Shown here: piece by piece, positions 1 through 64,000 of the stretch | Position numbering within the stretch: the first letter of the stretch is position 1 | Layout: each line of letters begins with the position of its first letter | Assembly (NCBI GenBank): GCA_045634505.1 | Contig: JAZRAH010000088.1 | Location: 6,474 to 70,473 of the forward strand | Source of the DNA: Elusimicrobiaceae bacterium | GTDB taxonomy: Bacteria; Elusimicrobiota; Elusimicrobia; Elusimicrobiales; Elusimicrobiaceae | Direction: 5' to 3' | DNA: 64,000 nt | Notes under the pieces: model-generated | Told to the model about the DNA's origin: nothing | The model's database searches: none | Seen by the model: only the letters and a program-made list of their open reading frames with translations | Translations under genes and position numbers: made by a program

Positions 1-2
1 AT

Positions 3-755
3 AATTTGCCCCTGGCACTATTTAAAAATTTTATGGACTATGTCACGGCCACCAGCGGGCATGATAACATTGCCTTAGGCATGGACATGCGCGAAGGGGA
101 CCGCTTGAAAGATTTACCCAATTTGGTTAAAACAATTAAAAGCCAAGAGCTGGACGTAAAAGTGGTTTTTTTGGACGCGTCCGACGAGTGTTTGATTCGC
201 CGCTTTTCGGAAACCAAACACCGCCACCCCATTCACAAAAAATTGGCTGCCGCCATTACGCACGAACGTGAAGCGTTGCGCGGCATGCGCACCTTGGCCG
301 ATAAAGTGATTGATACCAGTGATTTAAAACTGGGGGAACTCAAAGAAAAACTGTCTATTTTACTGGGGTCCAAGCGCACGGGAGATATGCAAATTTCCGT
401 TGTATCGTTTGGGTTTAAGCACGGCATCTTAAAAGATTGCGATATTGTGATGGATGTGCGCTTTCTGCCCAACCCGTACTATGTGCCCGCGCTAAAAAAT
501 AAAACCGGGCTGGATAAACCGGTGCAAGATTATATTTCTTCGTTCAAAGAAACGCGGGAATTTGCTACCAAATTTACAAGTTTAGTGAAATACTTAATCC
601 CTAAATATATCAAAGAAGGGAAAAGTTATTTGACCATTGCCATGGGTTGCACCGGCGGCAGACACCGCAGTGTGTTTATGGCTCATGAACTGGCTAAACG
701 CTTAAACGAAGCGGGGCTGACGGCCTCGGAATTTCATAGAGATATAGGAAACTGA
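3..755 (+). CDS. rapZ: RNase adapter RapZ/YvcJ family P-loop protein, 5' truncated by window edge
   Basis: [33 protein letters not shown]-like and [10 protein letters not shown] motifs; adjacent to PTS genes. Confidence 0.9.
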
Positions 756-757
756 TT

Positions 758-1165
758 ATGGTAAAAATTATACTGGTAACCCACGGCCAATTGGCTAAAG
801 AAATGTTAGAAACGGCGGGGCTGATTATCGGCAAACCAACGGATGACGGTTTTGCAACCTTTGCCGTTACAACGGCCTCTTCGGTGGAAAAGGAAGCCGC
901 TAAATTAAAAGCACTTTTAGAAACCTGCGAAGACGGGGCGGTGGTGCTGACCGATATTTTTGGCGGCAGTGCCACGAACATTTCGCTCATGGCTAGCAAA
1001 GACTTAAACAACTGCCACGTAATTACGGGGCTTAATTTAAGCATGCTGCTAACAGCTATCAACAGCCGCAAAAAATTAAACGCCAAAGAATTGGCCGAAA
1101 AAATTGAATCCGACGGCAAACGTGCGGTGATTAACGCCACGGAACTACTGATTAAAGGACTGTAA
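758..1165 (+). CDS. PTS mannose/fructose/sorbose family EIIA
   Basis: ILVTHG phospho-His motif, LTDIFGGS, GLNLSML. Confidence 0.9.
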   Translation: MVKIILVTHGQLAKEMLETAGLIIGKPTDDGFATFAVTTASSVEKEAAKLKALLETCEDGAVVLTDIFGGSATNISLMASKDLNNCHVITGLNLSMLLTAINSRKKLNAKELAEKIESDGKRAVINATELLIKGL

Positions 1166-1629
1166 TGCCCATTATTTTTGCCCGGGTAGATGACCGCCTG
1201 ATCCACGGACAAATCGTCCAGGCGTGGCTGCCCGAATTAAACGTAGATGAAGTGCTGATCCCCTGTGCTAAACACCGGGCGGTCTTGCTTAACAAAAATT
1301 TACTGCGTTTAAGTTTACCCTACGAGTATGAACTAACCGTACTGGATTCCCATGCGTGCGTGCAGTATGCGCGCAATTCTAGCAAGCGCATTTTTGCCTT
1401 GGTGGGAACCTTGCAGGAATTAGCCGACCTCATACAAGACGGGTTGCAAATTAAATCCGTGAATATTGGTGGCATGCACTTTAAAGAGAATGCCCAAAAA
1501 CTGGCCGAAAATGTGTTTGTGGACGAAGATGATAAACGTTGGCTCAAAGTAATTAACGGGTTAGGCATTCGCATTGAAACACGGGCCGTACCTAATGCCA
1601 AGTCCATCTCTGTAACGGAGGTGCTATGA
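1165..1629 (+). CDS. PTS mannose/sorbose family EIIB
   Basis: RVDDRLIHGQ motif, VNIGGMH. Confidence 0.92.
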   Translation: MPIIFARVDDRLIHGQIVQAWLPELNVDEVLIPCAKHRAVLLNKNLLRLSLPYEYELTVLDSHACVQYARNSSKRIFALVGTLQELADLIQDGLQIKSVNIGGMHFKENAQKLAENVFVDEDDKRWLKVINGLGIRIETRAVPNAKSISVTEVL

Positions 1630-2228
1630 CGCTTTTACTACTGCTTTGTTTACTGGGTGCTTTGCTAGAGTTGGATACGACGTATGCGTTTCAGTTGACG
1701 TTTTCCCGCGGGATTATTGCCGGGCCGCTGTTAGGGCTCGTGAGCGGGGACGCGCTTACCGGGCTACAAGTAGGTATTTTTACAGAGCTTTTGTTTATTG
1801 ATGTTTCCCCTTTAGGCGGAATGTTGCCCCCCAGCGCGGCGGTGTGCTGTGCAATTACTATGGCACTATGCAGTTTACAAATACCGGCGTATGCGGCTTT
1901 TTTTGTGGGGGTCGTAGGGGCGATTGCATTTGCCCAGTTGGAGCTTGCCATGCGCCGTGCCCGGGCCGGTTGGATTGCACGGCAAGAACAGAAAATCCGG
2001 CGTAACCCCAGTTATTTACGCCACGCCGTGGTAGAAGCGTTATCACTTGGACTCATGGGAAATTTTTTGTTTATTTTAGGGGTATGTTTAGGGGTAGGTT
2101 TGCCGTTAGCCAAGGTGATGCCGCTAGTGCCGGAGAAATTACAACTGGCGGGAAAATTTTCATACATGGCGGTGCCATGGATTGGGCTGGCTACGCTATT
2201 GTCCACATTCCGGCTTAAAACGAGGTAG
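1626..2228 (+). CDS. PTS mannose family EIIC
   Basis: Hydrophobic; RGIIAGPLLGL..GD..TGL.VG..ELL pattern; operon position. Confidence 0.8.
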   Translation: MTLLLLLCLLGALLELDTTYAFQLTFSRGIIAGPLLGLVSGDALTGLQVGIFTELLFIDVSPLGGMLPPSAAVCCAITMALCSLQIPAYAAFFVGVVGAIAFAQLELAMRRARAGWIARQEQKIRRNPSYLRHAVVEALSLGLMGNFLFILGVCLGVGLPLAKVMPLVPEKLQLAGKFSYMAVPWIGLATLLSTFRLKTR

Positions 2229-2230
2229 CT

Positions 2231-3058
2231 ATGCTGAGCAAAGGGATGCAACTCAACTTGTTTTTGCGTTCGTTTTTCCTGCAAACGGGGTGGAACTTTG
2301 CCAAGTACCAAAACCTGGGGCTTTGTTTTACGATGTACCCGTTCGTAAAAAAATTGTACGCGCAAGACCGAGAGTCTATCCCCTCGGTCTTGGAGCGGTA
2401 TTTGGAAAATTTCAATACGCAGCCTGTAATGGCGTCTTTTTGCATAGGGGCCCTAGCTAAACAGGAAGAACGCTTGGCGGGCGCAAAAAACTTGGCCTTA
2501 TATCAGCAACGCCTGAGCGAGTGGAACAGTATGAAACGCAGTTTGTCTATTACCACCGCTTCTATTGGGGACCGCCTGTTTTGGGGTACGTTAAAACCGT
2601 TTACGTTGCTCCTCGCGTTATGTATTTGGTTGGTGCAGGATACCAATTTTTTTGAGGTAAATTTGCAGGAAAACGTAACCTTTTGGCAGGTGTTTGGCGG
2701 CGCGTTAGTGGCATTTTTTGTGTTTAATGCGGTGGCTCTGTTTGTAAAATGGCAAGGGTTTTCGCTGAGCTACTTTGCGGAAAATAACGGTTGTTTTGGG
2801 CTTACTAAATTTGACTGGAATAAAACTATTTTCAATGCTAAAAAAATGGGGATTATTTCTGCAGTGGTTCTTTTGTTATGGGGAGTTTATTATTTTGTGA
2901 ACGACTTGCAGGCTTCCCTGGGACTGGGGTTTGTGACGCGGGCGGTAATTGTGCTTTTCTTTGTGAGTATCAGCCTAATGACCCGTAATTTGCGCATCCC
3001 CAATATGTATGTTTATTTGATTGCCGCTGTAACATTTGCGGTGGCTTGTTTGTTTTAA
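2231..3058 (+). CDS. PTS mannose family EIID
   Basis: RSFFLQTGWNF..YQNLG, FNTQP, SIGDRLFWGTLKP. Confidence 0.9.
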   Translation: MLSKGMQLNLFLRSFFLQTGWNFAKYQNLGLCFTMYPFVKKLYAQDRESIPSVLERYLENFNTQPVMASFCIGALAKQEERLAGAKNLALYQQRLSEWNSMKRSLSITTASIGDRLFWGTLKPFTLLLALCIWLVQDTNFFEVNLQENVTFWQVFGGALVAFFVFNAVALFVKWQGFSLSYFAENNGCFGLTKFDWNKTIFNAKKMGIISAVVLLLWGVYYFVNDLQASLGLGFVTRAVIVLFFVSISLMTRNLRIPNMYVYLIAAVTFAVACLF

Positions 3059-3060
3059 GT

Positions 3061-3330
3061 ATGATAGAAAAAGAATTAAAAATTTTAAACCGCCTGGGCT
3101 TACACGCCCGCCCCGCCGCGCAAATTGCGCAGACGGCCAGTGGGTTTGCAAGCGAGATTGAACTAACCAAAGATAACGTAACGATCAATGCCAAAAGTAT
3201 TATGGGTGTGATGATGTTGGCGGCTGAGTTTGGCTCGTCCGTGCGTATTACAGCCAAAGGCAGCGACGAAGTACAAGCGGTGCAAGCGCTTGAAAAATTA
3301 TTTGACGAAAAATTTAATGAGGAATTTTAA
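3061..3330 (+). CDS. ptsH: Phosphocarrier protein HPr
   Basis: GLHARPAA and NAKSIMGVMML; start moved to ATG 3061. Confidence 0.95.
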   Translation: MIEKELKILNRLGLHARPAAQIAQTASGFASEIELTKDNVTINAKSIMGVMMLAAEFGSSVRITAKGSDEVQAVQALEKLFDEKFNEEF

Positions 3331-3333
3331 ACC

Positions 3334-5073
3334 ATGCTCGTATTGAAAGGGATCCCTGCCAGCCCGGGTATAGCCATTGGCAAAGCCGTTTTACTGCCGG
3401 GGCAGACGCTTACCGTATCTAAACATTACATTGCGTTAGAAGCGGTAGAGGGGGAACTGCGTAAATTAGAACGGGCCTTGGAAAAAACCTTGCAAGAGTT
3501 GGACGAAAGTGCCGTCAAAGTGCGCGAAACGTTGGGGGCCGAATATGCTAACTTGATGGTCACCCATAAACTTATTTTGCAAGACCCTGCCTTAAAAGGG
3601 GCGGTGGTGAAAAAAATTCAAACTGATTTTTTAACTGCGCACTCGGCTATTTCGCTCACCATTCAAGAATTAGCTGCCAATTTTGATAAAATTGAAGACC
3701 CCTTTTTTAAAGAACGCCGTAACGATATTTACGACGCGGGCAAACGGTTGCTTGCAAATTTAGAGGGCAATAAAAAAGATTTTTTGGCCTCTATTAAAAA
3801 ACCTTCTTTGCTAGTGGCGCACGATTTATTTCCGTCCGACACTATTGCCCTGCCGGAAAACCAGATTTTAGGGTTCTGTACCGATATTGGCGGCAAAACC
3901 AGCCACACCGCACTTTTGGCGCAAAGTTTAAACATCCCGGCCGTGGTGGGATTGTCCACCGCGTCCAAAGACGTAGCCAATGGGGACACCCTTATTATTG
4001 ACGGGGAAAACGGACTTTTAGTGATCAACCCGGACCGCTATACCTTGGCTAACTACCGCCAAATTAAGCGTGAACTTAAAAAAACAGAATCACTCCTCAA
4101 AACCATTAACCATTTGCCCGTCATTACGCAGGACGGACGGCGGGTGCATTTGTATGTAAATTATGACCCGCGCACCGACAATAAATATAATAAAACTTTA
4201 ATTACCGACGGTCTTGGCCTGCTGCGCACGGAATTTTTGTTTATGAATACGCCGGTGCCGCCGTCTGAAGAGGCACAATACAAAATTTATTTGGCAGTAG
4301 CCAAACGCTTTGATATGCGCCCGGCCACCATTCGTCTGGCAGATTTGGGCGCGGACAAAATGCCCGATTTCCCACTGGATGAATTAGATGATGACGACAA
4401 CCCGTTTATGGGGTGCCGCGGGGTGCGTTTACTGCTTAAAAACCCGGATATTTTGCGCACGCAACTACGCGCCATTGTGCGCACGGCGTGTGAAGTGCCG
4501 GCGCAAGTGAAAGTGATGATCCCGATGGTGTCCTCGGTAGAAGAGGTGCGCCATGTACGCCATGCATTTGACGAAGTGCTAGCCGATTTTGCCCAAGAAG
4601 GTAAAAAACCGCTTAATAAAATAGCCCTGGGAGCTATGATAGAAGTGCCCGCCGCGGCTATTGCGCTAGACGGAATGATTAACGAGCTGGATTTTATTTC
4701 CATTGGTACCAACGATTTAATCCAATACTTAGTAGCGGTAGACCGCGTCAACCCCGAAGTGGCCCACATGTACGACCCGTGCCACCCGGCGGTGGGGCGC
4801 ACGATACACAGTATTATTCAAACGGCACACAAACGCAATAAAAATGTGTCTATTTGCGGGGAAATAGCCTCGGACGCTAAAATGCTGCCGCTGCTTTTAG
4901 GGTGGCAAGTGGACGGGCTCTCCGTTACGCCGCGGATGTATTTGCGTGTAAAAAACAATATCCGCAATTCCAATTTTGAGCATTGTTGCGACTTGGCACA
5001 AGCCGCCCTTTTAATGGGCAGCTCGGCTGAGATTCGCGCACTAGTAGAAGATAATAACCATGAAAATTCGTAA
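3334..5073 (+). CDS. ptsI: PTS enzyme I
   Basis: GGKTSH, GLLRTEFLF, DFISIGTNDLIQY, SICGE. Confidence 0.95.
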   Translation: MLVLKGIPASPGIAIGKAVLLPGQTLTVSKHYIALEAVEGELRKLERALEKTLQELDESAVKVRETLGAEYANLMVTHKLILQDPALKGAVVKKIQTDFLTAHSAISLTIQELAANFDKIEDPFFKERRNDIYDAGKRLLANLEGNKKDFLASIKKPSLLVAHDLFPSDTIALPENQILGFCTDIGGKTSHTALLAQSLNIPAVVGLSTASKDVANGDTLIIDGENGLLVINPDRYTLANYRQIKRELKKTESLLKTINHLPVITQDGRRVHLYVNYDPRTDNKYNKTLITDGLGLLRTEFLFMNTPVPPSEEAQYKIYLAVAKRFDMRPATIRLADLGADKMPDFPLDELDDDDNPFMGCRGVRLLLKNPDILRTQLRAIVRTACEVPAQVKVMIPMVSSVEEVRHVRHAFDEVLADFAQEGKKPLNKIALGAMIEVPAAAIALDGMINELDFISIGTNDLIQYLVAVDRVNPEVAHMYDPCHPAVGRTIHSIIQTAHKRNKNVSICGEIASDAKMLPLLLGWQVDGLSVTPRMYLRVKNNIRNSNFEHCCDLAQAALLMGSSAEIRALVEDNNHENS

Positions 5074-6889
5074 CTTTTCCATTGTGGCACACATTGACCA
5101 CGGCAAAACCACGCTTTCCGACCGCATTTTAGAAGATACCGGCACTGTACCCAAGCGCAAAATGCAAGCGCAACTGTTAGACGGCATGGACTTAGAAAGA
5201 GAGCGCGGCATTACTATTAAAGCCAAAGCCGTGCGTATTGCGTACAAAGATTATATTTTAAATTTGATTGATACTCCCGGCCACGTGGATTTTTCGTACG
5301 AAGTCGCGCGTTCCTTGCGGGCGTGCGAAGGGGTATTACTCCTGGTGGATGCCTCGCAAGGGGTGGAAGCGCAAACGGTAGCGCACGCGCATTTGGCGCA
5401 AAGTTTAGGGCTTAAAATTATCCCGGTGATGAACAAAGTGGATTTGTCCCAATCGGATGCGGACGCGTCGGAAGAGCAACTGTGGGACATTTTAAAAGAG
5501 CCCATTGAGGCTGAGCGCGTGAGCGCGAAAACCGGGATGGGTATTGAACATCTATTAGACCGCATTATTACCGATATCCCCGCGCCTACCGGGCAAACGG
5601 ACAAACCGCTACGCGCCCTGATTTTTGATTCATATTATGATCCGTTTCGCGGCGTTATTATGTACATCCGCCTGGTGGACGGCAGTTTGAAGCCGGGGCA
5701 AACCGTGCAGTTTATGTCTTCGGGCGCCACGTACAAAGCCGAGGAAATCGGTTTTATGACGCCCAAGCAACTGCACAAGTGTGACGTTTTATCCGCCGGG
5801 GAAGTGGGGTATTTGGCGGCTGGGATTAAAGACATCCACCAAGTAAAAGTGGGCGATACGATTACCTTGGCCGAAAACCCCGCCCAAGAACCGCTCCCCG
5901 GTTACGAGGACGCCAAACCGGTGGTCTTTGCCAGTATCTTCCCGGTGGAGACGACTGATTTTCCGCTACTTAGAAAAGCACTGGAAAAACTTCACTTGTC
6001 CGACAGTTCTTTTCAATACCAAAGTGAAACATCCAAGGCACTGGGGTTTGGGTTCCGCTTAGGGTTTATGGGGATTTTGCACATTGAAATTGTCAAAGAG
6101 CGGTTGGAACGCGAGTTTAATTTGTCGCTCATTGCTACGTCGCCCAACGTGGTGTATCACGTTAAGTTTACACCGCGCAAATCCCACTCGCAGGAACTAG
6201 CCGCCCTGCCGGAAGCTCCCGACGATCCCGGTTACAAAATTATTGATAACCCGGCTAATTTCCCGCCGTACGGGGATATTATTGATATTAAAGAGCCCGT
6301 CATCCACATCACGATTGTAACGCCGGTGGAATTTATGGACGGCGTGATGACGCTACTAAAAGAAAAGCGCGGTACGTTTATGAGTATGGACCATCTTTCC
6401 AACCAACGCGTGATTATTAAGTACGAAATGCCGATGGGCGAAATGGTCATTGATTTTTACAACAAATTAAAATCGGTCTCCAAGGGCTACGCGTCTTTTG
6501 ATTATGAAGTGGCCGGCTTTAGAAGCTCCGACGTGGTGCTTATGGAAATTTTACTGCACGGTAGCCCGGTGGATGCACTCTCTACCGTAGTGCATAAAGA
6601 CAAAGCGCAAACCATTGGCCGCGCGTTGTGTGCCAAATTAAAGGAGCTCATTGGCCGCCAACAATTTGAAGTAGCCGTGCAAGCCGCTATTAACGGCAAA
6701 GTGATTGCGCGCGAAACCATTCCCGCCTACCGCAAAGACGTTATTGCCAAGTGTTACGGCGGTGACATCACGCGCAAACGCAAACTGCTGGAAAAGCAGA
6801 AAGAAGGCAAAAAGCGCATGAAAAGCATTGGCAGCCTAAACATTCCGCAAGAAGCCTTTGTGGCTATGCTCAAAATTGATGAGGAATAA
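5060..6889 (+). CDS. lepA: Elongation factor 4
   Basis: RNFSIVAHIDHGKTTLSDR, ERERGITIK, KCYGGDITRKRKLLEKQKEGKKRMK. Confidence 0.98.
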   Translation: MKIRNFSIVAHIDHGKTTLSDRILEDTGTVPKRKMQAQLLDGMDLERERGITIKAKAVRIAYKDYILNLIDTPGHVDFSYEVARSLRACEGVLLLVDASQGVEAQTVAHAHLAQSLGLKIIPVMNKVDLSQSDADASEEQLWDILKEPIEAERVSAKTGMGIEHLLDRIITDIPAPTGQTDKPLRALIFDSYYDPFRGVIMYIRLVDGSLKPGQTVQFMSSGATYKAEEIGFMTPKQLHKCDVLSAGEVGYLAAGIKDIHQVKVGDTITLAENPAQEPLPGYEDAKPVVFASIFPVETTDFPLLRKALEKLHLSDSSFQYQSETSKALGFGFRLGFMGILHIEIVKERLEREFNLSLIATSPNVVYHVKFTPRKSHSQELAALPEAPDDPGYKIIDNPANFPPYGDIIDIKEPVIHITIVTPVEFMDGVMTLLKEKRGTFMSMDHLSNQRVIIKYEMPMGEMVIDFYNKLKSVSKGYASFDYEVAGFRSSDVVLMEILLHGSPVDALSTVVHKDKAQTIGRALCAKLKELIGRQQFEVAVQAAINGKVIARETIPAYRKDVIAKCYGGDITRKRKLLEKQKEGKKRMKSIGSLNIPQEAFVAMLKIDEE

Positions 6890-6892
6890 ATT

Positions 6893-7753
6893 ATGATTTT
6901 AGAGGGAAAGACACTGGCACAGTTGATTCGTGAGCCGCTTGCAAAGCGCGCGGAGCAGGTTCATCAAAAAATCGGGCGGCCTATTACGCTGCGCGCGGTG
7001 GGCTCTACCGAGGATTACGGTGCGTACACCTACCTCAAAAAAGAGGTGGCTGCCGCGGAGAAAATCGGCATTCAAACGCAGGTGTACGAAGTAAACAACC
7101 AAACGCTTGCCGCTGATTTTGTGGCACTGGTCAAAAAGCTTTCCCAAGATAAAAATACCGACACTATTTTAATCCCGCGTCCGCTCCCGCCGCATTTGGC
7201 GGCCACCGATTATGCGGCCTATTTGGCCCCGCAAAAAGACGTGGACGGTATGTCCAACGTAAACATGGGGAACTTGTTTTTGTGTAAAACGTGGGCGGAA
7301 ATTGAAGCATTGCCCGGCTTTGTACCGTGCACGGCTATGGCGGTTATTAAGCTACTTGAATTTCATCAGCTGGATTTAACCGGCAAAGAAGTGGCTGTGG
7401 TAGGGCGTTCCTCTACTGTCGGGCGACCGCTGGCGCATCTCTTAACGTGCAAAAATGCTACCGTTAAGATTTGCCACCGCCAAACCGATTTGCCCCGCGC
7501 CGTAAAAGATGCGGATATTATCTGTTCGGCAGCCGGTACGCCCGGGCTGTTAAAGGCCGCGTGGCTTAAACCGGGGGCGGTGGTGATTGATATTTCTACC
7601 AATTGGCACAATAACCAGTTAGTGGGGGATGCGGACCCGGCAGAACTGACGGCGCGCGGAATTAGTTATTCCCCTGTGCCCGGCGGAGTGGGGCCGGTAA
7701 CGCTTGCGGTACTCCTAGAAAATATGGTACGCTCAAAAGAGAGGAATTTATGA
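6893..7753 (+). CDS. folD: FolD-family methylene-THF dehydrogenase (cyclohydrolase residues altered)
   Basis: KDVDG, PCT, VGRS..VGRPL, PVPGGVGPVT. Confidence 0.88.
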   Translation: MILEGKTLAQLIREPLAKRAEQVHQKIGRPITLRAVGSTEDYGAYTYLKKEVAAAEKIGIQTQVYEVNNQTLAADFVALVKKLSQDKNTDTILIPRPLPPHLAATDYAAYLAPQKDVDGMSNVNMGNLFLCKTWAEIEALPGFVPCTAMAVIKLLEFHQLDLTGKEVAVVGRSSTVGRPLAHLLTCKNATVKICHRQTDLPRAVKDADIICSAAGTPGLLKAAWLKPGAVVIDISTNWHNNQLVGDADPAELTARGISYSPVPGGVGPVTLAVLLENMVRSKERNL

Positions 7754-8160
7754 AGAAAATTACACTTTTTTGCTTATTCGTAGCAGTAGGTTTTGTAGCG
7801 GGTTGTAAAACCAACGACACGCGCGAAATTAACGGCGAACGGTATGCCAAAAAAATCTATCTTACTAAAGAAGATTATATGGAAGATTTAAAGCAAACCG
7901 CCCAACGCCGCGAATTGCAACCCAACAAAGAATCCGAATATGTGTTTAAAGTAACCCCGGAAACAACGCAAGACCCCGCGGTGTATTTTTTTGATAAACG
8001 CCAACAGCCTAAAGTGCCCGGCGAATATTCTGCCCAAGATTATAAAAACGAAAAACGGTTGTGGAAAAAGCCCAAACGCTACACGCCCGAACAATACTAC
8101 GGCATGCAAGAAAGTGCCGCACCTAGTAACAGCGGTGGCGAAGAAAGTTATTACGAATAG
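7750..8160 (+). CDS. Hypothetical lipoprotein
   Basis: MKK-hydrophobic-VAGC lipobox. Confidence 0.75.
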   Translation: MKKITLFCLFVAVGFVAGCKTNDTREINGERYAKKIYLTKEDYMEDLKQTAQRRELQPNKESEYVFKVTPETTQDPAVYFFDKRQQPKVPGEYSAQDYKNEKRLWKKPKRYTPEQYYGMQESAAPSNSGGEESYYE

Positions 8161-8162
8161 TT

Positions 8163-8191
8163 AAAAACCCCGGTTTAGGCCGGGGTTTTTT
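8163..8191. terminator. Bidirectional intrinsic terminator
   Basis: AAAAACCCCGG-loop-CCGGGGTTTTTT between convergent genes. Confidence 0.85.
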
Positions 8192-8879
8192 ACGCTAAAA
8201 AATCAGCAATTTTATCGGTAAAAATACCGTCTGCTCCTTGGGCCGCTAAACGGGTGGCCAGGGGTTTTTCGTTTACCGTGTAGCAGTAAATTTTAAGATG
8301 GTGTGCGTGGCACGCTTGCGCAATTTGCGGCGTAAAACGCGTGTGGTTTAGGTGTACGCTTTCGGCTTTTAAAGAAAGGGGCTCTTGCACGTTAAAATGA
8401 CGCGTTAATTGCCCGATACGGGCGGTGGGGCGTAATGCGCGCAAGCGTTGTAAAGTGGCATAGTCAAAACTGGAAAATAAAATACGCGGCAGTAATGTGG
8501 GAGGCAAGGCCTGTAGCAGTGTTTTTTCCAGGCCGGGATACACGTTCCCGTCGTTTTTAAGTTCTATGTTTAGTATCTCTAGCCCGGGGGTAACAAGCGG
8601 CAAAATTTCCGGCAGTAACGGTACATACACCGGGTGCGGCGTGAACGGGTTTTCAAGCGGATATTTTTTTAAATCCGCCGCGGTTAAATTTTTAAGTTGT
8701 ACGTCCACCCCGGCGGTGCTTAAAAGGGAATAATCGTGGTGGACGGCGAGGGTGCCGTCTTTTAACAAGTGGACGTCCAGTTCATAGTAGCGTGCGCCTT
8801 GGGCGCGCGCCAACGCAAATGCGTCCACGGTGTTTTGCACGCGCAAGGTATTGGCCCCACGGTGTGAAAAATAAATCAT
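8190..8879 (-). CDS. Glycerophosphodiester phosphodiesterase family
   Basis: SHRG, ELDVHL.KDG...VHHD, NIELK, SSFD, GIFTD. Confidence 0.92.
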   Translation of the reverse strand: MIYFSHRGANTLRVQNTVDAFALARAQGARYYELDVHLLKDGTLAVHHDYSLLSTAGVDVQLKNLTAADLKKYPLENPFTPHPVYVPLLPEILPLVTPGLEILNIELKNDGNVYPGLEKTLLQALPPTLLPRILFSSFDYATLQRLRALRPTARIGQLTRHFNVQEPLSLKAESVHLNHTRFTPQIAQACHAHHLKIYCYTVNEKPLATRLAAQGADGIFTDKIADFLA

Positions 8880-8920
8880 AGTTATAGTGTAAAAAAAATT
8901 ACGCTACTAGGCAAATAAAG

Positions 8921-8926
8921 TATAAT
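8921..8926 (+). promoter_or_regulatory. -10 box of pilin cassette 1
   Basis: TATAAT, 6 nt before ACAATTTG; same spacing in copies 2, 3, 8, 9. Confidence 0.7.
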
Positions 8927-8932
8927 GTAAGT

Positions 8933-9160
8933 ACAATTTGATTCTGTTTTTGGAAGCGTTTAAGAAACGCAGTGCTTAGCAAAGCCCTCATTCCCTCCAA
9001 AAACAGCCGTTTAACAGGTACAAAATGACGACGGTCGTTTTGTACCTAGTGTTTGCCGTTCGCAAGGACGGCAAGCCGCGGCTGTTATGTTGGGACTGGG
9101 AATGAGGACCAATACTAACAGCCGTTTTTGCATGCGTTTTCCAAACCAGACAAATTGAAT
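8933..9160 (+). ncRNA. Structured pilin-leader element, copy 1
   Basis: ACAATTTGATTCTGTTTTTGGAA...TCCAAAAACAGCCG...CGGCTGTT...AACAGCCGTTTTT...TTCCAAACCAGACAAATTG; barcode CCTCATTCCC (8986-8995)/GGGAATGAGG (9098-9107). Confidence 0.85.
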
Positions 9161-9162
9161 TA

Positions 9163-9185
9163 TAGGTCAGGTGTTAGCCTGACAT
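9163..9185. repeat. GTAG-type REP-like palindrome
   Basis: TAGGTCAGG-N-CCTGACA; 7 copies in window (9163, 19088, 19165, 20330, 56433, 56604, 61664). Confidence 0.75.
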
Positions 9186-9202
9186 AAAAAAGGAGACGTA
9201 AC

Positions 9203-9982
9203 ATGCAAAACAAAAACCAACCCGTCATTGCGAGGAGCACCGCGACGAAGCAATCCACTCAAAACAAAAAAGGCTGTCATTCCCGAGTGTTTTTATCGGG
9301 AATCTACAACGCATGCCGTTGTAAAATTGAGGGAAATTCCTTATTAAATAGGTACGTGGAAGATCCCCGACAGAAACCCTCGGGGATGACCTCTTGTGTT
9401 ACAACAGCCCGCGGCTTTACCGCCCGCTCCGGTTTTACTCTTATGGAGCTGTTAGTTGTAGTTTTAATTATTGGCATTTTGGCCGCCGTGGCTGTGCCAC
9501 AATACCAAAAAGCGGTTAAAAAAGCGCGGCTAGCAGAATTTATTTCTACCATTTCTTCTATTGAAAAAGCGGTGGATGTATGGCTTTTGGAAAATGGCGG
9601 ATACCCTGAAGATTGGGTGTGGTTTACTAGTAAGGAGAACCCTTCCCTTACTTATTCTTCGCTAGATATTAAGATGTCTTGTGCGAAAGAGGATCGCTCA
9701 TCTTGTTACACCCGGCTGGGAGGATGGGATATCTATTGTATGCCTTCTTCCTGCGGTATCAATTTATATACAACTTATGATGAAAATGGAGCAACTACAA
9801 ATACTTGGTTAGATAAGGCGTTTATTTCTGTACGCAAACGCCCGTCCGATGAAAATATATGGAAAATAGAAAGTGCTACCCAAAATACAAAATTAGTTTG
9901 CCAAGTGTGGAAGGAAACTTTTGGTACGTCTCATATGCGTGCAAGTTTTAAAGAGACGTGTGCGGAATTAGGGGTAGAATAA
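9203..9982 (+). CDS. Type IV pilin-like protein 1 (PilE-type) with 77-aa leader
   Basis: G|[28 protein letters not shown]; SD AGGAG; Cys-containing variable C-terminus. Confidence 0.9.
   Translation: MQNKNQPVIARSTATKQSTQNKKGCHSRVFLSGIYNACRCKIEGNSLLNRYVEDPRQKPSGMTSCVTTARGFTARSGFTLMELLVVVLIIGILAAVAVPQYQKAVKKARLAEFISTISSIEKAVDVWLLENGGYPEDWVWFTSKENPSLTYSSLDIKMSCAKEDRSSCYTRLGGWDIYCMPSSCGINLYTTYDENGATTNTWLDKAFISVRKRPSDENIWKIESATQNTKLVCQVWKETFGTSHMRASFKETCAELGVE
9223..9390. repeat. CGTC-type REP half plus REP doublet inside prepilin leader 1
   Basis: CGTCATTGCGAGGAGC..GACGAAGCAATCC (9223-9256) and TGTCATTCCCGAG...CTCGGGGATGAC (9275-9390). Confidence 0.8.
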
Positions 9983-9994
9983 GCACATAAAAAT

Positions 9995-10022
9995 GCCCCG
10001 AAACAATTAGTCTCGGGGCGTT
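9995..10022. terminator. Putative terminator between pilin 1 and mscL
   Basis: GCCCCGA/TCGGGGC stem between convergent stops. Confidence 0.6.
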
Positions 10023-10037
10023 AAACTATATACAACT

Positions 10038-10499
10038 TTATTTAATTTCGCTCGTGCAGTGCGGGCAGCGGGTGGCTTCAAGGGCAATTTCGCTGCAGCA
10101 GAACGGGCACTTTTTGGTAGTGGGCGCGGCGGCCGGAGCCGGGGCCGGTTTGTTGAGTTTATTGATGGCTTTAATCAAAATGAAAATACAGAAAGCCACA
10201 ATCACAAAGCTAATAATAGCGTTTAAAAATAAACCTAAGTTAAGGGTGGTAGCACCGGCGGCTTGCGCGTCGGCCATGGTGGCAAAATTGCGGGCGCCTT
10301 CTTTGCCGGCTTTAATGACAATAAACCAGTTGGAAAAATCCACTTGGCCTAACAGTAAGCCCAAAGGCGGCATGAGTACGTCGGCCACCATAGAGTTTAC
10401 AATTTTGGTAAATGCGCCGCCAATGATGATACCAACTGCCATATCAATTACGTTGCCGCGCATGATGAATTGCTTGAATTCCTGAGCAATACCTTTCAT
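10038..10499 (-). CDS. mscL: Large-conductance mechanosensitive channel with C-terminal Zn ribbon
   Basis: EFKQFIMRGNVIDMAVGIIIGGAF; CPFC...CPHC tail. Confidence 0.96.
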   Translation of the reverse strand: MKGIAQEFKQFIMRGNVIDMAVGIIIGGAFTKIVNSMVADVLMPPLGLLLGQVDFSNWFIVIKAGKEGARNFATMADAQAAGATTLNLGLFLNAIISFVIVAFCIFILIKAINKLNKPAPAPAAAPTTKKCPFCCSEIALEATRCPHCTSEIK

Positions 10500-11213
10500 T
10501 TATTTCTCCTTTGTTACTAATTTTGCCGCCTCAAAAAGAGGCGTGTACAAATCGTTTTGGACCGGATATTGAATTTCTTTGCGGTCTGTTTTTTCTGTAA
10601 ACGTTACCGGGGCGTTGGTAACCACGCACAAGGGGCATTGTTCGTCTGCCTCTCCCATAAGAAATGCGCAGGCAGTAGCTAAACTATCCGCCACATTTAC
10701 AAGCGTAGTTTGGAGCGGTTTGCCAAAAATGTCCGGCGTGCCGCGCAAGTCTTTTACGCCCTTAAACCCTGCATACCCCACCGCGCCTGCAATTACACCC
10801 GCGCGCAGGGGCAAAATCATACTGTCTGTAATCACAATCCCTAAATGTTGCACGTGCCAATTTTGCGTTAACATTGTGCGTAATTCTTCGGCCGCGGCAT
10901 AACAGTCGGGCAATAAGATAAGCAGCCCGTTTGCATTACTTTCGTCAATCCCGGCATTGGTCATTACCATACCGTCTTTAATCGTCAGCCACGCAAGCGG
11001 CGTTTTAAGGGCCGCCGTGCTGTGCTGCTTAATGAGCGTTTCTTTTTGGGCCGTGCTTGTGTAAGGGACAGTATTATTTTTCCAAAGAGCTACCACTTTT
11101 GAGGACACGGCAAGTACGGTGTTTTCTTCCGCGTGCGTAATATGGCGCGTAATGAAGGCCGGTAAATTGTCCCCGGGTTTAAACACGGCTGTATGTACGG
11201 CGGTTACCTGCAT
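10500..11213 (-). CDS. F420-0:gamma-glutamyl ligase (CofE)-like protein
   Basis: LAVSSKVV, NAGIDESN, VITDS, D.RG.PDIFG, DSLA.A..MGEADE..P. Confidence 0.8.
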   Translation of the reverse strand: MQVTAVHTAVFKPGDNLPAFITRHITHAEENTVLAVSSKVVALWKNNTVPYTSTAQKETLIKQHSTAALKTPLAWLTIKDGMVMTNAGIDESNANGLLILLPDCYAAAEELRTMLTQNWHVQHLGIVITDSMILPLRAGVIAGAVGYAGFKGVKDLRGTPDIFGKPLQTTLVNVADSLATACAFLMGEADEQCPLCVVTNAPVTFTEKTDRKEIQYPVQNDLYTPLFEAAKLVTKEK

Positions 11214-12313
11214 GCGTCCTCAAACGGGGCTACAAAACTGCGGAACACTTCGTTAGCCAGATAGAGCCCCTCTTCACTTAATTTTACCTTTTTATGGTCC
11301 TGCGTGAGAAGCCCGTTTTGGACATGCTTTTCAATAGCGGGGCCAAAAAATTCTTTTTGCTCATCGGAAAGATAAAGTCCGTCCAACAGCCGCAACGCTA
11401 AGAGTAGCCCTTCCCCTACGCGGGCTTTGCCGGTAAGCTGTTCGGAAAAAACAAGCGGAGATTTGCCGTTTAACATATCAAAAATATAGTCTTTTAGTAC
11501 CGGCGTGTTTTGCCGACGCACCCCGCCCCGGTACGAGGCCGCCGCACAGCCCAAGCCTACATATTCGGCACTTTGCCAGTAAAGGGTGTTGTGTTTGGCT
11601 TCGTAACCGGGCAAGGCATAATTAGAAATTTCGTAATGATGATAACCGGCGGCGGTTAAAAAATCGTGCGTGTGTTCCAGCATTTGGCGCATTAAGGCGT
11701 CGTCACACACTACCCCGCGCGTGTAAAAAGGCGTTCCTTCTTCTATTTGAAGCCCATAGACCGACAGGTGTTGCGGGTGCAAATCAACCAGGCGGTGCAA
11801 ACCGGAGGAGAAACTTGCTAACGTTTGACCGGGCAGGCCGGCTATTAAATCTACATTGATGTTTTCAAAACCGCCCGCCTGTGCGTCCGCATACACTTGC
11901 AAAAACTGCGCGGCCGTGTGGATGCGGCCTAGGGTTTTAAGTTCGTCATCATGAAAACTTTGCAGCCCCATGCTTAGGCGGTTAAAACCCAACTGGCGAA
12001 GGGCGGCAATTTTTTGGGGGGTTAAACTTTCCGGGTTGGCTTCAAAGGTACTTTCTAAAAAAGCGGGCACGGGTTGGAAGTTTTTGCGGATAATTTTAGC
12101 CAGGCGTTGGAGCTGGTGGACCGCCAATAAACTGGGTGTGCCGCCCCCTACGTACAAGGTTTGGCAGGCAATTTCTTTATTTAGCGCGGCTTCGTGCGAT
12201 AGGGCGGCCAGGTAATCGTCTAACAGCAATTCTTGGCCGGGGTAGGAGGCAAAGTCACAATAGAGACATTTTTGTTTACAAAAAGGGATGTGTATGTATA
12301 GGCCGCGTTTCAT
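11204..12313 (-). CDS. hemW: Radical SAM heme chaperone HemW (HemN-like)
   Basis: [30 protein letters not shown]. Confidence 0.9.
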
Positions 12314-13425
12314 TTATGTTCCGCTTCGTAGTTTAAATAAGCCAAAATAAAGGGGTCTAGGTCGCCGTCCATAACGGCGGTAATTTGGCTAGTTTCGTAA
12401 CCGCTGCGTAAGTCTTTAACTAACTGATAAGGCATAAACACATACGAGCGGATTTGGTGGCCCCAGGCAATTTCGCCTTTTTGACCGTAGCGTTTTTCGG
12501 CCTCGCCGCGTTTTTTGTCCATTTCTAGTTCGTAAAGTTTGGCTTTGAGCATCTTCATAGCGGTTTGGCGGTTTTGCAATTGGCTGCGTTCAATGCGGCA
12601 AGATACCACTATGCCCGTGGGTTTGTGTAACAGGCGCACGGCACTTTCCACCTTGTTTACGTTTTGTCCGCCGTGGCCGCCGGCGCGGGAGGTTTCCAGC
12701 TCAATGTCGCTTTCCGGGATTTCTATGTTGATGTCTTCGTCAATATCGGGCAGTACGTCGCACGAGGCAAACGATGTGTGACGCCGTGCGTTGGCGTCAA
12801 ACGGGGACACCCGCACCAAGCGGTGTACGCCGTTTTCCCCTTTTAAGTACCCATAGGCAAAGGGGCCTTCCACCATGGCAGAAAGTGTTTTGATACCGGC
12901 TTCGTCGCCGGGTTGGGAATCTAAAATAGAAAACTTGAAGCCGTGTTGTTCGGCCCAGCGGGTGTACATGCGTACCAACATTTGGGCCCAATCGCACGAT
13001 TCGGTGCCGCCTGCCCCGGCGTGAATAGTTAAAATGGCGTTTAGTTTGTCGTTCGGTTCGCTTAGGCGGATTTCGCCTTCTTTTTGCGCGATTTGTTTTT
13101 CGGTTTGCGCTAAACTGGCAAAGAGGTTATTTAGTTCGGTTTGGTCTTGCATTTCTTTGCAAAGTTCAAAAAGCGCATGGGCATCTTCTACCTGTTTTTT
13201 GAGTTCAAAAAAAGTGGTAATAGACGTTTTTAAAAAATCAATTTGGCGCGATACTTCTTTGGCTTGGTGCGGATCGTTCCAAAATTCCGGCGCGGCAGAG
13301 CGGGTTTCCAACGCGGACAGCTCGGTCTTTTTATCGGCAATTTTATCAATGGCCTCAATTTTGGCTACGCGGGCGGAAAGGTCCTCTATTTTTTGTTCCA
13401 CATCTTTAAATTCAATATTATTCAT
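12310..13425 (-). CDS. prfB: Peptide chain release factor 2
   Basis: [12 protein letters not shown] (SPF), [10 protein letters not shown] (GGQ); continuous frame. Confidence 0.96.
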
Positions 13426-15016
13426 AAAAAAACACCACCGTAGAAATACCTATGGTAAAAAAGCAAATGGCACACAGCCAGGCAAACCAATCGCCCCATT
13501 GGGCGTAAAACGTAGTTTTCCCCCGTACGGACAGCGGAACATTTGGCGTGAGAATTTGCTGAGTAAACAAACCGGACACCTCTTTGAGGTGGCCAAAAGC
13601 GTCTATATAAGCCGAAAAGCCGGTGTTGGCCGCCCGTACCACGGGTAACCCGTTTTCGGCTGCGCGTAAAACGTTCACAGCTAAGTGCTGATAGGGAGCA
13701 GACGTGTTAAAAAACCAGGCATCATTGGTAATATTTACAAACAGTTGCGCGCCTTGGCGGTTTAATTGGCGCCATAGCTGCGGGAAAATAGATTCGTAAC
13801 AAATGGTAGTGCCCAGTTTAATGCCACCCGCTTCTAAAAGGGGTTGCTCCTTCGGGCCTGGAGTAAAAGACCCCAGCGCCCCCATGACTTCAATGTTTTG
13901 GGTAATGTGGTTTAACAAACTTTGAAACGGGATAAACTCCCCAAACGGCACTAACTTAATTTTACGGTAAGCAGCGAGTGTATTTGCCGCCGGAGAAAGC
14001 AAATAGGCACCTACGTATTGATCCCCGGTTTGAGAAGAAATATTGGACCCAATGAGTTGGTGCGCGCCGGAGGTTTGGGCAATGTGGAAAAATAAATCGT
14101 AGTAGCGTTCATCCGTGAGAGAGCCGGGAACGGCACTTTCCGGCCAAATGGTTACATAGAGATTTTTGTCTGTGAGCTGCGCACCCATAGTTTGCAGGGT
14201 TTGGGCGATTTCATCTTCGTACTGTTGCGTCCACTTTTTGTACTGGTCAATGTTGGGTTGCATAATTGCCGTTTGTACGCTAAGTAGGGCGTGCGGATGT
14301 TTGGCAAAGTGAGCGTAGCGCGTTTGCATGTGGCGGCCTATGCCGTACACACTGGCAAAAACCAGGGTGGCTAGTGCCAAGTGCCACAGCCCTTTTTTAA
14401 GCCCCGGTAGCGCAAAACACCAACCTACACTGCTGCCTACAAAGGCCAGCAAAAAACTCAGCCCATATACCCCGGTAAAGGAGGAAATATAAAGAAGATC
14501 GGGCACGTTCCATTGTGTGTAGCCTAACATTACCCACGGGAAGCCAAGCCCGTAAAAAGCAATGGTTTGGTGGAGCCATTCCAAAGCCACCCACCCACAG
14601 GCCGCAAGTAAGGGGAAAAATCCCCCTGTTTTTTTGAGGAAATGACAGGCTCCCCCCAAAATAGCCCAAGAAAGTGCTAATAAACCGCTCAGGCCCAACC
14701 AGGCTGCTAGCGCAAGCGGCTTAGAAAGGCCGCCCCCATGCACACAGGTATAGTAAATCCACGATAATAAAAGCGCGTTACTAAGTACCCCGGTCAACCA
14801 CCCGTATAGCACACTGCCCCATATACTGCGTACATGGCAAATGCCCCAAATAAACGGGGCCAAGATAAACCACGCCGCAAAGGAAAACGAAATTTTTGGG
14901 TAACTAATGTAAAAAAGCCCGGCCGTTACCCCCGCACAAACCGCCACAAAAAACAGGCGGCTTGTGTGGTGAACAAACAAACGCAAACGGCTTGGGGATT
15001 TTACATCAGCAGACAT
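13418..15016 (-). CDS. lnt: Apolipoprotein N-acyltransferase
   Basis: [31 protein letters not shown]. Confidence 0.95.
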
Positions 15017-15018
15017 AA

Positions 15019-15450
15019 CTAGTATTCAATTTTGCAGCGGCGGGCCTTACAAACCGGGCGGGCCGAGGGACTACATTCTTTTTCTTGAGAGACTGTTTCC
15101 GCGCAGGCGGAAGTAACCGCATTTTTATTATTCATTGCGTTGAAATCCACAATATGATTTACGTTAATAGCTACAACCCCTTTGGGCCCTGCGGAACAAC
15201 CACAAGGGTCCTTATCTACAATAATGCAGTCTTCATCTGTGCTGCACGCATAAACACGTGCTGCACGGGCTTGGCGGGCGGCTTGTTTTTCCGCCTCGGC
15301 GGCCGCCTCTTTTTGAGCGGCAATTTCCTGTGCGTCTAATTTAACAAGATCCACTTGTAGGGGGGTGTGATGCGCTAGCAACATCGGGATGGCCAGGATA
15401 ATTGCCCCGGCACAGACGGCAAAAAAGATGTTTTTTATGTGTTTATTCAT
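15019..15450 (-). CDS. Hypothetical membrane-anchored protein with 8-Cys C-terminal domain
   Basis: N-terminal hydrophobic helix; CSTDEDC...PCGC...C...C...C...C. Confidence 0.7.
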   Translation of the reverse strand: MNKHIKNIFFAVCAGAIILAIPMLLAHHTPLQVDLVKLDAQEIAAQKEAAAEAEKQAARQARAARVYACSTDEDCIIVDKDPCGCSAGPKGVVAINVNHIVDFNAMNNKNAVTSACAETVSQEKECSPSARPVCKARRCKIEY

Positions 15451-18044
15451 TGATTAGCTCCACAACATTTTTTGTATTTTTTTCCGCTCCCACACGGGCA
15501 GGGATCATTGCGGCCAATGTGTTTTTGCACGGGCTCATTTTCACCTTGTTGCGGGTTTTTAGCGGCGGCCGCTTGGGCGCGCTCCGCCGCGGTTTGGCGC
15601 GGGGGCAGTTGCAAGCGGAAGATATAGCTGACCATCAAATCGCGAATGCGGTTCATCATGGAAGTATAGAGTTTATAAGACTCTTTTTGATACTCAATGA
15701 GCGGATCTTTTTGGGCGTAGCCGCGCAGGCTGACGCTACTTTGCAATTGGTCCAACTCATAGAGGTTTTGCTTCCAGGCGGTATCAATAATTTGCAAGAG
15801 GAGCATGCGTTCCACTTCGCCAAAGTCTATGCCTTGCTCGGCAAAATACAACGTGCGTTGGGCGTAGAGGTCTTTGACGGCGTTCATAATATCTTGCACC
15901 AGTTCTTCTTGCGTTTTTTTGCCGACGGTTTGGTCGGTCAGTTCAAACGGCAGCGGGAAGAAACGGTGTAAGTTGGCGTTAAGGGCAGCAAAATCACTGC
16001 GTTGCGGATGTTGGGGGTGGTAGTATTGCTCTACCAACTCTTCCACAATTTCCTGCATCATTTGGTGGGATTTGTCGGCCATGTTTTCGCCGTCTAAAAT
16101 AGCGTTGCGGATTCCATAAACAGCGGTGCGCTGTTGGTTCATTACTTTATCGTAATCTAAGAGCTGTTTGCGGATGTCAAAGTTGCGCCCTTCTACCATG
16201 CGTTGCGCCCCTTCAATCTGGCGGGTAAGCAGAAAGGATTCAATCGCTTCGCCCTCTTGCATTCCCACGTGTGACAAAATAGATGCAATTTTTTGTGAGT
16301 TGGCAAACAAGCGCATCAGTTCATCATCCAGCGCAATGTAAAAGCGCGAAGAGCCCGGGTCCCCTTGGCGCGCACAGCGGCCGCGTAACTGGTTATCAAT
16401 GCGGCGGCTTTCGTGCCGTTCACTCCCAATCACGTGAAGGCCGCCCAAGGCAACTACCGCATCTTGTTCTTCTTGCGTGGCCGGGTTGCCGCCTAGCACA
16501 ATGTCCGTACCGCGCCCGGCCATGTTGGTGGCAATGGTAACGGCCCCTTTGCGCCCGGCTTGGCTGATGATTTGGGCTTCCATTTCGTGGTATTTAGCGT
16601 TTAATACTTTGTGCGGGATGCCTTTTTGGCGCAACATTTGGCTGAGTTTCTCGGACTTTTCAATACTGCGCGTACCGACCAGTACGGGGGCTCCTTTTTT
16701 CCACAAGTTTTCTACTTCTTCCACAATGGCATTAAATTTGGCACGCTCGGTCAAGTACACCAAATCCGGGTAGTCAATGCGTTTGGAAGGACGGTTGGGG
16801 CGGATTTCCACCACGTCTAATTTATAGATTTGCCAAAACTCGTTGGCTTCGGTCATGGCGGTACCCGTCATGCCGGAGAGTTTGTTGTAGAGTTTAAAGA
16901 AGTTCTGGAACGTAATGGTGGCTAAGGTCTGGTTTTCTTCTTTAATTGGCAGTCCTTCTTTGGCTTCTACGGCTTGGTGTAAGCCGTCGCTCCAGCGGCG
17001 GCCAGGCATTAAGCGGCCGGTAAATTCGTCCACGATAATGACTTCGCCGTCTTTTACCACATAGTCCACGTCGCGCTCGTAGAGGTGGTGGGCACGCAAG
17101 GCTTGGTTAATGTGGTGGACCCATTCGGACTGGACGTCGTCATAAAGGTTGGTCACATTTAAAAATTTTTCTGCCTTGGCAATCCCCGTGTCCGTCAGGG
17201 TAGCGGTGTGGGCTTTTTCGTCAATAATGGCGTCCACTCCGTCGTCCAAGTTGATGCCTTCGTACTTGGCTTTTACTTCGTCTTTTTCCGTAATAATGCG
17301 CACTTTTAACGAAGGGATTAAACGGTTGACAATGTAATATTTGTCGGTGCTTTGGTCCGACGGACCGGAAATAATGAGCGGGGTGCGGGCCTCGTCAATC
17401 AAAATGGAGTCCACTTCGTCCACAATACAGTAATTTAAGGGGCGCAAGACGCGGTCTTGGCGGTTGATGACCATATTGTCGCGCAGGTAGTCAAAACCCA
17501 GTTCGTTGTTGGTAACGTAGGTAATATCTTTTTGATACATTTCACGCCGTTCGGCATTGGGCATATCGTGCCCAATAAAACCGACGGTAAGGCCTAAAAA
17601 TTCGTGAATAGGGCCCATCCATTGGCGGTCACGCTTGGCAAGGTAATCGTTCACAGTTACGACGTGAACCCCTTTACCGGTTAAGGCATTTAAGTAAGAG
17701 GGTAATACGGCCACCAGGGTTTTCCCTTCCCCAGTGCGCATTTCCGCAATTTTGCCTTGGTGTAGCACAATGCCGCCTAAAAGCTGTACATCATACGGGC
17801 GCAGACCAATCACGCGTTTGGCGGCTTCGCGCACGGTGGCAAAGGCTTCGGGCAGCAAATCATCTAACGTTTCGCCTTGGGCCAGGCGATCTTTAAATTC
17901 TTGCGTTTTAGCTTTGAGTTGGTCGTCCGTTAGTTTTTCCATGTCTGCAGACAGGGCGTTGGCACTATCCACGTAATGTTGAATTTTCTTTAAATCACGT
18001 TCACTTTTTGTTCCAAAAATTTTGTTAATTACAGTTTGAATCAT
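15447..18044 (-). CDS. secA: Preprotein translocase SecA
   Basis: MRTGEGKT, IVDEVDSILIDEARTPLII, SEC-C GRNDPCPCGSGKKYKKCC; start moved to MIQTVINKIFG. Confidence 0.98.
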   Translation of the reverse strand: MIQTVINKIFGTKSERDLKKIQHYVDSANALSADMEKLTDDQLKAKTQEFKDRLAQGETLDDLLPEAFATVREAAKRVIGLRPYDVQLLGGIVLHQGKIAEMRTGEGKTLVAVLPSYLNALTGKGVHVVTVNDYLAKRDRQWMGPIHEFLGLTVGFIGHDMPNAERREMYQKDITYVTNNELGFDYLRDNMVINRQDRVLRPLNYCIVDEVDSILIDEARTPLIISGPSDQSTDKYYIVNRLIPSLKVRIITEKDEVKAKYEGINLDDGVDAIIDEKAHTATLTDTGIAKAEKFLNVTNLYDDVQSEWVHHINQALRAHHLYERDVDYVVKDGEVIIVDEFTGRLMPGRRWSDGLHQAVEAKEGLPIKEENQTLATITFQNFFKLYNKLSGMTGTAMTEANEFWQIYKLDVVEIRPNRPSKRIDYPDLVYLTERAKFNAIVEEVENLWKKGAPVLVGTRSIEKSEKLSQMLRQKGIPHKVLNAKYHEMEAQIISQAGRKGAVTIATNMAGRGTDIVLGGNPATQEEQDAVVALGGLHVIGSERHESRRIDNQLRGRCARQGDPGSSRFYIALDDELMRLFANSQKIASILSHVGMQEGEAIESFLLTRQIEGAQRMVEGRNFDIRKQLLDYDKVMNQQRTAVYGIRNAILDGENMADKSHQMMQEIVEELVEQYYHPQHPQRSDFAALNANLHRFFPLPFELTDQTVGKKTQEELVQDIMNAVKDLYAQRTLYFAEQGIDFGEVERMLLLQIIDTAWKQNLYELDQLQSSVSLRGYAQKDPLIEYQKESYKLYTSMMNRIRDLMVSYIFRLQLPPRQTAAERAQAAAAKNPQQGENEPVQKHIGRNDPCPCGSGKKYKKCCGANQ

Positions 18045-18088
18045 AGTTAAAATCCTTAAAAATAAAATTGCGAGGTACGACGGAAACA

Positions 18089-18715
18089 CTAACCGGCTAC
18101 CGGTTTTTTGTGGTTGGTTTTAATGTGTAAATTGGTAGCCTGCGCGGCTTGTTGGGCTTGCTGCTCGGCTTGCGTGAGCGCCTGCTGTGTAAGCGTTATC
18201 AGTTGCTCCCCGACGTTGGTTTTTAACTGGGCTATATCCGCTTGCAACGCGGTAATAGCAGGGGTTAATTGCGCGTTTTTTTGTGCTTTATAGGCGCGCA
18301 GTAAAGTTTCTTTGACTTGCACGCTAACGGCCCAAATGCGCGGATAAAGCGTATTTAATTTTTCCCGTGCGTGTGCGCGTGCGGCGGCGGTTACGTCTGT
18401 GCCGTGTTGGGAATAAATCAGCGCTTGCTGATATTGGGCGAGCGTTTGATTAAGAGCGAGTGAATTTTCAAAATTGCGCGCTAACGCAATAAGCGTATAG
18501 CGGTTTTCCAGCGTATCAGCCGAATGTTGGGACACAAATTGACGTAAAAGTTGGTCAAGCAGTTGGTTTAACTGTTCGTCCTGCGCGGCTTTTTGTAGTA
18601 ACGCCGGGTTATACGCGGCAAAAACCTCGCGCGCCTCTTCGCGCGTGAGCGTTCCCTGAGCGTAAAGTGCCGAGCAGAGCGAAAAAGTAGCTACTAAAAG
18701 AATGCCGCGTTTCAT
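18089..18715 (-). CDS. Hypothetical secreted helical protein
   Basis: Signal-peptide-like N-terminus; Ala/Gln/Leu-rich. Confidence 0.65.
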   Translation of the reverse strand: MKRGILLVATFSLCSALYAQGTLTREEAREVFAAYNPALLQKAAQDEQLNQLLDQLLRQFVSQHSADTLENRYTLIALARNFENSLALNQTLAQYQQALIYSQHGTDVTAAARAHAREKLNTLYPRIWAVSVQVKETLLRAYKAQKNAQLTPAITALQADIAQLKTNVGEQLITLTQQALTQAEQQAQQAAQATNLHIKTNHKKPVAG

Positions 18716-18796
18716 AGCTTATATTTTACTATATTCTTAGAACGCGCGCGCGTGAAATTTTTTCACACCCATTGTGTTTTTTGCTATACTATGGAT

Positions 18797-19016
18797 ACAA
18801 TTTGATTCTGTTTTTGGAACCGTTTAAGAAACGGGGTGCTTTATAAGCTATCTTCGAGTCCAAAAACAGCCGATATTAGGCACACAAAGGCGACGGCCTG
18901 CGTGTGCCGAGTGTTTCCCGTCTTAATGACGGGAGGCTGCGGCTGTTGTCCTAAGACCTCGAAGATACTTAGTGTCAATAGCCGTTTTATGTGTTCCGGA
19001 TGACAGGAAAATTGAA
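18797..19016 (+). ncRNA. Structured pilin-leader element, copy 2
   Basis: TATACT 18785-18790, 6 nt, then ACAATTTGATTCTGTTTTTGGAAC; barcode TATCTTCGAG (18849-18858)/CTCGAAGATA (18958-18967). Confidence 0.85.
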
Positions 19017-19038
19017 ATTTATCACAGGAGCACATACT

Positions 19039-19710
19039 ATGAACCTTACAAACAACACCCGGCGGGGGAAAACGCAAATCAAACGGGTAGGTCAGGCTCG
19101 GCCTGACAATGCCCCTAGCAAGAAGCATCCCTCAGTTCTTATAATGGGAAAGGACACCCTATGTTGTCAGGTAAAACCTGACCTACATAGCAGGCGCGGC
19201 TTTACGCTTATTGAGCTACTGGTAGTGGTACTCATCATTGGTATTTTGGCGGCGGTGGCGGTGCCACAATACCAAAAAGCAGTAAAAAAAGCGCGCTTGG
19301 CCCAACTGGATGTTACCATCAATGCCCTTACCAAAGCTATTGATCTGTACGTACTGGAAAATGGATACCAGGAAGTGTCTTTGACGGGAAATTCCGGTAA
19401 TAGCTTGGATTTAGATGTGCTATCGTGTTCATCCACCACGAGCTCTTCTTGTACGAATGAATATGGCGAGTGGGAAATTTACTGTTTAAGTGAAACCTCT
19501 TGTATGATTGGCATATATGGTCCTTATGGTACCACTCCATTTGCCGATGAACTTTATTTTTATAAATACCAAAATCAACACAATCAACAATGGGTATTTT
19601 CTATTTTGGAAGGTGACGAAGATAACCTAAAATTATTGTGTCAGTGGGCTAAGGATAAGTTTATTTTCGACAGTGATGCCACAAGTGCCTGCGCGGCAGT
19701 AGGTGTTTAA
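19039..19710 (+). CDS. Type IV pilin-like protein 2 with 54-aa leader
   Basis: G|[28 protein letters not shown]; SD AGGAG at 19026; two GTAG-type palindromes in leader (19088, 19165). Confidence 0.9.
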   Translation: MNLTNNTRRGKTQIKRVGQARPDNAPSKKHPSVLIMGKDTLCCQVKPDLHSRRGFTLIELLVVVLIIGILAAVAVPQYQKAVKKARLAQLDVTINALTKAIDLYVLENGYQEVSLTGNSGNSLDLDVLSCSSTTSSSCTNEYGEWEIYCLSETSCMIGIYGPYGTTPFADELYFYKYQNQHNQQWVFSILEGDEDNLKLLCQWAKDKFIFDSDATSACAAVGV

Positions 19711-19730
19711 CCAGCTAGGCCCCCTTACAT

Positions 19731-19759
19731 AAAAACACCCCCAAATTGAGGGTGTTTTT
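19731..19759. terminator. Bidirectional terminator
   Basis: AAAAACACCC-loop-GGGTGTTTTT. Confidence 0.8.
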
Positions 19760-19773
19760 GTCTTTAAATTTTT

Positions 19774-20250
19774 TTACCTAGCGGCGGTGCGGAAGAAATT
19801 GCCTTTGACGTTTTTGGCCAGTTGCACTTTGCCGAGCGTCTTGCCGGCCTCTACTTGAATATCCTTGGCGTGGGCGGTAATTAGGCCGTCCACACTACCA
19901 AACACGTCGCCTTCTTTAATAATACCCAGCTGGCCGTGGTTGTTAATTTGTACTTCCAATTTTAATTCGTCGCTAACGCTTTCAGTGAGTAAATCTTCTT
20001 CCCCTAACGTAAAAGCAAGCGGGAATTTAGGGTTTACCACGCGCTTAATGGCAACGGGGACGTCCGCCTCGTTCTTTACAATAATCGCGCAGGAGTTGTT
20101 ATCGGCTTGTGCTAGTTGTAATAAACGCTCCGGCACGGTAACGGTGCCCGCTACGCTAAAACGGCCTTGTTGTTCGGGCAGGTGTTTACAATAATAATAC
20201 GCGCCGGCGGCGCAAAAAACAGCTATAAATAAAGCGAAAATCTTTTTCAT
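19774..20250 (-). CDS. Membrane-anchored protein resembling the CcmI/CycH C-terminal domain
   Basis: SVAGTVTV...VPVAIKRV..PKFPLAFTL...L.VQIN..G...EGD pattern recalled from CycH C-termini; start at MKKIF. Confidence 0.5.
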   Translation of the reverse strand: MKKIFALFIAVFCAAGAYYYCKHLPEQQGRFSVAGTVTVPERLLQLAQADNNSCAIIVKNEADVPVAIKRVVNPKFPLAFTLGEEDLLTESVSDELKLEVQINNHGQLGIIKEGDVFGSVDGLITAHAKDIQVEAGKTLGKVQLAKNVKGNFFRTAAR

Positions 20251-20329
20251 ACTTATATTGTACCCTAAAGCAAGTGAAGTTTGCAAGGGGGTTGAACTTA
20301 AAAGAAAATGCGTCACGTAGCGTAATTTC

Positions 20330-20445
20330 GTCAGGTAAAACCTGACCTACAACGACTGAAACAAGTTCAGCAGGACGATGGAAAAAGTGCAGGGTTCCCC
20401 CTCTCCTGTCCTGCGGACATCCTCCCCCTCTAGGGGGGAGGGGGA
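20330..20445. repeat. Cluster of REP-like half-elements
   Basis: GTCAGGTAAAACCTGACCTAC; CTGAAACAAGTTCAG; CCCCCTCTCC..GTCCTGCGGAC..CTCCCCCTCTAGGGGGGAG. Confidence 0.7.
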
Positions 20446-20532
20446 AATAAGATATAGAATCCCCGAGTCCTGCAGACGGCATAAAAGCCACCGGATGTGT
20501 CCCCGTAACATAAAATTTTTGCCGGCCGCAAC

Positions 20533-20681
20533 ATCACCGAGTAAAGTAGTCAGTAGGCTGATTTGTCAGATTTGAGGCAAATTGGAACCGTAAGTTGCCC
20601 GAAGCTGTACTGATAGGTACTGCGAGTGGCAAGTCGGTTTCAAGTTGCCCAAATGTGGCAAATGGTTGCCTGGAAAGCAAC
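20533..20681 (+). repeat. Rod-shaped structured repeat (family S), copy A
   Basis: ATCACCG-AG-TAAAGT...GATTTGTCAGATTTG...AGTTGCCC...GGCAAG...CCAAATGTGGCAAAT; homologous to 39279-39496 and 62351-62512. Confidence 0.7.
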
Positions 20682-20711
20682 GCACCCCAAAACTTTGTGT
20701 TTTGGGGTGCG
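20681..20711. terminator. Strong hairpin, probable terminator
   Basis: CGCACCCCAAAAC-loop-GTTTTGGGGTGCG. Confidence 0.6.
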
Positions 20712-20744
20712 TGCGTTAAAAAGTTACTTCACCGGGGTCGTTAA

Positions 20745-21212
20745 TTATTGCTTGAAGAAACCCCACAGGTTGGCATTATACACCCACCCCTTGCATACGC
20801 CGCCTTTCGGGTTTTCGGGTTCGTCTTTTACTTGAATCCATTTGCCTTTTTTGGCTAAGTATTTAAAGGGATATCCTTTTTCTACGGTGCAGACAATGTC
20901 CGAATTGGCAGAAGGGCTTTTGCGCACGTTTACGTCTAACTTAGCAGACATACCGCCTTCAGGGCTGAGTAACGGGGCGGAAATCCACCCTTGGTAGCCT
21001 TCAAAATCTTTTACAAGGACCCAGTCTTTGGTTTCATTGGTTTTAAGCATAATGACCGGGGTGTAGCGCCAAGCATACCATTTAATGGCACAATTAGTGC
21101 CGGCGCAAGAACGGATATTGGCGCGTTTGGCATTTACGCTAGCGTATTTTTGGGCCGTGGCCGGAATACTAACAAGTAAAACAAGCGCTACTAAAGCGAT
21201 CAGTTTTTTCAT
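20745..21212 (-). CDS. Secreted tandem bacterial SH3-domain protein
   Basis: Signal peptide; ANIRS..G, WVLVKDFEGYQGWI, VNVRKSP, GWVY. Confidence 0.8.
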   Translation of the reverse strand: MKKLIALVALVLLVSIPATAQKYASVNAKRANIRSCAGTNCAIKWYAWRYTPVIMLKTNETKDWVLVKDFEGYQGWISAPLLSPEGGMSAKLDVNVRKSPSANSDIVCTVEKGYPFKYLAKKGKWIQVKDEPENPKGGVCKGWVYNANLWGFFKQ

Positions 21213-21358
21213 ATTTCTCCTTACTGCGTAAGTTAAAATCTTATACACTCAGTATAGCAATACTGGACGGGCTTTTGCAAGTTTTTTTACAAAAAAGGGT
21301 AGTGGGCGCATAGGCGCTAAAAAAGATATAATATAAGAAATCGTTTTGAGAGGTATTT

Positions 21359-21583
21359 ATGAAAGAACAAGTAGAAAAAGTAATTAACGAAATCCGCCCG
21401 ATTTTACAATCCGACGGGGGAGATATTGAACTAGTGAGCGTGGACGAAAAAACCGGGATTGTAACCGTGGGTCTGCGTGGCCACTGCGGCAGCTGCCCCC
21501 ATGCGCAAATGACCTTGCAAGCCGTAGTAGAACGGCGCATCAAAGAAGTAGTTCCCGGCGTAACGGCGGTAGAACGCGTTTAA
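21359..21583 (+). CDS. NifU C-terminal domain (Nfu-type Fe-S carrier)
   Basis: IRPILQSDGGDIELV...GHCGSCP. Confidence 0.92.
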   Translation: MKEQVEKVINEIRPILQSDGGDIELVSVDEKTGIVTVGLRGHCGSCPHAQMTLQAVVERRIKEVVPGVTAVERV

Positions 21584-21584
21584 T

Positions 21585-22394
21585 ATGCCCACAGTGGACT
21601 TGCATACCCATTCTACTTTTTCGGACGGAACCTGGACGCCCGAAGAGGTGGTGCATGCTGCCTTAAAAAAAGGGGTGCAAGTATTAGCTCTTACGGACCA
21701 CGATACCACGGACGGTGTAGCGCGGGCGCAAGCGTTGGCACAGGCGCGCAATTTACGTTTTGTGACCGGGGTAGAAATTAGTACCAAGGACCACGACCAT
21801 CTGCACTTTACCGGGTATCATATAGACGTAACCAACACGGAGTTTCAGCAGTTTTTAGCCGCTAACCGCACCGCCCGGCAGGGGCGCATCAAACAAGTCA
21901 TTGCACAACTGCAAGCCGCGGGCGTAGATATTACCGAGCAGGACGTCTTTTCCCGCGCGGCCAATACCGTTTCACGCGCGCATGTGGCGGATGCCCTGCA
22001 AGCCAAAGGGTATGCCCATTCGCGCCAGGCGGCGTTTCGCAATTATTTATTAGAAGGGCAACCCGGCTATGTGCCCGCTATCGGCGTCAGTGCGGTGGAG
22101 GCTATTAAGCACATTAAAAGAGCCGGCGGACTGGCGGTAATTGCACACCCCGGGCTGGTAAGCGACCATTGGGACTTTCCGGCATGGGTAGAGGCCGGAC
22201 TAGACGGAATAGAAGTATATTATCCGGCACATAGTTTTGCCATGCGCCAGGAGCTGACGTACTTGGCGGACCGGTATGGGCTTTTGGTTACGGCCGGGTC
22301 CGACTTTCACGGCCCCCGTGGCGGAAAAACCGTTTCCCCCGGTATGCCACTACCTAAAAATCATTTTGACAGACTCCTTAGCAAATTGTTTTAA
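21585..22394 (+). CDS. PHP-domain phosphoesterase (TrpH/YciV-like)
   Basis: DLHTHSTFSDG, LTDHD, GVEIS, AHP, GSDFHG. Confidence 0.9.
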   Translation: MPTVDLHTHSTFSDGTWTPEEVVHAALKKGVQVLALTDHDTTDGVARAQALAQARNLRFVTGVEISTKDHDHLHFTGYHIDVTNTEFQQFLAANRTARQGRIKQVIAQLQAAGVDITEQDVFSRAANTVSRAHVADALQAKGYAHSRQAAFRNYLLEGQPGYVPAIGVSAVEAIKHIKRAGGLAVIAHPGLVSDHWDFPAWVEAGLDGIEVYYPAHSFAMRQELTYLADRYGLLVTAGSDFHGPRGGKTVSPGMPLPKNHFDRLLSKLF

Positions 22395-22410
22395 CGAATG
22401 ATGCAAACTG

Positions 22411-22438
22411 AAAAGAGCCCCAAACGGGGCTCTTTTTT
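22411..22438. terminator. Bidirectional terminator
   Basis: AAAAGAGCCCC-loop-GGGGCTCTTTTTT. Confidence 0.85.
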
Positions 22439-22449
22439 GATGAACAAAA

Positions 22450-25400
22450 TTAGTGGGCCGTAGCTTCGGCGGCCGGGGGAACATCCCCGCCCCGGTGGAA
22501 GAAACGGTGTAATCTGGCTTTGAGTTGTTTCCAACCGTATTTGGCTCCTTGTACCATGCTGGAGTTAGCAAGCATGCCAGGGGTCAACGCAACGCTGGCG
22601 GCTAAGGCGGCCCCGGCAATGGCAATATCTAAAGAAGCAATCCCCGTTTGGGACACAGTTTCGCGTAATAGAGCGGCCGGGATAGCCGCGGCGGGCATGG
22701 TGTAAGTAATTAAGAGGGCAATTTCGCGCTTATATTTGGGATGTAAACCTACCATATATTCATACATTTGCGAGAAGAAGTTGCTGATACCAAAACATGC
22801 AATAATGGCCCCCGTCGCTAACATCCCTACATTGCTGCCGGCTAAGGTCATCATTGCGGGCCCCGCTACAGAGGCTAAAGAGGACACGGCATACATGCTC
22901 CCGCCGCTCATGCGTTGGCTTAAGACGTTGCCTACAATACGCCACCCAAACATACAACCATATAAGAGTAACCCTACAATCCCGGTGGCGACTGTGCCGT
23001 TGCCTACCAGTTCGCGCATGGCAAAGGCTAAGCCGTTGGAAAGCCCTAATTCGCCCAGGGTGGCCAGTGTCATAGCTCCTAGCGCGGCGGGTAACCCGGC
23101 CATTACCATCACATCTTTTAATTTAACATTACGGTTGCCTAGTTTATCAAACGCTTGTTGCAACGCCTCGCGCGCCGCTAAGGCTTGCTGTGGCGTGTAA
23201 TTTTGGGAGAGAGCAAGCATATTTTCTAATTCTTCCCCTACTTCTTGTTCGTGCTTGGCTGTTAAAGTGTTAATGGTGGTTTTGGTCTTACGCGCTTCTA
23301 CCGGGGTTAAGGCGTCAATAGCGGACTTGATTTTTTTAGCGGCTTGAATAATAACGGGATGATCGGCAGAAATTTCAGCAGGGTTTGTTTTGTGGATTTC
23401 CAACGTAGCGGCTTGGGCCACATCTTGCAAATTGTTTTGCAGTACCGTTTGATTGAGTGGGAACGCATCTTTATAACGGGTTTTCATCACTTGGCGTAGA
23501 GTGTACAAACTGTAAATGGAGTACGGAACGTAACTGGCAGAAAAGTCCAACCCCAGGTCATACCCCAAGGATTTGCCGGCAATATTGGCTAGCCAAGGGA
23601 AAGACAAGAATAGCATGGTCCCTAAGTTTTTAAACATAGCTCCGCGTTGGTAGAACACAATGTCGCGCAGGGATTTGTTGGATTTTTTAGTGAGCACTTC
23701 ATAGCCGCGCTTTAAGAAGAACTTAGCATTGTACGTTGGCGGTACGACGTTGGCTCCTTGAACTGCCTCTTCCTTTTGGAAAGAGTTCGTTTGCGGTACA
23801 ATGCCGCGGTTAGCACTCATCAGTAGGTTTTGTACAAAACGGGTAATGTTGGTGCCCAGTGCAATTAGGACACTGGAGGTTAAAAACCCGGCTAGTTGCC
23901 AGTTTCCCATGACACCGGCCCCGATATGCCCATATAGACCACTGGCCAGTGCAATCAATCCGCCAGCAGTAAACATAGAGGCCCCCACCCGGAAAACAGC
24001 GGCTTCCCCGTATTGTTTGAGAAACGGGTGGACGAACCCCATCATAGCGGGCAGCACGTTGTTAATCCCTAACATAATAGCACTGGAGGTGGTTTCCCCT
24101 AAGGTGGACAGGTCATTTAAAACAGGGGCTAAGGTTTTACCTAATCCAATTTGCAAGCTAGGGACTAAGTAAGTAAGAGGAACCATTTTTTCGGAGGTGG
24201 AAAAGACGCCCAATTTAAACGGTTTTTGCGGGTACATAGCTAAAATTTGCGTCCAGTATTTACTTTCCGTTTTGGGCAGGCGAACAAAAGCGTTGGTGAG
24301 TTCGCTTATTTCCCCTTCTCCGTTGCGGAAATAGAGAGAGCCGTTGTAGGACCAGATGTGCCCTTTTTCGGGGTCTTTAATGCCGCTAAGCAGGCTGCTA
24401 TCTACTTCGGCCATGATGACGGGCGGTTCTTGTAAATTGGTGTCATATACGGGCAGTGTAACGGATTTTTTAGGAGAGCTAGTACGTTGGATTTTAATGC
24501 GCATGGGGCGGGCTAAGTTAAGCTGACGGGCCCCGGCTAAGAGGGTGTTTAATTCCCCGTTCAACGTGCAGAGTGTAAAGTAAAAGTGGTCGGGACGTTT
24601 GGCGGGGACGGTTAAATTGCGCAGTTCAAAAATGTGGTTTTTATCTAAGGCTAAGCGGTTATATTCGGAGGAGAAGTTTTTGAGCGTATTGCTGACGGTT
24701 AAATCTACGTTGCGCAAAATGTGTTCTGTATTATCTTCCCCTACTAGCGTTAGTTTAAAACCGTCTGCGCCGACGGAAACTTCTTGCACTTCATCTACAC
24801 CTAGCAAGTCCCCGCCTACAACGGCTTTGGAAGGGATTTCTACTTCGGCAAATACAGGGCGGACGTTGCTTTCGTGTAGGCCGGCTTCTTCAACGGGGCT
24901 TTCATTAGGGACGCGTTGGTGGAGTTTTCGCCGGGCCCAAGTCCCAAAGCGTTCCAATGCGTCAGTAACTACAAAAACGGGAATGCCGCTATACAATACC
25001 CCGCTACGCGTGGCGGTAGGTTTTGCCGTTTGCGCCGACGGTTGGGGAACTGCTTGTGCAACGGTGGTGGGGGCTGTTTGTAATGTAGGAGCCGCGGGAA
25101 GTTGCGGCTTATTAGGAGCACTGAGCGTGAGCCATTGTTCGGTGGCTTGGACGGACGGATCGGCGTGTAAGTGGTTGGGGGCAAACGTTTTCTTTAAGAA
25201 GTTGGCAAGTTGCTTATCCGCTGGGGTGGGTTCCAGTTGTGCATAAGCTGGGGGCACCGTAAGGGGGAGATGTTGCTTGGCAATATAGGCGGTAACCCCG
25301 GACAAGGCATTTTTAGGTTCCAGTTCGCTAAGCCATTTTTCTAACGCTTGGTAGGCTTGCATGCGCAGTAGCCCGCGTGCCGTAATAAGGGCGGCGGTAT

Positions 25401-25986
25401 CTTCAAACAAGGTACCTTGGGCTTGTTTGTAAAAATGTAAGAGGATGGGGGCGTTTTCTTGGGTGCCGACTATACCTAAGGCGGAGGCATCAGCAAGTGT
25501 ATATTGTACGGAAAGTACGGCGGGATGAGAGGGGTTTTGGGCGGCAAAAGAGAGGAAAGCGGGTAAATCCGTTTGGGCAACTTGCAAGGCTTTTTGGGTA
25601 TGTTTTAAATGGGACGCATATGCTTGGGCGGCTTGGGTACGTTGGGCAGGGGTAACAGTACCGGCAATTAAAGAGAGGGAGACAAAATCACTCCGTAAAA
25701 TAGGGGCGCGCAAGTCAGCAGGTTTATTTAAAATTTCAGTGGCCAAACCTTGGGTATTGCCCATAACAATACGGGCAGAAACCGTGGAGGGCACCGCAGC
25801 GGCTTGGGCCAAAACACGGCGGTTTAAATTTTGGTTTAGTTTAGTAAGCGCTCGCTTATCGGCCAAGGTAGTAGTTTTGCGTAGGCCTTTTATAACGCCG
25901 CGGCCGGCTTTGATTTGCGCCATAGCCGGAGTGATACTACTTACCAAGATGCTTATGCTCAGCACGAGCGATAGTAGCTTATGCAT
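22450..25986 (-). CDS. 1178-aa protein: signal peptide, large soluble N-terminal region, C-terminal 6+6 TM MFS-like domain
   Basis: Twelve hydrophobic segments in two groups separated by a long loop; WRIVGNVLSQRM resembles an MFS loop motif. Confidence 0.6.
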   Translation of the reverse strand: MHKLLSLVLSISILVSSITPAMAQIKAGRGVIKGLRKTTTLADKRALTKLNQNLNRRVLAQAAAVPSTVSARIVMGNTQGLATEILNKPADLRAPILRSDFVSLSLIAGTVTPAQRTQAAQAYASHLKHTQKALQVAQTDLPAFLSFAAQNPSHPAVLSVQYTLADASALGIVGTQENAPILLHFYKQAQGTLFEDTAALITARGLLRMQAYQALEKWLSELEPKNALSGVTAYIAKQHLPLTVPPAYAQLEPTPADKQLANFLKKTFAPNHLHADPSVQATEQWLTLSAPNKPQLPAAPTLQTAPTTVAQAVPQPSAQTAKPTATRSGVLYSGIPVFVVTDALERFGTWARRKLHQRVPNESPVEEAGLHESNVRPVFAEVEIPSKAVVGGDLLGVDEVQEVSVGADGFKLTLVGEDNTEHILRNVDLTVSNTLKNFSSEYNRLALDKNHIFELRNLTVPAKRPDHFYFTLCTLNGELNTLLAGARQLNLARPMRIKIQRTSSPKKSVTLPVYDTNLQEPPVIMAEVDSSLLSGIKDPEKGHIWSYNGSLYFRNGEGEISELTNAFVRLPKTESKYWTQILAMYPQKPFKLGVFSTSEKMVPLTYLVPSLQIGLGKTLAPVLNDLSTLGETTSSAIMLGINNVLPAMMGFVHPFLKQYGEAAVFRVGASMFTAGGLIALASGLYGHIGAGVMGNWQLAGFLTSSVLIALGTNITRFVQNLLMSANRGIVPQTNSFQKEEAVQGANVVPPTYNAKFFLKRGYEVLTKKSNKSLRDIVFYQRGAMFKNLGTMLFLSFPWLANIAGKSLGYDLGLDFSASYVPYSIYSLYTLRQVMKTRYKDAFPLNQTVLQNNLQDVAQAATLEIHKTNPAEISADHPVIIQAAKKIKSAIDALTPVEARKTKTTINTLTAKHEQEVGEELENMLALSQNYTPQQALAAREALQQAFDKLGNRNVKLKDVMVMAGLPAALGAMTLATLGELGLSNGLAFAMRELVGNGTVATGIVGLLLYGCMFGWRIVGNVLSQRMSGGSMYAVSSLASVAGPAMMTLAGSNVGMLATGAIIACFGISNFFSQMYEYMVGLHPKYKREIALLITYTMPAAAIPAALLRETVSQTGIASLDIAIAGAALAASVALTPGMLANSSMVQGAKYGWKQLKARLHRFFHRGGDVPPAAEATAH

Positions 25987-26397
25987 AGATGGTTTGCCCT
26001 CTCTTATATATAGTATTGCATGTTAAGTGCCCAAAAAACAGGGCCAAAAGTCCTAGTTGTAAGTATCTTTTGGCCCTATATAACACATCAAATTGTTTAA
26101 CGCATTGCAAGTATATGGAATAAGTAGTAATTTGTTTGTTTCTAAAAGGATTTAAAAAGTGTGAAAGGAAAATGGAAAAAAGGGAACTGACCCGCGGCGT
26201 TTGAGGATGCTTTCGCCGGGCGATGTACAAACACGCAAATTGGGTGGTGTTGCACTGGTACATAACAATTTAACCTTCTCCACTTATATATTAGGAAATT
26301 TGGAGCGCGCGCGCAAGGGAAAAAGGACCTATATTTAAACATAGGTCTTTTGGGTAAAATACTGGTTTTTTACACCTAGTTTTACTATACTATAGAT

Positions 26398-26630
26398 ACA
26401 ATTTAATCTGTTTTTGGAAGCCGAAAGGCACCGTTGCCAAGGGCAACAATTATCACTCCAGAAACAACCCAATCGGGTGCAAGGGAAACGGACTAATTAC
26501 CCGTTTATCTTGCGCCAAATGTTTTCCGTTTTGCGGAGAGCTGCGGCTGTTTGTGTTTCATGGGTGTGATAATTCATGGGGCTATGCAGCCGTTGTTTTA
26601 TGGGTGCGTTTTCCAAACGGACAAATTGAA
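26398..26630 (+). ncRNA. Structured pilin-leader element, copy 3
   Basis: TATACT 26386-26391 + 6 nt; barcode AATTATCAC (26448-26456)/GTGATAATT (26566-26574); ends TTCCAAACGGACAAATTGAA. Confidence 0.85.
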
Positions 26631-26654
26631 TTAAATGAATAGTGAGGAAAACGT

Positions 26655-27308
26655 ATGAATCACAAAAACACCCGGCGGGGTAATACGCAACAAGTAATAA
26701 ATAAAAATTGTCATTCCAAATTTAATTTGGAATCTCACCACTTTTTACTGCCTAAGGTGAGATCCCGTATCAAGTACGGGATGACGGGCTTATTAAATAA
26801 CGGCGGGTTTACCCTCATTGAGCTATTAGTAGTGGTGTTGATTATTGCTATTTTGGCGGCGGTGGCACTGCCGCAGTATCAAATGGCTGTACTGAAGAGC
26901 CGGGCCGCACAAATGATACCGCTAGTGCGTAGTCTGTCTGTGGCACAAGAAACCTATTATTTAGCCAATGGACAATATGCAGAGACTTTTGATGAATTAG
27001 ATGTGTCTTTGCCTGGCAAAACAAATCAATCTTGTGTTTATCTGCGTCATGGGGACTGTGTGGTTTTGAAAAATGGGTGGGAAATCAATTTCACAGGGGA
27101 TACTCACAAGGGGGGCGTAGAGGCATATTTACCAGACAGCGGTTTTAAAATTACGTCATACTGGTTAAATACAGATGATGATATAGACAGAATTGGCCTA
27201 TACGGGAATATAACTTGTGTCGTATTTCCTGGATTAAACGAACAAGGGAAACGGATATGTTCCAACTTGGGAAGGCCAACCTCTAATGAAAGATTTTTTA
27301 AACTGTAA
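26655..27308 (+). CDS. Type IV pilin-like protein 3 with 51-aa leader
   Basis: G|[28 protein letters not shown]; REP doublet 26709-26786 in leader. Confidence 0.9.
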
Positions 27309-27335
27309 AAAGCGCACCTAATGGGTAAAAAGCTA

Positions 27336-28583
27336 TTAGTTTAATTCCTCATATAGTGGGAATTTTTCCAAAAACTTTTTCACTTGCGCGGCAATACCCG
27401 CTAAATAAGCATCATCCTCATAGTGGGTAAGTGCATCATCAATAAATGCGGCTACTTGGGCCATGTCCGCCTCTTTCATCCCACGCGTGGTAATCGCCGG
27501 CGTGCCAATGCGTAACCCGCTAGTGACAAACGGTTTTTCCGGGTCAAAGGGAATCGTGTTTTTGTTAGCCGTAATACCGGCTTTATCCAGGGCGGCTTCG
27601 GCCACTTTGCCCGTCATATGTTTGCTGCGTAAATCTACGCACATTACGTGGCAATCCGTGCCGCCCGCTACCAAGCGGTATCCACGGTTTTTAAGTTCTT
27701 GCGCCAAGGCTTGTGCGTTGACTTTAATTTGATGTTGGTACGTTTTAAACTGCGGCTTTAATGCTTCGCCAAAACAAACGGCTTTGGCGGCAATCACGTG
27801 CATTAACGGGCCCCCTTGTGCGCCGGGGAACACGGCCGAGTTAATGGCTTTGGCTAAACTTTCTTTGCATAAAATTAAGCCGCCGCGCGGGCCGCGTAAC
27901 GTTTTGTGGGTCGTGGTGGTAACTACGTCGGCATAGGGCACGGGGCTAGGGTATTCCCCTGCCGCTACTAAACCCGCGTAATGGGCAATATCACACGCCA
28001 AATACGCGCCGCAACTATCGGCAATTTCGCGCAGTTTCTTCCAATCAAAAATGCGGGAATAGTTGGACGCACCCGCCAAAATGAGTTTGGGCTGATGTTC
28101 TTTAGCCAGTTTGGCGGCTTCTTCGTAATCTATTTCCTCGGTATCGGGGCGGACGTTCATGGCAATCATGTTATAGAGTTTGCCGGAAAAATTTAAGGGG
28201 TGTCCGTGCGTTAAGTGTCCGCCGTGGGATAGGTTCAACCCCAGTACGGTGTCGCCGGGTTTTAAGAGCGCAAAATACACAGCCATATTGGCTTGTGCGC
28301 CGGAGTGAGGCTGCACGTTGGCGTGCTCGGCCCCAAAAAGTTTTTTGGCGCGCTCAATGGCTAAGGTTTCCACTTGATCCACAAATTCGCACCCGCCGTA
28401 GTAGCGTTTGCCGGGGTAGCCCTCGGCATATTTGTTGGTTAGTACAGAGCCTTGCGCTTGCATAACAGCTAGCGACGTAAAATTTTCGGAGGCAATCAGT
28501 TCCAGTTTTTCGCGTTGGCGTTGTAATTCTTTGGAAACGGCGGCAAAAACTTCCGGGTCGGTTTGTTGCAAATTAGGATACAT
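27336..28583 (-). CDS. glyA: Serine hydroxymethyltransferase
   Basis: [38 protein letters not shown]. Confidence 0.98.
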
Positions 28584-28675
28584 AAAAACCTCCAAAATTT
28601 TTATTTAATTTTATGTGATTATTTCATATAATTTACTAAATAGCAGTACAAAAAATCCAGTATGAGGTGTAAAAA

Positions 28676-29743
28676 ATGGCAAAACTAACCAAAAAAGACT
28701 TTCTCAAAAACACAATCAAACACATTGATATGAAAAAATACAATGTGGTGCCGATGGTGGAAGCGTTTGAGAATATGGCGTATGCGTCGCGCGAAGTGGC
28801 GCGTGCCAGCAAAATCTACAACATGATGCTTAGCGACAAGAATTGCTCCGTCATTTTGTGTATTGCCGGTTCGTTGATTTCCGCCGGGATGAAAAAGATT
28901 ATTGTGGATATGATTCAAAACCACATGGTGGATGCCATTGTTTCTAACGGGGCGAACATTGTGGACCAGGATTTCTTTGAAGCCTTGGGTTTTAAACACT
29001 ATATCGGTACCCCCTACAACCAAGACGATAACCTCTTGCGCGATTTGCACATTGACCGCATTTACGATACCTATATCGACGAAGACCAACTGAAAGTATG
29101 CGACGAAACCATTTATAAAATCTGCAACGCGTTAGAGCCGCGCCCTTATTCCTCCCGCGAATTTATTTGGGAAATGGGTAAATGGTTGGAGAAAAAAGGC
29201 AAAGGCAAAGACAGCGTCGTTTATAACGCGTACAAATACGGTGTGCCGATATTTGTGCCCGCGTTTAGCGACTGCTCGGCCGGGTTTGGCTTTGTAATGC
29301 ACCAAGCCGAAAATCCTACGTCCCACATCTCTATTGACAGTGCCAAAGATTTCTTAGAACTTACGCAAATTAAAATGAAAGCCAAAGAAACCGGTCTTAT
29401 GATGTGGTCCGGCGGGGTGCCGAAAAACTTTGCGCAAGACACCGTGGTAGCGGCCGAGGCCTTAGGGGCCGAAATCCCCATGCACAAATATGCCGTGCAA
29501 ATTACCGTGGCCGACGTGCGCGACGGGGCTTTGTCCGGCTCTACTTTAAAGGAAGCGTCTAGCTGGGGCAAAGTATCCACCGCTTTGGAACAAATGGTAT
29601 ATGGCGAATGTACCACGCTTATTCCGCTTATCATTGGCTACGGATACCACAAAGGGGCTTGGAAAAAACGCAAAGCCACCAACTACGTTAAATTCTTGCA
29701 AGAATTAGACGCTAAAAACGCAAAAGCCAAAAAAGCCAAATAA
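28676..29743 (+). CDS. Deoxyhypusine synthase family protein
   Basis: GSLISAG, IDRIYD, PAFSDCSAG, GGGVPKNF-like, DGALSGST..EA.SWGK. Confidence 0.9.
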   Translation: MAKLTKKDFLKNTIKHIDMKKYNVVPMVEAFENMAYASREVARASKIYNMMLSDKNCSVILCIAGSLISAGMKKIIVDMIQNHMVDAIVSNGANIVDQDFFEALGFKHYIGTPYNQDDNLLRDLHIDRIYDTYIDEDQLKVCDETIYKICNALEPRPYSSREFIWEMGKWLEKKGKGKDSVVYNAYKYGVPIFVPAFSDCSAGFGFVMHQAENPTSHISIDSAKDFLELTQIKMKAKETGLMMWSGGVPKNFAQDTVVAAEALGAEIPMHKYAVQITVADVRDGALSGSTLKEASSWGKVSTALEQMVYGECTTLIPLIIGYGYHKGAWKKRKATNYVKFLQELDAKNAKAKKAK

Positions 29744-29751
29744 TGTAGTTC

Positions 29752-30600
29752 ATGCGTTTAAAAGCTGCACTTGCTAGTTTATTACTGCTCTGCCCGTGTG
29801 CGTTATGCTACGGGCAGTTGCGTTTTGCAAGCGTAGGGGGCGAAAAAGGCTACTCGGCCATGCGGGCCAGTTACCGCGCGGACCTGGACAACGGGTTTAT
29901 TTTAATTCCGCAGTACGGCTACTACCGCATGAGTGATAAAGAAATTGACGAGGCAGGGTCCACTTCCCGCTACGGTTTGGAAGGCCAATATGAAATCAAT
30001 GATTCGTGGAAAGTATTGGCACAACTGGTTTGGCAGCCCCAAACGTTGGGATATGAAGCCGTGGGGTATGGGGGCGGAATCGCCTGGCAGCCGTTTTATT
30101 ATTTCAGCGGGATTAAAGAACCTTGGCTACGGGTAAAATTGGGGCAAGACCGCACCCGCAGTTATGTGGATGCAAACGGCCGGGATTTGCCTGACGGGTT
30201 TAGACAGGTGGCTATTTCCAGTTTTGCCGAGGCAGAAATGGATGTACTGCATTTTCATTTGCAAGCGGCGTGGCAGAAAGTGATAAAATATAGTAGCCGT
30301 GTGCCGCATGATGTTACGTTTAGTTGGGCAGAAATTCCGTATATGACGGCCGTTTTGCAAGGATATATTAAAGACGCCTATGCGTTGCGGGTAAGTTATC
30401 CCACCCCGTTTATTTCGCCGTATGTGTCCTTGGCACGGTATCACTACGACCAACGGCGCCAAGTGGCCGGAGCAGTGAGTGCCGGGCTTCACGTAAAATT
30501 ATGGGGAGCCGACGTAACGGGTGGTATAGAGGTTTTTGAACCACGGCGCGATAAAAACCGTAAAACATATTTTTCGCTTTCGTTAGATGTGCCTATGTAA
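29752..30600 (+). CDS. Putative outer-membrane beta-barrel protein
   Basis: Signal peptide, aromatic-rich alternating strands. Confidence 0.55.
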   Translation: MRLKAALASLLLLCPCALCYGQLRFASVGGEKGYSAMRASYRADLDNGFILIPQYGYYRMSDKEIDEAGSTSRYGLEGQYEINDSWKVLAQLVWQPQTLGYEAVGYGGGIAWQPFYYFSGIKEPWLRVKLGQDRTRSYVDANGRDLPDGFRQVAISSFAEAEMDVLHFHLQAAWQKVIKYSSRVPHDVTFSWAEIPYMTAVLQGYIKDAYALRVSYPTPFISPYVSLARYHYDQRRQVAGAVSAGLHVKLWGADVTGGIEVFEPRRDKNRKTYFSLSLDVPM

Positions 30601-30645
30601 GGAGTAAACCACGCCCAGGCGTGAAAAACAGTGTAGAGGTTGCTT

Positions 30646-32382
30646 ATGGAAAATACAAAACAATATGTCAGCTTAGCTAATAAATACCGTCCCCAAACCT
30701 TTGAAGATATGGTGGGGCAGGAAAGTATTTCCAAAACCTTACAAAATGCGCTAAAACTAGGGCGCATTGGTCATGCGTATTTATTTTACGGACCGCGCGG
30801 TTGCGGCAAAACTACCACGGCGCGTATTTTGGCCAAAGCCCTTAACTGCACCGGGCACGGCGCAAATGGACCGACCGATAAACCTTGTGGCAAATGCCCG
30901 CAATGCTTGGAAATTGCCCAAAGTGCCGATTTAGATGTATTGGAGTTAGACGCCGCCAGTAACACGCAAGTAGAAAAAGTGCGTGAAGCTATTATTGATA
31001 CCGTGGCCCTAGCCGCCAGCCGGGACCGTTTTAAAGTGTTTATTTTGGACGAAGTACACATGCTTTCGGCTAGCTCATTTAATGCGCTACTTAAAACCAT
31101 TGAGGAGCCGCCGGCCCACGTTGTTTTTATCTTAGCGACAACGGAAAAACACAAAGTGCCTGCCACCATTGTCAGCCGCTGCCAGACGTTTCGCTTCCGC
31201 CCGCTAACGGCAGATGAAATCAGTACGCATTTGGTGGAACTGGCTGAAGCGGAAGGAATTGATTTGTCTGTAGGGGCGGCCAAAATTATTGCTAAAAACG
31301 CCAGCGGGGCCATGCGCGATGGGCTTACCCTGTTGGACCGCGCTATTGCTTACTGCGGCGACCACGTGGATGAAAAAGCGGTGGCGGAAATGTTGGGGCT
31401 TACGTCTAACGAGCTACTTAAAGACGCCGTGGATGCGCTATGCCATAAAGATAACGCTAAAATGCATCAAGTATTTGTAACGTTACAAGCCGAAGGATTT
31501 GATGCCAACACTTTCTTAAAAGATTTGAAAAACACGCTAGGGGATTTGTTTTATTTAACGCTCGGCCAAGGCAGTGAACCCTTTGACGGCGCGTCCACGA
31601 TTATAGAGGGTATTTCCAGCGGATTTTTAGCGCGTCTAACGCGTAAACTTAACAAACTAATTGACGAAGTAAAATTTTCAGACAATGCCTTAGTAAGTGC
31701 CGAGGTAGGTCTGTTTACCGTGATGGATAGCGTAGTGGATATGGATAGCTTTATCCGCCGTTTGGAAGCGTTGGAGGGAGGAACTGTGTTGCCGCCCAGT
31801 ACGCCGACTCCGTCCGTGCCGCCGGCTAAAAAACCGGCGCCGCGCACGACGACTCCCAAAATAAACACTACCAACAGGGTGGCCGAACAACCGGTTCAAA
31901 AAGCGGAACCAACCGTGAAAGAAACCACGCCTACGGAGCCCGTACCGGTGTTAGACAAAAAAATTTCCAACCGCCAAGTATGGGACAAAATGATGGCGAA
32001 ATTTTCGTCCAGCCCGTTTGTGTATGATGTGATGATTAACTGCGCGGTGGAGTTTACCACCCCCGACACCTGGACGTTGACGTTTGCCCCCGGCAAAGAG
32101 TTTTACCAAATCCCCGCGCAACATAAACTAGGGGAGCTGTCTGCGGCGGCCAGTGAAATTTCCGGACGGAAAATTACGATTAAGCTGACCGAAGATAAAG
32201 CTGCGGCAGCGGCTTCGGCCCCGGTGGTGAAAACGGCAGCCCCCGTAACGCCGGATCATACTATTACGGACGAAGAACCGTTTGCAAAAGGTCCGTTTGA
32301 AACGCAAACCACGGACGTGGAAAATGCGCCCGAAGAAGTGAAAGATATTTTAGAAATGTTCCCCGGAGAGTTAATTGCTTAA
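30646..32382 (+). CDS. dnaX: DNA polymerase III gamma/tau
   Basis: KYRPQTF, GPRGCGKTT, C..C..C Zn site, ILDEVHML, SRCQ. Confidence 0.97.
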   Translation: MENTKQYVSLANKYRPQTFEDMVGQESISKTLQNALKLGRIGHAYLFYGPRGCGKTTTARILAKALNCTGHGANGPTDKPCGKCPQCLEIAQSADLDVLELDAASNTQVEKVREAIIDTVALAASRDRFKVFILDEVHMLSASSFNALLKTIEEPPAHVVFILATTEKHKVPATIVSRCQTFRFRPLTADEISTHLVELAEAEGIDLSVGAAKIIAKNASGAMRDGLTLLDRAIAYCGDHVDEKAVAEMLGLTSNELLKDAVDALCHKDNAKMHQVFVTLQAEGFDANTFLKDLKNTLGDLFYLTLGQGSEPFDGASTIIEGISSGFLARLTRKLNKLIDEVKFSDNALVSAEVGLFTVMDSVVDMDSFIRRLEALEGGTVLPPSTPTPSVPPAKKPAPRTTTPKINTTNRVAEQPVQKAEPTVKETTPTEPVPVLDKKISNRQVWDKMMAKFSSSPFVYDVMINCAVEFTTPDTWTLTFAPGKEFYQIPAQHKLGELSAAASEISGRKITIKLTEDKAAAAASAPVVKTAAPVTPDHTITDEEPFAKGPFETQTTDVENAPEEVKDILEMFPGELIA

Positions 32383-32977
32383 TATCCGCCCCCTAGACCG
32401 CCTTGTGCGTGCGCTTAAACGTTTGCCCGGCGTAGGACCGCGGCAAGCTGAGCGTTTTGCTACGTATTTTTTGCGTGCCAGCCAGGGAGAAGTGGAAGAG
32501 TTTATGTCCGCGTTAAGCGAAATGAAAGCGGCGGTTGTGTTGTGCCCGCAATGTTTTGCTTATAGTGAGGGGGGACTGTGTGAAATCTGCCGTGATTCGT
32601 CACGCGAGGCTAGCCAAATTTGTGTAGTGGAAGATCCGCAAGATATTGAAGCCATTGAAAAAACAGGTGCTTACAAAGGATTATACCATGTGTTACATGG
32701 GGCTATTTCCCCCATGGAAGGGCGCGGAGCCGAGCACGTAAAAGTGCGCGAATTATTAGCCCGCGTGCAAAATGCATCTCCCAAAATTAAAGAAATTATT
32801 TTGGCCACGGACCCGGATAGCGAGGGCGAAACCACCGCGCTTTACTTGGCGGATTTATTACGCAACCAAGTGGAGCAAATTACGCGCATTGGCTATGGCG
32901 TACCGCTAGGTGGGGATATTGACTATATGGATGAGATGACGCTGGGGTATTCCCTCAAGGGAAGGACGAAAATTTAA
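32375..32977 (+). CDS. recR: Recombination protein RecR
   Basis: LPGVGPRQAER, C..C...C..C, YHVLHG.ISP, G.PLGGDIDY. Confidence 0.97.
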   Translation: MLNIRPLDRLVRALKRLPGVGPRQAERFATYFLRASQGEVEEFMSALSEMKAAVVLCPQCFAYSEGGLCEICRDSSREASQICVVEDPQDIEAIEKTGAYKGLYHVLHGAISPMEGRGAEHVKVRELLARVQNASPKIKEIILATDPDSEGETTALYLADLLRNQVEQITRIGYGVPLGGDIDYMDEMTLGYSLKGRTKI

Positions 32978-33061
32978 AAAGGGTAAATACCGCGAAGTAG
33001 CGTTTAGGACACCGATACCATTTTTCACATTGGGCCGCCTTTGCTATTTCACTTCTTGCTT

Positions 33062-34921
33062 ATGCATCCCGACATTTATAAACGCCCCCTACTTTTACTA
33101 CTTATCTTACTCATAGCGGGGATTTGGCTTTTCTACAAACCCAAACCGGCCCCGAACGATATTCACTCTTTTTTACCGCAAAAACACGTAACGCTTACCG
33201 GGCGGGTAGAACGCTTTTATACTGCTAAACCCACCTCTAATAATGTGATTGTAAAAGTCCTTTCGGTGGACGGGCAGCCCGCGGGCGGCCTGGTATATGC
33301 ACGGCTTAAAAATAGGGAGCCTTTGTGGAAAGATACGTTGGAAATTTCGGGCCGCTTGCAAGAGCCGTACGGCACAGACCTGTTAGGCAATTTTAACTGG
33401 CGCAAATATCTGGCACACAAGCACGTATTTACTGAAATTAAAAGCGACGACGCGCGCGTGCTAAAACCGGCCGCGTGGGGGTGGCGCGTACTGCGTTTTG
33501 TACGTGGGGATATTTTGCGTATATTTAACCAAAGTTTCCCGGCACCTTTGGCTCAAATTGCAGGCGGGGTGCTACTGGGGGAACGGGGCGATTTAACCCC
33601 GGAACTACTGGGTGCCTTTCAGGATAGCGGGGCCATCCATTTGTTGGTTGCCTCTGGCGGGAATGTGGGGTTTGTAACACTGATGAGCTTGGCGTTTTGC
33701 GGACTGTTTGGGGTAGGACGCAAAAAAGCGTTATGGGCGGCGTTATTAGTGGCGGGTATTTATACGCTGATTGCCGGGGCGGATGCACCGCTACTGCGCG
33801 CTTATTTTATGACGGTGTGCGGCTGCGTTGGGTATTATTTGGGGCGCAATAGCGGGGTGTGGCAGGGGCTCGTGCTTTCGTGCGTGATTATTTTGCTAGC
33901 CAGTCCGGCGTCTTTGTTTGAGACAGGGTTTCAAATGTCCTTCTTGGCTACGGCGGGGCTTATTATGGGGCTAGCTAATTATCCCGTGCCCGCCAAATGG
34001 CCTAACGCGGGGCGGTTTTTTGCACAAATTTTTGTGGCTACTTTGGCGGTACAACTGGTATTACTCCCCGTATTTACCAACGTGTTTTATAAAGTTTCCT
34101 TAACGGGGTTAATCGCTAATATGGTACTGGTGCCGTTAGCGTCGGTACTGTTGGCCCTTAGTTTTGCTTACTACGTATGTAGTGTGCTACATATTGGAAT
34201 TTTGCTGTATTACCCAACCGTTTTTTGTTTAGAAACTTTCCAACAACTGGTGGAATTTTTTGCCGGGTTTAAACTTTCTGCCGTCGCGGTCAGCGCGTGG
34301 GGCGTGGGCAGTATTGTGTCGTATTATGCAGCTTTGTTTTGGACTTTTCACGCACCGCATCAAAAGTTTGCACGCAAGATAATAGGTCCTGTACTTGTTA
34401 TAATAGCTGTAGCATTGGGGGCACAACTGTTTTATAACCACCACACCCGCGTGTATATTTTAGACGAATGGTATAAAAATGCGGTGCTTGTAAAAACTTC
34501 CGGCGGGCCAGTGTTTGTGGTGGGGCCGCAACTAGCACCCGAAAAAATTTCCAATGCACTGCACAAAGTGGGGTACTTGCAAGCCGACGCTGTATTTTTG
34601 ACGGAACCAAAGCCTAGCAAGTATGATTATACTGGTTTATCCCCGTTGGTGGTGCGCCCGTTTGAAAACAATTGGCCCGGGGAAAACCACTGGACATTTG
34701 GCAAAACATCAGTTAAACTAGTATGGGGGTTGCACGAAACGAAAACCGGGCGAATTTGGCAAAATGTGGGGTATAGCGGCACGGATAAGGAGGACGTTTC
34801 CTACTGTTTTGCGGTTAAACACCAGCCGGAGTTTTGTGTGGGGGCGCAAGGTAAATTTGTGCGTCTTGTAAACCGCACCGTGGACCCGGTTCTTAATCAA
34901 ACGGTGGAAGTGAACTTATGA
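33062..34921 (+). CDS. comEC: ComEC/Rec2 DNA uptake channel
   Basis: OB-like N-domain, G..HLLVASG, P.LRA, GFQMSFLAT, GLIANMVLVP. Confidence 0.88.
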   Translation: MHPDIYKRPLLLLLILLIAGIWLFYKPKPAPNDIHSFLPQKHVTLTGRVERFYTAKPTSNNVIVKVLSVDGQPAGGLVYARLKNREPLWKDTLEISGRLQEPYGTDLLGNFNWRKYLAHKHVFTEIKSDDARVLKPAAWGWRVLRFVRGDILRIFNQSFPAPLAQIAGGVLLGERGDLTPELLGAFQDSGAIHLLVASGGNVGFVTLMSLAFCGLFGVGRKKALWAALLVAGIYTLIAGADAPLLRAYFMTVCGCVGYYLGRNSGVWQGLVLSCVIILLASPASLFETGFQMSFLATAGLIMGLANYPVPAKWPNAGRFFAQIFVATLAVQLVLLPVFTNVFYKVSLTGLIANMVLVPLASVLLALSFAYYVCSVLHIGILLYYPTVFCLETFQQLVEFFAGFKLSAVAVSAWGVGSIVSYYAALFWTFHAPHQKFARKIIGPVLVIIAVALGAQLFYNHHTRVYILDEWYKNAVLVKTSGGPVFVVGPQLAPEKISNALHKVGYLQADAVFLTEPKPSKYDYTGLSPLVVRPFENNWPGENHWTFGKTSVKLVWGLHETKTGRIWQNVGYSGTDKEDVSYCFAVKHQPEFCVGAQGKFVRLVNRTVDPVLNQTVEVNL

Positions 34922-35406
34922 AAAAAGAAGAAATCCAACAGCATATTGAATTTTTGCAAGAAGCTATTAAAGAGGCCCGCAAAGGCATGAAAGCCGGGGC
35001 GGGCGGCCCGTTTGGTGCGGTCGTCGTAAAAAACGGTAAAATTATTGCACGTGGACACAACTGCGTAACTTCTACCAACGACCCTACCGCCCATGCGGAG
35101 GTATCTGCTATCCGCAACGCGTGCAAGAAATTAAAAAGTTTTGAGCTTAAAAACTGTGTAATTTATTCTTCGTGTGAGCCGTGCCCTATGTGTTTGGGCG
35201 CCATTTATTGGGCGCGCCCCAAGGCCCTTTACTTTGCGGCGGACCGGGTGCGTGCGGCGGCCTCCAATTTTGACGATGCTGTCATTTATAAAGAGGTTCC
35301 GCTTCCGCCCGGTAAACGCACCTTGCCCACGGTATGCATTAAAGTACCGGGGCGCAATTTGCCGTTTGATGAGTGGGACGCCAAAGCGGACAAGACGGAG
35401 TATTAA
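34918..35406 (+). CDS. Guanine/nucleoside deaminase (Zn-dependent)
   Basis: GGPFGAVV, HAE, EPCPMC. Confidence 0.9.
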   Translation: MKKEEIQQHIEFLQEAIKEARKGMKAGAGGPFGAVVVKNGKIIARGHNCVTSTNDPTAHAEVSAIRNACKKLKSFELKNCVIYSSCEPCPMCLGAIYWARPKALYFAADRVRAAASNFDDAVIYKEVPLPPGKRTLPTVCIKVPGRNLPFDEWDAKADKTEY

Positions 35407-35412
35407 AATTTG

Positions 35413-36066
35413 TTAATAGTTGCAATGTTTGTCAGGCCCACATATACTTTTGCATAAATTTTGGAAATTTTCTCCTCCGGCATAGCACCAAAAACGGTTG
35501 GGTTGATATTTCTTTTCATTAAAAGGGAATGCATATTCTAATGAAAGAAGGCCTGAATCTGTGGGTTGGTATATGCCGGCGGCTCTGTCTTTTCCGATGT
35601 TTGAAGAATTGTAATAAGCGCGGTTACAATCTAAGGTAAAGTATTTTTTTTCGTTTACTAAGTGTTTTTTTCCGTCTAATTCATACTCGTTAGGGGCATC
35701 TATGCCTAATTCTTCACAATTGGCGGCGTATGTGCCGTTCTCCAAATAGTAAACATCTTGCATTTCTTTGATGTGTTTTACAAGCAGGAGAAGTTCGGTT
35801 ACACGGGATTTATCCACCGCCTTTTGATATTGCGGCACCGCCACCGCCGCCAAAATACCAATGATGAGAACAACGACCAATAGTTCAATGAGCGTAAAGC
35901 CCCGCGCTGTTGTTCTATGAAGTGTCATCCCCGAGTGTCTCTGTCGGGGATCTCCTCCTTGCGCGTCGTTAAAAGCGGTAGGGATTCCCGACAACATTCC
36001 TCGGGAATGACCCTTTTTATTTACTACTGGTTGCGTACTCCCCCGCCGGGTATTTTTATTTTGCAT
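35413..36066 (-). CDS. Type IV pilin-like protein 4 with 56-aa leader
   Basis: G|[28 protein letters not shown]; REP doublet 35923-36011 in leader. Confidence 0.9.
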   Translation of the reverse strand: MQNKNTRRGSTQPVVNKKGHSRGMLSGIPTAFNDAQGGDPRQRHSGMTLHRTTARGFTLIELLVVVLIIGILAAVAVPQYQKAVDKSRVTELLLLVKHIKEMQDVYYLENGTYAANCEELGIDAPNEYELDGKKHLVNEKKYFTLDCNRAYYNSSNIGKDRAAGIYQPTDSGLLSLEYAFPFNEKKYQPNRFWCYAGGENFQNLCKSICGPDKHCNY

Positions 36067-36089
36067 AATTATTTCCTTTTTATTTTCCC

Positions 36090-36316
36090 GGGCCCGGCAT
36101 AAAAAACGGCTTATTATACCGAGCTCAACAAGGTCGCTCTATATAACAGCCGTAGCTGCCGTTTTTGTAAACGGCAAACATTCAGCACAAAACAATGGGG
36201 TTATAAGGCCCATCATCTTGTGCTTTATACAGCTGTTTTTGACCTTGTTGAAAGTTGCTTTCGCAGCTGACCCGCATGCTTATCATGCGGTTTCAAAAAC
36301 AGTAAAAAACAATTGT
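36090..36316 (-). ncRNA. Structured pilin-leader element, copy 4
   Basis: Minus strand ACAATTG..CTGTTTTTGA...TCAAAAACAG...CGGCTGTT...AGCCGTTTTTT; 11-bp barcode at 36241-36251/36125-36135. Confidence 0.82.
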
Positions 36317-36400
36317 AATTGTGTATGCGCCTGTTGGCGCTGGGGTACACCTCCCACGCTAAAAGATACTTTATTATAGCAAAAAAGCTACAATATAATT

Positions 36401-37096
36401 ATGCCCCAATACCTGGCTGATATCAAACAAACCGAATTCTTTTTAAACGACGCCGAAGCGCATCACGCGTGCGCCGTGGCACGCCATAAAGAGGGGGACA
36501 CCATCCGCGTGTTTGATGGTACCGGCAAGCAGTTTAGGGGGCGCATTACGAAAGTGCAAAAAAAATTTGTGCGCGGAACGCTCTTAGAGCCGTGCCCAGT
36601 GCGCCGCGTGCCGCTCAATTTAACCCTGGCCTTTGTGCCTAATTCCCGCACGGGGTTAGAAGAAGTGCTGGATAAAGGCACGCAACTGGGCGTAAGCGCG
36701 TTTTTGCCGTTACTGTCGGCGCGCAGTGAGTATGATGTACTTAAAAAATACGACGGTAAAAATGACCGTTGGCACCAAATTATGGTGTCGGCCTGTAAAC
36801 AGTGCGATACGCCGTTTATCCCCCACATTTTGCCGCCTATGCCTTTTGAAAAAGCCCTCATGCAACCGGGGCCGGCTCTGCTAGCTTATGAAGCGGAACA
36901 GACCCACACGTTAGCGTGGGGCATGGAGCAACTTAAAAATCCCCAAGCGGTGCGCGTATATATTGGCCCGGCGGGCGGGTGGACGCAAGAAGAAGTTTCT
37001 TGGGCGCAAAGCCGCGGCGTACTGCCTGTTACGCTGGGCGTAAATATCCTGCGCGCAGAAACCGCGTGTATAGCGGTGGCGGCGAAACTGTTATGA
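36401..37096 (+). CDS. rsmE: 16S rRNA m3U1498 methyltransferase
   Basis: H...V.R, KGTQLG, IGPAGG, LG.NILRAETA. Confidence 0.92.
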   Translation: MPQYLADIKQTEFFLNDAEAHHACAVARHKEGDTIRVFDGTGKQFRGRITKVQKKFVRGTLLEPCPVRRVPLNLTLAFVPNSRTGLEEVLDKGTQLGVSAFLPLLSARSEYDVLKKYDGKNDRWHQIMVSACKQCDTPFIPHILPPMPFEKALMQPGPALLAYEAEQTHTLAWGMEQLKNPQAVRVYIGPAGGWTQEEVSWAQSRGVLPVTLGVNILRAETACIAVAAKLL

Positions 37097-38322
37097 CCAC
37101 TTTTTTTATTAAAACATTTGGTTGCCGTGTCAACCAGGTGGAAAGCCAAGCCATTTTGGAACAGTTCAAACGAGCCGGGTTTACCCCGGCTGAAAGTTTT
37201 GAAACGGCCGATATTTGTTTGTTAAACACGTGTACGGTAACCCACCAAGCCGATAAAGACGTGGAAAAATTAGTCCGCCAAATTTTGCGCCGCAATCCGG
37301 CGGCACGTTTAGTGCTTACCGGGTGCTACGCCGCCGCCCATAAAGAACATATTTTGCAGACGTTTCCGACGGTAGAGATTGTAGGGAAATACGATTTGGG
37401 GCGCGTGCTTTTTGCGCAAAACGATATTTGTTGGACGGTGTCGGGCCATGAGGGGCACAGCCGCGCGTTTATTAAAATCCAGGACGGGTGCGACAATTTT
37501 TGCTCGTACTGCATTGTGCCTTATGCGCGCAGTGTTAAACGCAGTAAACCCGTGGAAGAGGTGCTGCGCGAAATTAAACAGCTTGTGCAAAACGGGTTTT
37601 TGGAAATTGTGCTAACCGGCATTAACATTGGCAATTATATGTGTCCCCAAACCGGGGCGGATTTGGCTGCTTTGTGCGCGCAGATTGCGCAGCTGCCGGG
37701 ACGGTTTCGCGTGCGGTTTTCGTCCATAGAACTGCCCACGGTAACGGACGGCGTTATTGCACGCATGCACCAATACCCCGCGCGGTTTTGCAATTATTTT
37801 CACCTGCCTTTGCAAGCCGGGTGCGATAAAATTTTAAAAGATATGAACCGCCATTACACTACGGCGGACTACGCCCGGCGGGTAGCAAATTTGCGGGAGC
37901 AAGTTCCGCACATTGGTATTTTTGCCGACGTAATTGCCGGCTACCCTACCGAAACAAAACAAGATTTTCAAACAACTTACCAGTTTATTAAAAGCCAACA
38001 GCTTGCAGGCCTGCACGTATTTAGTTATTCTCCGCGCCCGGGCACGCCGGCCGCCAAACTGCCGCAACTTGCGCACGAGGAAATTAAACACCGGGCAGAT
38101 ACGTTGCGCGAATTAGATAAACAGTTGCGCGCGAACTTTGCCGCTAGTTTAGTGGGCAGTACGCAAGAAGTTTTTATAGAAGAGAAAAAGGGCGGTGCCG
38201 TGCATGGCATCACGTCCAACTTTCAGCAAGTTCTTCTTCCCGCAAATACCCAGGCACATGGGTTGGTGCGCGTACAAATTGTACGCGCCGAAAATAACCT
38301 GTGCTATGGGGAAGTGTTCTAA
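37093..38322 (+). CDS. mtaB: tRNA t6A methylthiotransferase MtaB
   Basis: TFGCRVNQVES, NTCTVT, KIQDGCDNFCSYCIVP; start moved to 37093. Confidence 0.92.
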   Translation: MTTFFIKTFGCRVNQVESQAILEQFKRAGFTPAESFETADICLLNTCTVTHQADKDVEKLVRQILRRNPAARLVLTGCYAAAHKEHILQTFPTVEIVGKYDLGRVLFAQNDICWTVSGHEGHSRAFIKIQDGCDNFCSYCIVPYARSVKRSKPVEEVLREIKQLVQNGFLEIVLTGINIGNYMCPQTGADLAALCAQIAQLPGRFRVRFSSIELPTVTDGVIARMHQYPARFCNYFHLPLQAGCDKILKDMNRHYTTADYARRVANLREQVPHIGIFADVIAGYPTETKQDFQTTYQFIKSQQLAGLHVFSYSPRPGTPAAKLPQLAHEEIKHRADTLRELDKQLRANFAASLVGSTQEVFIEEKKGGAVHGITSNFQQVLLPANTQAHGLVRVQIVRAENNLCYGEVF

Positions 38323-38366
38323 GTTTTTCCTACGTAAATTTGTTACAATAAAAAAGTAGTAAACAT

Positions 38367-38597
38367 ACAATTTGATCTATTTTTGAGCCGTATGTAGAAT
38401 ACGGGTCTGCTTTGAAAAAAGCACCCATCGAAGTCAAAAATAGCCGATAAATAGGTGCAACGGGACCGTACATCCTGTTGCACCGAGTGTTTCCCATTTT
38501 TGCCTTGTGCAAAAGTGGGAACCTACGGCTATTATATTAGGTATCTTCGATGGGGCCTGGTATAAAAGCCGTTTTTGCATGCGCTTGGGATAGGTCA
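38367..38597 (+). ncRNA. Structured pilin-leader element, copy 5
   Basis: Compensated CTATTTTTGA/TCAAAAATAG and TAGCCG/CGGCTA; barcode CCCATCGAAG (38424-38433)/CTTCGATGGG (38545-38554). Confidence 0.85.
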
Positions 38598-38611
38598 CTA
38601 AGGAGGAAACC

Positions 38612-39274
38612 ATGCAAAACAAAAATGTAACTATAAAAAATAATGATTATTCCCAACAAAAATACTCGGGAATAACTATTACAAGAAACTGTCGTCATGC
38701 TGAACTCGTTTCAGCATCTAGTCGTTATGATAACAACCAGACCCTGAAACAAGTTCAGGGTGACGGCAGTAGCGGCTTTACGCTCATTGAGCTGTTAGTT
38801 GTGGTACTTATTATTGGCATTTTGGCCACCGTGGCGTTGCCACAATACCAAAAAGCGGTGTATAAAAGCCGTGCCGTGGAAGCAGTAACTGTGCTAAAGG
38901 CACTTGTGGATGCGCAAGAAATTTATTACTTAGCCAATGGGGAATATACGGATGATATTTCAAAATTAGACGTAAATATCCCGGCTGAGTTAATAAAATC
39001 TTCCTGGGCGGCAGAGCCCCTATTTGAAGACAAGTATTCTTATACATGTGCTAGAAAGAGGGAATGTGGCGCCAGCGCAAAAAATAATAATTTGCCCGAT
39101 TTTCAATTTAATTTTAGGCATAGGGACGATGTGAATGCGGGAAAGTTCTATTGTAATTTAGGGGCCGGTAATTCTAAAACAGATATGGCTAAATCTATTT
39201 GCCAGAGCATGGGCCGTTTGGATGAAACCCGTACGGAAGCGTGGGCTGTGGGTAAGTATTTTATTATCAATTAA
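38612..39274 (+). CDS. Type IV pilin-like protein 5 with 55-aa leader
   Basis: G|[28 protein letters not shown]; REP doublet 38693-38765 in leader. Confidence 0.9.
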   Translation: MQNKNVTIKNNDYSQQKYSGITITRNCRHAELVSASSRYDNNQTLKQVQGDGSSGFTLIELLVVVLIIGILATVALPQYQKAVYKSRAVEAVTVLKALVDAQEIYYLANGEYTDDISKLDVNIPAELIKSSWAAEPLFEDKYSYTCARKRECGASAKNNNLPDFQFNFRHRDDVNAGKFYCNLGAGNSKTDMAKSICQSMGRLDETRTEAWAVGKYFIIN

Positions 39275-39278
39275 ACAC

Positions 39279-39496
39279 ATCACCGCGTACAATTTACAGT
39301 GAGCTGATTTTCGCACAACCTGTACTAAAACACCACGCTTCCCCAAGCACCAGATTTATAGAAGATAAGATGATTTTTCAGATTTGAGCCGTATTTGTGG
39401 GGCTAGTTGCCCGCATAGGCGTGTCTGAATGACACGTCAAGGGCAAGGGACCGCAAAGACGGCCAAATGTGGAAAATTGTATCGCTGGCAAGCAAC
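39279..39496 (+). repeat. Rod-shaped structured repeat (family S), copy B
   Basis: ATCACCG-CG-TACAAT...GATTTTTCAGATTTG...AGTTGCCC...GGGCAAG...CCAAATGTGGAAAATTGTATCGCT. Confidence 0.7.
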
Positions 39497-39558
39497 AAAA
39501 TTTAAACATCTTTCGTGTTTAAATTTTGTGTGCTCAAAGAAATTTCGCGGTGTGTTTT

Positions 39559-40983
39559 TTATAACTTCATGGGCAGTTTGCCCACCGGCTCAAATAGCCC
39601 CATCACACATTCCGCTGCCGCTTGCTGAAACACCGCCGAAGGACTAAAGGCTAAGAGTTGCCCCTCCGTGTTTACGTGGGCGGCGGCAAAGGGATTAGCA
39701 AAACAAATCAGCAGCGTGCGGCGCACGTTTTTGACCGCATTATTAACGAATGCCGTTTCTTCGTCCGTTAGCCCAATCTTGCCCGAGAACGGCTTGTAGC
39801 GGCGCCAAAATAAAATAATGAGCGTATCGGTTTGTGCCGGGTCTTTGAAATCTTCCGTAATAATGCCGTAGGCACGTAACGTGTCAATAAAAGGAACGGA
39901 TGAAAAATTTTCGTCATTCCCTACATTTAATAAATGCACCGTGTCCCCCGGCTCTACCGGCGGGAAGTGCCCCAGGGGAACCAGTGCTTTGCGCGCTACT
40001 TGTTGCATAAAATCGGACGCAGAAAAGGATACTTTTTTAGCGGTGGCGGCCAGTTCGTCCGCTTGCGCGCAAAGCCCGTTGAGCACGCGCTCGGCCCGTT
40101 TTAGCACTTCGTCCGGGAAAACTTGTAATTTTAAAAATTCAATCAGCTCAAAAGGATTTTCGGGTACCAATAAAATATGCGCGCCTGCGTCCAACGCTTG
40201 TAAAGCGGCCTGCTTTTCATCCCCCAAGGCTTTCATTAAAAGAGCATCTGTGCATATACAGCGCGTAAAACCCATAGCTTCTTGTAATAAACCGTGGATA
40301 ATGGTTTTGGAAAGAGAAGCGGGGTTTTTGTCGTCCAGCGCGGGGACGAGCAAGTGCCCGGCCATAACGCTGTCGGCCAAAGGGAGTAATTTGACAAAGG
40401 GGACTAATGTTTCTTTTTGCAGTTGGGCCAATGTGTCCGTAACCACAGGCATAGCCATGTGGGAATCGGTGGTGGTGTTTCCGTGCCCGGGGAAATGTTT
40501 TAAGCAGTTGAGTGCTCCGCCTTGCGAAAGCCCTTGCATAAACGCACCTGCCAAGCGTGCTACTTGGTTGGGGTCCGCGCCGAACGAGCGTGTGTTTACA
40601 ATCGGGTTTGCGGCGTTGTTAGCTAGGTCCACCACGGGGGCAAACACCCAATCTACCCCAATGCGCAGTGCCTCACACGCGGTAATATACCCCTTTTCAA
40701 AAGCCAGTTGCTCGTCATCTGCCGCCCCAATTGCTAAGTTGGACGGTAACAATTCGGCGTCAGGCAACCAACGGCCCAGGCCGTCTTCATAATCGGCGGC
40801 AATTAACAACCGCGGCAAGGGGGAAGCGGCGCGTAATTTACGGGTAAGGGTGGCTACGGCTGTTTTGGTGCCGCCGTAGAGGCAAAAGCCGCCCACTCCG
40901 GCGCGCGCCAAAGCTAGGGCGTCCTCTTCGGGCGTTTTGCCAAACCAAAAACCGGGGAAAACTAAACGCGTTATGTTAAGCAT
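39559..40983 (-). CDS. GH3 beta-N-acetylhexosaminidase (NagZ-like)
   Basis: DYEDG, FAPVVD, RSFG, KHFPGHG....DSH, CTDAL.M. Confidence 0.92.
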   Translation of the reverse strand: MLNITRLVFPGFWFGKTPEEDALALARAGVGGFCLYGGTKTAVATLTRKLRAASPLPRLLIAADYEDGLGRWLPDAELLPSNLAIGAADDEQLAFEKGYITACEALRIGVDWVFAPVVDLANNAANPIVNTRSFGADPNQVARLAGAFMQGLSQGGALNCLKHFPGHGNTTTDSHMAMPVVTDTLAQLQKETLVPFVKLLPLADSVMAGHLLVPALDDKNPASLSKTIIHGLLQEAMGFTRCICTDALLMKALGDEKQAALQALDAGAHILLVPENPFELIEFLKLQVFPDEVLKRAERVLNGLCAQADELAATAKKVSFSASDFMQQVARKALVPLGHFPPVEPGDTVHLLNVGNDENFSSVPFIDTLRAYGIITEDFKDPAQTDTLIILFWRRYKPFSGKIGLTDEETAFVNNAVKNVRRTLLICFANPFAAAHVNTEGQLLAFSPSAVFQQAAAECVMGLFEPVGKLPMKL

Positions 40984-42058
40984 AGGTTATTTTCCCTAGG
41001 ATAGCATTTTTTTGTGCCCCTGTGGCACTGGCGCAGTGATTGGGGCGGCGTTTGAGGCATAGCCAGGCAAATAAGGCAAATGCGGCGGCCTCTTTAGCTT
41101 GCGGGTCAATGCCGTAGGCGGCCGAGGTTGCAATTTGAACGTGCGGCAGTAATTCATGCAAAAACCGCAGTAATGTTTTGTTGTAACAACCGCCGCCGGA
41201 AACAATCAGTTCTTGTTGCTCAGTGGCAGGCACAAAATCCGTAATGCTTTGCGCGGTAGCCGCCGCCGTAAAATACGTAAGAGTAGCCAGTAAATCGTGC
41301 GGATTTTTAATCGAAAAATAGCGTTTTAAATAGGTGGCTCCAAACGTGTTTTTATCTAAACTTTTGGGAGGGAGCGTGCGGAAAAATTTCTGCTTGAGTA
41401 GCCTTTGCACGAGCCTTTTGTCCGGCGTGCCTTGGGCGGCTAGTGCGCCGTTTGTATCAAATGGTTTTTTAAAATGCGCTTGGCAGGCCAGGTCCATAAG
41501 CGTATTGCCGGGGCCGCAATCAAAGCCCTGCGTTTGACTGTTTTTCCCGACGACAGATAAATTGGAAATGCCGCCTATGTTAAGTAGCATTTTGGGGGTT
41601 TTCTTCCCAAAAATATATTGGTCAAAAAATGGAATGAGGGGTGCCCCTTGGCCGCCTAATACGATATCCAGGGCGCGAAAATCGCTCACCACCGGGCTAT
41701 GCAGTGCGGCCGCTAAAAACGAAGGCTCACCCAGTTGCAGGGTGTTCGGTGTTTTATCGTGCGGACCATGATAAACGGTTTGTCCGTGCATCCCTACAGC
41801 TGTAATTTGCGCCGCAGACAGCTGAAAATCTTTTAAAAATTGGAGGACCGTTTTAGCGTAGTGCGCGCCAATTTGGTAATGGAGCTGACTTAATTGGGGG
41901 GCTTTAAGCGTGTATGCTGTTAATAAGATGCGCTGAAATGAGGGCGTATAGGGATAATTTTTAAAATGCACTATTTTAAAGGGATGTGGTGTAATAGCGC
42001 ATACGGTAATCCCGTCGGCACTGGTGCCGCTCATCAGGCCCAAAACTAATTTTTTCAT
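40976..42058 (-). CDS. anmK: Anhydro-N-acetylmuramic acid kinase
   Basis: GLMSGTSADG, HGQTV, GGQGAPL, NIGGISN, DCGPGN, AKEA.AFA. Confidence 0.95.
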   Translation of the reverse strand: MKKLVLGLMSGTSADGITVCAITPHPFKIVHFKNYPYTPSFQRILLTAYTLKAPQLSQLHYQIGAHYAKTVLQFLKDFQLSAAQITAVGMHGQTVYHGPHDKTPNTLQLGEPSFLAAALHSPVVSDFRALDIVLGGQGAPLIPFFDQYIFGKKTPKMLLNIGGISNLSVVGKNSQTQGFDCGPGNTLMDLACQAHFKKPFDTNGALAAQGTPDKRLVQRLLKQKFFRTLPPKSLDKNTFGATYLKRYFSIKNPHDLLATLTYFTAAATAQSITDFVPATEQQELIVSGGGCYNKTLLRFLHELLPHVQIATSAAYGIDPQAKEAAAFALFAWLCLKRRPNHCASATGAQKNAILGKITYA

Positions 42059-42933
42059 TGAAGTGCCTCCGCCAAACGGCCTTTGGATTGTGTAAGTAAT
42101 TTTTTTGCTTGCACGCGGGTGCATTTTTTGCGGTGCATGACAATAGCCGTTTTGACGTTTTTGCCGGAAGCTAACAACAAGCGGCGGGCGGTTTTTTCGT
42201 CCGTTTGTGCCACCGTGCAAATCAGGCGCACGGCACGGGCGAGCAGTTTTTGGTTGGTGGGTTGCACATCCACCATTAAGTTGCCGTACGTTTTGCCGCA
42301 TAGTGCCATAGCACCGGTGGTAATGGCATTTAGCGCCATTTTGGTCGCAGTACCTGCTTTTAGGCGTGTCGATCCGGTAAGGGCTTCGGGCCCGGTGGGT
42401 AAATAAACGTGAACATCTGCGTAGGTGGTCTGCGCGTTTTTATTGCACGAAAGAAGCGCGGTATGGGCCCCTAGTTGGCGCGCTTGTTGGAGCGCCCCTT
42501 GTACGTAAGGCGTATTACCGCTGGCGGCTAGACCAATTACTAAGTCGCCTTCGTGCGCTTGATGGGCAATTTCTTTTGCCCCTTGTGCGGCGTTATCTTC
42601 CGCCCCTTCTTGTGAGCGAAACACTGCCTTCTTTCCCCCGGCAATCAGTCCGATAATTTGAGAGGGCTTGGTGCCAAAGGTTGGCACACATTCCACAGCT
42701 TCTAAAATCCCTAAACGCCCGCTCGTACCGGCTCCTACAAAAATAATTTTGTGCCCGCTGGCATATGTGCGGGCGGCTTGCACAATGACCGCCGCAATCT
42801 CTTTGGCGGCTTTTTTAACGGCGCGGGCCGCGTTAAAATCTTCCGCATTAAACACGCGCGCTAACTGGCGCGGGGTAAGCACGTCCAAGCGGGTGGTGTG
42901 GGGGTTGGTTTGTTCGGTTGCGGGTAATTTCAT
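42055..42933 (-). CDS. murQ: N-acetylmuramic acid 6-phosphate etherase
   Basis: TEQ.NP, GAGTSGRLG, GPEALTGSTRLKAGTATK. Confidence 0.96.
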   Translation of the reverse strand: MKLPATEQTNPHTTRLDVLTPRQLARVFNAEDFNAARAVKKAAKEIAAVIVQAARTYASGHKIIFVGAGTSGRLGILEAVECVPTFGTKPSQIIGLIAGGKKAVFRSQEGAEDNAAQGAKEIAHQAHEGDLVIGLAASGNTPYVQGALQQARQLGAHTALLSCNKNAQTTYADVHVYLPTGPEALTGSTRLKAGTATKMALNAITTGAMALCGKTYGNLMVDVQPTNQKLLARAVRLICTVAQTDEKTARRLLLASGKNVKTAIVMHRKKCTRVQAKKLLTQSKGRLAEALQ

Positions 42934-44216
42934 TGGTGCTTTTCCGCCTCGTCTATGGCTTGAATATGAAAGGCTAAGGGTACAATGGCAAAGGTTACTA
43001 AACTAATTACAAAGGCAACCCAAAAGAAATTTTCGTATCCCAGCGCGGCTTGCATTTTGCCCGATAGCATAGACGGCACCATCATCCCCAGGGCCATAAT
43101 CCCTGTGGAAATAGCATAGTGCGACGTTTTATACGTACCTTGCGACACGTACATAATAAACACGGTTAGGGCCATCATGGCAAGCCCGTAGCCAAAATTT
43201 TCTAACGTAATCAGCGTAGCCACTGTGGCAAGGCCCGGTTTTGCCGCGGCCATATAGACGTAAAAAATGTTGGGCAGTACCAGTGCCACCGCAAACGGCC
43301 AAATACATTTTTTAAATCCAAATTTGCCTAACAGCCACCCTCCTAGAAGGTTTCCGGCAATAATCGCGCCCAGGCCCAGGGTCCCTTTAATGAGCCCAAA
43401 ATCTTGCATGGAAATCCCCAAGGCTCCTTCGGTGGCGGGTTTGAGTAAAAAGAGCGGAACAATTTTTTCCAATAACGCCTCGCCAAAGCGGTAGAGTAAA
43501 ATAAAAAGCAAAATAGAGAGGATGTTTTTTTGCGTGAAATATTCGCCAAACGATTCCTTCCATGCGCGTGTTTGCGTTACAGCGGCCGGTTGGTCGGCAC
43601 GGGGTTTGGGTAAAACCATGTGGTGATAGACCGCACAACCCGCAAAAAATAACCCTAAAGCCCCTAAAAAAATTGACCAGTTATAGGGAGAAGGAACAAC
43701 ATGTTCTGCCAAATATCCCGTGGCGGACACCAAAATACCGCTACCCAAAATCATGGCAATACGGTAGAAAATAGTGCGGATGCCCACAAAATATCCTTGC
43801 TCTTGCGGAGTTAAAGCCAGTAAATAATAACCGTCGGTTGCAATATCTAACGTGGCGGACACAAAGGCCCCCATAAAAAACCCCAGTAAAGACAAAATAA
43901 AAAACGAGTTATTTGCCTGGGGGGCGTATATAAACGCGTAAAAACAAATGAGCCCGGATAAGGCTAGTAGTACCGCGCTCATCACGCTTTGCGCGCCCAA
44001 CAGCCAACGGCGTTTGGTGGAGCGGGCATCTACCAGCGGGCTCCAAAACATTTTTAAAACCCACGGTATATAAAGCCACCCGGTCCACAAGGTTATTTGC
44101 TCATTTGAATAGCCCAAGGCACCGTATAAGATGACGGATACCGTGTTGATAATGATGTAAGGAAATCCCTCCGCCAGGTAAAGCGTAGGGATAAAAAACC
44201 AGGGGTTTTTTGTCAT
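42930..44216 (-). CDS. ampG: AmpG-family muropeptide MFS transporter
   Basis: LYLAEGFPY, PWVLKMFWSPLVD, SATLDIATDG; operon with murQ/anmK/nagZ. Confidence 0.85.
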   Translation of the reverse strand: MTKNPWFFIPTLYLAEGFPYIIINTVSVILYGALGYSNEQITLWTGWLYIPWVLKMFWSPLVDARSTKRRWLLGAQSVMSAVLLALSGLICFYAFIYAPQANNSFFILSLLGFFMGAFVSATLDIATDGYYLLALTPQEQGYFVGIRTIFYRIAMILGSGILVSATGYLAEHVVPSPYNWSIFLGALGLFFAGCAVYHHMVLPKPRADQPAAVTQTRAWKESFGEYFTQKNILSILLFILLYRFGEALLEKIVPLFLLKPATEGALGISMQDFGLIKGTLGLGAIIAGNLLGGWLLGKFGFKKCIWPFAVALVLPNIFYVYMAAAKPGLATVATLITLENFGYGLAMMALTVFIMYVSQGTYKTSHYAISTGIMALGMMVPSMLSGKMQAALGYENFFWVAFVISLVTFAIVPLAFHIQAIDEAEKHQ

Positions 44217-45223
44217 TTGAACGAGTAGCCTCCACCTAAAAAGCGGGCAAGGGGTTGGGTGGTTTCGTGCTGTTCTAAGATCATTTTGATAATAGCCGTA
44301 AGCGGTACTGCCAGTAGCGCGCCCATAACGCCCCACACCAGGGCCCAAAAGATTAAACTGGCCACTACTACAATCGGGTCCAAGTTCATGCCTTTGCCGA
44401 GCCAACGAGTTTCTAAAATGTTGCCCACTACAAAGTGAACGGCTGTTAACGCCAAAAGCACTAACACCATTTGCCAATCAAACCCGTATTGTAAAAAGAG
44501 TACGGGGAGTGGGGACGCGGTGGCAATTAAGGGGCCAATGTTAGGGATGAAATTTAAAATGAATGTAAGTACGGCAAGCATCAGGGCAAGCTCTGTCTTG
44601 ACGCTTGTAAGCACTAGCCAGGTACAAATGGCCGCTAAAACAGACACGCTGATTTTAACCAGCAGATAAAACGAAATTTGCTTTTGCAGTTTGCCCACTA
44701 AAGACGGTTTTTCGGCTGAGGCTTTCCCCATGAAAATAAAGATGACAAACAGCGTGATCAGTAAAATATTGGTAGAAATGGAAACAATTAAACTCCCCAC
44801 GCCTTTTACCATGTTAAACACGGGAATTTTGGAGAGGGAATCTGTGATAAAATCAGCGTTAATGTGGATATGGTTTTCGCCGGCTTTGGCCAGTACCCAA
44901 TCCAAGCTGTCATTTAGACGGTCGGCATAAATGTCAGCTCCGGAAACAAAACTTTCAATAGAGGTGGAAATAAAGGAGATAGACGCAATAATGACCGCCA
45001 TAAACACTACAAAATTAAGCACAATGCCCAAGTTGTAAGGTACTTTCCATTTGCGGTTCATCCACGTGGCGGACGAGTTAGCCAGCATGGAAATAAAAAG
45101 TGCAATTACAAAAGGCATTAAAACCGTTTTGGTATAGACAAGTACCCAGGTGGCGGCACTTGCTGCTAAAATCATTAAACAAATGGTGTTAATGGGTGCA
45201 AATTTAGAAGTATTTTCTTTCAT
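44213..45223 (-). CDS. AI-2E family transporter
   Basis: LNFIPNIGP, GNILE, LDP.VV, WG..GALLAVPLT. Confidence 0.9.
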   Translation of the reverse strand: MKENTSKFAPINTICLMILAASAATWVLVYTKTVLMPFVIALFISMLANSSATWMNRKWKVPYNLGIVLNFVVFMAVIIASISFISTSIESFVSGADIYADRLNDSLDWVLAKAGENHIHINADFITDSLSKIPVFNMVKGVGSLIVSISTNILLITLFVIFIFMGKASAEKPSLVGKLQKQISFYLLVKISVSVLAAICTWLVLTSVKTELALMLAVLTFILNFIPNIGPLIATASPLPVLFLQYGFDWQMVLVLLALTAVHFVVGNILETRWLGKGMNLDPIVVVASLIFWALVWGVMGALLAVPLTAIIKMILEQHETTQPLARFLGGGYSFK

Positions 45224-45242
45224 AAAAATAGTATAGCAAAAA

Positions 45243-45262
45243 AGCCTCCAAAAAAGGAGGCT
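45243..45262 (-). terminator. Terminator after tRNA
   Basis: AGCCTCC/GGAGGCT stem. Confidence 0.6.
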
Positions 45263-45267
45263 CTAAA

Positions 45268-45342
45268 TGGTGGGCAGTACAGGATTTGAACCTGTGACCT
45301 TCCGCGTGTGAGGCGGACGCGCTACCGCTGCGCCAACTGCCC
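45268..45342 (-). tRNA. tRNA-Val(CAC)
   Basis: GGGCAGTTGGCGCAGCGGTAGCGCG TCCGC CTCACAC GCGGA...GGTTCAAATCC...CTGCCCACCA cloverleaf with encoded CCA. Confidence 0.95.
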
Positions 45343-45392
45343 GAAAATCAGGGTTACTACCTTTCTATTATATCATATTATGATAAAAGTTT

Positions 45393-46400
45393 CTACAGCA
45401 GGTTAATGCCGTGGTCGGCACAGGTTTTGCGCATGTGGGCCGGCCAGAGGGAAGATTGTACCTCGCCAATGTGCGCTTTGCCCAACAGCAGCATACACAG
45501 ACGGCTTTGCCCAATCCCGCCGCCAATAGTTAGCGGCAATTCTCCGGAAACAATGCGCTGGTGATAAGGGTATTTCATCCGGTCCAAACAGTGCGCGGCG
45601 GCCAGTTGCGCCTGCAAACTTTGCGCGTTGACGCGGATACCCATAGAAGAAATTTCAAAGGCATCTTGTAGTATTTCATTATAAACCAGTAAATCACCGT
45701 TTAAATTCCAGTCATCATAGTCCGGGGCGCGCCCGTCGTGCGGGAGCCCGTTTTTTAAGGGAGACCCAATTTGGCTGACAAACACCGTGCCATACTGTTT
45801 GGTAATTTCTTTTTCACGCTCTTTGGGCGTTAGCGAGGGGTATTTTTCTTCTAACTGCCGTGTAGAAATAAAATGTATATCCGGGCAGAGCGTCGTTTTT
45901 ACTTGCGGATAATTTTTTTTAAGTTCCGCAAGCGTGTCCGTTAAAGCGTGTACAATGTTGCGTACGGTTTCCTGCAGAAATTCCGGGGTGCGTTCGTCCG
46001 GGGTAATAATGCGTTCCCAGTCCCACTGGTCCACGTAAATAGAGTGTAAATTATCGGTTTCTTCGTCGCGGCGGATGGCGTTCATATCTGTATATAAGCC
46101 TGTGCCGGGGGCAAATTTGTACCACTTCAGGGCCATGCGTTTCCACTTGGCGAGCGAATGGACAATCACGGCCTCCACGCCGGTTTGCTTGATGTCAAAC
46201 GCAACCGGCCGTTCTGTGCCGTTTAAGTCATCATTTAGACCGCTGTTTTTTTCTACAAATAACGGCGCGGAAACACGTTGCAAATTAAGGGCCGTTGCCA
46301 ATTTAAATTGAAACGTGTCTTTAATTAGCTTAATAGCTTTTTGGGTTTGTTGTAAATCGGTCGTGCTTTGGTAGCCGGCCGGGAAAATAAGGTTTGTCAT
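45393..46400 (-). CDS. asnA: Aspartate-ammonia ligase
   Basis: DDLNGTE, VHSLAKWKR, YVDQWDWE, HDGRAPDYDDW, TIGGGIGQSR. Confidence 0.97.
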   Translation of the reverse strand: MTNLIFPAGYQSTTDLQQTQKAIKLIKDTFQFKLATALNLQRVSAPLFVEKNSGLNDDLNGTERPVAFDIKQTGVEAVIVHSLAKWKRMALKWYKFAPGTGLYTDMNAIRRDEETDNLHSIYVDQWDWERIITPDERTPEFLQETVRNIVHALTDTLAELKKNYPQVKTTLCPDIHFISTRQLEEKYPSLTPKEREKEITKQYGTVFVSQIGSPLKNGLPHDGRAPDYDDWNLNGDLLVYNEILQDAFEISSMGIRVNAQSLQAQLAAAHCLDRMKYPYHQRIVSGELPLTIGGGIGQSRLCMLLLGKAHIGEVQSSLWPAHMRKTCADHGINLL

Positions 46401-46402
46401 GG

Positions 46403-47083
46403 TTAATTGTTATGCACGTGGATAAAGTCGGCATTTAAGGTACCGGGCAGTAATTGGGCAATGCCGTCAATCATAAACTGCATGGCAATCGCGCACAAAA
46501 TCATACCCATAAACCGGATGACAATTTGCGTGCCGTTGGGGCCGATTTTACTAAAAATATAACGCGCACTTACTAAGCACGCCCCCACAATGCACGCGCT
46601 TAAAAACAGTACAAACACCATACTCATAGTCATAGCCAGGGTGGTGCTTTTTTCGGCGTACAAAATAACGGTGGTAATAGAACCGGGACCAATAAACAGC
46701 GGCATAGCAACGGGTACTAAAATGTGGCTTAAGCTGTTGCGGGCTTGGTCAAACGTGGTACCGGAGGACGCGGCGGTTTGGATGCCGCTATTTTCAAATT
46801 TGCTTTTCCCCTGTAACATGCGTAACCCCACGCGCAAAATAATTACCGCCCCGGCTAAGCGGAACGCGGGGATAGTAATCCCAAACATAGTTAAAATGCG
46901 GTTACCGCACAAAAAGAAAACAAGCAGTAACCCAAAGATAGCCCCGGCCATTAAAAGGGCCACGGCGCGTTGGACTTTGGGGGTTTCGTTTTCTACATGC
47001 TCCAAAAAAATCGGCACGTTGCCGATCGGGTTTAAAATGGCGATAATACCGATAAACGAGTTAACGACTAAACTCCAATCCAT
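46403..47083 (-). CDS. MarC family membrane protein
   Basis: NPIGNVP, FRLAGA, VPVAMPLFIGPGSI, RFMGMIL. Confidence 0.9.
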   Translation of the reverse strand: MDWSLVVNSFIGIIAILNPIGNVPIFLEHVENETPKVQRAVALLMAGAIFGLLLVFFLCGNRILTMFGITIPAFRLAGAVIILRVGLRMLQGKSKFENSGIQTAASSGTTFDQARNSLSHILVPVAMPLFIGPGSITTVILYAEKSTTLAMTMSMVFVLFLSACIVGACLVSARYIFSKIGPNGTQIVIRFMGMILCAIAMQFMIDGIAQLLPGTLNADFIHVHNN

Positions 47084-47198
47084 AGTGGGTTTGGGCTCCT
47101 GTAATAAGGGAAAATAACAACTTACTAATAGTATATAAAATTGGGAGAGGTTGCTTTTGTTTATTTTTGTATAATAAAACTTGCCCAGTAAAGGGTTG

Positions 47199-47407
47199 CA
47201 ATTTTTTGTTTATAGATTATTTGTTGAAGTGCGGGGCAAGCCCGTGCCGAGCAAAATAGGGGACACCCTATGAGCATGTTAGAGATCATCAAATAATCGC
47301 CTTGCTTTGGCCTGCCTCTTATGGGGCAGGCTGGCGGCGGTTATTGTTTAAGGGTCATCTCTAACAGCTCTTAACTAAGATTGCCGCTTTTTTGTTGGGT
47401 AAATTAA
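47199..47407 (+). ncRNA. Structured pilin-leader element, copy 6 (divergent subtype)
   Basis: GATTATTTGTTGA/TCATCAAATAATC; GCGGCGGT/ATTGCCGC+T6; barcode TGTTAGAGAT (47277-47286)/ATCTCTAACA (47357-47366). Confidence 0.78.
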
Positions 47408-47425
47408 AAGCAAGGAGTAATAAAT

Positions 47426-48007
47426 ATGAAAAAAGAAAATGTAATTGTCATTTGTCCCCCTTGTGGGGAAAACGTCGCGTTAGCGACAAAAAGAGGGGCC
47501 AATAAAGTATTACCTATTTTGCCCCTCCTACCCCGCCTTACGGCGGTACTCCCTCCACAAGGGAGGGAGATAACAGCCCGTGGCTTTAAGCTCATTGAGC
47601 TCTTAGTCGTGGTACTCATTATTGGCATATTAGCCGCCGTAGCCGTGCCACAATATCAATTAGCTGTAGAAAAATCGCGCGCAGAGACAGCCCCTTCTGT
47701 ATTAAAGACCATCTGGACAGCCCAGCAAATATATTATCTTGCCAATGGTACATACGCTTCTACATTTGATGTTTTAGATATAGAAATACCGCAAAATGAA
47801 TATTTTACCTATCAGCAAGACAGTATGTCTGTTTTTGCCGTTAGTACACGAAAAAATTACACAATATCTTTTCGCTTTAATCGACAAATTTATGAATGGA
47901 TTGTATGTTATGCTACTTTAGACACTGATGTTGAACAAGCCAGACGGATTTGTAAAAATTTAGGGGCAGATATTAGTAGTGGAGATCGTTGGCCAATCGT
48001 AAAATAG
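47426..48007 (+). CDS. Type IV pilin-like protein 6 with 53-aa leader
   Basis: G|[28 protein letters not shown]; C/G-rich palindromic doublet 47455-47570 in leader. Confidence 0.9.
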   Translation: MKKENVIVICPPCGENVALATKRGANKVLPILPLLPRLTAVLPPQGREITARGFKLIELLVVVLIIGILAAVAVPQYQLAVEKSRAETAPSVLKTIWTAQQIYYLANGTYASTFDVLDIEIPQNEYFTYQQDSMSVFAVSTRKNYTISFRFNRQIYEWIVCYATLDTDVEQARRICKNLGADISSGDRWPIVK

Positions 48008-48048
48008 TACCTTGTTAGCTTAGTGTCCATATTTCGTACAATATATCT

Positions 48049-50037
48049 ATGGACACATTTGAACTTGTTTCCAATTTTAAGCCGGCCGGGGATCAGCCTA
48101 AAGCTATTGATGCGCTTGTAAAGGGCGTGCTGGCGGGCGATAAACGCCAAACATTACTAGGGGTTACGGGCTCGGGCAAGACGTTTACCATGGCTAACGT
48201 TATCCAAAAGTTAAACCGCCCGACGCTTATTTTGTCGCCCAACAAAGTGTTAGCCGCCCAGTTGTATGGCGAGTTTAAACAGTTCTTTCCGCACAACGCG
48301 GTAGAGTATTTTATTTCATATTACGATTATTACCAGCCCGAGGCATATATCCCGCAAACGGACACCTATATTGAAAAAGACTCCGCCGTGAACGAGCAAA
48401 TAGATAAATTGCGCCTCAAGGCCACCACGTCGCTCCTCATGCGGCGCGACGTAATTGTCGTGGCGTCCGTATCGTGCATTTACAACATTGGCTCGCCGGA
48501 TAGTTTTAACGAAATGCGCATTTACGTCAAAAAAGGGGCCGAAATGACCCGCGGGCAACTCTCCGGCCACCTCATCAAAATCCAATATCAGCGCGACGAA
48601 ATTGAATTTACCTCCGGCAAGTTCCGCATGCGCGGCCCGTTCACGGACGTAATGACGCCGTACTCGCAAAACGCGATTCGTGTGGAAATTGCGGGCAAAA
48701 CCATTGCGCATATTTACGAAATCCACCCCATTACGGGCAACGTCGTGGCGGAACTGGACGAAGCGTGGATTTATCCTGCCAAGCACTTTGTAGCGACGGA
48801 TGAGGACACACAAAACGCCCTTACCCAAATTGAGCACGACTTGCAACTGCGCCACGCCGATTTAGTAGCCCAAGGCAAAGAAATGGAGGCCTACCGCTTG
48901 AAACAGCGCACCGAGTATGACCTGGAGATGATTCGCCAGGCCGGCTTTTGCAGCGGGATAGAAAACTATTCGCGCTATATGGACGGGCGTAAAGAGGGCG
49001 AACGCCCGCAGTGCTTGCTGGATTATTTCAAACGCTTTGACGATTTTTTGATGTTTGTGGACGAATCGCACGTGGCACTGCCGCAAGTGCGCGGGATGTT
49101 TAATGGGGACCGCGCGCGCAAGCAAATGCTCGTAGATTTTGGATTTCGCTTGCCCTCGGCCCTGGATAACCGCCCACTAAAATTTGACGAATTTGAAAAA
49201 CTCCTTCCCTCCACTGTGTTTGTGTCTGCCACGCCGGGCCCGTACGAGCTGACCGTCAGCGGCAACCACATTGTGGAGCAAGTCATCCGCCCCACGGGCC
49301 TGGTGGACCCGAAAGTAATTTTGCACCCTACCGAGGGGCAAATTGACCATCTGGTGGAGAAAATTACCGAGCATAAAAACCGCGGCGAACGCACGCTAGT
49401 GTTGGCCCTTACCAAAAAAACGGCGGAAGATTTAAGTGAGTTTTTTGTAACCAAAAAAATCAAAACGCGCTATTTGCATAGTGATATTGACTCCTTAGAG
49501 CGTGTGGAAATTTTGCGCCAGTTTAAAGCGGGCGAGTTTGACGTACTGGTTGGCATTAACCTCCTGCGCGAAGGGATTGATATTCCGCAAGTGGGGCTCG
49601 TAGCTATTTTAGGGGCCGATAACGAGGGATTTTTGCGTAATACTACCACCCTTATTCAAATTTCCGGCCGCGCCGCGCGCAACGTGGGGGGCGAAGTTGT
49701 TTTGTATGCGGACCGCAAAACCGATTCTATTAAATACGCCCTGAGCGAAATGAACCGCCGGCGTGAAATCCAAGAGGCTTACAACAAAGCCCACCACATT
49801 ACGCCTAAAACCATCCAAAAGACCGAGGCGGATTTGCAAGAATTTGAACGCCAAACCCAAACCAGTGCGTTTGGTATTTTGAGCGAAAGCCTGCCGGAAC
49901 CGACGGCTAAAAACATCAAGCATTTGGAAAAAGATTTGGAACAACAAATGCGTGACGCCGCCGATGCGCTGAACTTTGAACTGGCCGCGGAACTGCGCGA
50001 CCGCTTATTTGAACTCAAACAAATGAAACTAAAATAA
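48049..50037 (+). CDS. uvrB: Excinuclease ABC subunit B
   Basis: LLGVTGSGKT, YYDYYQPEAY, GFRLPSALDNRPL. Confidence 0.98.
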   Translation: MDTFELVSNFKPAGDQPKAIDALVKGVLAGDKRQTLLGVTGSGKTFTMANVIQKLNRPTLILSPNKVLAAQLYGEFKQFFPHNAVEYFISYYDYYQPEAYIPQTDTYIEKDSAVNEQIDKLRLKATTSLLMRRDVIVVASVSCIYNIGSPDSFNEMRIYVKKGAEMTRGQLSGHLIKIQYQRDEIEFTSGKFRMRGPFTDVMTPYSQNAIRVEIAGKTIAHIYEIHPITGNVVAELDEAWIYPAKHFVATDEDTQNALTQIEHDLQLRHADLVAQGKEMEAYRLKQRTEYDLEMIRQAGFCSGIENYSRYMDGRKEGERPQCLLDYFKRFDDFLMFVDESHVALPQVRGMFNGDRARKQMLVDFGFRLPSALDNRPLKFDEFEKLLPSTVFVSATPGPYELTVSGNHIVEQVIRPTGLVDPKVILHPTEGQIDHLVEKITEHKNRGERTLVLALTKKTAEDLSEFFVTKKIKTRYLHSDIDSLERVEILRQFKAGEFDVLVGINLLREGIDIPQVGLVAILGADNEGFLRNTTTLIQISGRAARNVGGEVVLYADRKTDSIKYALSEMNRRREIQEAYNKAHHITPKTIQKTEADLQEFERQTQTSAFGILSESLPEPTAKNIKHLEKDLEQQMRDAADALNFELAAELRDRLFELKQMKLK

Positions 50038-50105
50038 GCCCGCAGGCCTGTAGTGCGGGACAAAGCGGGCATAGCTAGCGCCTAAAAATAGTACAATATA
50101 TCATT

Positions 50106-50660
50106 ATGGAAAAGACATTTACATTAAAAACTGTTAAAAAAGTAATCGGGCTGGAAGAAACCCCCAGCACGCAAGGGTTGGCGCGCAGTTTGGCCGCCAC
50201 AGAGACCGACGGCACACTTATTTTGGCGTGCCACCAAACGCAAGCCAAGGGCAAAGAGGGGACCTCATTTTACGCGGGTGAGGGCGGCGTTTATTTTACG
50301 CTTATTTTGGACCCGCAAACTAACATTTCTTCGCAAAAATTAACGCTGGCCATGTCTAACGCGATTAGTGATGTGATTTACAGCGTACTGGGCATTAAAA
50401 CCAAGCTCTCTAAAACGGGCGATATTTTATGTTACGACAAATCCGCACGCACCTGGAAAAAATGTGCCGGCATCTTGGCCGAGCAAACCGAAACGGGAAC
50501 ATGGCTTTTAGGCGCGGGGATTTATTTAAATAACCGCCTGCCCATTGGGCTACGCACCACGTGTATTAGCCTTAAAGCTATTTTAGGCAGTGAGACCAGC
50601 AAAGAGCTGTTTTTAGATGAAGTTTTAAACAACTTTTGGAAGGAATACGCGTTTTTGTAG
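50106..50660 (+). CDS. Biotin-protein-ligase-like catalytic domain with degenerate motifs
   Basis: PSTQ, QT.AKG, GGVYFTLIL, KKCAGIL, GAGIYLN. Confidence 0.7.
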   Translation: MEKTFTLKTVKKVIGLEETPSTQGLARSLAATETDGTLILACHQTQAKGKEGTSFYAGEGGVYFTLILDPQTNISSQKLTLAMSNAISDVIYSVLGIKTKLSKTGDILCYDKSARTWKKCAGILAEQTETGTWLLGAGIYLNNRLPIGLRTTCISLKAILGSETSKELFLDEVLNNFWKEYAFL

Positions 50661-50688
50661 AACGGAGGAAAGGCCGCTGAACATATAC

Positions 50689-50884
50689 ACAATTTGATGA
50701 TTTGTTGGAAGTAAGGGGCAAGCCCTTACTGCGCCGGGCGCAACTTGCGCAAGGCACATACGAGTCCGCAAATATCGTTGTTTTTCACCCGCCCCGTAAG
50801 GGGCGGGGGAGCGACGATTTGCACGGGTTACTCGTATGGCTCAGGCAATCGTCGTTTTTTGTCTGTGCCCGAAGAAACTATCAT
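50689..50884 (+). ncRNA. Structured pilin-leader element, copy 7 (divergent subtype)
   Basis: ACAATTTGATGATTTGTTGGA/TCCGCAAATATC; CGACGATT/AATCGTCG+T6; barcode CATACGAG (50757-50764)/CTCGTATG (50831-50838). Confidence 0.8.
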
Positions 50885-50897
50885 ACGAGGTGCACTT

Positions 50898-51642
50898 ATG
50901 CACATGTTTAGTCATACCCGGCGGGGTTTCACGCAAGACAGTCCTTGTCAAAATAAACGTCATTCCCGAGTGTCGTTATCGGGAATCCCCACCTTAGTCC
51001 CTCAAAATGGAGAAGATCCCCGATTACAGATCTCGGGGATGACGCTTTATAGAATAACAGCTCGTGGCTTTTCTCTACGCCGTCATCCTGAACTTGATTC
51101 AGGATCTTCAACGCTTGCCGTTGTCGTTCATAAACAGCGTGCGTGGAAGATGCCAAATCAAGTTTGGCATGACAACTTTACTGAATAATGGCGGGTTCAC
51201 CCTCATTGAACTCTTGGTCGTAGTACTCATCATTGGTATATTGGCGGCAGTGGCTTTGCCACAATATCAAAAAGCGGTTATGAAAAGTAGGCTCGGGCAG
51301 GTTCACAGTGTGCTGCGCACGTTGCGTACGGGTATAGATAATTATATATTGGCCAACGGAGCCGATGGGACAATCTTTTTAGGATATGATGAGGATAAAA
51401 CCTCGTTGTTAGACATTAACTTTGGTACCCAATTTGATTGTTCTGACCATGGAGACGATATTGCTGAAGGCTGTTTGCTTCACGATTTTGTGTATAGAGC
51501 CACCACTGATTATGTGGAAGCATACGATAAGGAACAACGTTTTTTAATAGGATATGACAACCGGGGTGAACAAGGTTGGCAGCCCAGTTGTGCTTCAGGA
51601 GGAGAATGGGCATGGATTTGTGATTATTGGAATAGTTTATAA
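50898..51642 (+). pseudogene. Type IV pilin-like gene 7; leader frame stops at 51188, pilin frame is +1 (possible restart at ATG 51169)
   Basis: SD GAGGTG then MHMFSHTRRGFTQ; two REP doublets 50958-51044 and 51081-51173; G|FTLIELL in the other frame. Confidence 0.75.
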
Positions 51643-51645
51643 GTA

Positions 51646-51677
51646 AAAACTCCCCCGGTTACTAACCGGGGGAGTTT
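51646..51677. terminator. Bidirectional terminator
   Basis: AAACTCCCCCGGTT-loop-AACCGGGGGAGTTT. Confidence 0.85.
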
Positions 51678-51699
51678 ACTAAACAATATCGTTGGGCGT

Positions 51700-52065
51700 T
51701 TAATCCCCAATGGCTTTTTTAACTTTTTCCACTAAGTCCGTCAGCACAAAGGGTTTAGAGCAAAACCCTTTCACTTGCGGGTAGGGTTGGAAAATCGGGG
51801 CCGATTCTACGAGCGCGGAAGTTACAATCACCGGGATGTTCATAAGCATTTCATCCTGGGACATAATTTTTACAATCCCCGCCCCGTCTAACCCGGGTAG
51901 CATTACATCTAGCAAAACCAAATGCGGGTGAAATTCTTTCATCATGTTGATTGCATCGCGTCCCGTTTGGCAGGAGGCCACTTCATACCCCTCGCGCATG
52001 AGCACCATGGTAAGCAGTTCTACAATGCTGATTTCATCTTCTACAATTAAAATTCTTTTTTGCAT
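51700..52065 (-). CDS. Single-domain response regulator (receiver)
   Basis: ILIVED, LVLLDVMLPGLDG, TS, KPF. Confidence 0.92.
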   Translation of the reverse strand: MQKRILIVEDEISIVELLTMVLMREGYEVASCQTGRDAINMMKEFHPHLVLLDVMLPGLDGAGIVKIMSQDEMLMNIPVIVTSALVESAPIFQPYPQVKGFCSKPFVLTDLVEKVKKAIGD

Positions 52066-52097
52066 ACATACCTCTATAATTTATTATACTTTTTTAT

Positions 52098-52826
52098 ATG
52101 CCCAAAAAAAACTTTAATGCCTCCGTTCTTCCTAAAATGCGTGCGTTTGCGGCCAAGCTCATTGACCGTAAAGACGTCGTTTTGGTGGGCCTTTCCGGCG
52201 GGGCAGATTCGGTGTGTTTGCTCCATTTTCTGCAGTACTTAGCCAAAGAAAAACACTTTGCCCTGACCGCGGTGCACGTGAACCACGGGCTACGGGGCCG
52301 GGCCGCCGACGCAGATGAACAATTTTGCCAAGCGTTGTGTGAAACCTTAAAAATCCCTTTATTTGTAAAACACGTGGACGCCCAAGCGGTGGCCCAACAG
52401 TACGACTTAAGCCCCGAGCACGGCGCACGCAAAGCGCGCTACAAAGCCTACGCGCAAGTAGCCAAAACCTGGGGGGCCACCAAACTGGCCCTGGGGCACC
52501 ATTTAGACGACCAGGCCGAAACGTTCCTCTTAAATTTACTGCGCGGTACCAAGGCCCAAGGATTGGGGGGAATCCCGCTACGCCGTCCGCTTAAACCCGG
52601 GGTGGAAATTGTGCGTCCGCTACTGTGTGTAACGCGCGCGGAGGTGGAGGCGTATTTGGCACAAAACAACCTCTCGCACGTAACCGACCAGACTAATTTT
52701 GACGACGTGTACCGCCGCAACTGGGTGCGCAACACCTTGTTGCCGCTACTGGAAACCAAACAACCGCAAATCCGGCAGCACTTAGCACAGTTTGCCGCCC
52801 AAATTGCCGAACTTACCCAAAAATAA
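52098..52826 (+). CDS. tilS: tRNA(Ile)-lysidine synthetase, short form
   Basis: SGGADS, HVNHGLR, GHHLDDQAET, RPLL, RNWVR. Confidence 0.93.
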   Translation: MPKKNFNASVLPKMRAFAAKLIDRKDVVLVGLSGGADSVCLLHFLQYLAKEKHFALTAVHVNHGLRGRAADADEQFCQALCETLKIPLFVKHVDAQAVAQQYDLSPEHGARKARYKAYAQVAKTWGATKLALGHHLDDQAETFLLNLLRGTKAQGLGGIPLRRPLKPGVEIVRPLLCVTRAEVEAYLAQNNLSHVTDQTNFDDVYRRNWVRNTLLPLLETKQPQIRQHLAQFAAQIAELTQK

Positions 52827-52880
52827 AATAGGTCCTTTTTTTGCTTTTTTTATAGGCGGCATTTTTGCTACCATATGGCT

Positions 52881-54335
52881 ATGTTTAAAAGTGCTGTTTT
52901 AGCGTTTGCCGCGCAAAAAAATTTGTCCGTTACCGGGCTGACGTTCCGCTCGCAAGACGTGCAGGCGGGGACTGTATTTTTTGCGCTTAAAGGGGCTAAC
53001 GCAGACGGCAATCTGTTTATCCCCGACGCGGTAAACAAAGGGGCCTGTTTAATTGTTTCGGCCCAGCCTGCCGCGCAAGATTATGGGGTTGCCTTTTTTC
53101 ACTCCCCCGATATTGATAAAGACATGGCCGACGCCGCCTATGAGTTTTACGGTCGTCCGTCGGATACTTTGCACATGTGGGGGGTTACCGGCACCAAAGG
53201 CAAAACTTCTATCGCGTATTTATTGGAAAGTGTGTTACAAGCGGCCGGACGCAAAACCGGCGTATTTGGTACAGTCAATTATCGCGCGGACGGCGTAGAA
53301 ATTTGCAAAGCCCCCAACACTACTCCCGCCGCACTTACACTATTTAAACTGCTTGCACATATGAAACGGGAACGCTGCACCGACGTAGTGATGGAGGTTT
53401 CCTCCCACGCGTTGGAGCTGCAACGGGTGCGCAATATCTGGTACAACACCGCCATTTTTACCAATTTACAACGCGACCATTTGGACTTTCACAAAACGTT
53501 TGAAAATTATTTTGCCGCCAAAGTAAAATTGTTTGAAAACCTGGCCGACCCACGCAACCCCAAGCCCAACCGCGTGGCCGTCATTAACGTGGACGACCCG
53601 TACGGTCAGCGGCTTATGGCTCAGCTTAACGGACGTGTGCGCGTAGTTACCTTTGGGCTAAACAACCCGGCCGATTTTAAGGCGGACCATATTCAAGAAT
53701 TTTTAACGCATACCGCCTTTGAAATAAACGGCGTGCCTATGCAAATTAACCTATTGGGTAAACACAACGTTTGTAACGCGTTAGCCGCGTGTGCGGCCGC
53801 GCACGCAAACGGGATTTCGCTAGAGGTCATTGCCCGCGGGTTAGCTGCCTTGCCGGGCGTGCCCGGGCGTATGGAGCGCGTAGACGTGGGGCAGGATTTT
53901 TTTACATACGTAGATTTCGCTTACACCAACGAATCGTTACAACGTGCGTTTGATACGGTGCGTCCGTTTAAAAAAGGGCGCATTTTGCTTGTATTTGGCT
54001 GTGGCGGCCAGCGCGACCGTACCAAACGCCCCTTAATGGGCCGTACCGCGTGCGAACAGGCGGACCAGGTCTTTTTAACCAACGATAACCCGCGCTGTGA
54101 AGACCCCCAGCAAATTTTTAACGACATTTTAGCCGGTATGCAGGGGCGCACCAATTATATAATTGAGCCGGACCGCCAAAAAGCGATTGAACTTGCCTTA
54201 CGTGCCGCCCAAAAAGACGATATTGTAATTATTGCCGGTAAAGGGCACGAAGATTACCAACTTGTTGGCACCGAAAAGCGGCACTTTTCGGACCAAGAGG
54301 TCGTACGCGCGTTCTTAGGAGGAAAACATGTTTAG
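52881..54335 (+). CDS. murE: MurE ligase
   Basis: VTGTKGKTS, MEVSSH, FTNLQRDHLDFH, FGCGG.RD, DNPR, AGKGHE. Confidence 0.95.
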   Translation: MFKSAVLAFAAQKNLSVTGLTFRSQDVQAGTVFFALKGANADGNLFIPDAVNKGACLIVSAQPAAQDYGVAFFHSPDIDKDMADAAYEFYGRPSDTLHMWGVTGTKGKTSIAYLLESVLQAAGRKTGVFGTVNYRADGVEICKAPNTTPAALTLFKLLAHMKRERCTDVVMEVSSHALELQRVRNIWYNTAIFTNLQRDHLDFHKTFENYFAAKVKLFENLADPRNPKPNRVAVINVDDPYGQRLMAQLNGRVRVVTFGLNNPADFKADHIQEFLTHTAFEINGVPMQINLLGKHNVCNALAACAAAHANGISLEVIARGLAALPGVPGRMERVDVGQDFFTYVDFAYTNESLQRAFDTVRPFKKGRILLVFGCGGQRDRTKRPLMGRTACEQADQVFLTNDNPRCEDPQQIFNDILAGMQGRTNYIIEPDRQKAIELALRAAQKDDIVIIAGKGHEDYQLVGTEKRHFSDQEVVRAFLGGKHV

Positions 54336-55686
54336 ACTCGCTGATTTCCCGACGAAAAAAGCCGCTGTGTTAGGCGGCGGCAAAAGCGGGCAAGCCGTAG
54401 CCCAACTCTTAGCCGCGCACGGGTGCGAGGTCCTCATTAGCGACGAAGGCTCCGTGCAACTGCAAACCCCTTCCGCGCATATTACTGTAGAAACCGGCGG
54501 CCACACCGATAACGTATTTTTAGCCGATTTTATTGTGAAGAGCCCGGGTATTTTCCCCGGTAGTGCGGTACTGTTAAAAGCGCACGAACTGAACATCCCC
54601 GTATTTAGCGAACTGGAAGTGGCCCTTAGTTTTCTGCCTGCCGGGGTAAACGTGTTGGCAGTCAGCGGCACTAACGGCAAAACTACCACTACGGCACTGC
54701 TGGGCAAAATTTTAGAAAAAAAGTTTTTACGTGAAAACGCGGTTGGTAAAGTGTGTGTGTGTGGTAATATAGGAACTCCCATTTCTACCTGTGTGGATAA
54801 AGTTAGTAAAGGGGACGCGCTAGTCATAGAAGTATCTAGCTATCAGCTGGAAGACAGCACCTATTTTCACCCGCATATTGCCGGGCTACTTAACATCACG
54901 CCCGACCACCTGGACCACCACAACGGTATGAAAAATTATATTGCCGCTAAAGCGCGCTTATTTAAGGACCAAACCGCGCAAGATTTTGCCGTGCTAAACG
55001 CGTCGGACGCGGTGTGTGCGCAACTGGCAGAACATATTAAAAGTGATGTGTGGGCATTCTCGGCCCAGCCTAAACATTGGCTGAAAAGTGATGTGTTCTA
55101 CGACGGGGATGAGCTGATTTTTAGCGAAGGGCCGCACTTACGCCCGCCACAACTTCGCGGGATTCATAATATAGAAAACGCGATGGCCGCCGCACTTATG
55201 GCACTGCGGGCCGGGGCTACAGCGGAGGACGTACAAGCCGCATTTGCAGATTTTCACGCCATGGAGCACCGCATTGAGCCGGTGGCTACCGTGCGCGGGG
55301 TGAGCTATATTAACGACTCTAAGGCCACCAATTTAGATTCCACCATTACGGCACTAAAAAGTTTTGAGAAAAACAAAACCATTTGGCTTATTTTGGGCGG
55401 GCGTGATAAAGGGGCCTCGTACGAGGTGTTACTGCCCTATCTAAAGGACCACTGCAAGTGTGTATTGTCCATAGGCGAGTGTATGGATAAAATTGAAAAA
55501 GAATTGCATGGGGACTTTCCGATTGTACGTTGCGGTACACTTGAAAAAGCCGTGGCCTACGGGGCACAGCACGCCCAGCCCGGGGATGTGGTGTTGTTAT
55601 CCCCGGCATGTGCGAGCTTTGACCAATTTAAGAGCTTTGAACATCGTGGCGACGTGTTTAAAGAACTGGTACGCCGCTTAGTATGA
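54328..55686 (+). CDS. murD: MurD ligase
   Basis: KSPG, SGTNGKTTTT, EVSSYQLE, DHLDHH, NDSKATN, LSPACASFDQF. Confidence 0.96.
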   Translation: MFRLADFPTKKAAVLGGGKSGQAVAQLLAAHGCEVLISDEGSVQLQTPSAHITVETGGHTDNVFLADFIVKSPGIFPGSAVLLKAHELNIPVFSELEVALSFLPAGVNVLAVSGTNGKTTTTALLGKILEKKFLRENAVGKVCVCGNIGTPISTCVDKVSKGDALVIEVSSYQLEDSTYFHPHIAGLLNITPDHLDHHNGMKNYIAAKARLFKDQTAQDFAVLNASDAVCAQLAEHIKSDVWAFSAQPKHWLKSDVFYDGDELIFSEGPHLRPPQLRGIHNIENAMAAALMALRAGATAEDVQAAFADFHAMEHRIEPVATVRGVSYINDSKATNLDSTITALKSFEKNKTIWLILGGRDKGASYEVLLPYLKDHCKCVLSIGECMDKIEKELHGDFPIVRCGTLEKAVAYGAQHAQPGDVVLLSPACASFDQFKSFEHRGDVFKELVRRLV

Positions 55687-56354
55687 AAAAAATTATAGTA
55701 GGTTTATGTTTGTTGTTTGCAGGGTTGCAGGCCGGGGCACAAAGTGCCTATTCGGAGCATGTGATTGGGGCGGGAATAGCCCCGGAAGATGTGCTATTCT
55801 CGGTATTTTTAGGAAGTGGGCAACCCATGGGGTCGTCTGCCTTCACCGTCAAAGGAACCGACCAGACACTTGGGTGGGGGAAAACCGGGGTGGAATATGG
55901 CGTATCTACTATGTATTTCGTGAACGCATACCTGGGATTTGGCTTAGAAGCCAGCGGGATGAATACCACCTATGCCCACCAATGGGTTAACAACGTACAG
56001 TATAAGACAGCCACCGATATGTGGAACGGTAAAATTTTGGCCCGCTTGACGTTAAACCCGCATCACCCCGTTCGCGTGTATGTGCCGCTGGGGGTAGGCC
56101 TTGCGTGGGCACGCAACCGCTGGCAAACCGATTTGCACCAAAAACAACCGGTGGAGAAAAGTTTGTCTTACGGATATATGGTGGGGCTTGGTTTAGAGGC
56201 CAACGTGCGCGGCCCGGCCCAGTCTATTGGCGTAGAAGTGCGCTATAACGGATTTGGGGCCGATTTAGACACCCGCGTGGACAACCATTTTGTTTCCAAC
56301 AAACGCCCGTTAAATTACGTTTCATTTTTGCTTAAGTTTAATTACCGGTTTTAG
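55683..56354 (+). CDS. Outer-membrane beta-barrel protein
   Basis: Signal peptide, G.GL.A..strands, C-terminal KFNYRF. Confidence 0.7.
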   Translation: MKKIIVGLCLLFAGLQAGAQSAYSEHVIGAGIAPEDVLFSVFLGSGQPMGSSAFTVKGTDQTLGWGKTGVEYGVSTMYFVNAYLGFGLEASGMNTTYAHQWVNNVQYKTATDMWNGKILARLTLNPHHPVRVYVPLGVGLAWARNRWQTDLHQKQPVEKSLSYGYMVGLGLEANVRGPAQSIGVEVRYNGFGADLDTRVDNHFVSNKRPLNYVSFLLKFNYRF

Positions 56355-56393
56355 GGTAACGCCGACTAAGGTGTATTTTTTCCATAAAGGTGG

Positions 56394-56625
56394 AGATCCC
56401 CGATAAAGACTCTCGGGGATGACGCTAATAGATGTCAGGCTTACACCTGACCTATAAGATATCAGCCAAACCATTCCGGCCGTCATTGCGGGGAACGAAG
56501 GGACGAAGCAATCTTATAAACAACATAGATTGCCGCGCTTACGCTCGCAATGACGACAACGACAGATCCCCGACAAAGACACTCGGGAATGACACTTATT
56601 TAATGTCAGGCATAGCCTGACCTAC
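56394..56625. repeat. BIME-like mosaic of REP-like palindromes
   Basis: AGATCCCCG..CGGGGATGAC (56394, 56564), TGTCAGG..CCTGACCTA (56433, 56604), CGTCATTGCG...CGCAATGACG (56481-56555). Confidence 0.82.
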
Positions 56626-56667
56626 AACAACTGCCTATCTGACGCCAGATTTTGTTATAATGTAAGT

Positions 56668-56896
56668 ACAATTTGATTCTGTTTTTGGAACCGTATGCAG
56701 AATACGGATAGCTTAAAAGGCCATAGACAGTCCAAAAACAGCCGATACTAAGGTGCAGACGGGGACTATAGCCCTGCCTGTGCCGAATTGTTTCCCGCTT
56801 GCTAAAAGCGGGGAACTACGGCTGTTATGGCGTGTCACTGTCTAGGCGTGCTATAGCAGCCGTTTTATGTGCGTTTTCAGGGCAGAGTAAAATTGA
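56668..56896 (+). ncRNA. Structured pilin-leader element, copy 8
   Basis: TGnTATAAT + 6 nt; 8921-8955 and 56656-56690 identical; barcode TAGACAGT (56724-56731)/ACTGTCTA (56837-56844). Confidence 0.85.
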
Positions 56897-56919
56897 AAAT
56901 TAAAACGAGAGGTAAACGT

Positions 56920-57597
56920 ATGAACAAAAGACTTGCCCGGCGGGGAATAACGCAACAATTAATCAAAGGCAATTCAGTAAATATCCCTGAACTTGTTTCA
57001 GGGTCTTCCACGCAAGCTGCTGTGCAACAAAGGCCCCAACGACAGGCGTTGAAGATGCCGAAACAAGTTCGGCAATATCCTTATTTAACAAGGGGCCAGG
57101 GATTTACCCTGATTGAACTGTTGGTGGTTGTGCTAATTATAGGTATATTGGCTGCTATTGCCTTGCCGCAATACCAAAAAGCAGTATTAAAAAGTAGAAT
57201 GGTGGATGCAATTGGTATGTTGCGTACCATACAAAAGGCACAAGAAGTATATTATTTAAATCATGGGAATTATACAACCGATTTAGATGATTTGGATATA
57301 GAAATTCCAGCAAATCAAAAAGCTACTTCTTTTGCATATTCAAGTGAGTCTTATCCTTTGCGGTATTTTTACAGTTGCCATGCAAATGGATTTTGCGTAG
57401 CAGCGGCGCAGGATGATAATTTACCAATTATAGAAGTACACATGATGCATGCATTTTCTGGTAACAACAATCAGATGACTTGTGCTGCATTTAAAAACAA
57501 TACTTATAACAAAAGTAATTTGGCGGAGAAGCTTTGCCGAAGTATGGGGCCTGTTAGCCACACATGGGAAGGTACGGTATATTATGAAATACGTTAG
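56920..57597 (+). CDS. Type IV pilin-like protein 8 with 61-aa leader
   Basis: G|[28 protein letters not shown]; degenerate REP doublet about 56980-57078. Confidence 0.9.
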   Translation: MNKRLARRGITQQLIKGNSVNIPELVSGSSTQAAVQQRPQRQALKMPKQVRQYPYLTRGQGFTLIELLVVVLIIGILAAIALPQYQKAVLKSRMVDAIGMLRTIQKAQEVYYLNHGNYTTDLDDLDIEIPANQKATSFAYSSESYPLRYFYSCHANGFCVAAAQDDNLPIIEVHMMHAFSGNNNQMTCAAFKNNTYNKSNLAEKLCRSMGPVSHTWEGTVYYEIR

Positions 57598-58355
57598 CGT
57601 GTTGTCTGCAAGGTTACCCGCCACAGAAATTCGGTATTGCCGTGAGTGCCTTTAATGGGGGACTCAATTACTTCGCCGGAAACGGCACCGTATTTTTCGC
57701 GCAGGTTTTCTTCAAAAAAATCTTGTACGCGCTTGATAGCCAGTTGGCGGTTTTCGTCCGTTTTTACAATGCCGTGAGGTACTTGTTTGGGGGTCAGTTC
57801 AAATTGCGGCTTAATTAAAAACACAATTTCGCTTTGTGGGGCCATTACCTTAAATAGCGGCTCCATAATTAGGGTGAGGGAAATAAAAGACACGTCCACT
57901 GCCGCCACTTGCGGGGCTTCTTCAAATAAATCGGGCGTCATATAGCGGGCGTTGGTTTCCGGCTTAAAAATAAAATTGGTGTACCGCCGCATTTCGTCCG
58001 CCAGTTGGCCCTTTCCTACGTCCACGCCGTAAACCGTTTTAGCGCCGGCTTGCAGCATACAATCACTAAACCCGCCGGTGGCTACGCCAATGTCCACGCA
58101 GACTTTGCCCTTTACAGAAATGTTCCAGTGTTTTAAAGCGTGTGCTAATTTTAGCCCGCCGCGCGAGACATAAGGGCAGGATTTTTCTTTTAAGGAAAGG
58201 TGGTCTTCGGGCAGGATAGCACGGTCGGCCCGGGTTTCCACCTGGTTATTTACCAGCACTTCGCCCGCCATAATGGAGGCTTGGGCACGGTTGCGGCTTT
58301 GAAAAAAGCCTTGCGCCACCAGTGCCATATCCAGGCGCAGTTTATTCTTCGCCAT
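57594..58355 (-). CDS. tlyA: TlyA-family rRNA methyltransferase
   Basis: RLD, YVSRGGLKL, DIGVATGGF, DVSFISL, LIKPQFE, GN.EF. Confidence 0.93.
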   Translation of the reverse strand: MAKNKLRLDMALVAQGFFQSRNRAQASIMAGEVLVNNQVETRADRAILPEDHLSLKEKSCPYVSRGGLKLAHALKHWNISVKGKVCVDIGVATGGFSDCMLQAGAKTVYGVDVGKGQLADEMRRYTNFIFKPETNARYMTPDLFEEAPQVAAVDVSFISLTLIMEPLFKVMAPQSEIVFLIKPQFELTPKQVPHGIVKTDENRQLAIKRVQDFFEENLREKYGAVSGEVIESPIKGTHGNTEFLWRVTLQTTR

Positions 58356-58590
58356 CCGTATCCTCGGCGAGTTCCGTATCAAAGGGTGCGGCAACCAATT
58401 GCGCGCCTTTCTTTTTAAGCTCGCTTACTTTAAATTTAACGGTTTCTAATTTTTGCGCTAACTCTTTGGAAAGTGTAATGCCTTCTTCAAAGAGTTTAAC
58501 AGAAGCGTCTAAATCGGTTTGTTCTTCTTCCAGTTTTTCTACAATTTCTTCCAGGCGGGAGAGTTGTTTTTCAAAAGAGAGTTTGGGCAT
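58342..58590 (-). CDS. xseB: Exonuclease VII small subunit
   Basis: SFEKQLSRLEEIV..LE...L..SVKLFEEG. Confidence 0.9.
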   Translation of the reverse strand: MPKLSFEKQLSRLEEIVEKLEEEQTDLDASVKLFEEGITLSKELAQKLETVKFKVSELKKKGAQLVAAPFDTELAEDTDGEE

Positions 58591-58592
58591 GG

Positions 58593-59798
58593 TTATTTGA
58601 CCTCCGTATGAATCATACCGTCTTGTACTTGTATGTAAATGGTTTCGCCGGGCGCGGTTTGTGCGACGTGGCTAATCACACTGCCGTCTGCCTTGCGCGT
58701 AATGCTGTAGCCGCGCTTGAGTACCGCTTGCGGGCCCAAGGCGTTTAATTTTTGACGCGCCACGTCAAAGCGGTGCGTAAATTGCGTTAGTTTTCCCGCC
58801 CAGGCATTTGTAAGGCGCAAGGAAAGTTCGTCCAGTTCTTGTTCTTTTTCCTGGGTGAGCGTTTGCGGGTTTTTAAAAACGCGTGCGTTAACCGCTAAAT
58901 CAAAGCGGCGTTTGAAGCGTTCGTAAAATAAAGACACGGCTTGGAGCATGCGCTTTTGCAAATTGGCAATTTGTTCGGCAGTGTTTTGCGAATTTTGCAC
59001 GACCAGTTCCGCCGCTGCCGAGGGAGTGGGGGCGCGCAAGTCGGCCACGAAGTCGGCAATGGTAAAATCCACCTCGTGCCCGACGCAGGAAATAACCGGG
59101 ATGTTACTGGCGTAAATCGCGCGGGCGACTATTTCTTCGTTAAAGGCCCACAAATCTTCCATACTGCCGCCGCCGCGGCCCACTAATAAAACGTCTAGCG
59201 CGGGGGAAAATTTATTCAAATCCGCAATGGCCTTAGCAATTTGCGGGGCGGCTTCGTCCCCTTGCACCAGGACGGGGGCAATAAACACTTCCAAATGCGG
59301 GTTGCGGCGTTTTAAGACGGATAAAATATCGCGCACCGCCGCGCCGGTGGGGGAAGTAACTACTCCAATGCGTTGGGGGTATGGAGGAATTTCTTTTTTA
59401 TGTTCCGGCGCAAATAACCCTTCGGCCTCCAGTTTTTGTTTGAGTTTTTCAAATTCCAGGTACAGGTTGCCTTTGGAAAGCGCTTCCACTTTTTTAACAA
59501 TAATTTGGTACTTGCCGGATTTGGCATATACGTCCAAACTGCCCCACACACGCACTTGCACGCCGTCTTGAAGTTCTAAAGAGTATTTGCGCGCATCCCA
59601 CTTGAACATGACGGCGGCTAAAAGGGCGTCGCGGTCTTTTAGGTTGAAGTAGAGGTGGCCGGAGGCGGACTCGCTTAAATTGCTGACTTCGCCTTCTACA
59701 AAAATGTCACGGAACACGCCAGCCATCATTTGTTTGACGGCCAGGGTAAGGGCGGTAACGGTAAAAACTTGACCTCTAAACGGGGCTTCGGGCTCCAT
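58593..59798 (-). CDS. xseA: Exonuclease VII large subunit
   Basis: GEVSN, SGHLYF.LKD, GVVTSPTGAAVRD, GRGGGS.EDLWAFN, APTPSAAAE. Confidence 0.96.
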   Translation of the reverse strand: MEPEAPFRGQVFTVTALTLAVKQMMAGVFRDIFVEGEVSNLSESASGHLYFNLKDRDALLAAVMFKWDARKYSLELQDGVQVRVWGSLDVYAKSGKYQIIVKKVEALSKGNLYLEFEKLKQKLEAEGLFAPEHKKEIPPYPQRIGVVTSPTGAAVRDILSVLKRRNPHLEVFIAPVLVQGDEAAPQIAKAIADLNKFSPALDVLLVGRGGGSMEDLWAFNEEIVARAIYASNIPVISCVGHEVDFTIADFVADLRAPTPSAAAELVVQNSQNTAEQIANLQKRMLQAVSLFYERFKRRFDLAVNARVFKNPQTLTQEKEQELDELSLRLTNAWAGKLTQFTHRFDVARQKLNALGPQAVLKRGYSITRKADGSVISHVAQTAPGETIYIQVQDGMIHTEVK

Positions 59799-61042
59799 TA
59801 TTCCCCCTTGAGTTCCTTGAGTTTTTGGATGAGGGCGGCCTCGCGCCCGAGGGTGCCCGGCTCAAAAAATTTCATGGGGCTGGGCATATAAAGCTGTTTG
59901 ACGTAATGGTTTTTAAAATCGTGTGCGTATTTGTATCCTTTGTTTTTCATGCCGCTACGCAGGTGGTCCGGCACCGGGCGGTAACGGCCCTCGCGCACTT
60001 CGGTAAGTGCTTTGTCCACGGCTAAATAAGCCGAGTTACTTTTGGGGCAACAAGCCACGTAAATAGCGGCGTGGGCCAGCGGGATGCGTACTTCGGGCAT
60101 GCCAAGCTCTTCGGCCGCGGAAAAGGCGGCTTGGGCAATCATTACAGCATAAGGCTCTGCCAAGCCGACGTCCTCGCACGCGCAAATTAAAATGCGCCGG
60201 GCAATAAAGCGCGGGTCTTCGCCACTTTCCAACATGCGCGCTAGCCAATAGACGGTGGCGTCCGGGTCGCTGCCGCGCATGGATTTGATAAAAGCGGAAA
60301 TAATATCGTAATGTTCGTCGCCTTTTTTATCGTAGCGCAGGTGTCGCTTTTGGATGCACTCCTGGGCAATTTCCAGCGTGATGTGCTTTTTGCCCTTTTT
60401 ATCGGGCGCGGTGGTAACAAAGGCAAGCTCGGCCGCGTTTAGCATTTTGCGGCTGTCGCCATTGGCCTGCGTGATCAAAAAATCAGCGGCATCGTCGTCA
60501 ATTGTGGCATTTTCGGCCGCGGCGGCGCGGGTTAAAATTTTAAGTAAATCTTTGTCGCCCAGCGGCTTAAATTCAAAGACCGAAAAGCGCGACAAAAGCG
60601 CGTTATTGATGTAAAAATAGGGGTTTTCGGTCGTAATGCCAATTAAAATAATATCGCCGCGCTCCACCGAGGGGAGCAAAACATCTTGCTGGGTTTTGTT
60701 AAAGTGGTGGATCTCGTCCAAAATAACGAGCGTGCGCCGCTCGTCAAACGACGGCGTAAGGGCGCGCTCTTTGGCTTCGGCCAGTACTTTTTTGAGGTCC
60801 GCTACACCGGCCGCGGCGGCGTTTAACTCCACCGTGTGCGCCTGTGTGCGCGAGGCAATATAGCGCGCCGTGGCAGTTTTGCCGCAACCGGGCGGACCAA
60901 AAAAGACAGCGGATTTAATCATGTCCGCCTCTAACAAACGCCGCAACATTTTGCCCGGGCCTAACAGGTGCGGTTGGCCTGCAAAATCTTCCAGTTTTTT
61001 AGGGGCTTGGCGCGCGGCCAAGGGCATGGTTTCGTTGGTCAT
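59798..61042 (-). CDS. rarA: Replication-associated recombination protein A
   Basis: [38 protein letters not shown]. Confidence 0.94.
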
Positions 61043-61329
61043 TTGGCTGTTTGGGCGGCTTTTAGTTTTAAAATAAGTTCGTCCAAGCGGTTTAGTTCTT
61101 CCTGGCGTTTGCCGCCTTCGTTTTGGCTTTTTAAGTAGGCTTGCGCGGCAAAGTGCAAAGCGGCGTGTAAGGCTTGTTTTAAAGTGTCAATTTCGCCGTC
61201 CATTTGCATTTGCAACATGTACGCCTCCACTTGCGAGGCCAGTTCGGTTAGCTCCATGCCGCCCAGGCCGGAGTTTTCTACCTCTAAGGGAATGCGTTTG
61301 ATTTCTACTTGGACAATGTCTTTTGCCAT
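61039..61329 (-). CDS. ZapA-like cell division protein
   Basis: V.I..I.L...L..LA..V...M...DTLK.ALHAAL pattern plus coiled coil. Confidence 0.55.
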   Translation of the reverse strand: MAKDIVQVEIKRIPLEVENSGLGGMELTELASQVEAYMLQMQMDGEIDTLKQALHAALHFAAQAYLKSQNEGGKRQEELNRLDELILKLKAAQTAK

Positions 61330-61377
61330 ACCTTTATTGTACTTTATTTCCCAACACTTTTTTACTATACTATAGAT

Positions 61378-61597
61378 ACAATTTGATTTGTTTTTGAGCC
61401 GTATGTGGAATACGGGTTGCTTCGTAAGAAGTATTCAGCAAAGTCAAAAACAGCTGAACAAAGGCACACAAAGGCGACGGCTGGCGTGTGCCGAGTGTTT
61501 CCTGCATTTTTTGTGGGGGCTGCGGCTGTTATGTTTGGTTACTTTGCTGAGACCTGACAAAGCAGCCGATTTTGTTGGCTCTGAATGGATCAATTGA
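61378..61597 (+). ncRNA. Structured pilin-leader element, copy 9
   Basis: TATACT + 6 nt; barcode TCAGCAAAGT (61435-61444)/ACTTTGCTGA (61541-61550); closing GAGCC/GGCTC compensation. Confidence 0.85.
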
Positions 61598-61622
61598 ATA
61601 GATAAACTAAGGAGCAAGCAAA

Positions 61623-62276
61623 ATGACGAACAAAAAGAATGTAGTAAATGAAAGAGTAACGTATAGGTCAGGTGCAAACCTGACAATGGCCTGTAAAGGC
61701 CAGTATAATGGATGTTGGGTTAGCACCCAACCTATAAAGAATACGGTTGCGAAGGGTTTTACCCTCATTGAACTGTTGGTCGTGGTGCTTATCATTGGTA
61801 TTTTGGCGGCGGTAGCCGTGCCTCAATATCAATTTGCCGTTGAAAAATCCCGGATGGCCGAGGCCCTTGTACAATTAAATTCGCTACAAAGGGCAATAGA
61901 TTCGTATTTGTTGGAAAACGGATATCCTGAAGGTGCAGAAAGTTTCTTGGGAAACCAGACAGATGGCAATGGTAAGTTGGTTATAGATGTTACCGGCTCG
62001 CTAGATTGCACCGTAAATAATGGACAGCACTGTGCCAGCCGTGATTTTTTATATAGCTCAGTATGTGACGGTGAACATAATTTCTGTGCCTTAGAAGCGC
62101 AACGGGTATTATCCGGTTATGAATCTACGGACAGCAACACAAAATATCTGTTAACGCTTTCAAAAACGCAGGATACCTGGACTAAAACATGTTATTATAT
62201 TGAAGAAAATTATCCGCAAGGTAAAAAACTGTGTGACAGTTTACAAACCCAAGGGTGGATTAGTGAGGAGTATTAA
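61623..62276 (+). CDS. Type IV pilin-like protein 9 with 45-aa leader
   Basis: G|[28 protein letters not shown]; GTAG-type palindrome 61664-61685 in leader. Confidence 0.9.
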   Translation: MTNKKNVVNERVTYRSGANLTMACKGQYNGCWVSTQPIKNTVAKGFTLIELLVVVLIIGILAAVAVPQYQFAVEKSRMAEALVQLNSLQRAIDSYLLENGYPEGAESFLGNQTDGNGKLVIDVTGSLDCTVNNGQHCASRDFLYSSVCDGEHNFCALEAQRVLSGYESTDSNTKYLLTLSKTQDTWTKTCYYIEENYPQGKKLCDSLQTQGWISEEY

Positions 62277-62312
62277 CACCTACCCCCTGGGGATGTACCG
62301 GAGGTTGTCTAT

Positions 62313-62512
62313 ATACAATTTTTCCGCACGCGTTACGCGTGCGGAATTTCATCACCGGGTAAAATAGCGGATAAGATGATTTTTCAAATTCGTGCTTAGT
62401 TTGTGGGGAAAAGTTGGCTCGTGGCGTACGTCTGCCGGACCGCGCGTAGCGCGGCAAGTACGTGAGAGCCAAGTCACCACAAACTAAGCCGAATTTGGAA
62501 AATTGTATCGCT
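62313..62512 (+). repeat. Rod-shaped structured repeat (family S), copy C
   Basis: ATCACCG-GG-TAAAAT...GATTTTTCAAATTCG GCTTAGTTTGTGG...CCACAAACTAAGC CGAATTTGGAAAATTGTATCGCT. Confidence 0.7.
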
Positions 62513-62584
62513 AAGAAATACGGAACTTTATGTCCGTCGTTTATTTTTCTTATACGCGCGTTCTAAAAATACTATAATAATAAT

Positions 62585-63625
62585 ATGACCATTTTAGAAT
62601 TCAAAACCGCGTGTGAAACCATCGCACAAGAATACAAAACCAAAATAAACGCCGCACAATCCGCCGCGGAGGTGGAGGAACTGCGTGTGGCCGCGCTAGG
62701 GCGCAAAGGAGCCTTAACAGACTTACTTAAAGGGCTCAAAGATTTTTCTATAGAAGACAAAAAACAAGCCGGCCCTCTGGGCAACGCCTTAAAAGCCGAA
62801 CTCACGGCTGTTTTAGATGAAAAAGCACAATTTTTTGCCGCCAAAGAAATTAACGACGAGCTTAATAAAACGAATATTGATTTAACCTTGCCCGGTTACC
62901 CGGTGGCGTGCGGACATAAACATCCGCTTTCCGTAGCGCAGGACCGCATGACAACCATTTTGGCACGCTTGGGTTTTGAATGGGCCGAAGGACCTTGGGT
63001 GGAAGACGAAAAACACAATTTTGATTTGTTAAATGTTCCCTTACACCACCCGGCGCGCGACGCACAAGATACGTTTTTTGTGGACACCAAAGCACCGTTG
63101 GTGCTCCGTTCCCACACGTCTAACGTGCAAAGCCGCTATATGGAAAAACACAAACCGCCGCTGCGCATTATGGCACCAGGGCGCGTGTTCCGCAACGACA
63201 GTTTGGACGCTACCCACAGCCCGGTGTTTCACCAAATTGAGGGCTTGTATGTGGATAAAAACGTCAGTTTGGCCGACCTGAAAAGCGACCTTACCGCATT
63301 TATGAAAGGATTGTTTGGCGACAAAGCGGAAATCCGTTTCCGCCCGTCGTTCTTCCCGTTTACGGAACCGAGTGTAGAGGTGGACGTAAAATGCGTTTTC
63401 TGCCAAGGCAAAGGGTGCAACGTGTGCAAACAAAACGGTTGGATTGAAATGTTAGGGGCCGGGGTAGTTCACCCCAACGTCTTAAAAAATTGCGGCATTG
63501 ACCCTAATGAGTTTAGCGGCTACGCGTTTGGTATGGGCGTGGAACGCTTAGCTATGATGATGCTAAACATCAAAGACATCCGTGCCTTTTATGAAAACGA
63601 CGTGCGGCTACTTAAACAGTTCTAG
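62585..63625 (+). CDS. pheS: Phenylalanine-tRNA ligase alpha subunit
   Basis: HPARDAQDTF, LRSHTS.VQ, DATHSPVFHQIEG, FPFTEPS, GMGVERLAM. Confidence 0.98.
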   Translation: MTILEFKTACETIAQEYKTKINAAQSAAEVEELRVAALGRKGALTDLLKGLKDFSIEDKKQAGPLGNALKAELTAVLDEKAQFFAAKEINDELNKTNIDLTLPGYPVACGHKHPLSVAQDRMTTILARLGFEWAEGPWVEDEKHNFDLLNVPLHHPARDAQDTFFVDTKAPLVLRSHTSNVQSRYMEKHKPPLRIMAPGRVFRNDSLDATHSPVFHQIEGLYVDKNVSLADLKSDLTAFMKGLFGDKAEIRFRPSFFPFTEPSVEVDVKCVFCQGKGCNVCKQNGWIEMLGAGVVHPNVLKNCGIDPNEFSGYAFGMGVERLAMMMLNIKDIRAFYENDVRLLKQF

Positions 63626-63633
63626 GAGCAAAT

Positions 63634-64000
63634 ATGAAGATTCTATATTCTTGGTTAAAAGATTTTATTGATGTGGATTTAGCCCCCGAAGAACTGGCTA
63701 AAAAACTGACCGATTTGGGCATTGAAGTAGCCGCTATGGAAACCACCGGGGCGGACTTTGAAGGCGTACATGTAGCCCAAATTATTAAAATTGAGGATCA
63801 CCCCAATTCCGACCATTTACACTTAGTAACCTTGGATAAAGGCAACGGCGTTACGCAACGCGTGGTGTGCGGGGCCCCCAATGTGGCCGTAGGGCAAAAA
63901 GTGCCGCTTGCGAAAGTAGGTGCGCGCCTAGGGAAAATTGTACTGAAACCCGCGGTCATCCGCGGCGTAGAATCCGAAGGGATGATTTGTTCGTCCGACG
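63634..64000 (+). CDS. pheT: Phenylalanine-tRNA ligase beta subunit, 3' truncated
   Basis: MKILYSWLKDF, HPNSDHL, VVCGAPNV, IRGVESEGMICS. Confidence 0.95.
   Translation, partial: MKILYSWLKDFIDVDLAPEELAKKLTDLGIEVAAMETTGADFEGVHVAQIIKIEDHPNSDHLHLVTLDKGNGVTQRVVCGAPNVAVGQKVPLAKVGARLGKIVLKPAVIRGVESEGMICSSD

Follow-up and report, generated by a model that had tools for sequence, protein, structure and literature searches.

Pilin-like genes and their leaders

The window, a stretch of 64,000 nucleotides (nt) of DNA from a gut Elusimicrobiaceae bacterium that was analysed as a whole, contains exactly nine prepilin motifs (G/F[TK]L[IM]...) by six-frame scan, and all nine open reading frames (ORFs) concerned passed the NCBIfam model TIGR02532 for the prepilin N-terminal domain. 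Pilin-like gene 4 lies on the minus strand (35413-36066) and the others on the plus strand: gene 1 (9203-9982), with a 76-residue N-terminal extension ahead of G/FTLMEL, gene 2 (19039-19710), gene 3 (26655-27308), gene 5 (38612-39274), gene 6 (47426-48007), gene 7 (51169-51642), with the sequence MTTLLNNGG/FTLIEL, gene 8 (56917-57597) and gene 9 (61623-62276).

It had originally been predicted that each of nine pilin-like genes is preceded by a copy of a structured leader. This is borne out by the motif scan, by TIGR02532 and by a search of the window with covariance model R2 (filters off), in which nine of the nine prepilin-type genes carry their own copy. Model R2 found exactly nine leader copies, at 196 to 28 bits (E 5e-40 to 1.6e-4), and reproduced the nine predicted start coordinates. 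Those of type 1 are copy 1 (8933-9130, starting at the predicted +1 and ending with the U-run of the terminator; 195.9 bits, E 5e-40), copy 2 (18797-18990; 158.9 bits), copy 3 (26398-26598; 102.5 bits, with one A-C mismatch in R2:R3), copy 4 (36101-36316, minus strand; 141 bits), copy 5 (38367-38577; 147.8 bits), copy 8 (56668-56868; 142.2 bits), for which the minimum-energy (MFE) fold was computed, and copy 9 (61378-61574; 129.8 bits). Copy 6 (47198-47392; 27.9 bits, E 1.6e-4) and copy 7 (50689-50860; 38.7 bits, E 9e-7) form a divergent subtype, type 2, of which copy 7 is a variant; apart from copy 4 all copies are on the plus strand. The next-best matches of the model were antisense and fell on the same nine elements (E >= 0.02), which leaves the window without a tenth copy. 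For the 14-mer TCCAAAAACAGCCG, 5 matches with at most 2 mismatches were counted, against 0.99 expected by chance.

The leader is roughly 200 nt long and in all nine window copies lies on the strand of its gene, 34-73 nt upstream of it. The ORF nearest to leader copy 7 is open to 51188 in a frame other than that of pilin-like gene 7, which may therefore be frameshifted. The same unfiltered search placed no leader copy before a non-pilin gene in the window.

Organisation of the leader

In copy 1 a -10 box TATAAT (8921-8926, plus strand, as are all parts of this copy) lies 6 nt ahead of the leader start, and boxes at this spacing are also present in copies 2, 3, 8 and 9; it was thus correctly predicted that five copies start 6 nt after TATAAT or TATACT. 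Of the family members, 125 have a sufficient stretch of upstream sequence, and in most of these a T-rich tract and a TATAAT/TATACT ending 6 nt before the element are conserved; at copy 2 a promoter scan independently found TTCACA-17-TATACT with a TG motif. Each pilin-like gene probably has its own sigma-70-type promoter, with the predicted start at or near ACAATTTG.

R1 (CTGTTTTTGGA, 8944-8954) is the 5' strand of helix P1, the putative anti-antiterminator, its partner being R2 or, after read-through, R5. Inside P1 lie the hairpins P1a (8956-8970) and P1b (8974-8985). These are followed by the var strand (CCTCATTCCC, 8986-8995), complementary to var' further downstream, and by R2 (the 14-mer given above, 8996-9009), which can pair with R1 to form P1 or with R3 to form the antiterminator. 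The P2 hairpin (9016-9047), a conserved junction AGTGTTT (9048-9054) and the P3 hairpin (9055-9072) occupy the centre. R3 (CGGCTGTTATGTTGGGA, 9079-9095) has R2 (antiterminator) or R4 (terminator) as partner, and var' (GGGAATGAGG, 9098-9107) is the partner of var and is located apically in the terminator hairpin. R4 (CCAATACTAACAGCCG) with the T-run TTTTT at 9125-9129 (together 9109-9129) makes up the 3' half of the predicted intrinsic terminator. R5, the 3' strand of P0 (CGTTTTCCAAACCAGACAAATTG, 9135-9157), would pair with the 5' end and R1 in a read-through transcript.

The order of blocks in the original prediction is right for seven copies. Copies 6 and 7 keep the architecture but differ in the sequences of the pairing strands, and in them a single hairpin replaces P2, the RARTGTTT junction and P3. 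In copy 6, R1 (GATTATTTGTTGA) and R2 (CATCAAATAATCGCC) are followed by this single central hairpin, R3 (GGCGGCGGTTATTG) and R4 (GATTGCCGC) with T6; the corresponding strands of copy 7 are R2 (CCGCAAATATCGTTG), R3 (GCGACGATTTGC) and R4 (GCAATCGTCG), again with T6.

Covariation of the alternative helices

The strands can be combined into two states: state A, in which R1:R2 (P1) stands beside R3:R4 (the terminator), and state B, in which R2 and var pair with R3 and var'. The prediction had listed the correct blocks within one static structure and had missed that these pairings are mutually exclusive. Structure statistics were taken over 126 copies from about 32 Elusimicrobiaceae gut and rumen genomes. 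For state B, to which the alignment (A5) was fitted, 93.7% of cells are paired (n=126), compared with 68.8% after shuffling and at most 43% with slid partners, double changes occur at 46 of 50 pairs and the covariation score is 0.665 versus 0.188. State A plus var:var' is 95.2% paired and P1 94%, while P1a (98.7%) and P1b (96.3%) show a compensatory change at all pairs. The var:var' helix is 96% paired, with all four Watson-Crick pair types at every position. Within type 1, R2, R3 and R4 look more conserved than they are, since the pattern of the genome scan fixed those blocks. R2 position 143 covaries with both of its alternative partners: R1 has A only where R2 has U (9/9), and the same is true of R3 (7/7). 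The covariation of the stems that had been claimed is therefore upheld, the paired fraction being far above both controls, as is the abundance of G-U pairs; these outnumber A-C pairs 380:83 in the family copies, which indicates that the structure belongs to the sense RNA.

Type 2 provides a further view of the same switch. Its R1-R4 sequences are unlike those of type 1, yet both alternative states are kept; in an unfitted MAFFT alignment RNAalifold gives P1 and the terminator with 16 compensated pairs, and R2:R3 is 100% and var:var' 87% paired.

Predicted terminator and order of folding

The terminator hairpin (~18 bp) has a mean dG of -21.2 kcal/mol, and at least 5 T occur within 8 nt past it in 122 of the 126 copies. 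A simple terminator scanner did not call the leader hairpins, owing to its loop limit of 3-8 nt. As the predicted intrinsic terminator ends 34-73 nt before the start codon, the gene can be reached by read-through only.

In approximate energy-model predictions the two states have similar mean energies (E(A) -79.8, E(B) -76.3 kcal/mol). By prefix folding, P1 is in the minimum-energy fold after R2 in 109 of 126 copies, and the antiterminator is the minimum after var' in 117. Once R4 has been added, the minimum-energy fold includes P1 in 75/126 and the terminator in 80/126, and the antiterminator is still the minimum in 38/126, including window copies 6 and 7. With 40 nt more, the antiterminator is found in 87/126 and R1 is paired with the post-terminator region in 88/126. 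The predicted path of the growing transcript thus runs from P1 to the antiterminator, then to P1 plus terminator, and finally to the antiterminator plus R1:R5; R1:R5 duplexes average -14.7 kcal/mol compared with -9.8 kcal/mol for shuffled sequences.

A promoter of its own, a strong predicted intrinsic terminator and many copies per genome would also be expected if the terminated transcript of ~195 nt were a functional sRNA with only a secondary link to pilins. We regard this as very unlikely: orientation and spacing to the start codon (34-73 nt in the window) are fixed, several copies leave no room for a second promoter, and a covarying antiterminator and R5 make sense only if read-through matters.

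Distribution among relatives

The leader family occurs in at least 30 related species, with dozens of copies per genome. No Rfam family matched the leader, even at E <= 1-10, in line with the earlier impression that it fits no riboswitch consensus, and no paper describing the family was found; a transcription-attenuation leader is a known kind of device and this family of leaders is new. Linkage to pilins is not 1:1 across relatives: about 15% of the copies there lie before glycosyltransferases (GT2/GT8/GT9), an OMP-like gene, a gene for a nuclease lipoprotein and others, so that the claim that the leader precedes no other gene is true of the window and not of relatives. The elements before these non-pilin envelope genes are the same full-length element, which supports a regulatory module. 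Some pilins of relatives have poly-T promoters and not the leader.

It might be argued that the element is a MITE or a DNA-level recombination site that marks pilin cassettes without any RNA function. It is multicopy, it has terminal inverted repeats (about 25 nt) made up of its 5' end and R5/P0, it is found before non-pilin genes, and the whole unit of promoter, leader and pilin is present or absent between close relatives. Correia elements of Neisseria, which are regulatory MITEs, are likewise multicopy, of about 200 nt, bounded by terminal inverted repeats and located beside surface-protein genes. The leader differs from such elements in its fixed position and orientation: across the family it is co-oriented with the downstream gene and sits just after a -10 box. 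The copies are of considerable age and have diverged to about 60-70% identity, showing compensatory changes and a one-strand G-U excess, and orthologous copies are conserved between species. A target-site duplication was not seen at the one indel examined and viral contigs gave no match. Such an origin for the pattern is accordingly hard to credit, even more so than an sRNA.

Probable nature of the switch

The presence of terminator, antiterminator and anti-antiterminator alternatives places the leader in a known mechanistic class, and it is probably a 5'-leader transcription attenuator with these three states. The computation shows all the helices, that they exclude one another, that the states are nearly equal in energy and in which order the folds become most stable; we infer a start at the predicted site, actual termination and a signal that biases the choice. 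The original reading of a transcribed cis-regulatory RNA is supported by the -10 box, sense-strand covariation, the position of the terminator and the absence of an Rfam match.

In the proposed mechanism the first ~200 nt of RNA would carry four mutually complementary strands. In state A, R1:R2 would form P1, the anti-antiterminator, around P1a and P1b, leaving R3:R4 to form a hairpin of ~18 bp followed by UUUUU, an intrinsic terminator at which RNA polymerase would stop with the pilin gene off. In state B, a single long antiterminator helix would form between R2 with the copy-specific var and R3 with var', the terminator would be blocked and polymerase would continue into the gene, which begins 34-73 nt downstream. 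R5, which follows shortly after the U-run, could then pair with R1 and the 5' end, which would lock state B and leave the mRNA 5' end base-paired.

Our preferred guess is a factor, a protein more probably than a small ligand, that acts in trans on the 5' domain (R1 / P1-P1a-P1b). It may lock P1 and increase termination, following the logic of PyrR or the S-box, or it may keep R1 single-stranded and so favour read-through. Either option, if true, would place some glycosyltransferase genes, together with dozens of pilin genes, in one co-regulated surface regulon.

A small-molecule riboswitch, responding for instance to a cyclic dinucleotide or nucleotide sugar as an envelope/adhesion signal, is possible but a good deal less probable. 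The aptamer could be the P1/P1a/P1b three-way junction (an OFF switch) or the R2:R3-closed three-way junction with P2, P3 and the GARUGUUU / ARRCYA strands (an ON switch). The topology is that of OFF riboswitches, in type 1 about 15 of the unpaired junction nucleotides around P2/P3 are highly conserved and the P1a loop NAGA is conserved as well, and in Clostridioides difficile the pilin gene pilA1 is under the control of a c-di-GMP-II riboswitch. There is, however, no Rfam aptamer match, and a var strand that is free in sequence within the P1 multiloop would be unusual for a ligand pocket. Neither P2 nor the conserved junction is present in type 2 copies, whose P1a is also different, but these copies still show the switch and remain linked to pilins; no loop or junction sequence is conserved between the two types, which argues against one sequence-specific ligand pocket.

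The lack of a universal sequence-specific site common to both subtypes would suit a factor-independent kinetic attenuator, in which refolding from the antiterminator to P1 plus terminator would compete with polymerase speed or pausing and so determine the fraction of read-through. The read-out of such a device would be NTP pools, growth rate or NusA/NusG activity; alternatively it would merely give each gene a fixed expression level through its own var:var' helix. The states are near-isoenergetic, the minimum-energy fold is predicted to change three times while the RNA is made, and R1, the junction and R3 contain U-rich tracts. Type-1 P1a, the P2 stem and the junction strands are nevertheless conserved beyond the needs of pairing, suggesting recognition by something, and we consider this explanation doubtful, slightly more so than a riboswitch.

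Comparison with known systems

The nearest parallel to the attenuator proposed here is found in the PyrR-controlled pyr attenuators of Bacillus subtilis, which have the same three-tier 5' leader topology and a default co-transcriptional path to the antiterminator; no leader peptide is present in either system. The anti-antiterminator of pyr attenuators is stabilised by protein. The leader is not known to resemble the PyrR binding loop, and it differs in its unrelated gene class, in an antiterminator extended by a copy-specific 10-bp helix, in a fifth strand that captures R1 after read-through and in its dozens of copies per genome. The S-box (SAM-I) and other OFF riboswitches show the same competition, in which the helix that closes a multi-helix 5' domain (in the leader, P1 with P1a and P1b) is opposed by an antiterminator and this by a terminator; they are set apart by the leader's want of an Rfam aptamer match, its sequence-free junction strand var and its two subtypes without common conserved pocket residues. 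In trp-type attenuators (regions 1:2, 2:3, 3:4) four consecutive strands follow the same logic of alternative pairing, whereas the leader has no leader peptide ORF and its R1 begins about 12 nt past the predicted start, so that ribosome stalling cannot be the sensor. The C. difficile pilA1 riboswitch is likewise a leader RNA that gates type IV pilin transcription via a terminator. The leader differs from it in fold and sequence, with no Rfam match, and the pilA1 case concerns a single gene whereas the leader family is attached to a pilin repertoire.

Nine leaders and nine pilin genes

Exactly nine reading frames in the window, eight on the forward strand and one on the reverse, carry the prepilin motif G|F-[TK]-L-[IM] (followed by 13 protein letters not given here). 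All nine of these pilin-like ORFs scored above the cut-off of TIGR02532, the NCBIfam prepilin N-terminal domain, and the gene of copy 4 was also matched by Pfam N_methyl. The products have a cleavage/methylation motif followed by a hydrophobic helix, as is the case for type IV pilins and pseudopilins, and their likeness to named pilins extends over the N-terminal ~60 aa only.

A covariance model built from leader copy 1 alone found eight of the nine leaders in the window and nothing else. A family model built from 126 homologues and searched with filters off found all nine, with scores from 196 down to 28 bits, and its runner-up matches were antisense hits on the same nine elements. On the forward strand these are copies 1 (8933-9130), 2 (18797-18990), 3 (26398-26598), 5 (38367-38577), 6 (47198-47392), 7 (50689-50860), 8 (56668-56868) and 9 (61378-61574), with copy 4 (36101-36316) on the reverse strand. 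The number of copies, their coordinates and their one-to-one pairing with pilin genes in the window, all put forward in the original prediction, were thus borne out by the family model and the motif scan. The neighbouring genes are unrelated ones with housekeeping roles, namely GDPD, MscL, SHMT, cytidine deaminase, RsmE, a MiaB-like enzyme, GH3, MarC, UvrB, a receiver domain, an OMP, TlyA and PheS, so that each pilin gene stands alone behind an upstream element of its own. At copy 7 the ORF that follows the leader (MHMFSHTRRGFTQ..., 50897-51188) is in a different reading frame from the pilin domain (51169-51642), which has an ATG of its own (MTTLLNNGG|FTLIEL); this gene is either frameshifted or has its start codon farther downstream.

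Strand anatomy

The arrangement of strands is best described for copy 1, where all features lie on the forward strand. The -10 box TATAAT (8921-8926) is followed by a conserved 5' end, ACAATTTGATT, from 8933, strand R1 (CTGTTTTTGGA, 8944-8954), the P1a and P1b hairpins (8956-8985), a copy-specific strand, var (8986-8995), and R2 (TCCAAAAACAGCCG, 8996-9009). The P2 hairpin (9016-9047), the junction AGTGTTT (9048-9054) and the P3 hairpin (9055-9072) precede R3 (CGGCTGTTATGTTGGGA, 9079-9095), var' (9098-9107), R4 (CCAATACTAACAGCCG, 9109-9124), a U-run TTTTT (9125-9129), a fifth strand, R5 (9135-9157), and finally a Shine-Dalgarno sequence and the ATG at 9203. R1 can pair with R2 to form P1 around P1a, P1b and var, or R2 and var can pair with R3 and var' in one long helix around P2 and P3, and these pairings are mutually exclusive. 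The second of them is also excluded by pairing of R3 with R4, which gives a long hairpin with the U-run directly 3' of it. From these exclusions two states follow, state A with P1 and an intrinsic terminator and state B with the antiterminator. The structured leader had been correctly described beforehand, although the mutually exclusive strand pairings had been overlooked.

Covariation and subtypes

Alignments of the nine window copies by MAFFT alone were too poor for structure counts, and the single-sequence and then the family covariance model were used instead. In the 126 leaders so aligned, the alignment being fitted to state B, 93.7% of cells in state B were paired as compared with 68.8% after shuffling and at most 43% when partners were slid by 1-3 columns. 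Changes on both sides were seen in 46 of the 50 pairs and the covariation score was 0.665 against 0.188, in agreement with the stem covariation first noted by eye. State A together with var:var' was 95.2% paired, P1 alone 94%, and var:var' 96% with every pair type present. The R2:R3 core (8 bp) was 99% paired and its 5-bp extension 81-82%, the conservation of R2, R3 and R4 being in part by construction because the genome scan pattern fixed much of these blocks.

Three lines of evidence escape both the alignment and the pattern biases. At alignment column 143, where R2 has C or U, R1 carries A only with U in R2 (9/9) and so does R3 (7/7). The var:var', P1a, P1b, P2 and P3 helices lie outside the scan pattern and show all pair types. 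The third is a divergent form of the leader, type 2, comprising window copies 6 and 7 and four copies in fetched loci of relatives, all six of which precede pilins. The sequences of R1-R4 in type 2 differ from those of type 1 (the remaining window copies) but both states are kept; when five type-2 copies were aligned with MAFFT alone, RNAalifold predicted P1 and the terminator with 16 compensated pairs, and in that alignment R2:R3 was 100% and var:var' 87% paired. The leader thus contains a conserved alternative helix into which the 5' strand of the terminator is drawn (an antiterminator) and a competitor for the 5' strand of that helix (an anti-antiterminator). G-U pairs outnumber A-C pairs by 380 to 83, which indicates that the structure is read on the strand co-oriented with the genes. 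The var:var' helix (columns 124-133 with 354-366 of the family alignment; 8986-8995 with 9098-9107 in copy 1) uses the four Watson-Crick pairs about equally, with a G-U share of only 1.7% as compared with 8-9% in P1b, P2 and P3. It might be supposed that var is a hypervariable 'barcode' generated by active diversification, but var strands were identical in orthologues that were 76-94% identical elsewhere.

Terminator, switch and promoter

The R3..R4 hairpin has a mean energy of -21.2 kcal/mol and ~18 bp over the 126 copies, in 122 of which at least five T fall within the next 8 nt. This arrangement, a G+C-rich hairpin and then a U-run between promoter and start codon, is that of a predicted intrinsic terminator. 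A simple terminator scan, which allows loops of 3-8 nt, missed the leader terminators with their longer loops, and constrained folding was therefore used. With the switching helices enforced, the mean energies were -79.8 kcal/mol for state A and -76.3 kcal/mol for state B, a difference of 3.4 +/- 7.4 kcal/mol, so that the two folds are close to isoenergetic.

Prefix folding showed that the minimum-energy structure alternates as the transcript lengthens. P1 was the minimum-energy fold in 109 of 126 transcripts extending through R2 and the antiterminator in 117 of 126 extending through var', while through R4 the minimum-energy fold contained P1 in 75 and the terminator in 80. After a further 40 nt the antiterminator was present in 87/126, and in 88/126 R1 was paired with sequence immediately 3' of the U-run. 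Window copies 6 and 7 passed from P1 to the antiterminator and were unchanged after R4. The complementarity of R5 to R1 and the 5' end gave a mean duplex energy of -14.7 kcal/mol as compared with -9.8 for shuffled sequences and z < -2 in 69 of 124 duplexes, and the full-length fold of copy 1 has the same nested arrangement with R5. A symmetric four-strand exchange in which R1 would pair with R4 was rejected, the energy of this pairing (-4.6 kcal/mol) being close to that of shuffles (-4.5) and the pairing appearing in only 31 of 126 constrained folds.

A T-rich tract and TATAAT/TATACT, ending six bases ahead of the element, are present in most members of the family, and the -10 box that had been placed exactly 6 nt ahead of five window copies was found there. 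For copy 2 a consensus promoter scan gave TTCACA-17-TATACT and a TG motif. The distance from U-run to start codon is 34-73 nt in the window, and from this spacing the gene would be expressible only by read-through from this promoter.

Comparison with known classes

A search of the whole window with the families of Rfam 15 (including c-di-GMP-I/II, c-di-AMP, T-box, SAM, ANTAR RNA and JUMPstart) at gathering thresholds returned only a tRNA-Val. This tRNA-Val (CAC), at 45268-45342 on the reverse strand, is the sole RNA gene found in the window by Rfam and ARAGORN. At permissive thresholds no match overlapped copy 1 at E <= 10 or copies 6-9 at E <= 1, and there was no match at three related loci, which agrees with the earlier impression that no known riboswitch family was matched. 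No description of the element was found in the literature searched.

The leader shares the logic of anti-antiterminator, antiterminator and terminator with the PyrR-controlled pyr leaders, and the same switching logic is found in OFF riboswitches such as the S-box. The pairing logic is also that of the trp attenuator, but a leader peptide is lacking: R1 begins ~12 nt after the predicted +1, neither an ATG nor an ORF is conserved, and by reading the ORF within the P2 loop of copy 1 is missing from copy 2. ANTAR leaders have two tandem hairpins with hexaloops bearing A1 and G4, the second hairpin overlapping the terminator. The P1a loop of the pilin leader is a conserved N-A-G-A penta- or hexaloop, but the P1b loop is unconserved, neither hairpin overlaps the terminator and Rfam gave no match. 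Antitermination of the RfaH/ops (JUMPstart) type is argued against by the absence of the ops element GGCGGTAGnnTG from both strands of the window. It is well supported that the leader is a regulatory device of a known kind which forms a new family, and not a categorically new system; of the 'candidate new regulatory system' originally proposed, the novelty of the family stands and that of the device does not.

Proposed mechanism and sensor

From its predicted folds, the element is most likely a leader that acts by transcription attenuation and combines an anti-antiterminator, an antiterminator and a terminator. Transcription would start at or near ACAATTTG, the predicted 5' end. In state A, P1 would leave R3 and R4 to form the terminator and transcription is predicted to stop at the U-run before the gene; in state B the antiterminator would allow read-through into the gene, and R5 may then lock the read-through state, leaving the 5' end of the mRNA base-paired. 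For RNA biology this would be a clean natural five-strand attenuator, an orphan switch whose predicted stable fold alternates with transcript growth.

Conserved in type 1 leaders are unpaired nucleotides around P2 and P3 (GA-R-UGU-U-U and ARRCYA), the P1a hairpin (CCGUAU-NAGA-AUACGG) and the 5' end. In type 2 both P2 and this junction are missing and P1a is different, so that only the architecture and a U/G-rich 5' strand are common to both types; this makes a single small-molecule pocket less likely. With low confidence we lean towards a trans-acting factor that recognises the 5' domain or R1, although the leader may instead be a kinetic device independent of any factor. A more far-reaching reading, which we regard as improbable even with its two forms taken together, is that dozens of pilin paralogues are gated one by one by an orphan sensor class, acting either as a new riboswitch or a new protein-RNA switch that responds to an envelope or host-association signal, or as a self-contained kinetic 'flip-flop' in which the private var:var' helix of each gene sets its probability of read-through. 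Were it true, then with this and the poly-T promoters described below, gut Elusimicrobiaceae would have a variable surface repertoire under control encoded in RNA.

Distribution and regulon

A genome scan with a pattern of three conserved blocks, using one genome per species, found at least 111 loci. Among the matches listed (~32 assemblies, from rumen, horse, mouse, bird and human gut) all but one were in Elusimicrobiaceae/Elusimicrobiales; a single Acidobacteriota match was without a model match and is attributed to chance. Full-length leaders (173 and 166 bits) were seen in L002, a fetched locus labelled uncultured Spirochaetes UMGS352 that also carries an Elusimicrobiaceae-type pilin, and in L023, labelled Muribaculaceae; these are probably wrong bin labels or contaminant contigs. 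A phage origin was considered, but viral contigs gave no hit to the scan pattern.

In the fetched loci and the window together, a leader lies within 1 kb upstream of 121 of 143 evaluable pilin motifs, and ~120 of ~145 leader matches precede pilins. The strict pairing originally claimed therefore holds in the window but not in relatives. Other leaders precede glycosyltransferases of families GT2 (4), GT8 (3) and GT9 (1), an OMP-like protein, a nuclease lipoprotein, a DMT_6 membrane protein, a TPR protein and unknowns, which suggests that the element is a portable module for surface-related genes and not an intrinsic part of pilin genes. Leaderless pilins are mostly found behind another promoter, CTTGAC-N2-3-T(11-13)-GATATTCT/GTTATGAT, and then a short leader, the T run forming the -35/-10 spacer (loci L005, L009, L014, L036, L037, L044, L080, L089 and L100). 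A homopolymeric promoter spacer is the usual signature of slipped-strand phase variation. No poly-T promoter tract of this kind was found in the window.

The region 48.6-57.7 kb of the window is syntenic with a contig of the rumen MAG RUG10714 (92-96% identical). The promoter, leader and pilin unit of copy 7 (~50657-51643) is missing at the syntenic site of this relative (locus L028, ~93% identical), where about 35 nt take its place, and at the same site L089 has a pilin with a poly-T promoter. No target-site duplication was seen at the copy-7 indel. The leader has terminal inverted repeats like those of a MITE, its 5' end and R1 being complementary to R5/P0, but a recently mobile MITE is argued against by its fixed position and orientation upstream of a co-oriented gene, by old compensated copies and by the lack of target-site duplication. 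Paralogous leader copies are ~60-70% identical.

The Elusimicrobiaceae of gut and rumen are almost uncultured and have large sets of pilin-like genes without known regulation. The leader, with more than 120 examples, strong covariation, two subtypes, a wide spread in one poorly studied gut lineage and many copies per genome, ties most of these genes and several glycosyltransferase and outer-membrane genes into one regulon. It offers a handle on surface control in the form of one RNA to probe, pull down or mutate, and if used in annotation, the model would flag promoters and 5' UTRs by the dozen in each genome of the family.

Other repeats near the pilin genes

The prepilin leader peptides in the window are 40-76 aa long as compared with the usual length of about 10. 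Insertions are present at 9276-9397, 35924-36018, 50959-51050, 19161-19187 and 38648-38683, where palindromic repeat units (among them GTCATTCCCGAG...CTCGGGGATGAC, a GTCAGG..CCTGAC hairpin and an 'AELVSASS..LKQVQ' type) follow in frame after a canonical start M-x-x-K-N-T-R-R-G and the ..RG|FTLIEL cleavage site is re-created behind them. The same repeats are also intergenic, at 56395-56430 and 56565-56600. Relatives mostly have short prepilin leader peptides, M..KNTRRG|FTLIEL.

A second conserved non-coding element of ~180 nt, without an Rfam match, is found at 39358-39537, 62362-62565 and 20545-20720, with 22 further nhmmer matches in 18 fetched loci (for example L087 2082-2261 and L042 2326-2504). 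It lies 30-350 nt past a pilin stop codon on the same strand in 13 of 22 evaluable copies. Part of it, CCAAA..AAAATTGT, resembles R5, but a role as trans-acting partner of the leader was rejected, since its duplex energies with the leader 5' end were no better than those of shuffles (z ~0). In locus L013 (~80-863, reverse strand) no gene comes after the full-length leader; in its place are a partial second leader and two copies of the ~180-nt element, an arrangement that looks like a decayed cassette.

Follow-up and report, generated by a model that had tools for sequence, protein, structure and literature searches.

The window, that is, the whole 64-kb stretch of DNA that was analysed, belongs to a gut Elusimicrobiaceae genome and carries nine copies of an RNA element of ~200 nt, which lies on the sense strand between a promoter and a type IV pilin-like ORF. 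All nine copies show the placement expected of an attenuator, with a TATAAT-like box on the 5' side and a Shine-Dalgarno sequence, an ATG and a same-strand ORF on the 3' side. At least 19 copies are present in one MAG, and a set of 140 unique homologous leaders was assembled from Elusimicrobiaceae MAGs. Among the homologous leaders the distance from terminator to start codon has a median of 44 nt, and the pilin N-methyl motif was found in 96 of 120 downstream ORFs. No conserved small ORF that could encode a leader peptide was seen when the copies were read directly. The elements of copy 1 are listed below (B5 and B3 are the two arms of a locus-specific helix that we call the barcode, B).

8921..8926, + strand: TATAAT, likely -10 box of the leader promoter (direct reading; TATAAT or TATACT in other copies)
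8933..8943, + strand: conserved 5' element ACAATTTGATT (85-95% conserved in the 140 leaders)
8944..8954, + strand: P1a CTGTTTTTGGA, 5' strand of P1, the predicted anti-antiterminator (exact reverse complement of 8996-9006)
8956..8970, + strand: hairpin H1, GCGTTT AAG AAACGC (MFE folds; identical in the syntenic orthologues L122 and L126)
8974..8985, + strand: hairpin H2, GCTT AGCA AAGC (MFE folds; covaries between close leaders)
8986..8995, + strand: barcode 5' arm B5 CCTCATTCCC (exact complement of B3; covariation)
8996..9009, + strand: P1b, also antiterminator 5' strand (AT5'), TCCAAAAACAGCCG (partner either P1a or 9079-9093; helix with 98.8% of cells paired)
9017..9046, + strand: hairpin H3 (12/12 pairs covary)
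9047..9054, + strand: conserved junction TAGTGTTT (family consensus GAGTGTTT)
9055..9072, + strand: hairpin H4 (11/11 pairs covary)
9079..9087, + strand: CGGCTGTTA, shared strand, either antiterminator 3' strand or 5' strand of the lower terminator stem (pair tables)
9088..9097, + strand: 5' half of the upper terminator stem (TGTTGG) and GACT (folds); its TTGGGA has an alternative partner, TCCAA, at 8996-9000
9098..9107, + strand: barcode 3' arm B3 GGGAATGAGG, top of the terminator hairpin (exact complement of B5; covariation)
9109..9129, + strand: terminator 3' half (CCAATA..TAACAGCCG) and U-tract TTTTT (hairpin energy, T-richness)
9139..9157, + strand: post-terminator TTCCAAACCAGACAAATTG, complementary to the leader 5' end, 8933-8955 (MFE of copies 1 and 2)
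9191..9982, + strand: Shine-Dalgarno AGGAG, ATG at 9203 and a 259-aa type IV pilin-like ORF (Pfam PF07963, N_methyl)

A consensus promoter scanner chose an overlapping neighbour site and not the TATAAT at 8921..8926, and a simple terminator scanner did not call the terminator of copy 1, which exceeds the scanner loop limit of 3-8 nt. The conserved 5' element at 8933..8943 can pair with a CAAATTG located 3' of the terminator; the MFE structure of the complete leader joins it to 9139-9157.

In the family as a whole, the 5' to 3' order of the elements is P1a (CUGUUUUUGGA), H1, H2, B5, P1b/AT5' (UCCAAAAACAGCCG), H3, the junction GAGUGUUU, H4, T5' (CGGCUGUUA), the 5' half of the upper terminator stem, B3, the 3' half of the upper stem, T3' (UAACAGCCG) and the U-tract. 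Several positions of the H3-H4 junction are at least 95% conserved among the 140 leaders, and the remaining junctions are variable. The conservation of the AT5', T5' and T3' strands is overstated because the sampling pattern of the homologue set fixed these motifs; the barcode was outside the pattern. Copies 6 and 7 belong to a shorter subfamily 2 without H3, which together with leader L108 has different P1, antiterminator and terminator sequences that still fit one another, and barcodes of their own. The covariance model R1 recovered copy 6 and missed copy 7, which was assigned to the family through hand alignment and folding. The barcode arms of copies 2-9 are the following.

18849..18858, + strand: copy 2 B5 TATCTTCGAG (leader about 18797-18989)
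18958..18967, + strand: copy 2 B3 CTCGAAGATA
26448..26456, + strand: copy 3 B5 AATTATCAC (leader about 26398-26600)
26566..26574, + strand: copy 3 B3 GTGATAATT
36241..36251, - strand: copy 4 B5, as RNA, TCAACAAGGTC (leader about 36313 down to 36100)
36125..36135, - strand: copy 4 B3, as RNA, GACCTTGTTGA
38424..38433, + strand: copy 5 B5 CCCATCGAAG (leader about 38367-38577)
38545..38554, + strand: copy 5 B3 CTTCGATGGG
47277..47286, + strand: copy 6 B5 TGTTAGAGAT (leader about 47205-47394; subfamily 2)
47357..47366, + strand: copy 6 B3 ATCTCTAACA
47215-47226, 47287-47301, 47336-47345 and 47378-47387, + strand: copy 6 P1a, P1b/AT5', T5' and T3'
50757..50764, + strand: copy 7 B5 CATACGAG (leader about 50688-50861; subfamily 2)
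50831..50838, + strand: copy 7 B3 CTCGTATG
50696-50709, 50765-50780, 50812-50822 and 50845-50854, + strand: copy 7 P1a, P1b/AT5', T5' and T3'
56724..56731, + strand: copy 8 B5 TAGACAGT (leader about 56668-56867; identical in the syntenic orthologue L067)
56837..56844, + strand: copy 8 B3 ACTGTCTA
61435..61444, + strand: copy 9 B5 TCAGCAAAGT (leader about 61378-61573)
61541..61550, + strand: copy 9 B3 ACTTTGCTGA

The sequence-only reading of this DNA had proposed nine locus-specific, exactly reverse-complementary pairs, one arm ahead of a conserved strand and the other in the loop of the last hairpin. All nine are exact and lie at positions of that kind, with starts at 8986/9098, 18849/18958, 26448/26566, 36125/36241, 38424/38545, 47277/47357, 50757/50831, 56724/56837 and 61435/61541; the pair at 36125/36241 belongs to a minus-strand leader, which corrects the earlier description. 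The placement of the 5' arm before one single shared strand holds for seven copies, where the strand that follows is TCCAAAAACAG, TCCAGAAACAA or GTCAAAAAYAG, but not for the copies at 47277 and 50757, in which the equivalent strands are CATCAAATAATC and TCCGCAAATATC. B5 is separated from P1b by 0-3 nt, and the two arms of the barcode are ~75-120 nt apart.

Barcode complementarity goes far beyond chance. Run length was scored as the longest uninterrupted stretch of Watson-Crick pairs that the 20 nt preceding the CCAAAAA anchor can form with the terminator top. A run of at least 7 was present in 139 of the 140 leaders (range 7-13, mode 10), with 131 distinct sequences. When the 5' window of one leader was compared with the terminator top of another, the mean run fell to 4.4 and only 2.5% of the combinations, mostly orthologues, reached 7; with shuffled terminator tops such runs were likewise rare. 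When 131 leaders were aligned with a covariance model, each of the 10 barcode pairs was seen to vary on both sides, and the four Watson-Crick types occurred at every interior pair. Barcode cells are paired in 96% of cases; shifting the partner by 1-3 columns lowered this to 33-48%, and none of 500 shuffles matched the observed values. Independently, RNAalifold on a plain MAFFT alignment predicted the barcode helix within the combination B+AT+H3+H4.

The comparison of orthologous loci, which the sequence-only reading had suggested as a check, revealed full and always compensated turnover of the barcode. In syntenic orthologues of the copy 1 locus, CTTTGGATC, TCTTAAGGGT and TAAACCGA replace CCTCATTCCC, each of them with a perfectly matched partner; leaders L048 and L039 differ by two compensated transversions, their flanking DNA being 69% identical, and close syntenic orthologues such as copy 8 and L067 retain an identical barcode. 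Diverged orthologues showed compensated changes only, at a rate no higher than that of the flanking DNA. Among close leader pairs, mostly non-syntenic, B is the fastest-changing region: copy 4 and L107, as well as L099 and L114, are about 92% identical outside B and differ at 40-60% of the B positions. Accelerated (positive) evolution of B is not claimed, given that in syntenic orthologues it is unchanged or changes no faster than its flanks. Taken together, the pairing in 139 of 140 leaders, the covariation and the compensated changes in orthologues strongly support the earlier proposal that selection acts on the pairing and not on the sequence.

The composition of the barcode shows a further peculiarity. 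At most 8 of 1365 pairs in B are G·U, compared with 6% in H1/H2, 13% in H3/H4 and 26% in the upper terminator stem (Fisher p from 4e-19 to 5e-98 for B against the other helices). This near-absence of G·U is not predicted by a plain structural role. As to a tuned stability, no compensation between length and GC content was found in B (Spearman 0.08), and the spread of the duplex energy is only modestly narrower than that of random duplexes (standard deviation 2.9 vs 3.8).

The remaining helices describe, by covariation and predicted energies, an attenuator with three mutually competing structures. The terminator hairpin has a family mean of -21.6 kcal/mol, and the 8 nt that follow AGCCG contain a mean of 6.2 T; the lower stem of the hairpin is paired in 89.6% of cells. 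The antiterminator, AACAGCCG:CGGCTGTT, has 98.8% of its cells paired in the 131-leader alignment; it takes the 5' strand of the terminator, excludes the terminator, is extended by B and competes with P1. In the pair tables for P1, the antiterminator and the terminator (131-140 leaders), G-U and A-U substitutions preserve the alternative pairings, and the P1a:P1b pairs include G-C, G-U and A-U variants in the 140 leaders, as expected of an anti-antiterminator. In addition, the 3' half of the terminator mimics P1b/AT5'.

The position of B3 at the top of the terminator is critical for the interpretation of the barcode. The predicted apical loop has 3-13 nt; next to B3, 0-4 nt are left unpaired at its 5' end and none at its 3' end. 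Since this loop is usually shorter than B3, the ends of B3 sit in the upper terminator stem. The pairing of B5 with B3 is nested with the antiterminator, extends it to a composite helix of ~22 bp and is incompatible with the complete terminator. In the MFE folds of copies 1, 2, 4, 6 and 7 the barcode is nested on the antiterminator, and forcing B gave a composite helix of 21.6±2.0 bp with internal loops.

The energetic weight of the barcode was evaluated in 139 family-1 leaders by nearest-neighbour predictions of nested folds, a scoring that leaves outside pseudoknots such as P1+B+lower terminator. Before T5' is transcribed, B5 is on average 77% unpaired. When B3 has just been transcribed, B adds -11.3±3.2 kcal/mol, and the antiterminator core is in the MFE of 135/139 transcripts ending at B3, compared with 96/139 when B is masked. 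For the whole leader, the energy of the B state minus that of the P1+terminator state is -3.5±4.9 kcal/mol; the two states would be nearly balanced because the barcode contributes about -11 kcal/mol. In stage-wise MFE folds, 129/139 leaders contain P1 as soon as P1b has been transcribed; after B3, the antiterminator is present in 135 and B in 132; and after T3', P1+terminator (76-79 leaders) is opposed to antiterminator+B (57-58). In 57/139 leaders the equilibrium MFE consists of B together with the antiterminator even when the terminator has been transcribed, so little termination would be expected there unless kinetics dominate. A pairing of P1a with the 3' strand of the terminator in the ON state, which is seen in copy 1, was present in only 35/139 leaders and is not general.

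These results suggest that the barcode is probably the outermost, sequence-free part, of ~10 bp, of a long-range antiterminator helix in an attenuation leader of ~200 nt that precedes type IV pilin-like genes in Elusimicrobiaceae. The helices, their mutual exclusivity and the energy balance of the leader states are shown in silico, and we propose that termination at the U-tract is conditional. In the OFF state, P1a would be paired with P1b, and T5' with the 5' half of the upper stem would pair with the 3' half of the upper stem and T3', forming an intrinsic terminator with B3 on top. In the ON state, the strand B5-P1b-AT5' would pair with T5', the upper 5' half and B3 in one interrupted helix of ~22 bp, which would close the H3/H4 junction and block the terminator. 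The B5:B3 duplex, of about -13 kcal/mol, could act as a clamp, because B5 stays unpaired next to P1 and B3 is made immediately ahead of the terminator 3' half. We infer that it may also serve as a nucleation site or toehold, from which the antiterminator strand would displace P1a and pre-empt the upper terminator stem. In this mechanism B would drift through compensated changes until every paralogue is unique; that only B varies in sequence would be a consequence of its having a single partner, its neighbours being frozen by two or three alternative partners.

Among the other explanations, a static tertiary pseudoknot or kissing interaction, in which P1 and the terminator stem, or at least its lower part, remain formed while B5 is paired with the loop, has to be weighed first. 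Such a compact fold could stabilise one state, possibly the terminated one, or make a binding site. B5 adjoins P1b (0-3 nt), so that coaxial stacking of the 11 bp of P1 on the 10 bp of B could give an H-type pseudoknot with long loops; B3 is located at the top of the terminator hairpin, and nested folding programs cannot score this alternative. The earlier proposal of a pseudoknot/kissing helix was right as to topology, in that the helix crosses P1 and the terminator, but it is nested and coaxial with the antiterminator. With an apical loop of 3-13 nt, usually shorter than B3, a 10-bp helix would melt the covarying upper stem; this stem must open for B, whereas in a kissing interaction the loop pairs while its own stem stays formed. 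Furthermore, B is contiguous with the antiterminator and with a CCAAA:TTTGG segment in one 22-bp composite helix, and the mimicry of P1b/AT5' by the terminator 3' half points to competition for one strand and not to coexistence. Static kissing on a formed terminator being impossible with so short a loop, B reads best as part of the antiterminator conformer, and we consider the static fold unlikely.

It was also proposed that the barcode could insulate paralogs, act as an address or have a guide-like activity. The barcode would then stop cross-pairing among dozens of near-identical leaders or provide locus-specific feedback in trans, the abundant terminated leader RNA acting only on the nascent transcript of its own locus. 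The finding of 131 distinct barcodes in 140 leaders, with nine of nine distinct in the window, is in line with this, as are the rapid divergence of B among closely similar, mostly non-syntenic leaders (copy 4/L107, L099/L114) and the almost pure Watson-Crick composition, which would sharpen specificity. But orthogonality is already given by random 10-mers, and cross-complementarity between barcodes (mean 4.29 within genomes vs 4.39 between genomes) is no lower than chance; one pair of leaders within a genome even shares a 10-nt match. The search for barcode targets, carried out with 8-mers elsewhere in the window, gave 27 matches against about 45 expected by chance, and is rejected as evidence of targets. 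No trans partner for the barcode arms was found among 8-mers within the window or among leaders of the same genome. Moreover, in syntenic orthologues B changes no faster than the flanking DNA, and a terminated molecule can pair its own B5 with its own B3, so that hardly any arm would stay free to act in trans. The address idea is thus unsupported by barcode matches, by cross-complementarity within genomes and by orthologue rates. We regard a locus address as quite unlikely, and equally doubtful is its form as a self-recognition code, in which strand exchange would be nucleated only in cis or only by RNA of the same locus. If true, such a code would mean that every pilin paralogue is switched or self-regulated independently, an RNA-level addressing of a multigene surface-protein family. 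Most simply, the barcode is not a locus address.

Very unlikely, in our opinion, is a site for RNase III-type processing of double-stranded RNA, by which the barcode and the composite helix would be cut, the 5' domain removed from the read-through transcript and the stability of the mRNA set. A 21.6-bp helix with internal loops falls in the size class of RNase III substrates, and the strong avoidance of G·U pairs and mismatches in B calls for an explanation; but G·U pairs are tolerated by RNase III and, like bulges, do occur in the composite helix outside B. Such processing is compatible with a role as attenuator. A DNA-level inverted repeat (recombinase target or invertible switch, cruciform, or mobile-element end) is extremely improbable and was rejected, in spite of the perfect Watson-Crick complementarity without G·U that would fit it: arms that differ at every locus (131 sequences) are unusable for a sequence-specific recombinase, none of the 140 leaders has an inverted intervening segment, all being full-length co-linear nhmmer matches, variable ends around a conserved interior are the reverse of a mobile element, and G·U pairs occur in all the other helices of the leader, as expected of RNA structures.

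Comparison with known systems places the leader in a familiar frame. Three-helix attenuators, with an anti-antiterminator, an antiterminator and an intrinsic terminator, follow a general principle described before (PMC5314783). The pilin leader resembles them as a sense-strand 5' leader that has a terminator with a U-tract, a terminator 5' strand with an upstream alternative partner, and a 5'-proximal helix, P1, that sequesters this upstream strand. It differs in that it matches no described family and has no candidate effector, protein or ligand, in that its antiterminator is extended by 10 sequence-free bp whose 3' arm is the terminator loop, and in that it occurs in dozens of copies per genome before one paralogous gene family. 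Three-helix attenuators include the pyr leaders of Bacillus, which PyrR controls, and OFF-riboswitch expression platforms. A helix with its own sequence in each copy, maintained by compensatory change, is likewise found in the P1 stems of riboswitch paralogues and in tRNA acceptor stems, but the barcode is long-range, almost free of G·U and flanked by nearly invariant strands.

T-box leaders also form a family of attenuators in which each paralogue has its own short RNA-pairing specificity sequence that decides between terminator and antiterminator. Their partner is a tRNA in trans and their specifier a codon, whereas both arms of the pilin-leader helix are in cis, and the pilin leader has neither Stem I nor a T-box sequence; a T-box leader was discarded on these cis arms and on the lack of an Rfam T-box match. 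A riboswitch of a described aptamer class was discarded as well, since no leader matched Rfam 15 at gathering thresholds or at E-values up to 5 (only tRNA and noise were returned). In ColE1 RNA I/RNA II and in the attenuation systems of pT181, pIP501 and pAMβ1, variable short loops choose the pairing RNAs, and the pairing toggles between terminator and non-terminator folds. In contrast with the barcode arms, which are two segments of one transcript, the RNAs of these antisense systems are separate transcripts from opposite strands of one segment.

A literature search on Elusimicrobia pilins, riboswitches, RNA motifs and attenuation found no description of this leader. It is most likely an undescribed attenuation leader of a general kind (terminator/antiterminator/anti-antiterminator) that is already known. 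The switch may be constitutive or purely kinetic, since no effector was found and Rfam gave no match.

To our knowledge, nothing has been reported on the control of the very large families of pilin-like surface proteins of gut and rumen Elusimicrobiaceae. The leader described here is conserved, present in multiple copies and appears to carry the full anatomy of a terminator/antiterminator switch, which makes it a candidate orphan riboswitch or protein-dependent attenuator governing a whole surface-antigen repertoire. Its barcode amounts to about 130 natural "disrupt-and-rescue" variants of one helix, an unusually clean evidence for an alternative RNA fold, and its G·U-free composition may be relevant to the way in which a long-range helix prevails over local hairpins while the RNA is being made.

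The nine barcode pairs described in the sequence-only reading were all found again, and each is an exact reverse complement. The repeated leader architecture around them is present in the flanks of every copy, with the correction that the copy at 36125/36241 is a minus-strand leader, and the flanking strand TCCAAAAACAG does not extend to the copies at 47277 (c6) and 50757 (c7), whose flanking strands differ; these two make up a shorter subfamily, which lacks the middle hairpin H3. A covariance-model search of the window matched the seven typical copies and c6 and gave no further copies, c7 having been assigned to the group by hand. Each leader starts directly after a TATAAT-like box and ends 30-80 nt upstream of a Shine-Dalgarno sequence that is followed by an ORF of 190-260 aa. 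PF07963 (prokaryotic N-terminal methylation motif) was detected in five of the six downstream ORFs scanned and Pilin_GH (PF16734) in the sixth (47426-48007), and by these matches the ORFs encode type IV pilin-like proteins. By its protein homologues the window belongs to Elusimicrobiaceae and sits with MAGs from gut and rumen. The elements of the first copy (c1) are the following:

8933-8943, plus strand: 5' element, ACAATTTGATT
8944-8954, plus strand: P1a, CTGTTTTTGGA
8956-8970, plus strand: hairpin H1
8974-8985, plus strand: hairpin H2
8986-8995, plus strand: B5, the 5' arm of the barcode helix B, CCTCATTCCC
8996-9009, plus strand: P1b / AT5', TCCAAAAACAGCCG
9017-9046, plus strand: hairpin H3
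9047-9054, plus strand: junction, TAGTGTTT
9055-9072, plus strand: hairpin H4
9079-9087, plus strand: T5', CGGCTGTTA
9088-9093, plus strand: upper terminator stem, 5' half
9098-9107, plus strand: B3, the 3' arm of B, GGGAATGAGG
9109-9114, plus strand: upper terminator stem, 3' half
9116-9124, plus strand: T3', TAACAGCCG
9125-9129, plus strand: U-tract, TTTTT

In c1, P1a is the exact complement of TCCAAAAACAG. Furthermore, AACAGCCG occurs twice, in AT5' and in T3', and since both occurrences are complementary to CGGCTGTT the strands can pair in two ways. In the first, P1a:P1b (the anti-antiterminator, P1) and T5':T3' would form and give the terminator; in the second, AT5':T5' would form the antiterminator (AT), extended outward by B5:B3. 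What had been called simply the last hairpin looks like an intrinsic terminator because a run of T directly follows it; a simple terminator scanner did not call the one of c1. In addition, blocks of the leader 5' end (8933-8955, ACAATTTGATTCTGTTTTTGGAA) are complementary to blocks of 9139-9157 (TTCCAAAC-CAG-ACAAATTG), which lies after the terminator and about 35 nt before the Shine-Dalgarno sequence; equivalents exist in copies 2, 3, 8 and 9. This helix is present in the minimum free energy (MFE) structures of c1 and c2, and such a long-range pairing could form only in read-through transcripts.

Homologous leaders were searched in one genome per species with a pattern of the conserved AT5', T5' and T3' strands that does not include the barcode; because of this pattern, the AT and T strands look more conserved than they are. 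At least 110 loci were obtained, and among the matches listed 103 of 110 are true leaders, the other seven being chance matches in other phyla. An nhmmer search over the collected sequence gave 140 unique full-length leaders, all of them MAG sequences and not phylogenetically independent. Loci around homologous pilins carry new exact barcodes, such as CCGCAAGAAGAAA/TTTCTTCTTGCGG (L001), CACAGAAA/TTTCTGTG (L005), CGAATCAGT/ACTGATTCG (L007) and GGGCTAGTTAC/GTAACTAGCCC (L008). True leaders were also observed in contigs from MAGs that carry the labels Spirochaetes, Muribaculaceae, uncultured bacterium and Eggerthellaceae (L013, L057, L082, L092); the most likely cause is mis-binning of Elusimicrobiaceae contigs and not a wider distribution.

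The barcode was evaluated by comparing two segments of each leader, the 20 nt on the 5' side of the CCAAAAA anchor and the stretch between CGGCTGTT and AGCCG, and recording their longest run of exact Watson-Crick complementarity. Runs of at least 7 were found in 139 of the 140 leaders (mode 10, range 7-13), with 131 distinct sequences; 0-3 nt always separate the end of B5 from the anchor, and B3 starts 10-14 nt after T5'. When the 5' window of one leader was compared with the terminator top of another the mean run was 4.4, and shuffled terminator tops rarely reached 7. In a covariance-model alignment of 131 leaders, all ten barcode pairs vary on both sides, the interior pairs use the four Watson-Crick types in comparable numbers, and 96% of barcode cells are paired, against 33-48% with slid partners. 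From 28 leaders aligned with MAFFT, RNAalifold returned the same B+AT+H3+H4 structure, and the shorter subfamily (c6, c7 and L108, the last with GGTTTCAAGT/ACTTGAAACC) has the same arrangement. The barcode is real and general.

The barcode had been proposed to form a pseudoknot or kissing helix. This description holds only relative to the OFF-state helices (P1 and terminator); the folding evidence places B nested within the ON-state helix. Folded alone, the terminator hairpin has a mean energy of -21.6 kcal/mol and an apical loop of 3-13 nt, usually shorter than B3, so that the ends of B3 sit in the upper stem; of its flanks, the 5' one has 0-4 unpaired nt and the 3' one has none. In these models a closed upper terminator stem cannot accommodate a 10-bp barcode helix. 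Forcing B gives as best structure one interrupted helix of 21.6±2.0 bp, in which the roughly 10 bp of B are joined by about 5 bp of the xCCAAA:TTTGG-like upper-stem 5' half and by the AT core of 8 bp; with the short loop, this single helix makes the barcode a nested part of the ON state. The terminator 3' half (e.g. CTCAAATATAACAGCCG) mimics P1b/AT5', as would be expected of two strands competing for one partner.

Folding of growing transcripts of 139 leaders, with predicted energies that ignore pseudoknots, kinetics and proteins, placed P1 in the MFE of 129 leaders for transcripts ending at P1b. At T5' the counts were 33 for P1 and 105 for AT; at B3, 2 for P1, 135 for AT and 132 for B; and at T3', 79 for P1, 58 for AT, 57 for B and 76 for the terminator. 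As B3 emerges, B is predicted to contribute -11.3±3.2 kcal/mol, and with B masked the AT core was retained in only 96 leaders. Over the whole leader, the predicted energy of the B state minus that of the P1 plus terminator state is -3.5±4.9 kcal/mol, pseudoknots being ignored. The c1 leader folds at -85.9 kcal/mol (z-score -8.3). Taken together, the stage-wise structures and the energies are those of a poised switch between two states; B would act as the counterweight to the upper terminator stem. B5, predicted to be 77% unpaired before T5' appears, may with B3 serve as a nucleation site or toehold for the AT strand displacing P1a, in the short interval before the terminator 3' half is made.

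At most 8 of 1365 B pairs are G·U (0-1 of 131 per interior column), compared with 6% in H1/H2, 13% in H3/H4 and 26% in the upper terminator stem (Fisher p 4e-19 to 5e-98). We prefer the reading that, because B3 is kept short as the terminator top, each pair would have to be fully stable and zip up fast. The same scarcity could instead come from a need for specificity or from recognition of B as perfect double-stranded RNA. A DNA-level role of the arms is unlikely, given that they differ at every locus, that no inverted leader was found among the 140, and that G·U is present in every other helix.

P1a, P1b/AT5', T5' and T3' have two or three alternative partners each and are nearly invariant, and their variation uses G·U, compatible with every partner; B has one partner only, which would leave its sequence free to vary from locus to locus. 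Turnover at orthologous loci, which the sequence-only reading had suggested examining, is evident at the syntenic c1 locus (MscL-pilin-leader-GDPD), where GDPD is 78-81% identical. Three other barcodes are present there in four other species, CTTTGGATC (two species), TCTTAAGGGT and TAAACCGA, all perfectly matched. H1 is identical in two of the four, and all four retain the core motifs of P1, junction and terminator. Two compensated transversions separate the barcodes of L048 and L039, with a flanking gene 69% identical; c8 and L067 share the same barcode, with flanks 92-96% identical. B diverges more than any other region among leaders that are similar but mostly not syntenic. Positive selection on B is not inferred, because in syntenic pairs it changes no faster than flanking DNA.

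Around window positions 56953-57613, in the comparison with L067 (MAG RUG10714) from a close genome, the leader and gene 5' end are 88-96% identical, but the pilin gene body has no detectable nucleotide similarity, which suggests cassette-like replacement or extreme diversification. Some relatives have a CsgG-like gene or an MFS transporter beside GDPD in place of the pilin and leader (L120, 2009-2500; L121, 1154-1645; L123), among them the two closest for which the upstream flank is usable (GDPD 86-87% identical); gain and loss therefore affect the pilin locus itself.

It had also been proposed that the barcode is a locus address. Barcode 8-mers elsewhere in the window number 27 against about 45 expected, without excess, and cross-complementarity between same-genome leaders is at chance level (mean 4.29 within and 4.39 between genomes), one such pair having 10 nt in common. 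B has 44% GC, no conserved position and no length-GC compensation. Nothing in these tests requires an address function, which we consider of low probability; as random 10-mers are orthogonal anyway, the results do not count against it either. The c2 5' arm (18849-18857, TATCTTCGA) is identical over nine nt to the c5 terminator top (38542-38550), which makes the loops of the two terminators complementary to each other over 9 nt, probably by coincidence. The c7 5' arm 8-mer CATACGAG recurs on the Shine-Dalgarno region (50882-50889, CATACGAGGTG), and hence c7 B3 (50831-50838) could also pair with the ribosome-binding site; this single case may be chance.

Other elements were observed near the pilin genes. 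A second conserved non-coding element (GATGATTTTTCAGATTTGAG ... CCAAATGTGGAAAATTGTATCGCT, then a hairpin) has three plus-strand copies (20546-20700, 39358-39500, 62364-62515), two of them directly downstream of the c5 and c9 pilin genes; it had no match in Rfam and is possibly a further structured RNA. In the pilin-like ORFs, N-terminal extensions of unusual length, about 40-80 aa, precede the prepilin cleavage/methylation motif (c1: 9203-9440, with equivalents elsewhere), beginning at a strong Shine-Dalgarno sequence and a putative ATG start. Between the start codon and the FTLIELL motif, several contain REP-like short palindromes of families D5, D10 and D16 (9276-9304, 9362-9397, 35924-36018, 50959-51050, 56395-56430, 56565-56600), reading GTCATYCCCGAG..ATCGGGRATC and GATCCCCGA..CTCGGGGATGAC.

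The leaders matched no family of Rfam 15, whether gathering thresholds or E-values up to 5 were applied, and a full-text literature search gave no description of them; this pilin-gene attenuator of Elusimicrobiaceae is apparently undescribed so far. The best explanation of the barcode, as modelled here, is that it would be a covarying helix of an ordinary kind, though very clean, serving as distal clamp of the antiterminator in that attenuator.

Follow-up and report, generated by a model that had tools for sequence, protein, structure and literature searches.

The window, i.e. the whole stretch of 64 kb of DNA analysed here, which comes from a gut or rumen Elusimicrobiaceae genome, carries nine prepilin genes, all of which contain REP-like palindromes between an ATG equipped with an SD and the prepilin-peptidase site G|FTLIELL. 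Their G(-1) codons are located at 9431, 19198, 26805, 35901 (- strand), 38774, 47582, 51193, 57100 and 61755. The motif G|F(T/K)L(I/M)... is found in all nine proteins, together with the hallmarks of prepilins (G(-1), a hydrophobic residue at +1, E(+5) and a hydrophobic N-terminal helix), and the Pfam domain N_methyl (PF07963) is annotated on their homologs. No PilD gene is found in the 64-kb window. The leaders of type IVa prepilins have about 5–7 aa and those of type IVb about 15–30 aa, so that described type IV leaders span about 5–30 aa overall. Eight of the nine window leaders, measured from the SD-equipped ATG to G(-1), are longer than this. The initial annotation had attributed leaders of 45–77 aa to all the prepilins; this holds for these eight but not for the 51193 gene, whose leader is read in the +1 frame relative to the pilin.

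The first gene (9203..9982, + strand) has a leader of 77 aa (9203-9433) devoid of in-frame stops and a mature part starting from F at 9434; its SD, AAGGAG, lies at 9190-9195. The gene at 19039..19710 (+) has a 54-aa leader with two oppositely oriented GTAG-type REPs (19091-19107 and 19166-19182), and the one at 26655..27308 (+) a 51-aa leader with a pair of CGTC REPs (26710-26733 on the + strand, 26762-26785 on the - strand). A CGTC doublet (35924-35951 and 35984-36011) lies in the 56-aa leader of the only prepilin gene found on the - strand (35413..36066). In the gene at 38612..39274 (+), the 55-aa leader includes a degenerate REP (38647-38675) followed by a CGTC pair with 5-nt loops (38694-38717, +; 38741-38764, -). 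The 53-aa leader of the G|FK gene (47426..48007, +) is made of small C/G-rich palindromes (47455-47575), for example CTCCCTCC/GGAGGGAG at 47549-47569. The gene at 50898..51642 (+) has a disrupted leader with CGTC REPs at 50959, 51016, 51082 and 51150. The last two genes, both on the + strand, have a 61-aa leader with loop-5 REPs (56985-57003, +; 57056-57074, -) at 56920..57597 and a 45-aa leader with GTAG/ATAG-type REPs (61667-61684 and 61714-61731) at 61623..62276. Palindromes are present at all the coordinates that had been listed previously.

The leader of the 9203 gene illustrates how these elements are stacked. By direct reading, its first module is a CGTC-tagged REP with an ATTGC stem (9222..9256, +; CGTCATTGCGAGGAGCACCGCGACGAAGCAATCC), translated as VIARSTATKQS and bordered by an 11-nt direct repeat, CAAAACAAAAA (9206-9216 and 9260-9270), leading to a 54-nt in-frame unit. 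It is followed by a CGTC/TGTC doublet (9275..9390, +), translated as CHSRVFLSGIYNACRCKIEGNSLLNRYVEDPRQKPSGM and composed of a (+) hairpin (9276-9303), a central hairpin (9305-9323) and a (-) hairpin (9363-9390), which folds into a single long hairpin (z = -3.7) and is present in the leaders of 36 out of 120 homologs. The leader ends with duplicated cleavage-site codons (9413..9439, +): GGCTTTACC, a relic 'GFT', precedes GGTTTTACT, which carries the functional G|FT. Immediately 5' of the SD, the 5'UTR carries a GTAG/ATAG-type REP (9161..9184, - strand), which is replaced in the syntenic ortholog L081 by a GTTGGG-stem variant in which both arms are changed. Near-identical leaders are found on different pilin bodies (P0001, i.e. 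the product of the window gene 9203..9982, P0011, P0012, P0015, P0027 and P0041), and the ATTGC module is also present in the last five. A database search with a 48-aa repeat-encoded peptide returned only one candidate. With Rfam, tRNA was the sole match at the gathering threshold; at E <= 10, the region 8880-9450 gave three plant or animal microRNA precursor models, which were rejected as chance matches to the long hairpin of the REP doublet.

The CGTC-tagged REP superfamily, which includes dRS3 from Neisseria and RPE-4 and RPE-6 from Rickettsia, is defined by a CGTC tag (TGTC and CCTC being allowed), an 8–9-bp stem with A-T at positions 1 and 2, and a loop of 4–5 nt, families with other loop lengths having been noted (Di Nocera, De Gregorio & Rocco 2013, PMC3733652). 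Such families reach high copy numbers across the genome, chiefly outside genes. These REPs were reported from five phyla, Elusimicrobiota not being among them (PMC3733652), and in the published view no dedicated transposase is known for them. The window contains 14 strict copies. All begin with GTC directly 5' of the stem, in most cases after a C or a T (e.g. T at 9275; C at 38693, 50958 and 51081). The stem has 8 bp in 13 copies and 9 bp in one, starts with AT in 13 and with AC in one (38741), and is free of mismatches in 13, the 56566 copy having a single one. The loop has 9 nt in eight copies, 5 nt in five and 3 nt in one. The leaders hold six (+)/(-) pairs in opposite orientation (9276/9363, 26710/26762, 35924/35984, 38694/38741, 50959/51016 and 51082/51150), about 23–60 nt apart. 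Doublets fold into long hairpins of high stability (z about -3.6). The stems vary from copy to copy without losing their perfect complementarity, and loops and flanks are conserved. As for the GTAG type, whose tag adjoins a short G+C-rich stem-loop, the copies at 19166-19182, 20330-20346 and 56605-56621 end with ...CCTGACCTAC(A), and ATAG replaces GTAG at 9161-9184 and 61714-61731. The elements display most of the features that define the CGTC- and GTAG-tagged superfamilies (PMC3733652), and the identification of these palindromes as REPs is supported.

A census of hairpins (perfect stem of at least 7 bp, loop of 3–14) found 21 of them in 1,627 nt of leader (12.9 per kb), versus 25 in 6,721 nt of intergenic DNA (3.7 per kb), 5 in 4,455 nt encoding mature pilin and 45 in 51,197 nt of other CDS (0.9 per kb). 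A stricter scan for the CGTC family (GTC followed by a stem starting with AT, at most one mismatch) recovered the 14 copies mentioned above, whereas about one was expected from mononucleotide shuffles, which never gave more than 4. The leaders, with 1.6 kb in all, hold twelve of these copies, the other two (56396 and 56566) being intergenic; the 51 kb of other CDS has none. The initial annotation had located the repeats in the leaders and had seen none in housekeeping genes. The latter holds for the approximately 58 housekeeping ORFs of the window; the former holds for the 12 strict copies, but the leaders are not the sole home of these REPs, since the same families occupy the 5'UTR at 9161-9184 and two intergenic clusters. 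The first cluster (20325..20441) combines a GTAG-type copy (20330-20346) with a degenerate copy of the loop-5 type and a C/G-rich palindrome (20421-20441). The second (56396..56621) combines the two intergenic CGTC copies, an ATTGC pair (around 56477 and 56527) and GTAG-type copies (around 56434 and 56605). CGTC REPs are extragenic at other loci from Elusimicrobiaceae as well as in metagenomes; long ORFs predicted over REPs in other loci were rejected as spurious ORFs over intergenic clusters, their translations not being protein-like. The REP excess in the leaders, about 10-fold over ordinary intergenic DNA, is not explained by tolerance alone.

The leaders are open reading frames. Indeed, the eight in-frame leaders (452 codons) contain no in-frame stop, whereas the two other frames contain 38 and 39 stops (all nine genes); at the stop density of these frames, the probability of zero stops would be about 1e-14. 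The distance between the ATG and the G codon is divisible by 3 in eight of the nine genes, and all the distal ATGs are preceded, 6–9 nt upstream, by a strong SD (AGGAG, GAGG or AAGGAGG). The doublets have a fixed frame, which had been considered as a proof of site-specific insertion; this argument was dropped, as selection alone yields the same frame, the other ones usually holding stops, including the TGA from the conserved ATGAC end. Carrying a net charge of +3 to +10 and devoid of hydrophobic runs, the leaders are compatible with processing; they would be translated over their full length and cleaved by a prepilin peptidase. The per-frame net charge fails to single out the used frame, so this charge provides no evidence of selection at the protein level.

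It could be proposed instead that the long leaders are not translated, that translation starts just 5' of G|FT, for example at the ATG of a REP terminus (GGGATGAC), and that the REPs are post-transcriptional elements of a 5'UTR. In four of the nine genes (G codons 9431, 26805, 35901 and 51193), the terminal ATGAC of the (-) REP does supply an in-frame ATG, 9–17 codons before G, and it was suggested that many 'intragenic' REPs located at the N-terminus are perhaps extragenic, translation starting downstream (Di Nocera et al., PMC3733652). In the 51193 gene, the leader ORF (50898-51188) ends 5 nt before the G codon in the +1 frame, so that the pilin can only be obtained from a start close to G; an in-frame ATG at 51166, nine codons before G, would yield MTTLLNNGG|FT. 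As this ATG has been kept though the leader is out of frame, a start with a short leader is possible, at least in this gene. As a general explanation, this reading is very unlikely: eight of the nine frames are open over 45–77 codons, SDs precede every distal ATG but no internal ATG of the nine genes, the ATGs supplied by REPs are buried within the hairpin stem, and the genes with G codons at 38774 and 47582 lack any internal ATG. Furthermore, the syntenic ortholog L082/P0003 has a leader of only 8 aa (MKLHKKRG|FT), whose SD and ATG occupy, after the 5' RNA element and a AAATTGAAAT box, the same position as the distal ATG of the window gene. Judging from this positional orthology, the distal ATG is the ancestral start codon.

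Comparison of orthologs with and without inserts indicates that the long leaders arose by insertion into the leader segment, as the initial annotation had assumed. Among the proteins considered, P0024 was taken in place of P0057, which lacks a recorded contig. In one syntenic pair, L086 is empty and L087 is filled, L084 being a second empty copy; in a non-syntenic pair, L090 is empty, L089 is filled and the leader start is the same. Both inserts are 57 nt (19 codons) long and in frame, carry one CGTC hairpin each and are flanked by a 9–10-bp direct repeat, GGGNTTYACS, which corresponds to the G-F-T codons. Like Rickettsia palindromic elements, they add a multiple of three bases, carry no stop and are lacking from homologs (L087 versus L086 and L084; L089 versus L090). 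The leader of L088, which reaches 155 aa, contains three copies of GCTTTACY between successive REPs, as produced by nested insertions. Annotated leaders exceed 30 aa in 71 of the 120 closest homologs (maximum 155 aa, lengths being those predicted by gene callers), and nearly all have a net positive charge. Among those longer than 12 aa, internal [GA]FT relics, each followed by a REP-encoded module, number 40 versus 1.8 in shuffles (about 20-fold), these counts of leaders and relics not being independent events since many leaders are shared by descent. The repeats of L087, L089 and L088 and the 11-nt repeat of the 9203 leader resemble target-site duplications of MITEs, albeit imperfect ones, and may instead be recombination junctions.

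These comparisons also bear on the possibility that the hairpins have been domesticated, for mRNA stabilization, for translational pacing after the 5' leader RNA or as DNA-level recombination signals shuffling leaders and pilin bodies among paralogs. The ten-fold REP density, the presence of REPs in all nine genes, the stems that diverge but stay complementary between conserved loops and flanks, the very stable hairpins of the doublets and the near-identical leaders joined to different pilin bodies could all be read in this way. We consider such a role, which the initial annotation had envisaged as a second layer of mRNA control, unnecessary and rather unlikely, as the elements vary in number, type, order and position from gene to gene, and do so even when orthologs share 91% identity. 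For example, L081/P0002 (91% identity with the 9203 product over the mature part) shares its 5'UTR, its MQNKN start and the duplicated cleavage-site end ...RGFTARSG|FT with the 9203 gene, but the interior of its leader (about 190 nt) is unrelated and built of other palindromes. Orthologs with leaders of 4–10 aa and no element are common, the same families form ordinary extragenic clusters both in the window and in other genomes, and compensated stems are general to REP families, for which they do not require any host function. This rapid turnover and these short-leader orthologs fit the proposal, made in the initial annotation, that the repeats are selfish and tolerated because the peptide is discarded, which is thus supported.

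Globally, the explanation that we consider probable is that genuine REPs, mostly CGTC/TGTC hairpins in opposite-orientation doublets but also GTAG-type and C/G-rich ones, have been inserted in frame into the leader-coding segment of prepilin genes and accumulate where the peptide is cut off. The insertion zone would extend from the ancestral start, with its short basic leader (M-x-N-K-N-T-R-R-G), to the G|FTLIELL site. Only the insertions that add 3n bases and are free of stops would survive, which would account for leaders stretched from about 5–10 aa to 45–77 aa in the window and to as many as 155 aa in relatives. Since cleavage at G(-1) would remove the leader, these insertions probably leave the mature pilin unaltered and would be nearly neutral. 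Three factors could drive this accumulation. First, the leader would offer a permissive site within an expressed gene. Second, there would be a recurrent insertion point directly 3' of the G-F-T codons (GGNTTYACN); as each insertion would duplicate these codons, the cleavage site would be regenerated downstream and a 'GFT' relic left upstream. Third, the elements would have spread among the many pilin paralogs, probably by recombination across highly conserved flanks.

A bolder version, in which a REP/MITE-like lineage of gut Elusimicrobiaceae homes to GGNTTYACN, duplicates a 9–10-bp target and adds 3n bases, using the cleaved leader as a landing pad, is tentative and, in our opinion, somewhat doubtful. 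Through this duplication and these 3n bases, the functional G|FT would be regenerated and the element would disarm itself; repeated insertions would pile up into leaders of 45–155 aa, translated and then removed. The exact hairpin GTCATGCTGAA-N5-TTCAGCATCT was searched in environmental metagenome contigs, where none of its 85 copies has a pilin motif downstream in the same frame; intrinsic targeting of pilin genes by the REP was rejected on this basis, the association with pilins being specific to this lineage. A mobilizing enzyme is presumably involved. A Pfam scan of the approximately 58 non-pilin ORFs detected no Y1_Tnp or other transposase, the RAYT/TnpA-REP or GIY-YIG partner gene envisaged previously is absent from the ORFs of the window, and neither the window nor the compared loci showed an autonomous partner with matching ends. 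Direct repeats around the insertion are not expected from an IS200/RAYT mechanism.

The same metagenome copies, none of which adjoins a pilin gene, would fit a scenario devoid of site-specific transposition, in which a small number of old insertions were propagated and concatenated among the many pilin paralogs by gene conversion or unequal homologous recombination only, with crossovers at the conserved GGNTTYAC/N-terminal helix sequence; the target duplications would then be recombination junctions. The highly conserved flanks (5' RNA, MxNKNTRRG at the start of the leader and about 90 nt coding for the N-terminus), the sharing of leaders by different pilin bodies and the chimeric, out-of-frame 51193 leader, which resembles a crossover within a REP, would also be consistent with it. 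It is the least probable of the readings considered here, and improbable in itself: the GFT relic precedes different types of REPs alike, the 57-nt unit occupies one and the same point in genes whose leader starts differ, and the 11-nt duplication at 9206/9260 has another sequence, which is not a crossover site conserved among paralogs.

Under the preferred explanation, i.e. the accumulation of REPs in a discarded leader, selfish DNA would be housed in genes at almost no cost by occupying the part of the protein that is removed. REPs themselves are already known; the leader niche and the giant leaders do not seem to have been described in the literature searched, in which there is no gene family with leaders of stacked REPs and duplicated cleavage-site codons marking the insertions. 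Gene callers and pilin classifiers based on leader length will mis-annotate long-leader prepilins. If the leaders are processed, the prepilin peptidase tolerates leaders 5–10 times longer than those of any characterized substrate. Furthermore, the pairs of empty and filled sites would be a tractable system for identifying what moves CGTC-type REPs.

Compared with the CGTC superfamily, the window elements display the unpaired CGTC/TGTC tag, the 8–9-bp stem opening with two A-T pairs, the short tail, the arrangement mostly in opposite dimers with 20–100-bp spacers, the lack of a nearby transposase and the occasional intragenic location. The loop, though short, has 9 nt in half of the copies (instead of 4–5 nt). 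The elements further differ by their CT/CC tail (CCA in the superfamily) and by the location of most copies within prepilin leaders rather than downstream of genes. Like GTAG REPs and REPINs associated with RAYT, the 19166, 20330 and 56605 copies have a GTAG tag adjoining a 7-bp stem, and inverted pairs are found; unlike them, several copies carry ATAG and the 64-kb window has no RAYT gene. The 9–11-bp target duplications that flank the insertions also distinguish them from the products of RAYT/IS200-type enzymes. The resemblance with Rickettsia palindromic elements such as RPE-1 lies in palindromic inserts that keep the ORF open and are lacking from homologs. However, RPEs are spread over many unrelated genes and retained in the final protein, whereas the inserts described here cluster in a segment that is presumably removed and stack at G-F-T codons, which they duplicate. 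Finally, the window prepilins share with proteins carrying type IV class III signal peptides the G(-1), F(+1) and E(+5) residues, the hydrophobic alpha-1 helix and a basic leader, but their leaders of 45–77 aa (up to 155 aa in relatives) consist almost wholly of repeat-encoded modules.

Small palindromic repeats (REPs) have, on the best-supported reading, colonised the leader-coding segment of the prepilin genes, from the distal ATG to G|F, where they would persist only if they are in frame and free of stops. The window has 48% G+C, and the nearest relatives of its pilin genes are in metagenome-assembled genomes of gut and rumen Elusimicrobiaceae. Nine prepilin-type genes, encoding an N-terminus G|F(T/K)L(I/M) that continues for 13 further residues, are placed singly between housekeeping genes, including those for PTS components, LepA, SecA, RF, SHMT, DnaX, RecR, ComEC, UvrB, Mur ligases and PheS. 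All the palindromes reported in the initial annotation were recovered in place. Hairpins with perfect stems of 7 bp or more reach 12.9 per kb in leaders versus 3.7 in intergenic DNA, 1.1 in mature pilin and 0.9 in other CDSs. A family-specific scan of the window retrieved 14 copies (about 1 in shuffles): 12 in the 1.6 kb of leaders, 2 intergenic and none in other coding sequence. The claim that leaders are the home of these repeats therefore holds as a strong preference but not as exclusivity, since members of the same families also lie elsewhere, within a 5'UTR (9161-9184) and two clusters between genes (20325-20441 and 56396-56621, the latter immediately upstream of a pilin promoter). Both clusters are mixed, combining CGTC, ATTGC-stem, GTAG-type and C/G-rich palindromes in a BIME-like order.

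Elements of the main family consist of a (C/T)GTC tag, an 8-bp stem opening with two A-T pairs, a loop of 5 nt (consensus CTTGW) or 9 nt, the complementary arm and a CT or CC tail. They are paired in opposite orientation with about 23-60 nt between copies, and doublets fold as single long hairpins (z about -3.6). Loops and flanks are conserved; stems vary (ATTCCCGA, ATCCCCGA, ATGCTGAA, ATCCTGAA, ATGCCAAA, ATCCCGTA and others) yet keep perfect complementarity. The second family displays a GTAG or ATAG tag beside a 7-bp GTCAGG or GTTGGG stem. One GTAG/ATAG REP lies at the same 5'UTR position in the prepilin gene 9203-9982 (+) (9161-9184, GTCAGG) and in its syntenic ortholog L081 (216-238, GTTGGG); this difference alters both arms and could be a replacement or a compensatory change. 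Gene 9203-9982 itself carries three elements within the 231 nt preceding its cleavage site. The first is a CGTC-tagged hairpin (9222-9256) whose stem is ATTGC, bracketed by the 11-nt repeat CAAAACAAAAA to form a 54-nt unit; the others are a TGTC/CGTC doublet with a central small hairpin (9275-9390) and a duplicated GGYTTTACY (9413-9421 and 9431-9439).

Several features indicate that the long leaders are probably translated. A strong Shine-Dalgarno motif lies 6-9 nt upstream of the distal ATG in all nine genes, and in eight of them this ATG and the G codon are a whole number of codons apart. These eight contain no stop in 452 codons of the used frame, whereas the two other frames of all nine leaders contain 38 and 39; at that density, the open frame has a chance of about 1e-14. 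Some genes have in-frame ATGs closer to the cleavage site; in four, this ATG is the ATGAC terminus of a REP, lying inside the stem and devoid of a Shine-Dalgarno motif, and two genes have no internal ATG. In gene 51193 (named, like the others, by its G(-1) codon), the leader ORF (50898-51188) runs for 96 open codons across four REPs, ends +1 out of frame and stops 5 nt short of the G codon. Its last REP uses the reading frame of gene 57100, whereas its 3' junction belongs to the 26805 type, which suggests a recombinant leader, derived from a crossover of two paralog types that read the last REP in different frames. Gene 51193 could be a pseudogene, or translation could begin at ATG 51166.

Comparison of loci points to insertion within a short ancestral leader. 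Gene 9203-9982 is flanked by a GDPD gene and MscL, and two syntenic orthologs, L081 and L082, were recovered. In the L082 ortholog (77% identical) the leader is MKLHKKRG|FT; measured from the upstream RNA element and the AAATTGAAAT box, its Shine-Dalgarno motif and ATG are placed like the distal ATG of the window. The distal ATG is thus the ancestral start, and about 66 codons were gained inside the leader. In L081, whose mature part is 91% identical, the 5'UTR, MQNKN start and ...RGFTARSG|FT end are shared, whereas the interior is wholly different and made of C/G-rich palindromes; such different interiors between identical ends show fast turnover. Two further locus pairs display clean empty and filled sites. 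The empty sites L086 and L084 read ...GGGGTTTYACG|CTNAT..., and the syntenic L087 has 57 additional nt with one CGTC hairpin between GGGGTTTCACG and GGGTTTTACC. The same 57-nt unit distinguishes L089 from L090, a non-syntenic pair sharing the leader start, between GGGGATTTACC and GGGGTTTACC. In the 155-aa leader of L088, successive REPs are separated by three copies of GCTTTACY.

Among the 120 closest homologs, leaders are at most 12 aa in 33 and exceed 30 aa in 71 (maximum 155), with a positive net charge in nearly all. They are modular, with the doublet peptide (C/G)HSRxxLSGIYNACRC...VEDPRxxxSGMT in 36 and RH(A/P)ExxS(A/G)S in 14. Internal [GA]FT relics number 40 (1.8 in shuffles), each directly preceding a repeat-encoded module, with at least six junction types; these sequences being gene-caller predictions with shared ancestry, the leader, module and relic counts do not represent independent events. 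This genome has a tenth pilin gene (protein P0048), located beyond the window on the same 97-kb contig, with a 95-aa leader made of the same modules and a GFT relic. Across Elusimicrobiota species representatives, short leaders (3-15 aa) are usual and REP-filled long frames occur in only 2 of about 35 pilin genes sampled. One stem variant, GTCATGCTGAA-N5-TTCAGCATCT, is remarkably cosmopolitan: the exact hairpin is present in at least 120 environmental metagenome contigs from widely differing sources, where copies (L091-L170) mostly have a CTTGT loop and are usually paired in inverted orientation within A+T-rich intergenic DNA, and none of the 85 copies examined precedes an in-frame pilin. The REP family is cosmopolitan and, as a rule, extragenic; the pilin-leader niche is lineage-specific.

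A conserved structured RNA of about 200 nt, beginning right after a TATAAT box, precedes all nine pilin genes and the orthologs examined (8932-9131 for gene 9203-9982; 18796-18991 and 56666-56868 upstream of other pilin genes; L081, L082, L084 and L086-L088). It includes helix a/a' (CTGTTTTTGGA/TCCAAAAACAG), a long-range helix b/b' of 8-11 bp that differs in sequence yet is complementary in 13 of 13 copies tested, and compensatory changes in two internal hairpins. Two identical AACAGCCG segments, the second followed by a U-tract, compete for a single partner, CGGCTGTT, a layout resembling that of a riboswitch or attenuator; Rfam 15 gave no match, either at the gathering threshold or with E <= 10. 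This RNA is presumably the first control layer implied when the initial annotation proposed the hairpins as a second one. Most pilin genes have a conserved AAATTGAAAT-like box downstream of the terminator-like U-tract and ahead of the Shine-Dalgarno sequence (9150-9160, 26628-26640, 56895-56906 and 61590-61600; 2960-2975 in the short-leader ortholog L082). The leader hairpins may be regulatory but need not be: near-identical orthologs already differ in element content, and orthologs with short leaders are common.

Colonisation of the leaders would be tolerated because they are basic, lack hydrophobic stretches and are expected to be removed at G(-1). Tolerance alone does not account for the excess over intergenic DNA. 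Insertions recur straight after the G-F-T codons, duplicating them each time, which would restore the cleavage site downstream. This pattern could result from the target preference of some enzyme; recombination among paralogs is another possible explanation, in keeping with the very conserved flanks. The partner gene suggested initially (RAYT/TnpA-REP or GIY-YIG) was searched for in the window, which encodes no RAYT, GIY-YIG nuclease, other transposase or prepilin peptidase; it also contains Pfam-less ORFs of 1178 aa (22450-25986, -), 282 aa (29752-30600, +) and 184 aa (50106-50660, +).

Duplications of 9-11 bp are at odds with an IS200/RAYT-type mechanism. For CGTC-tagged REPs, 'no dedicated transposase' is apparent, and five host phyla are given, Elusimicrobia not among them, with pilins and leaders unmentioned (PMC3733652). 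The main family matches most of the published definition of these CGTC-tagged REPs, a group to which Neisseria dRS3 and Rickettsia RPE-4/-6 belong (PMC3733652).
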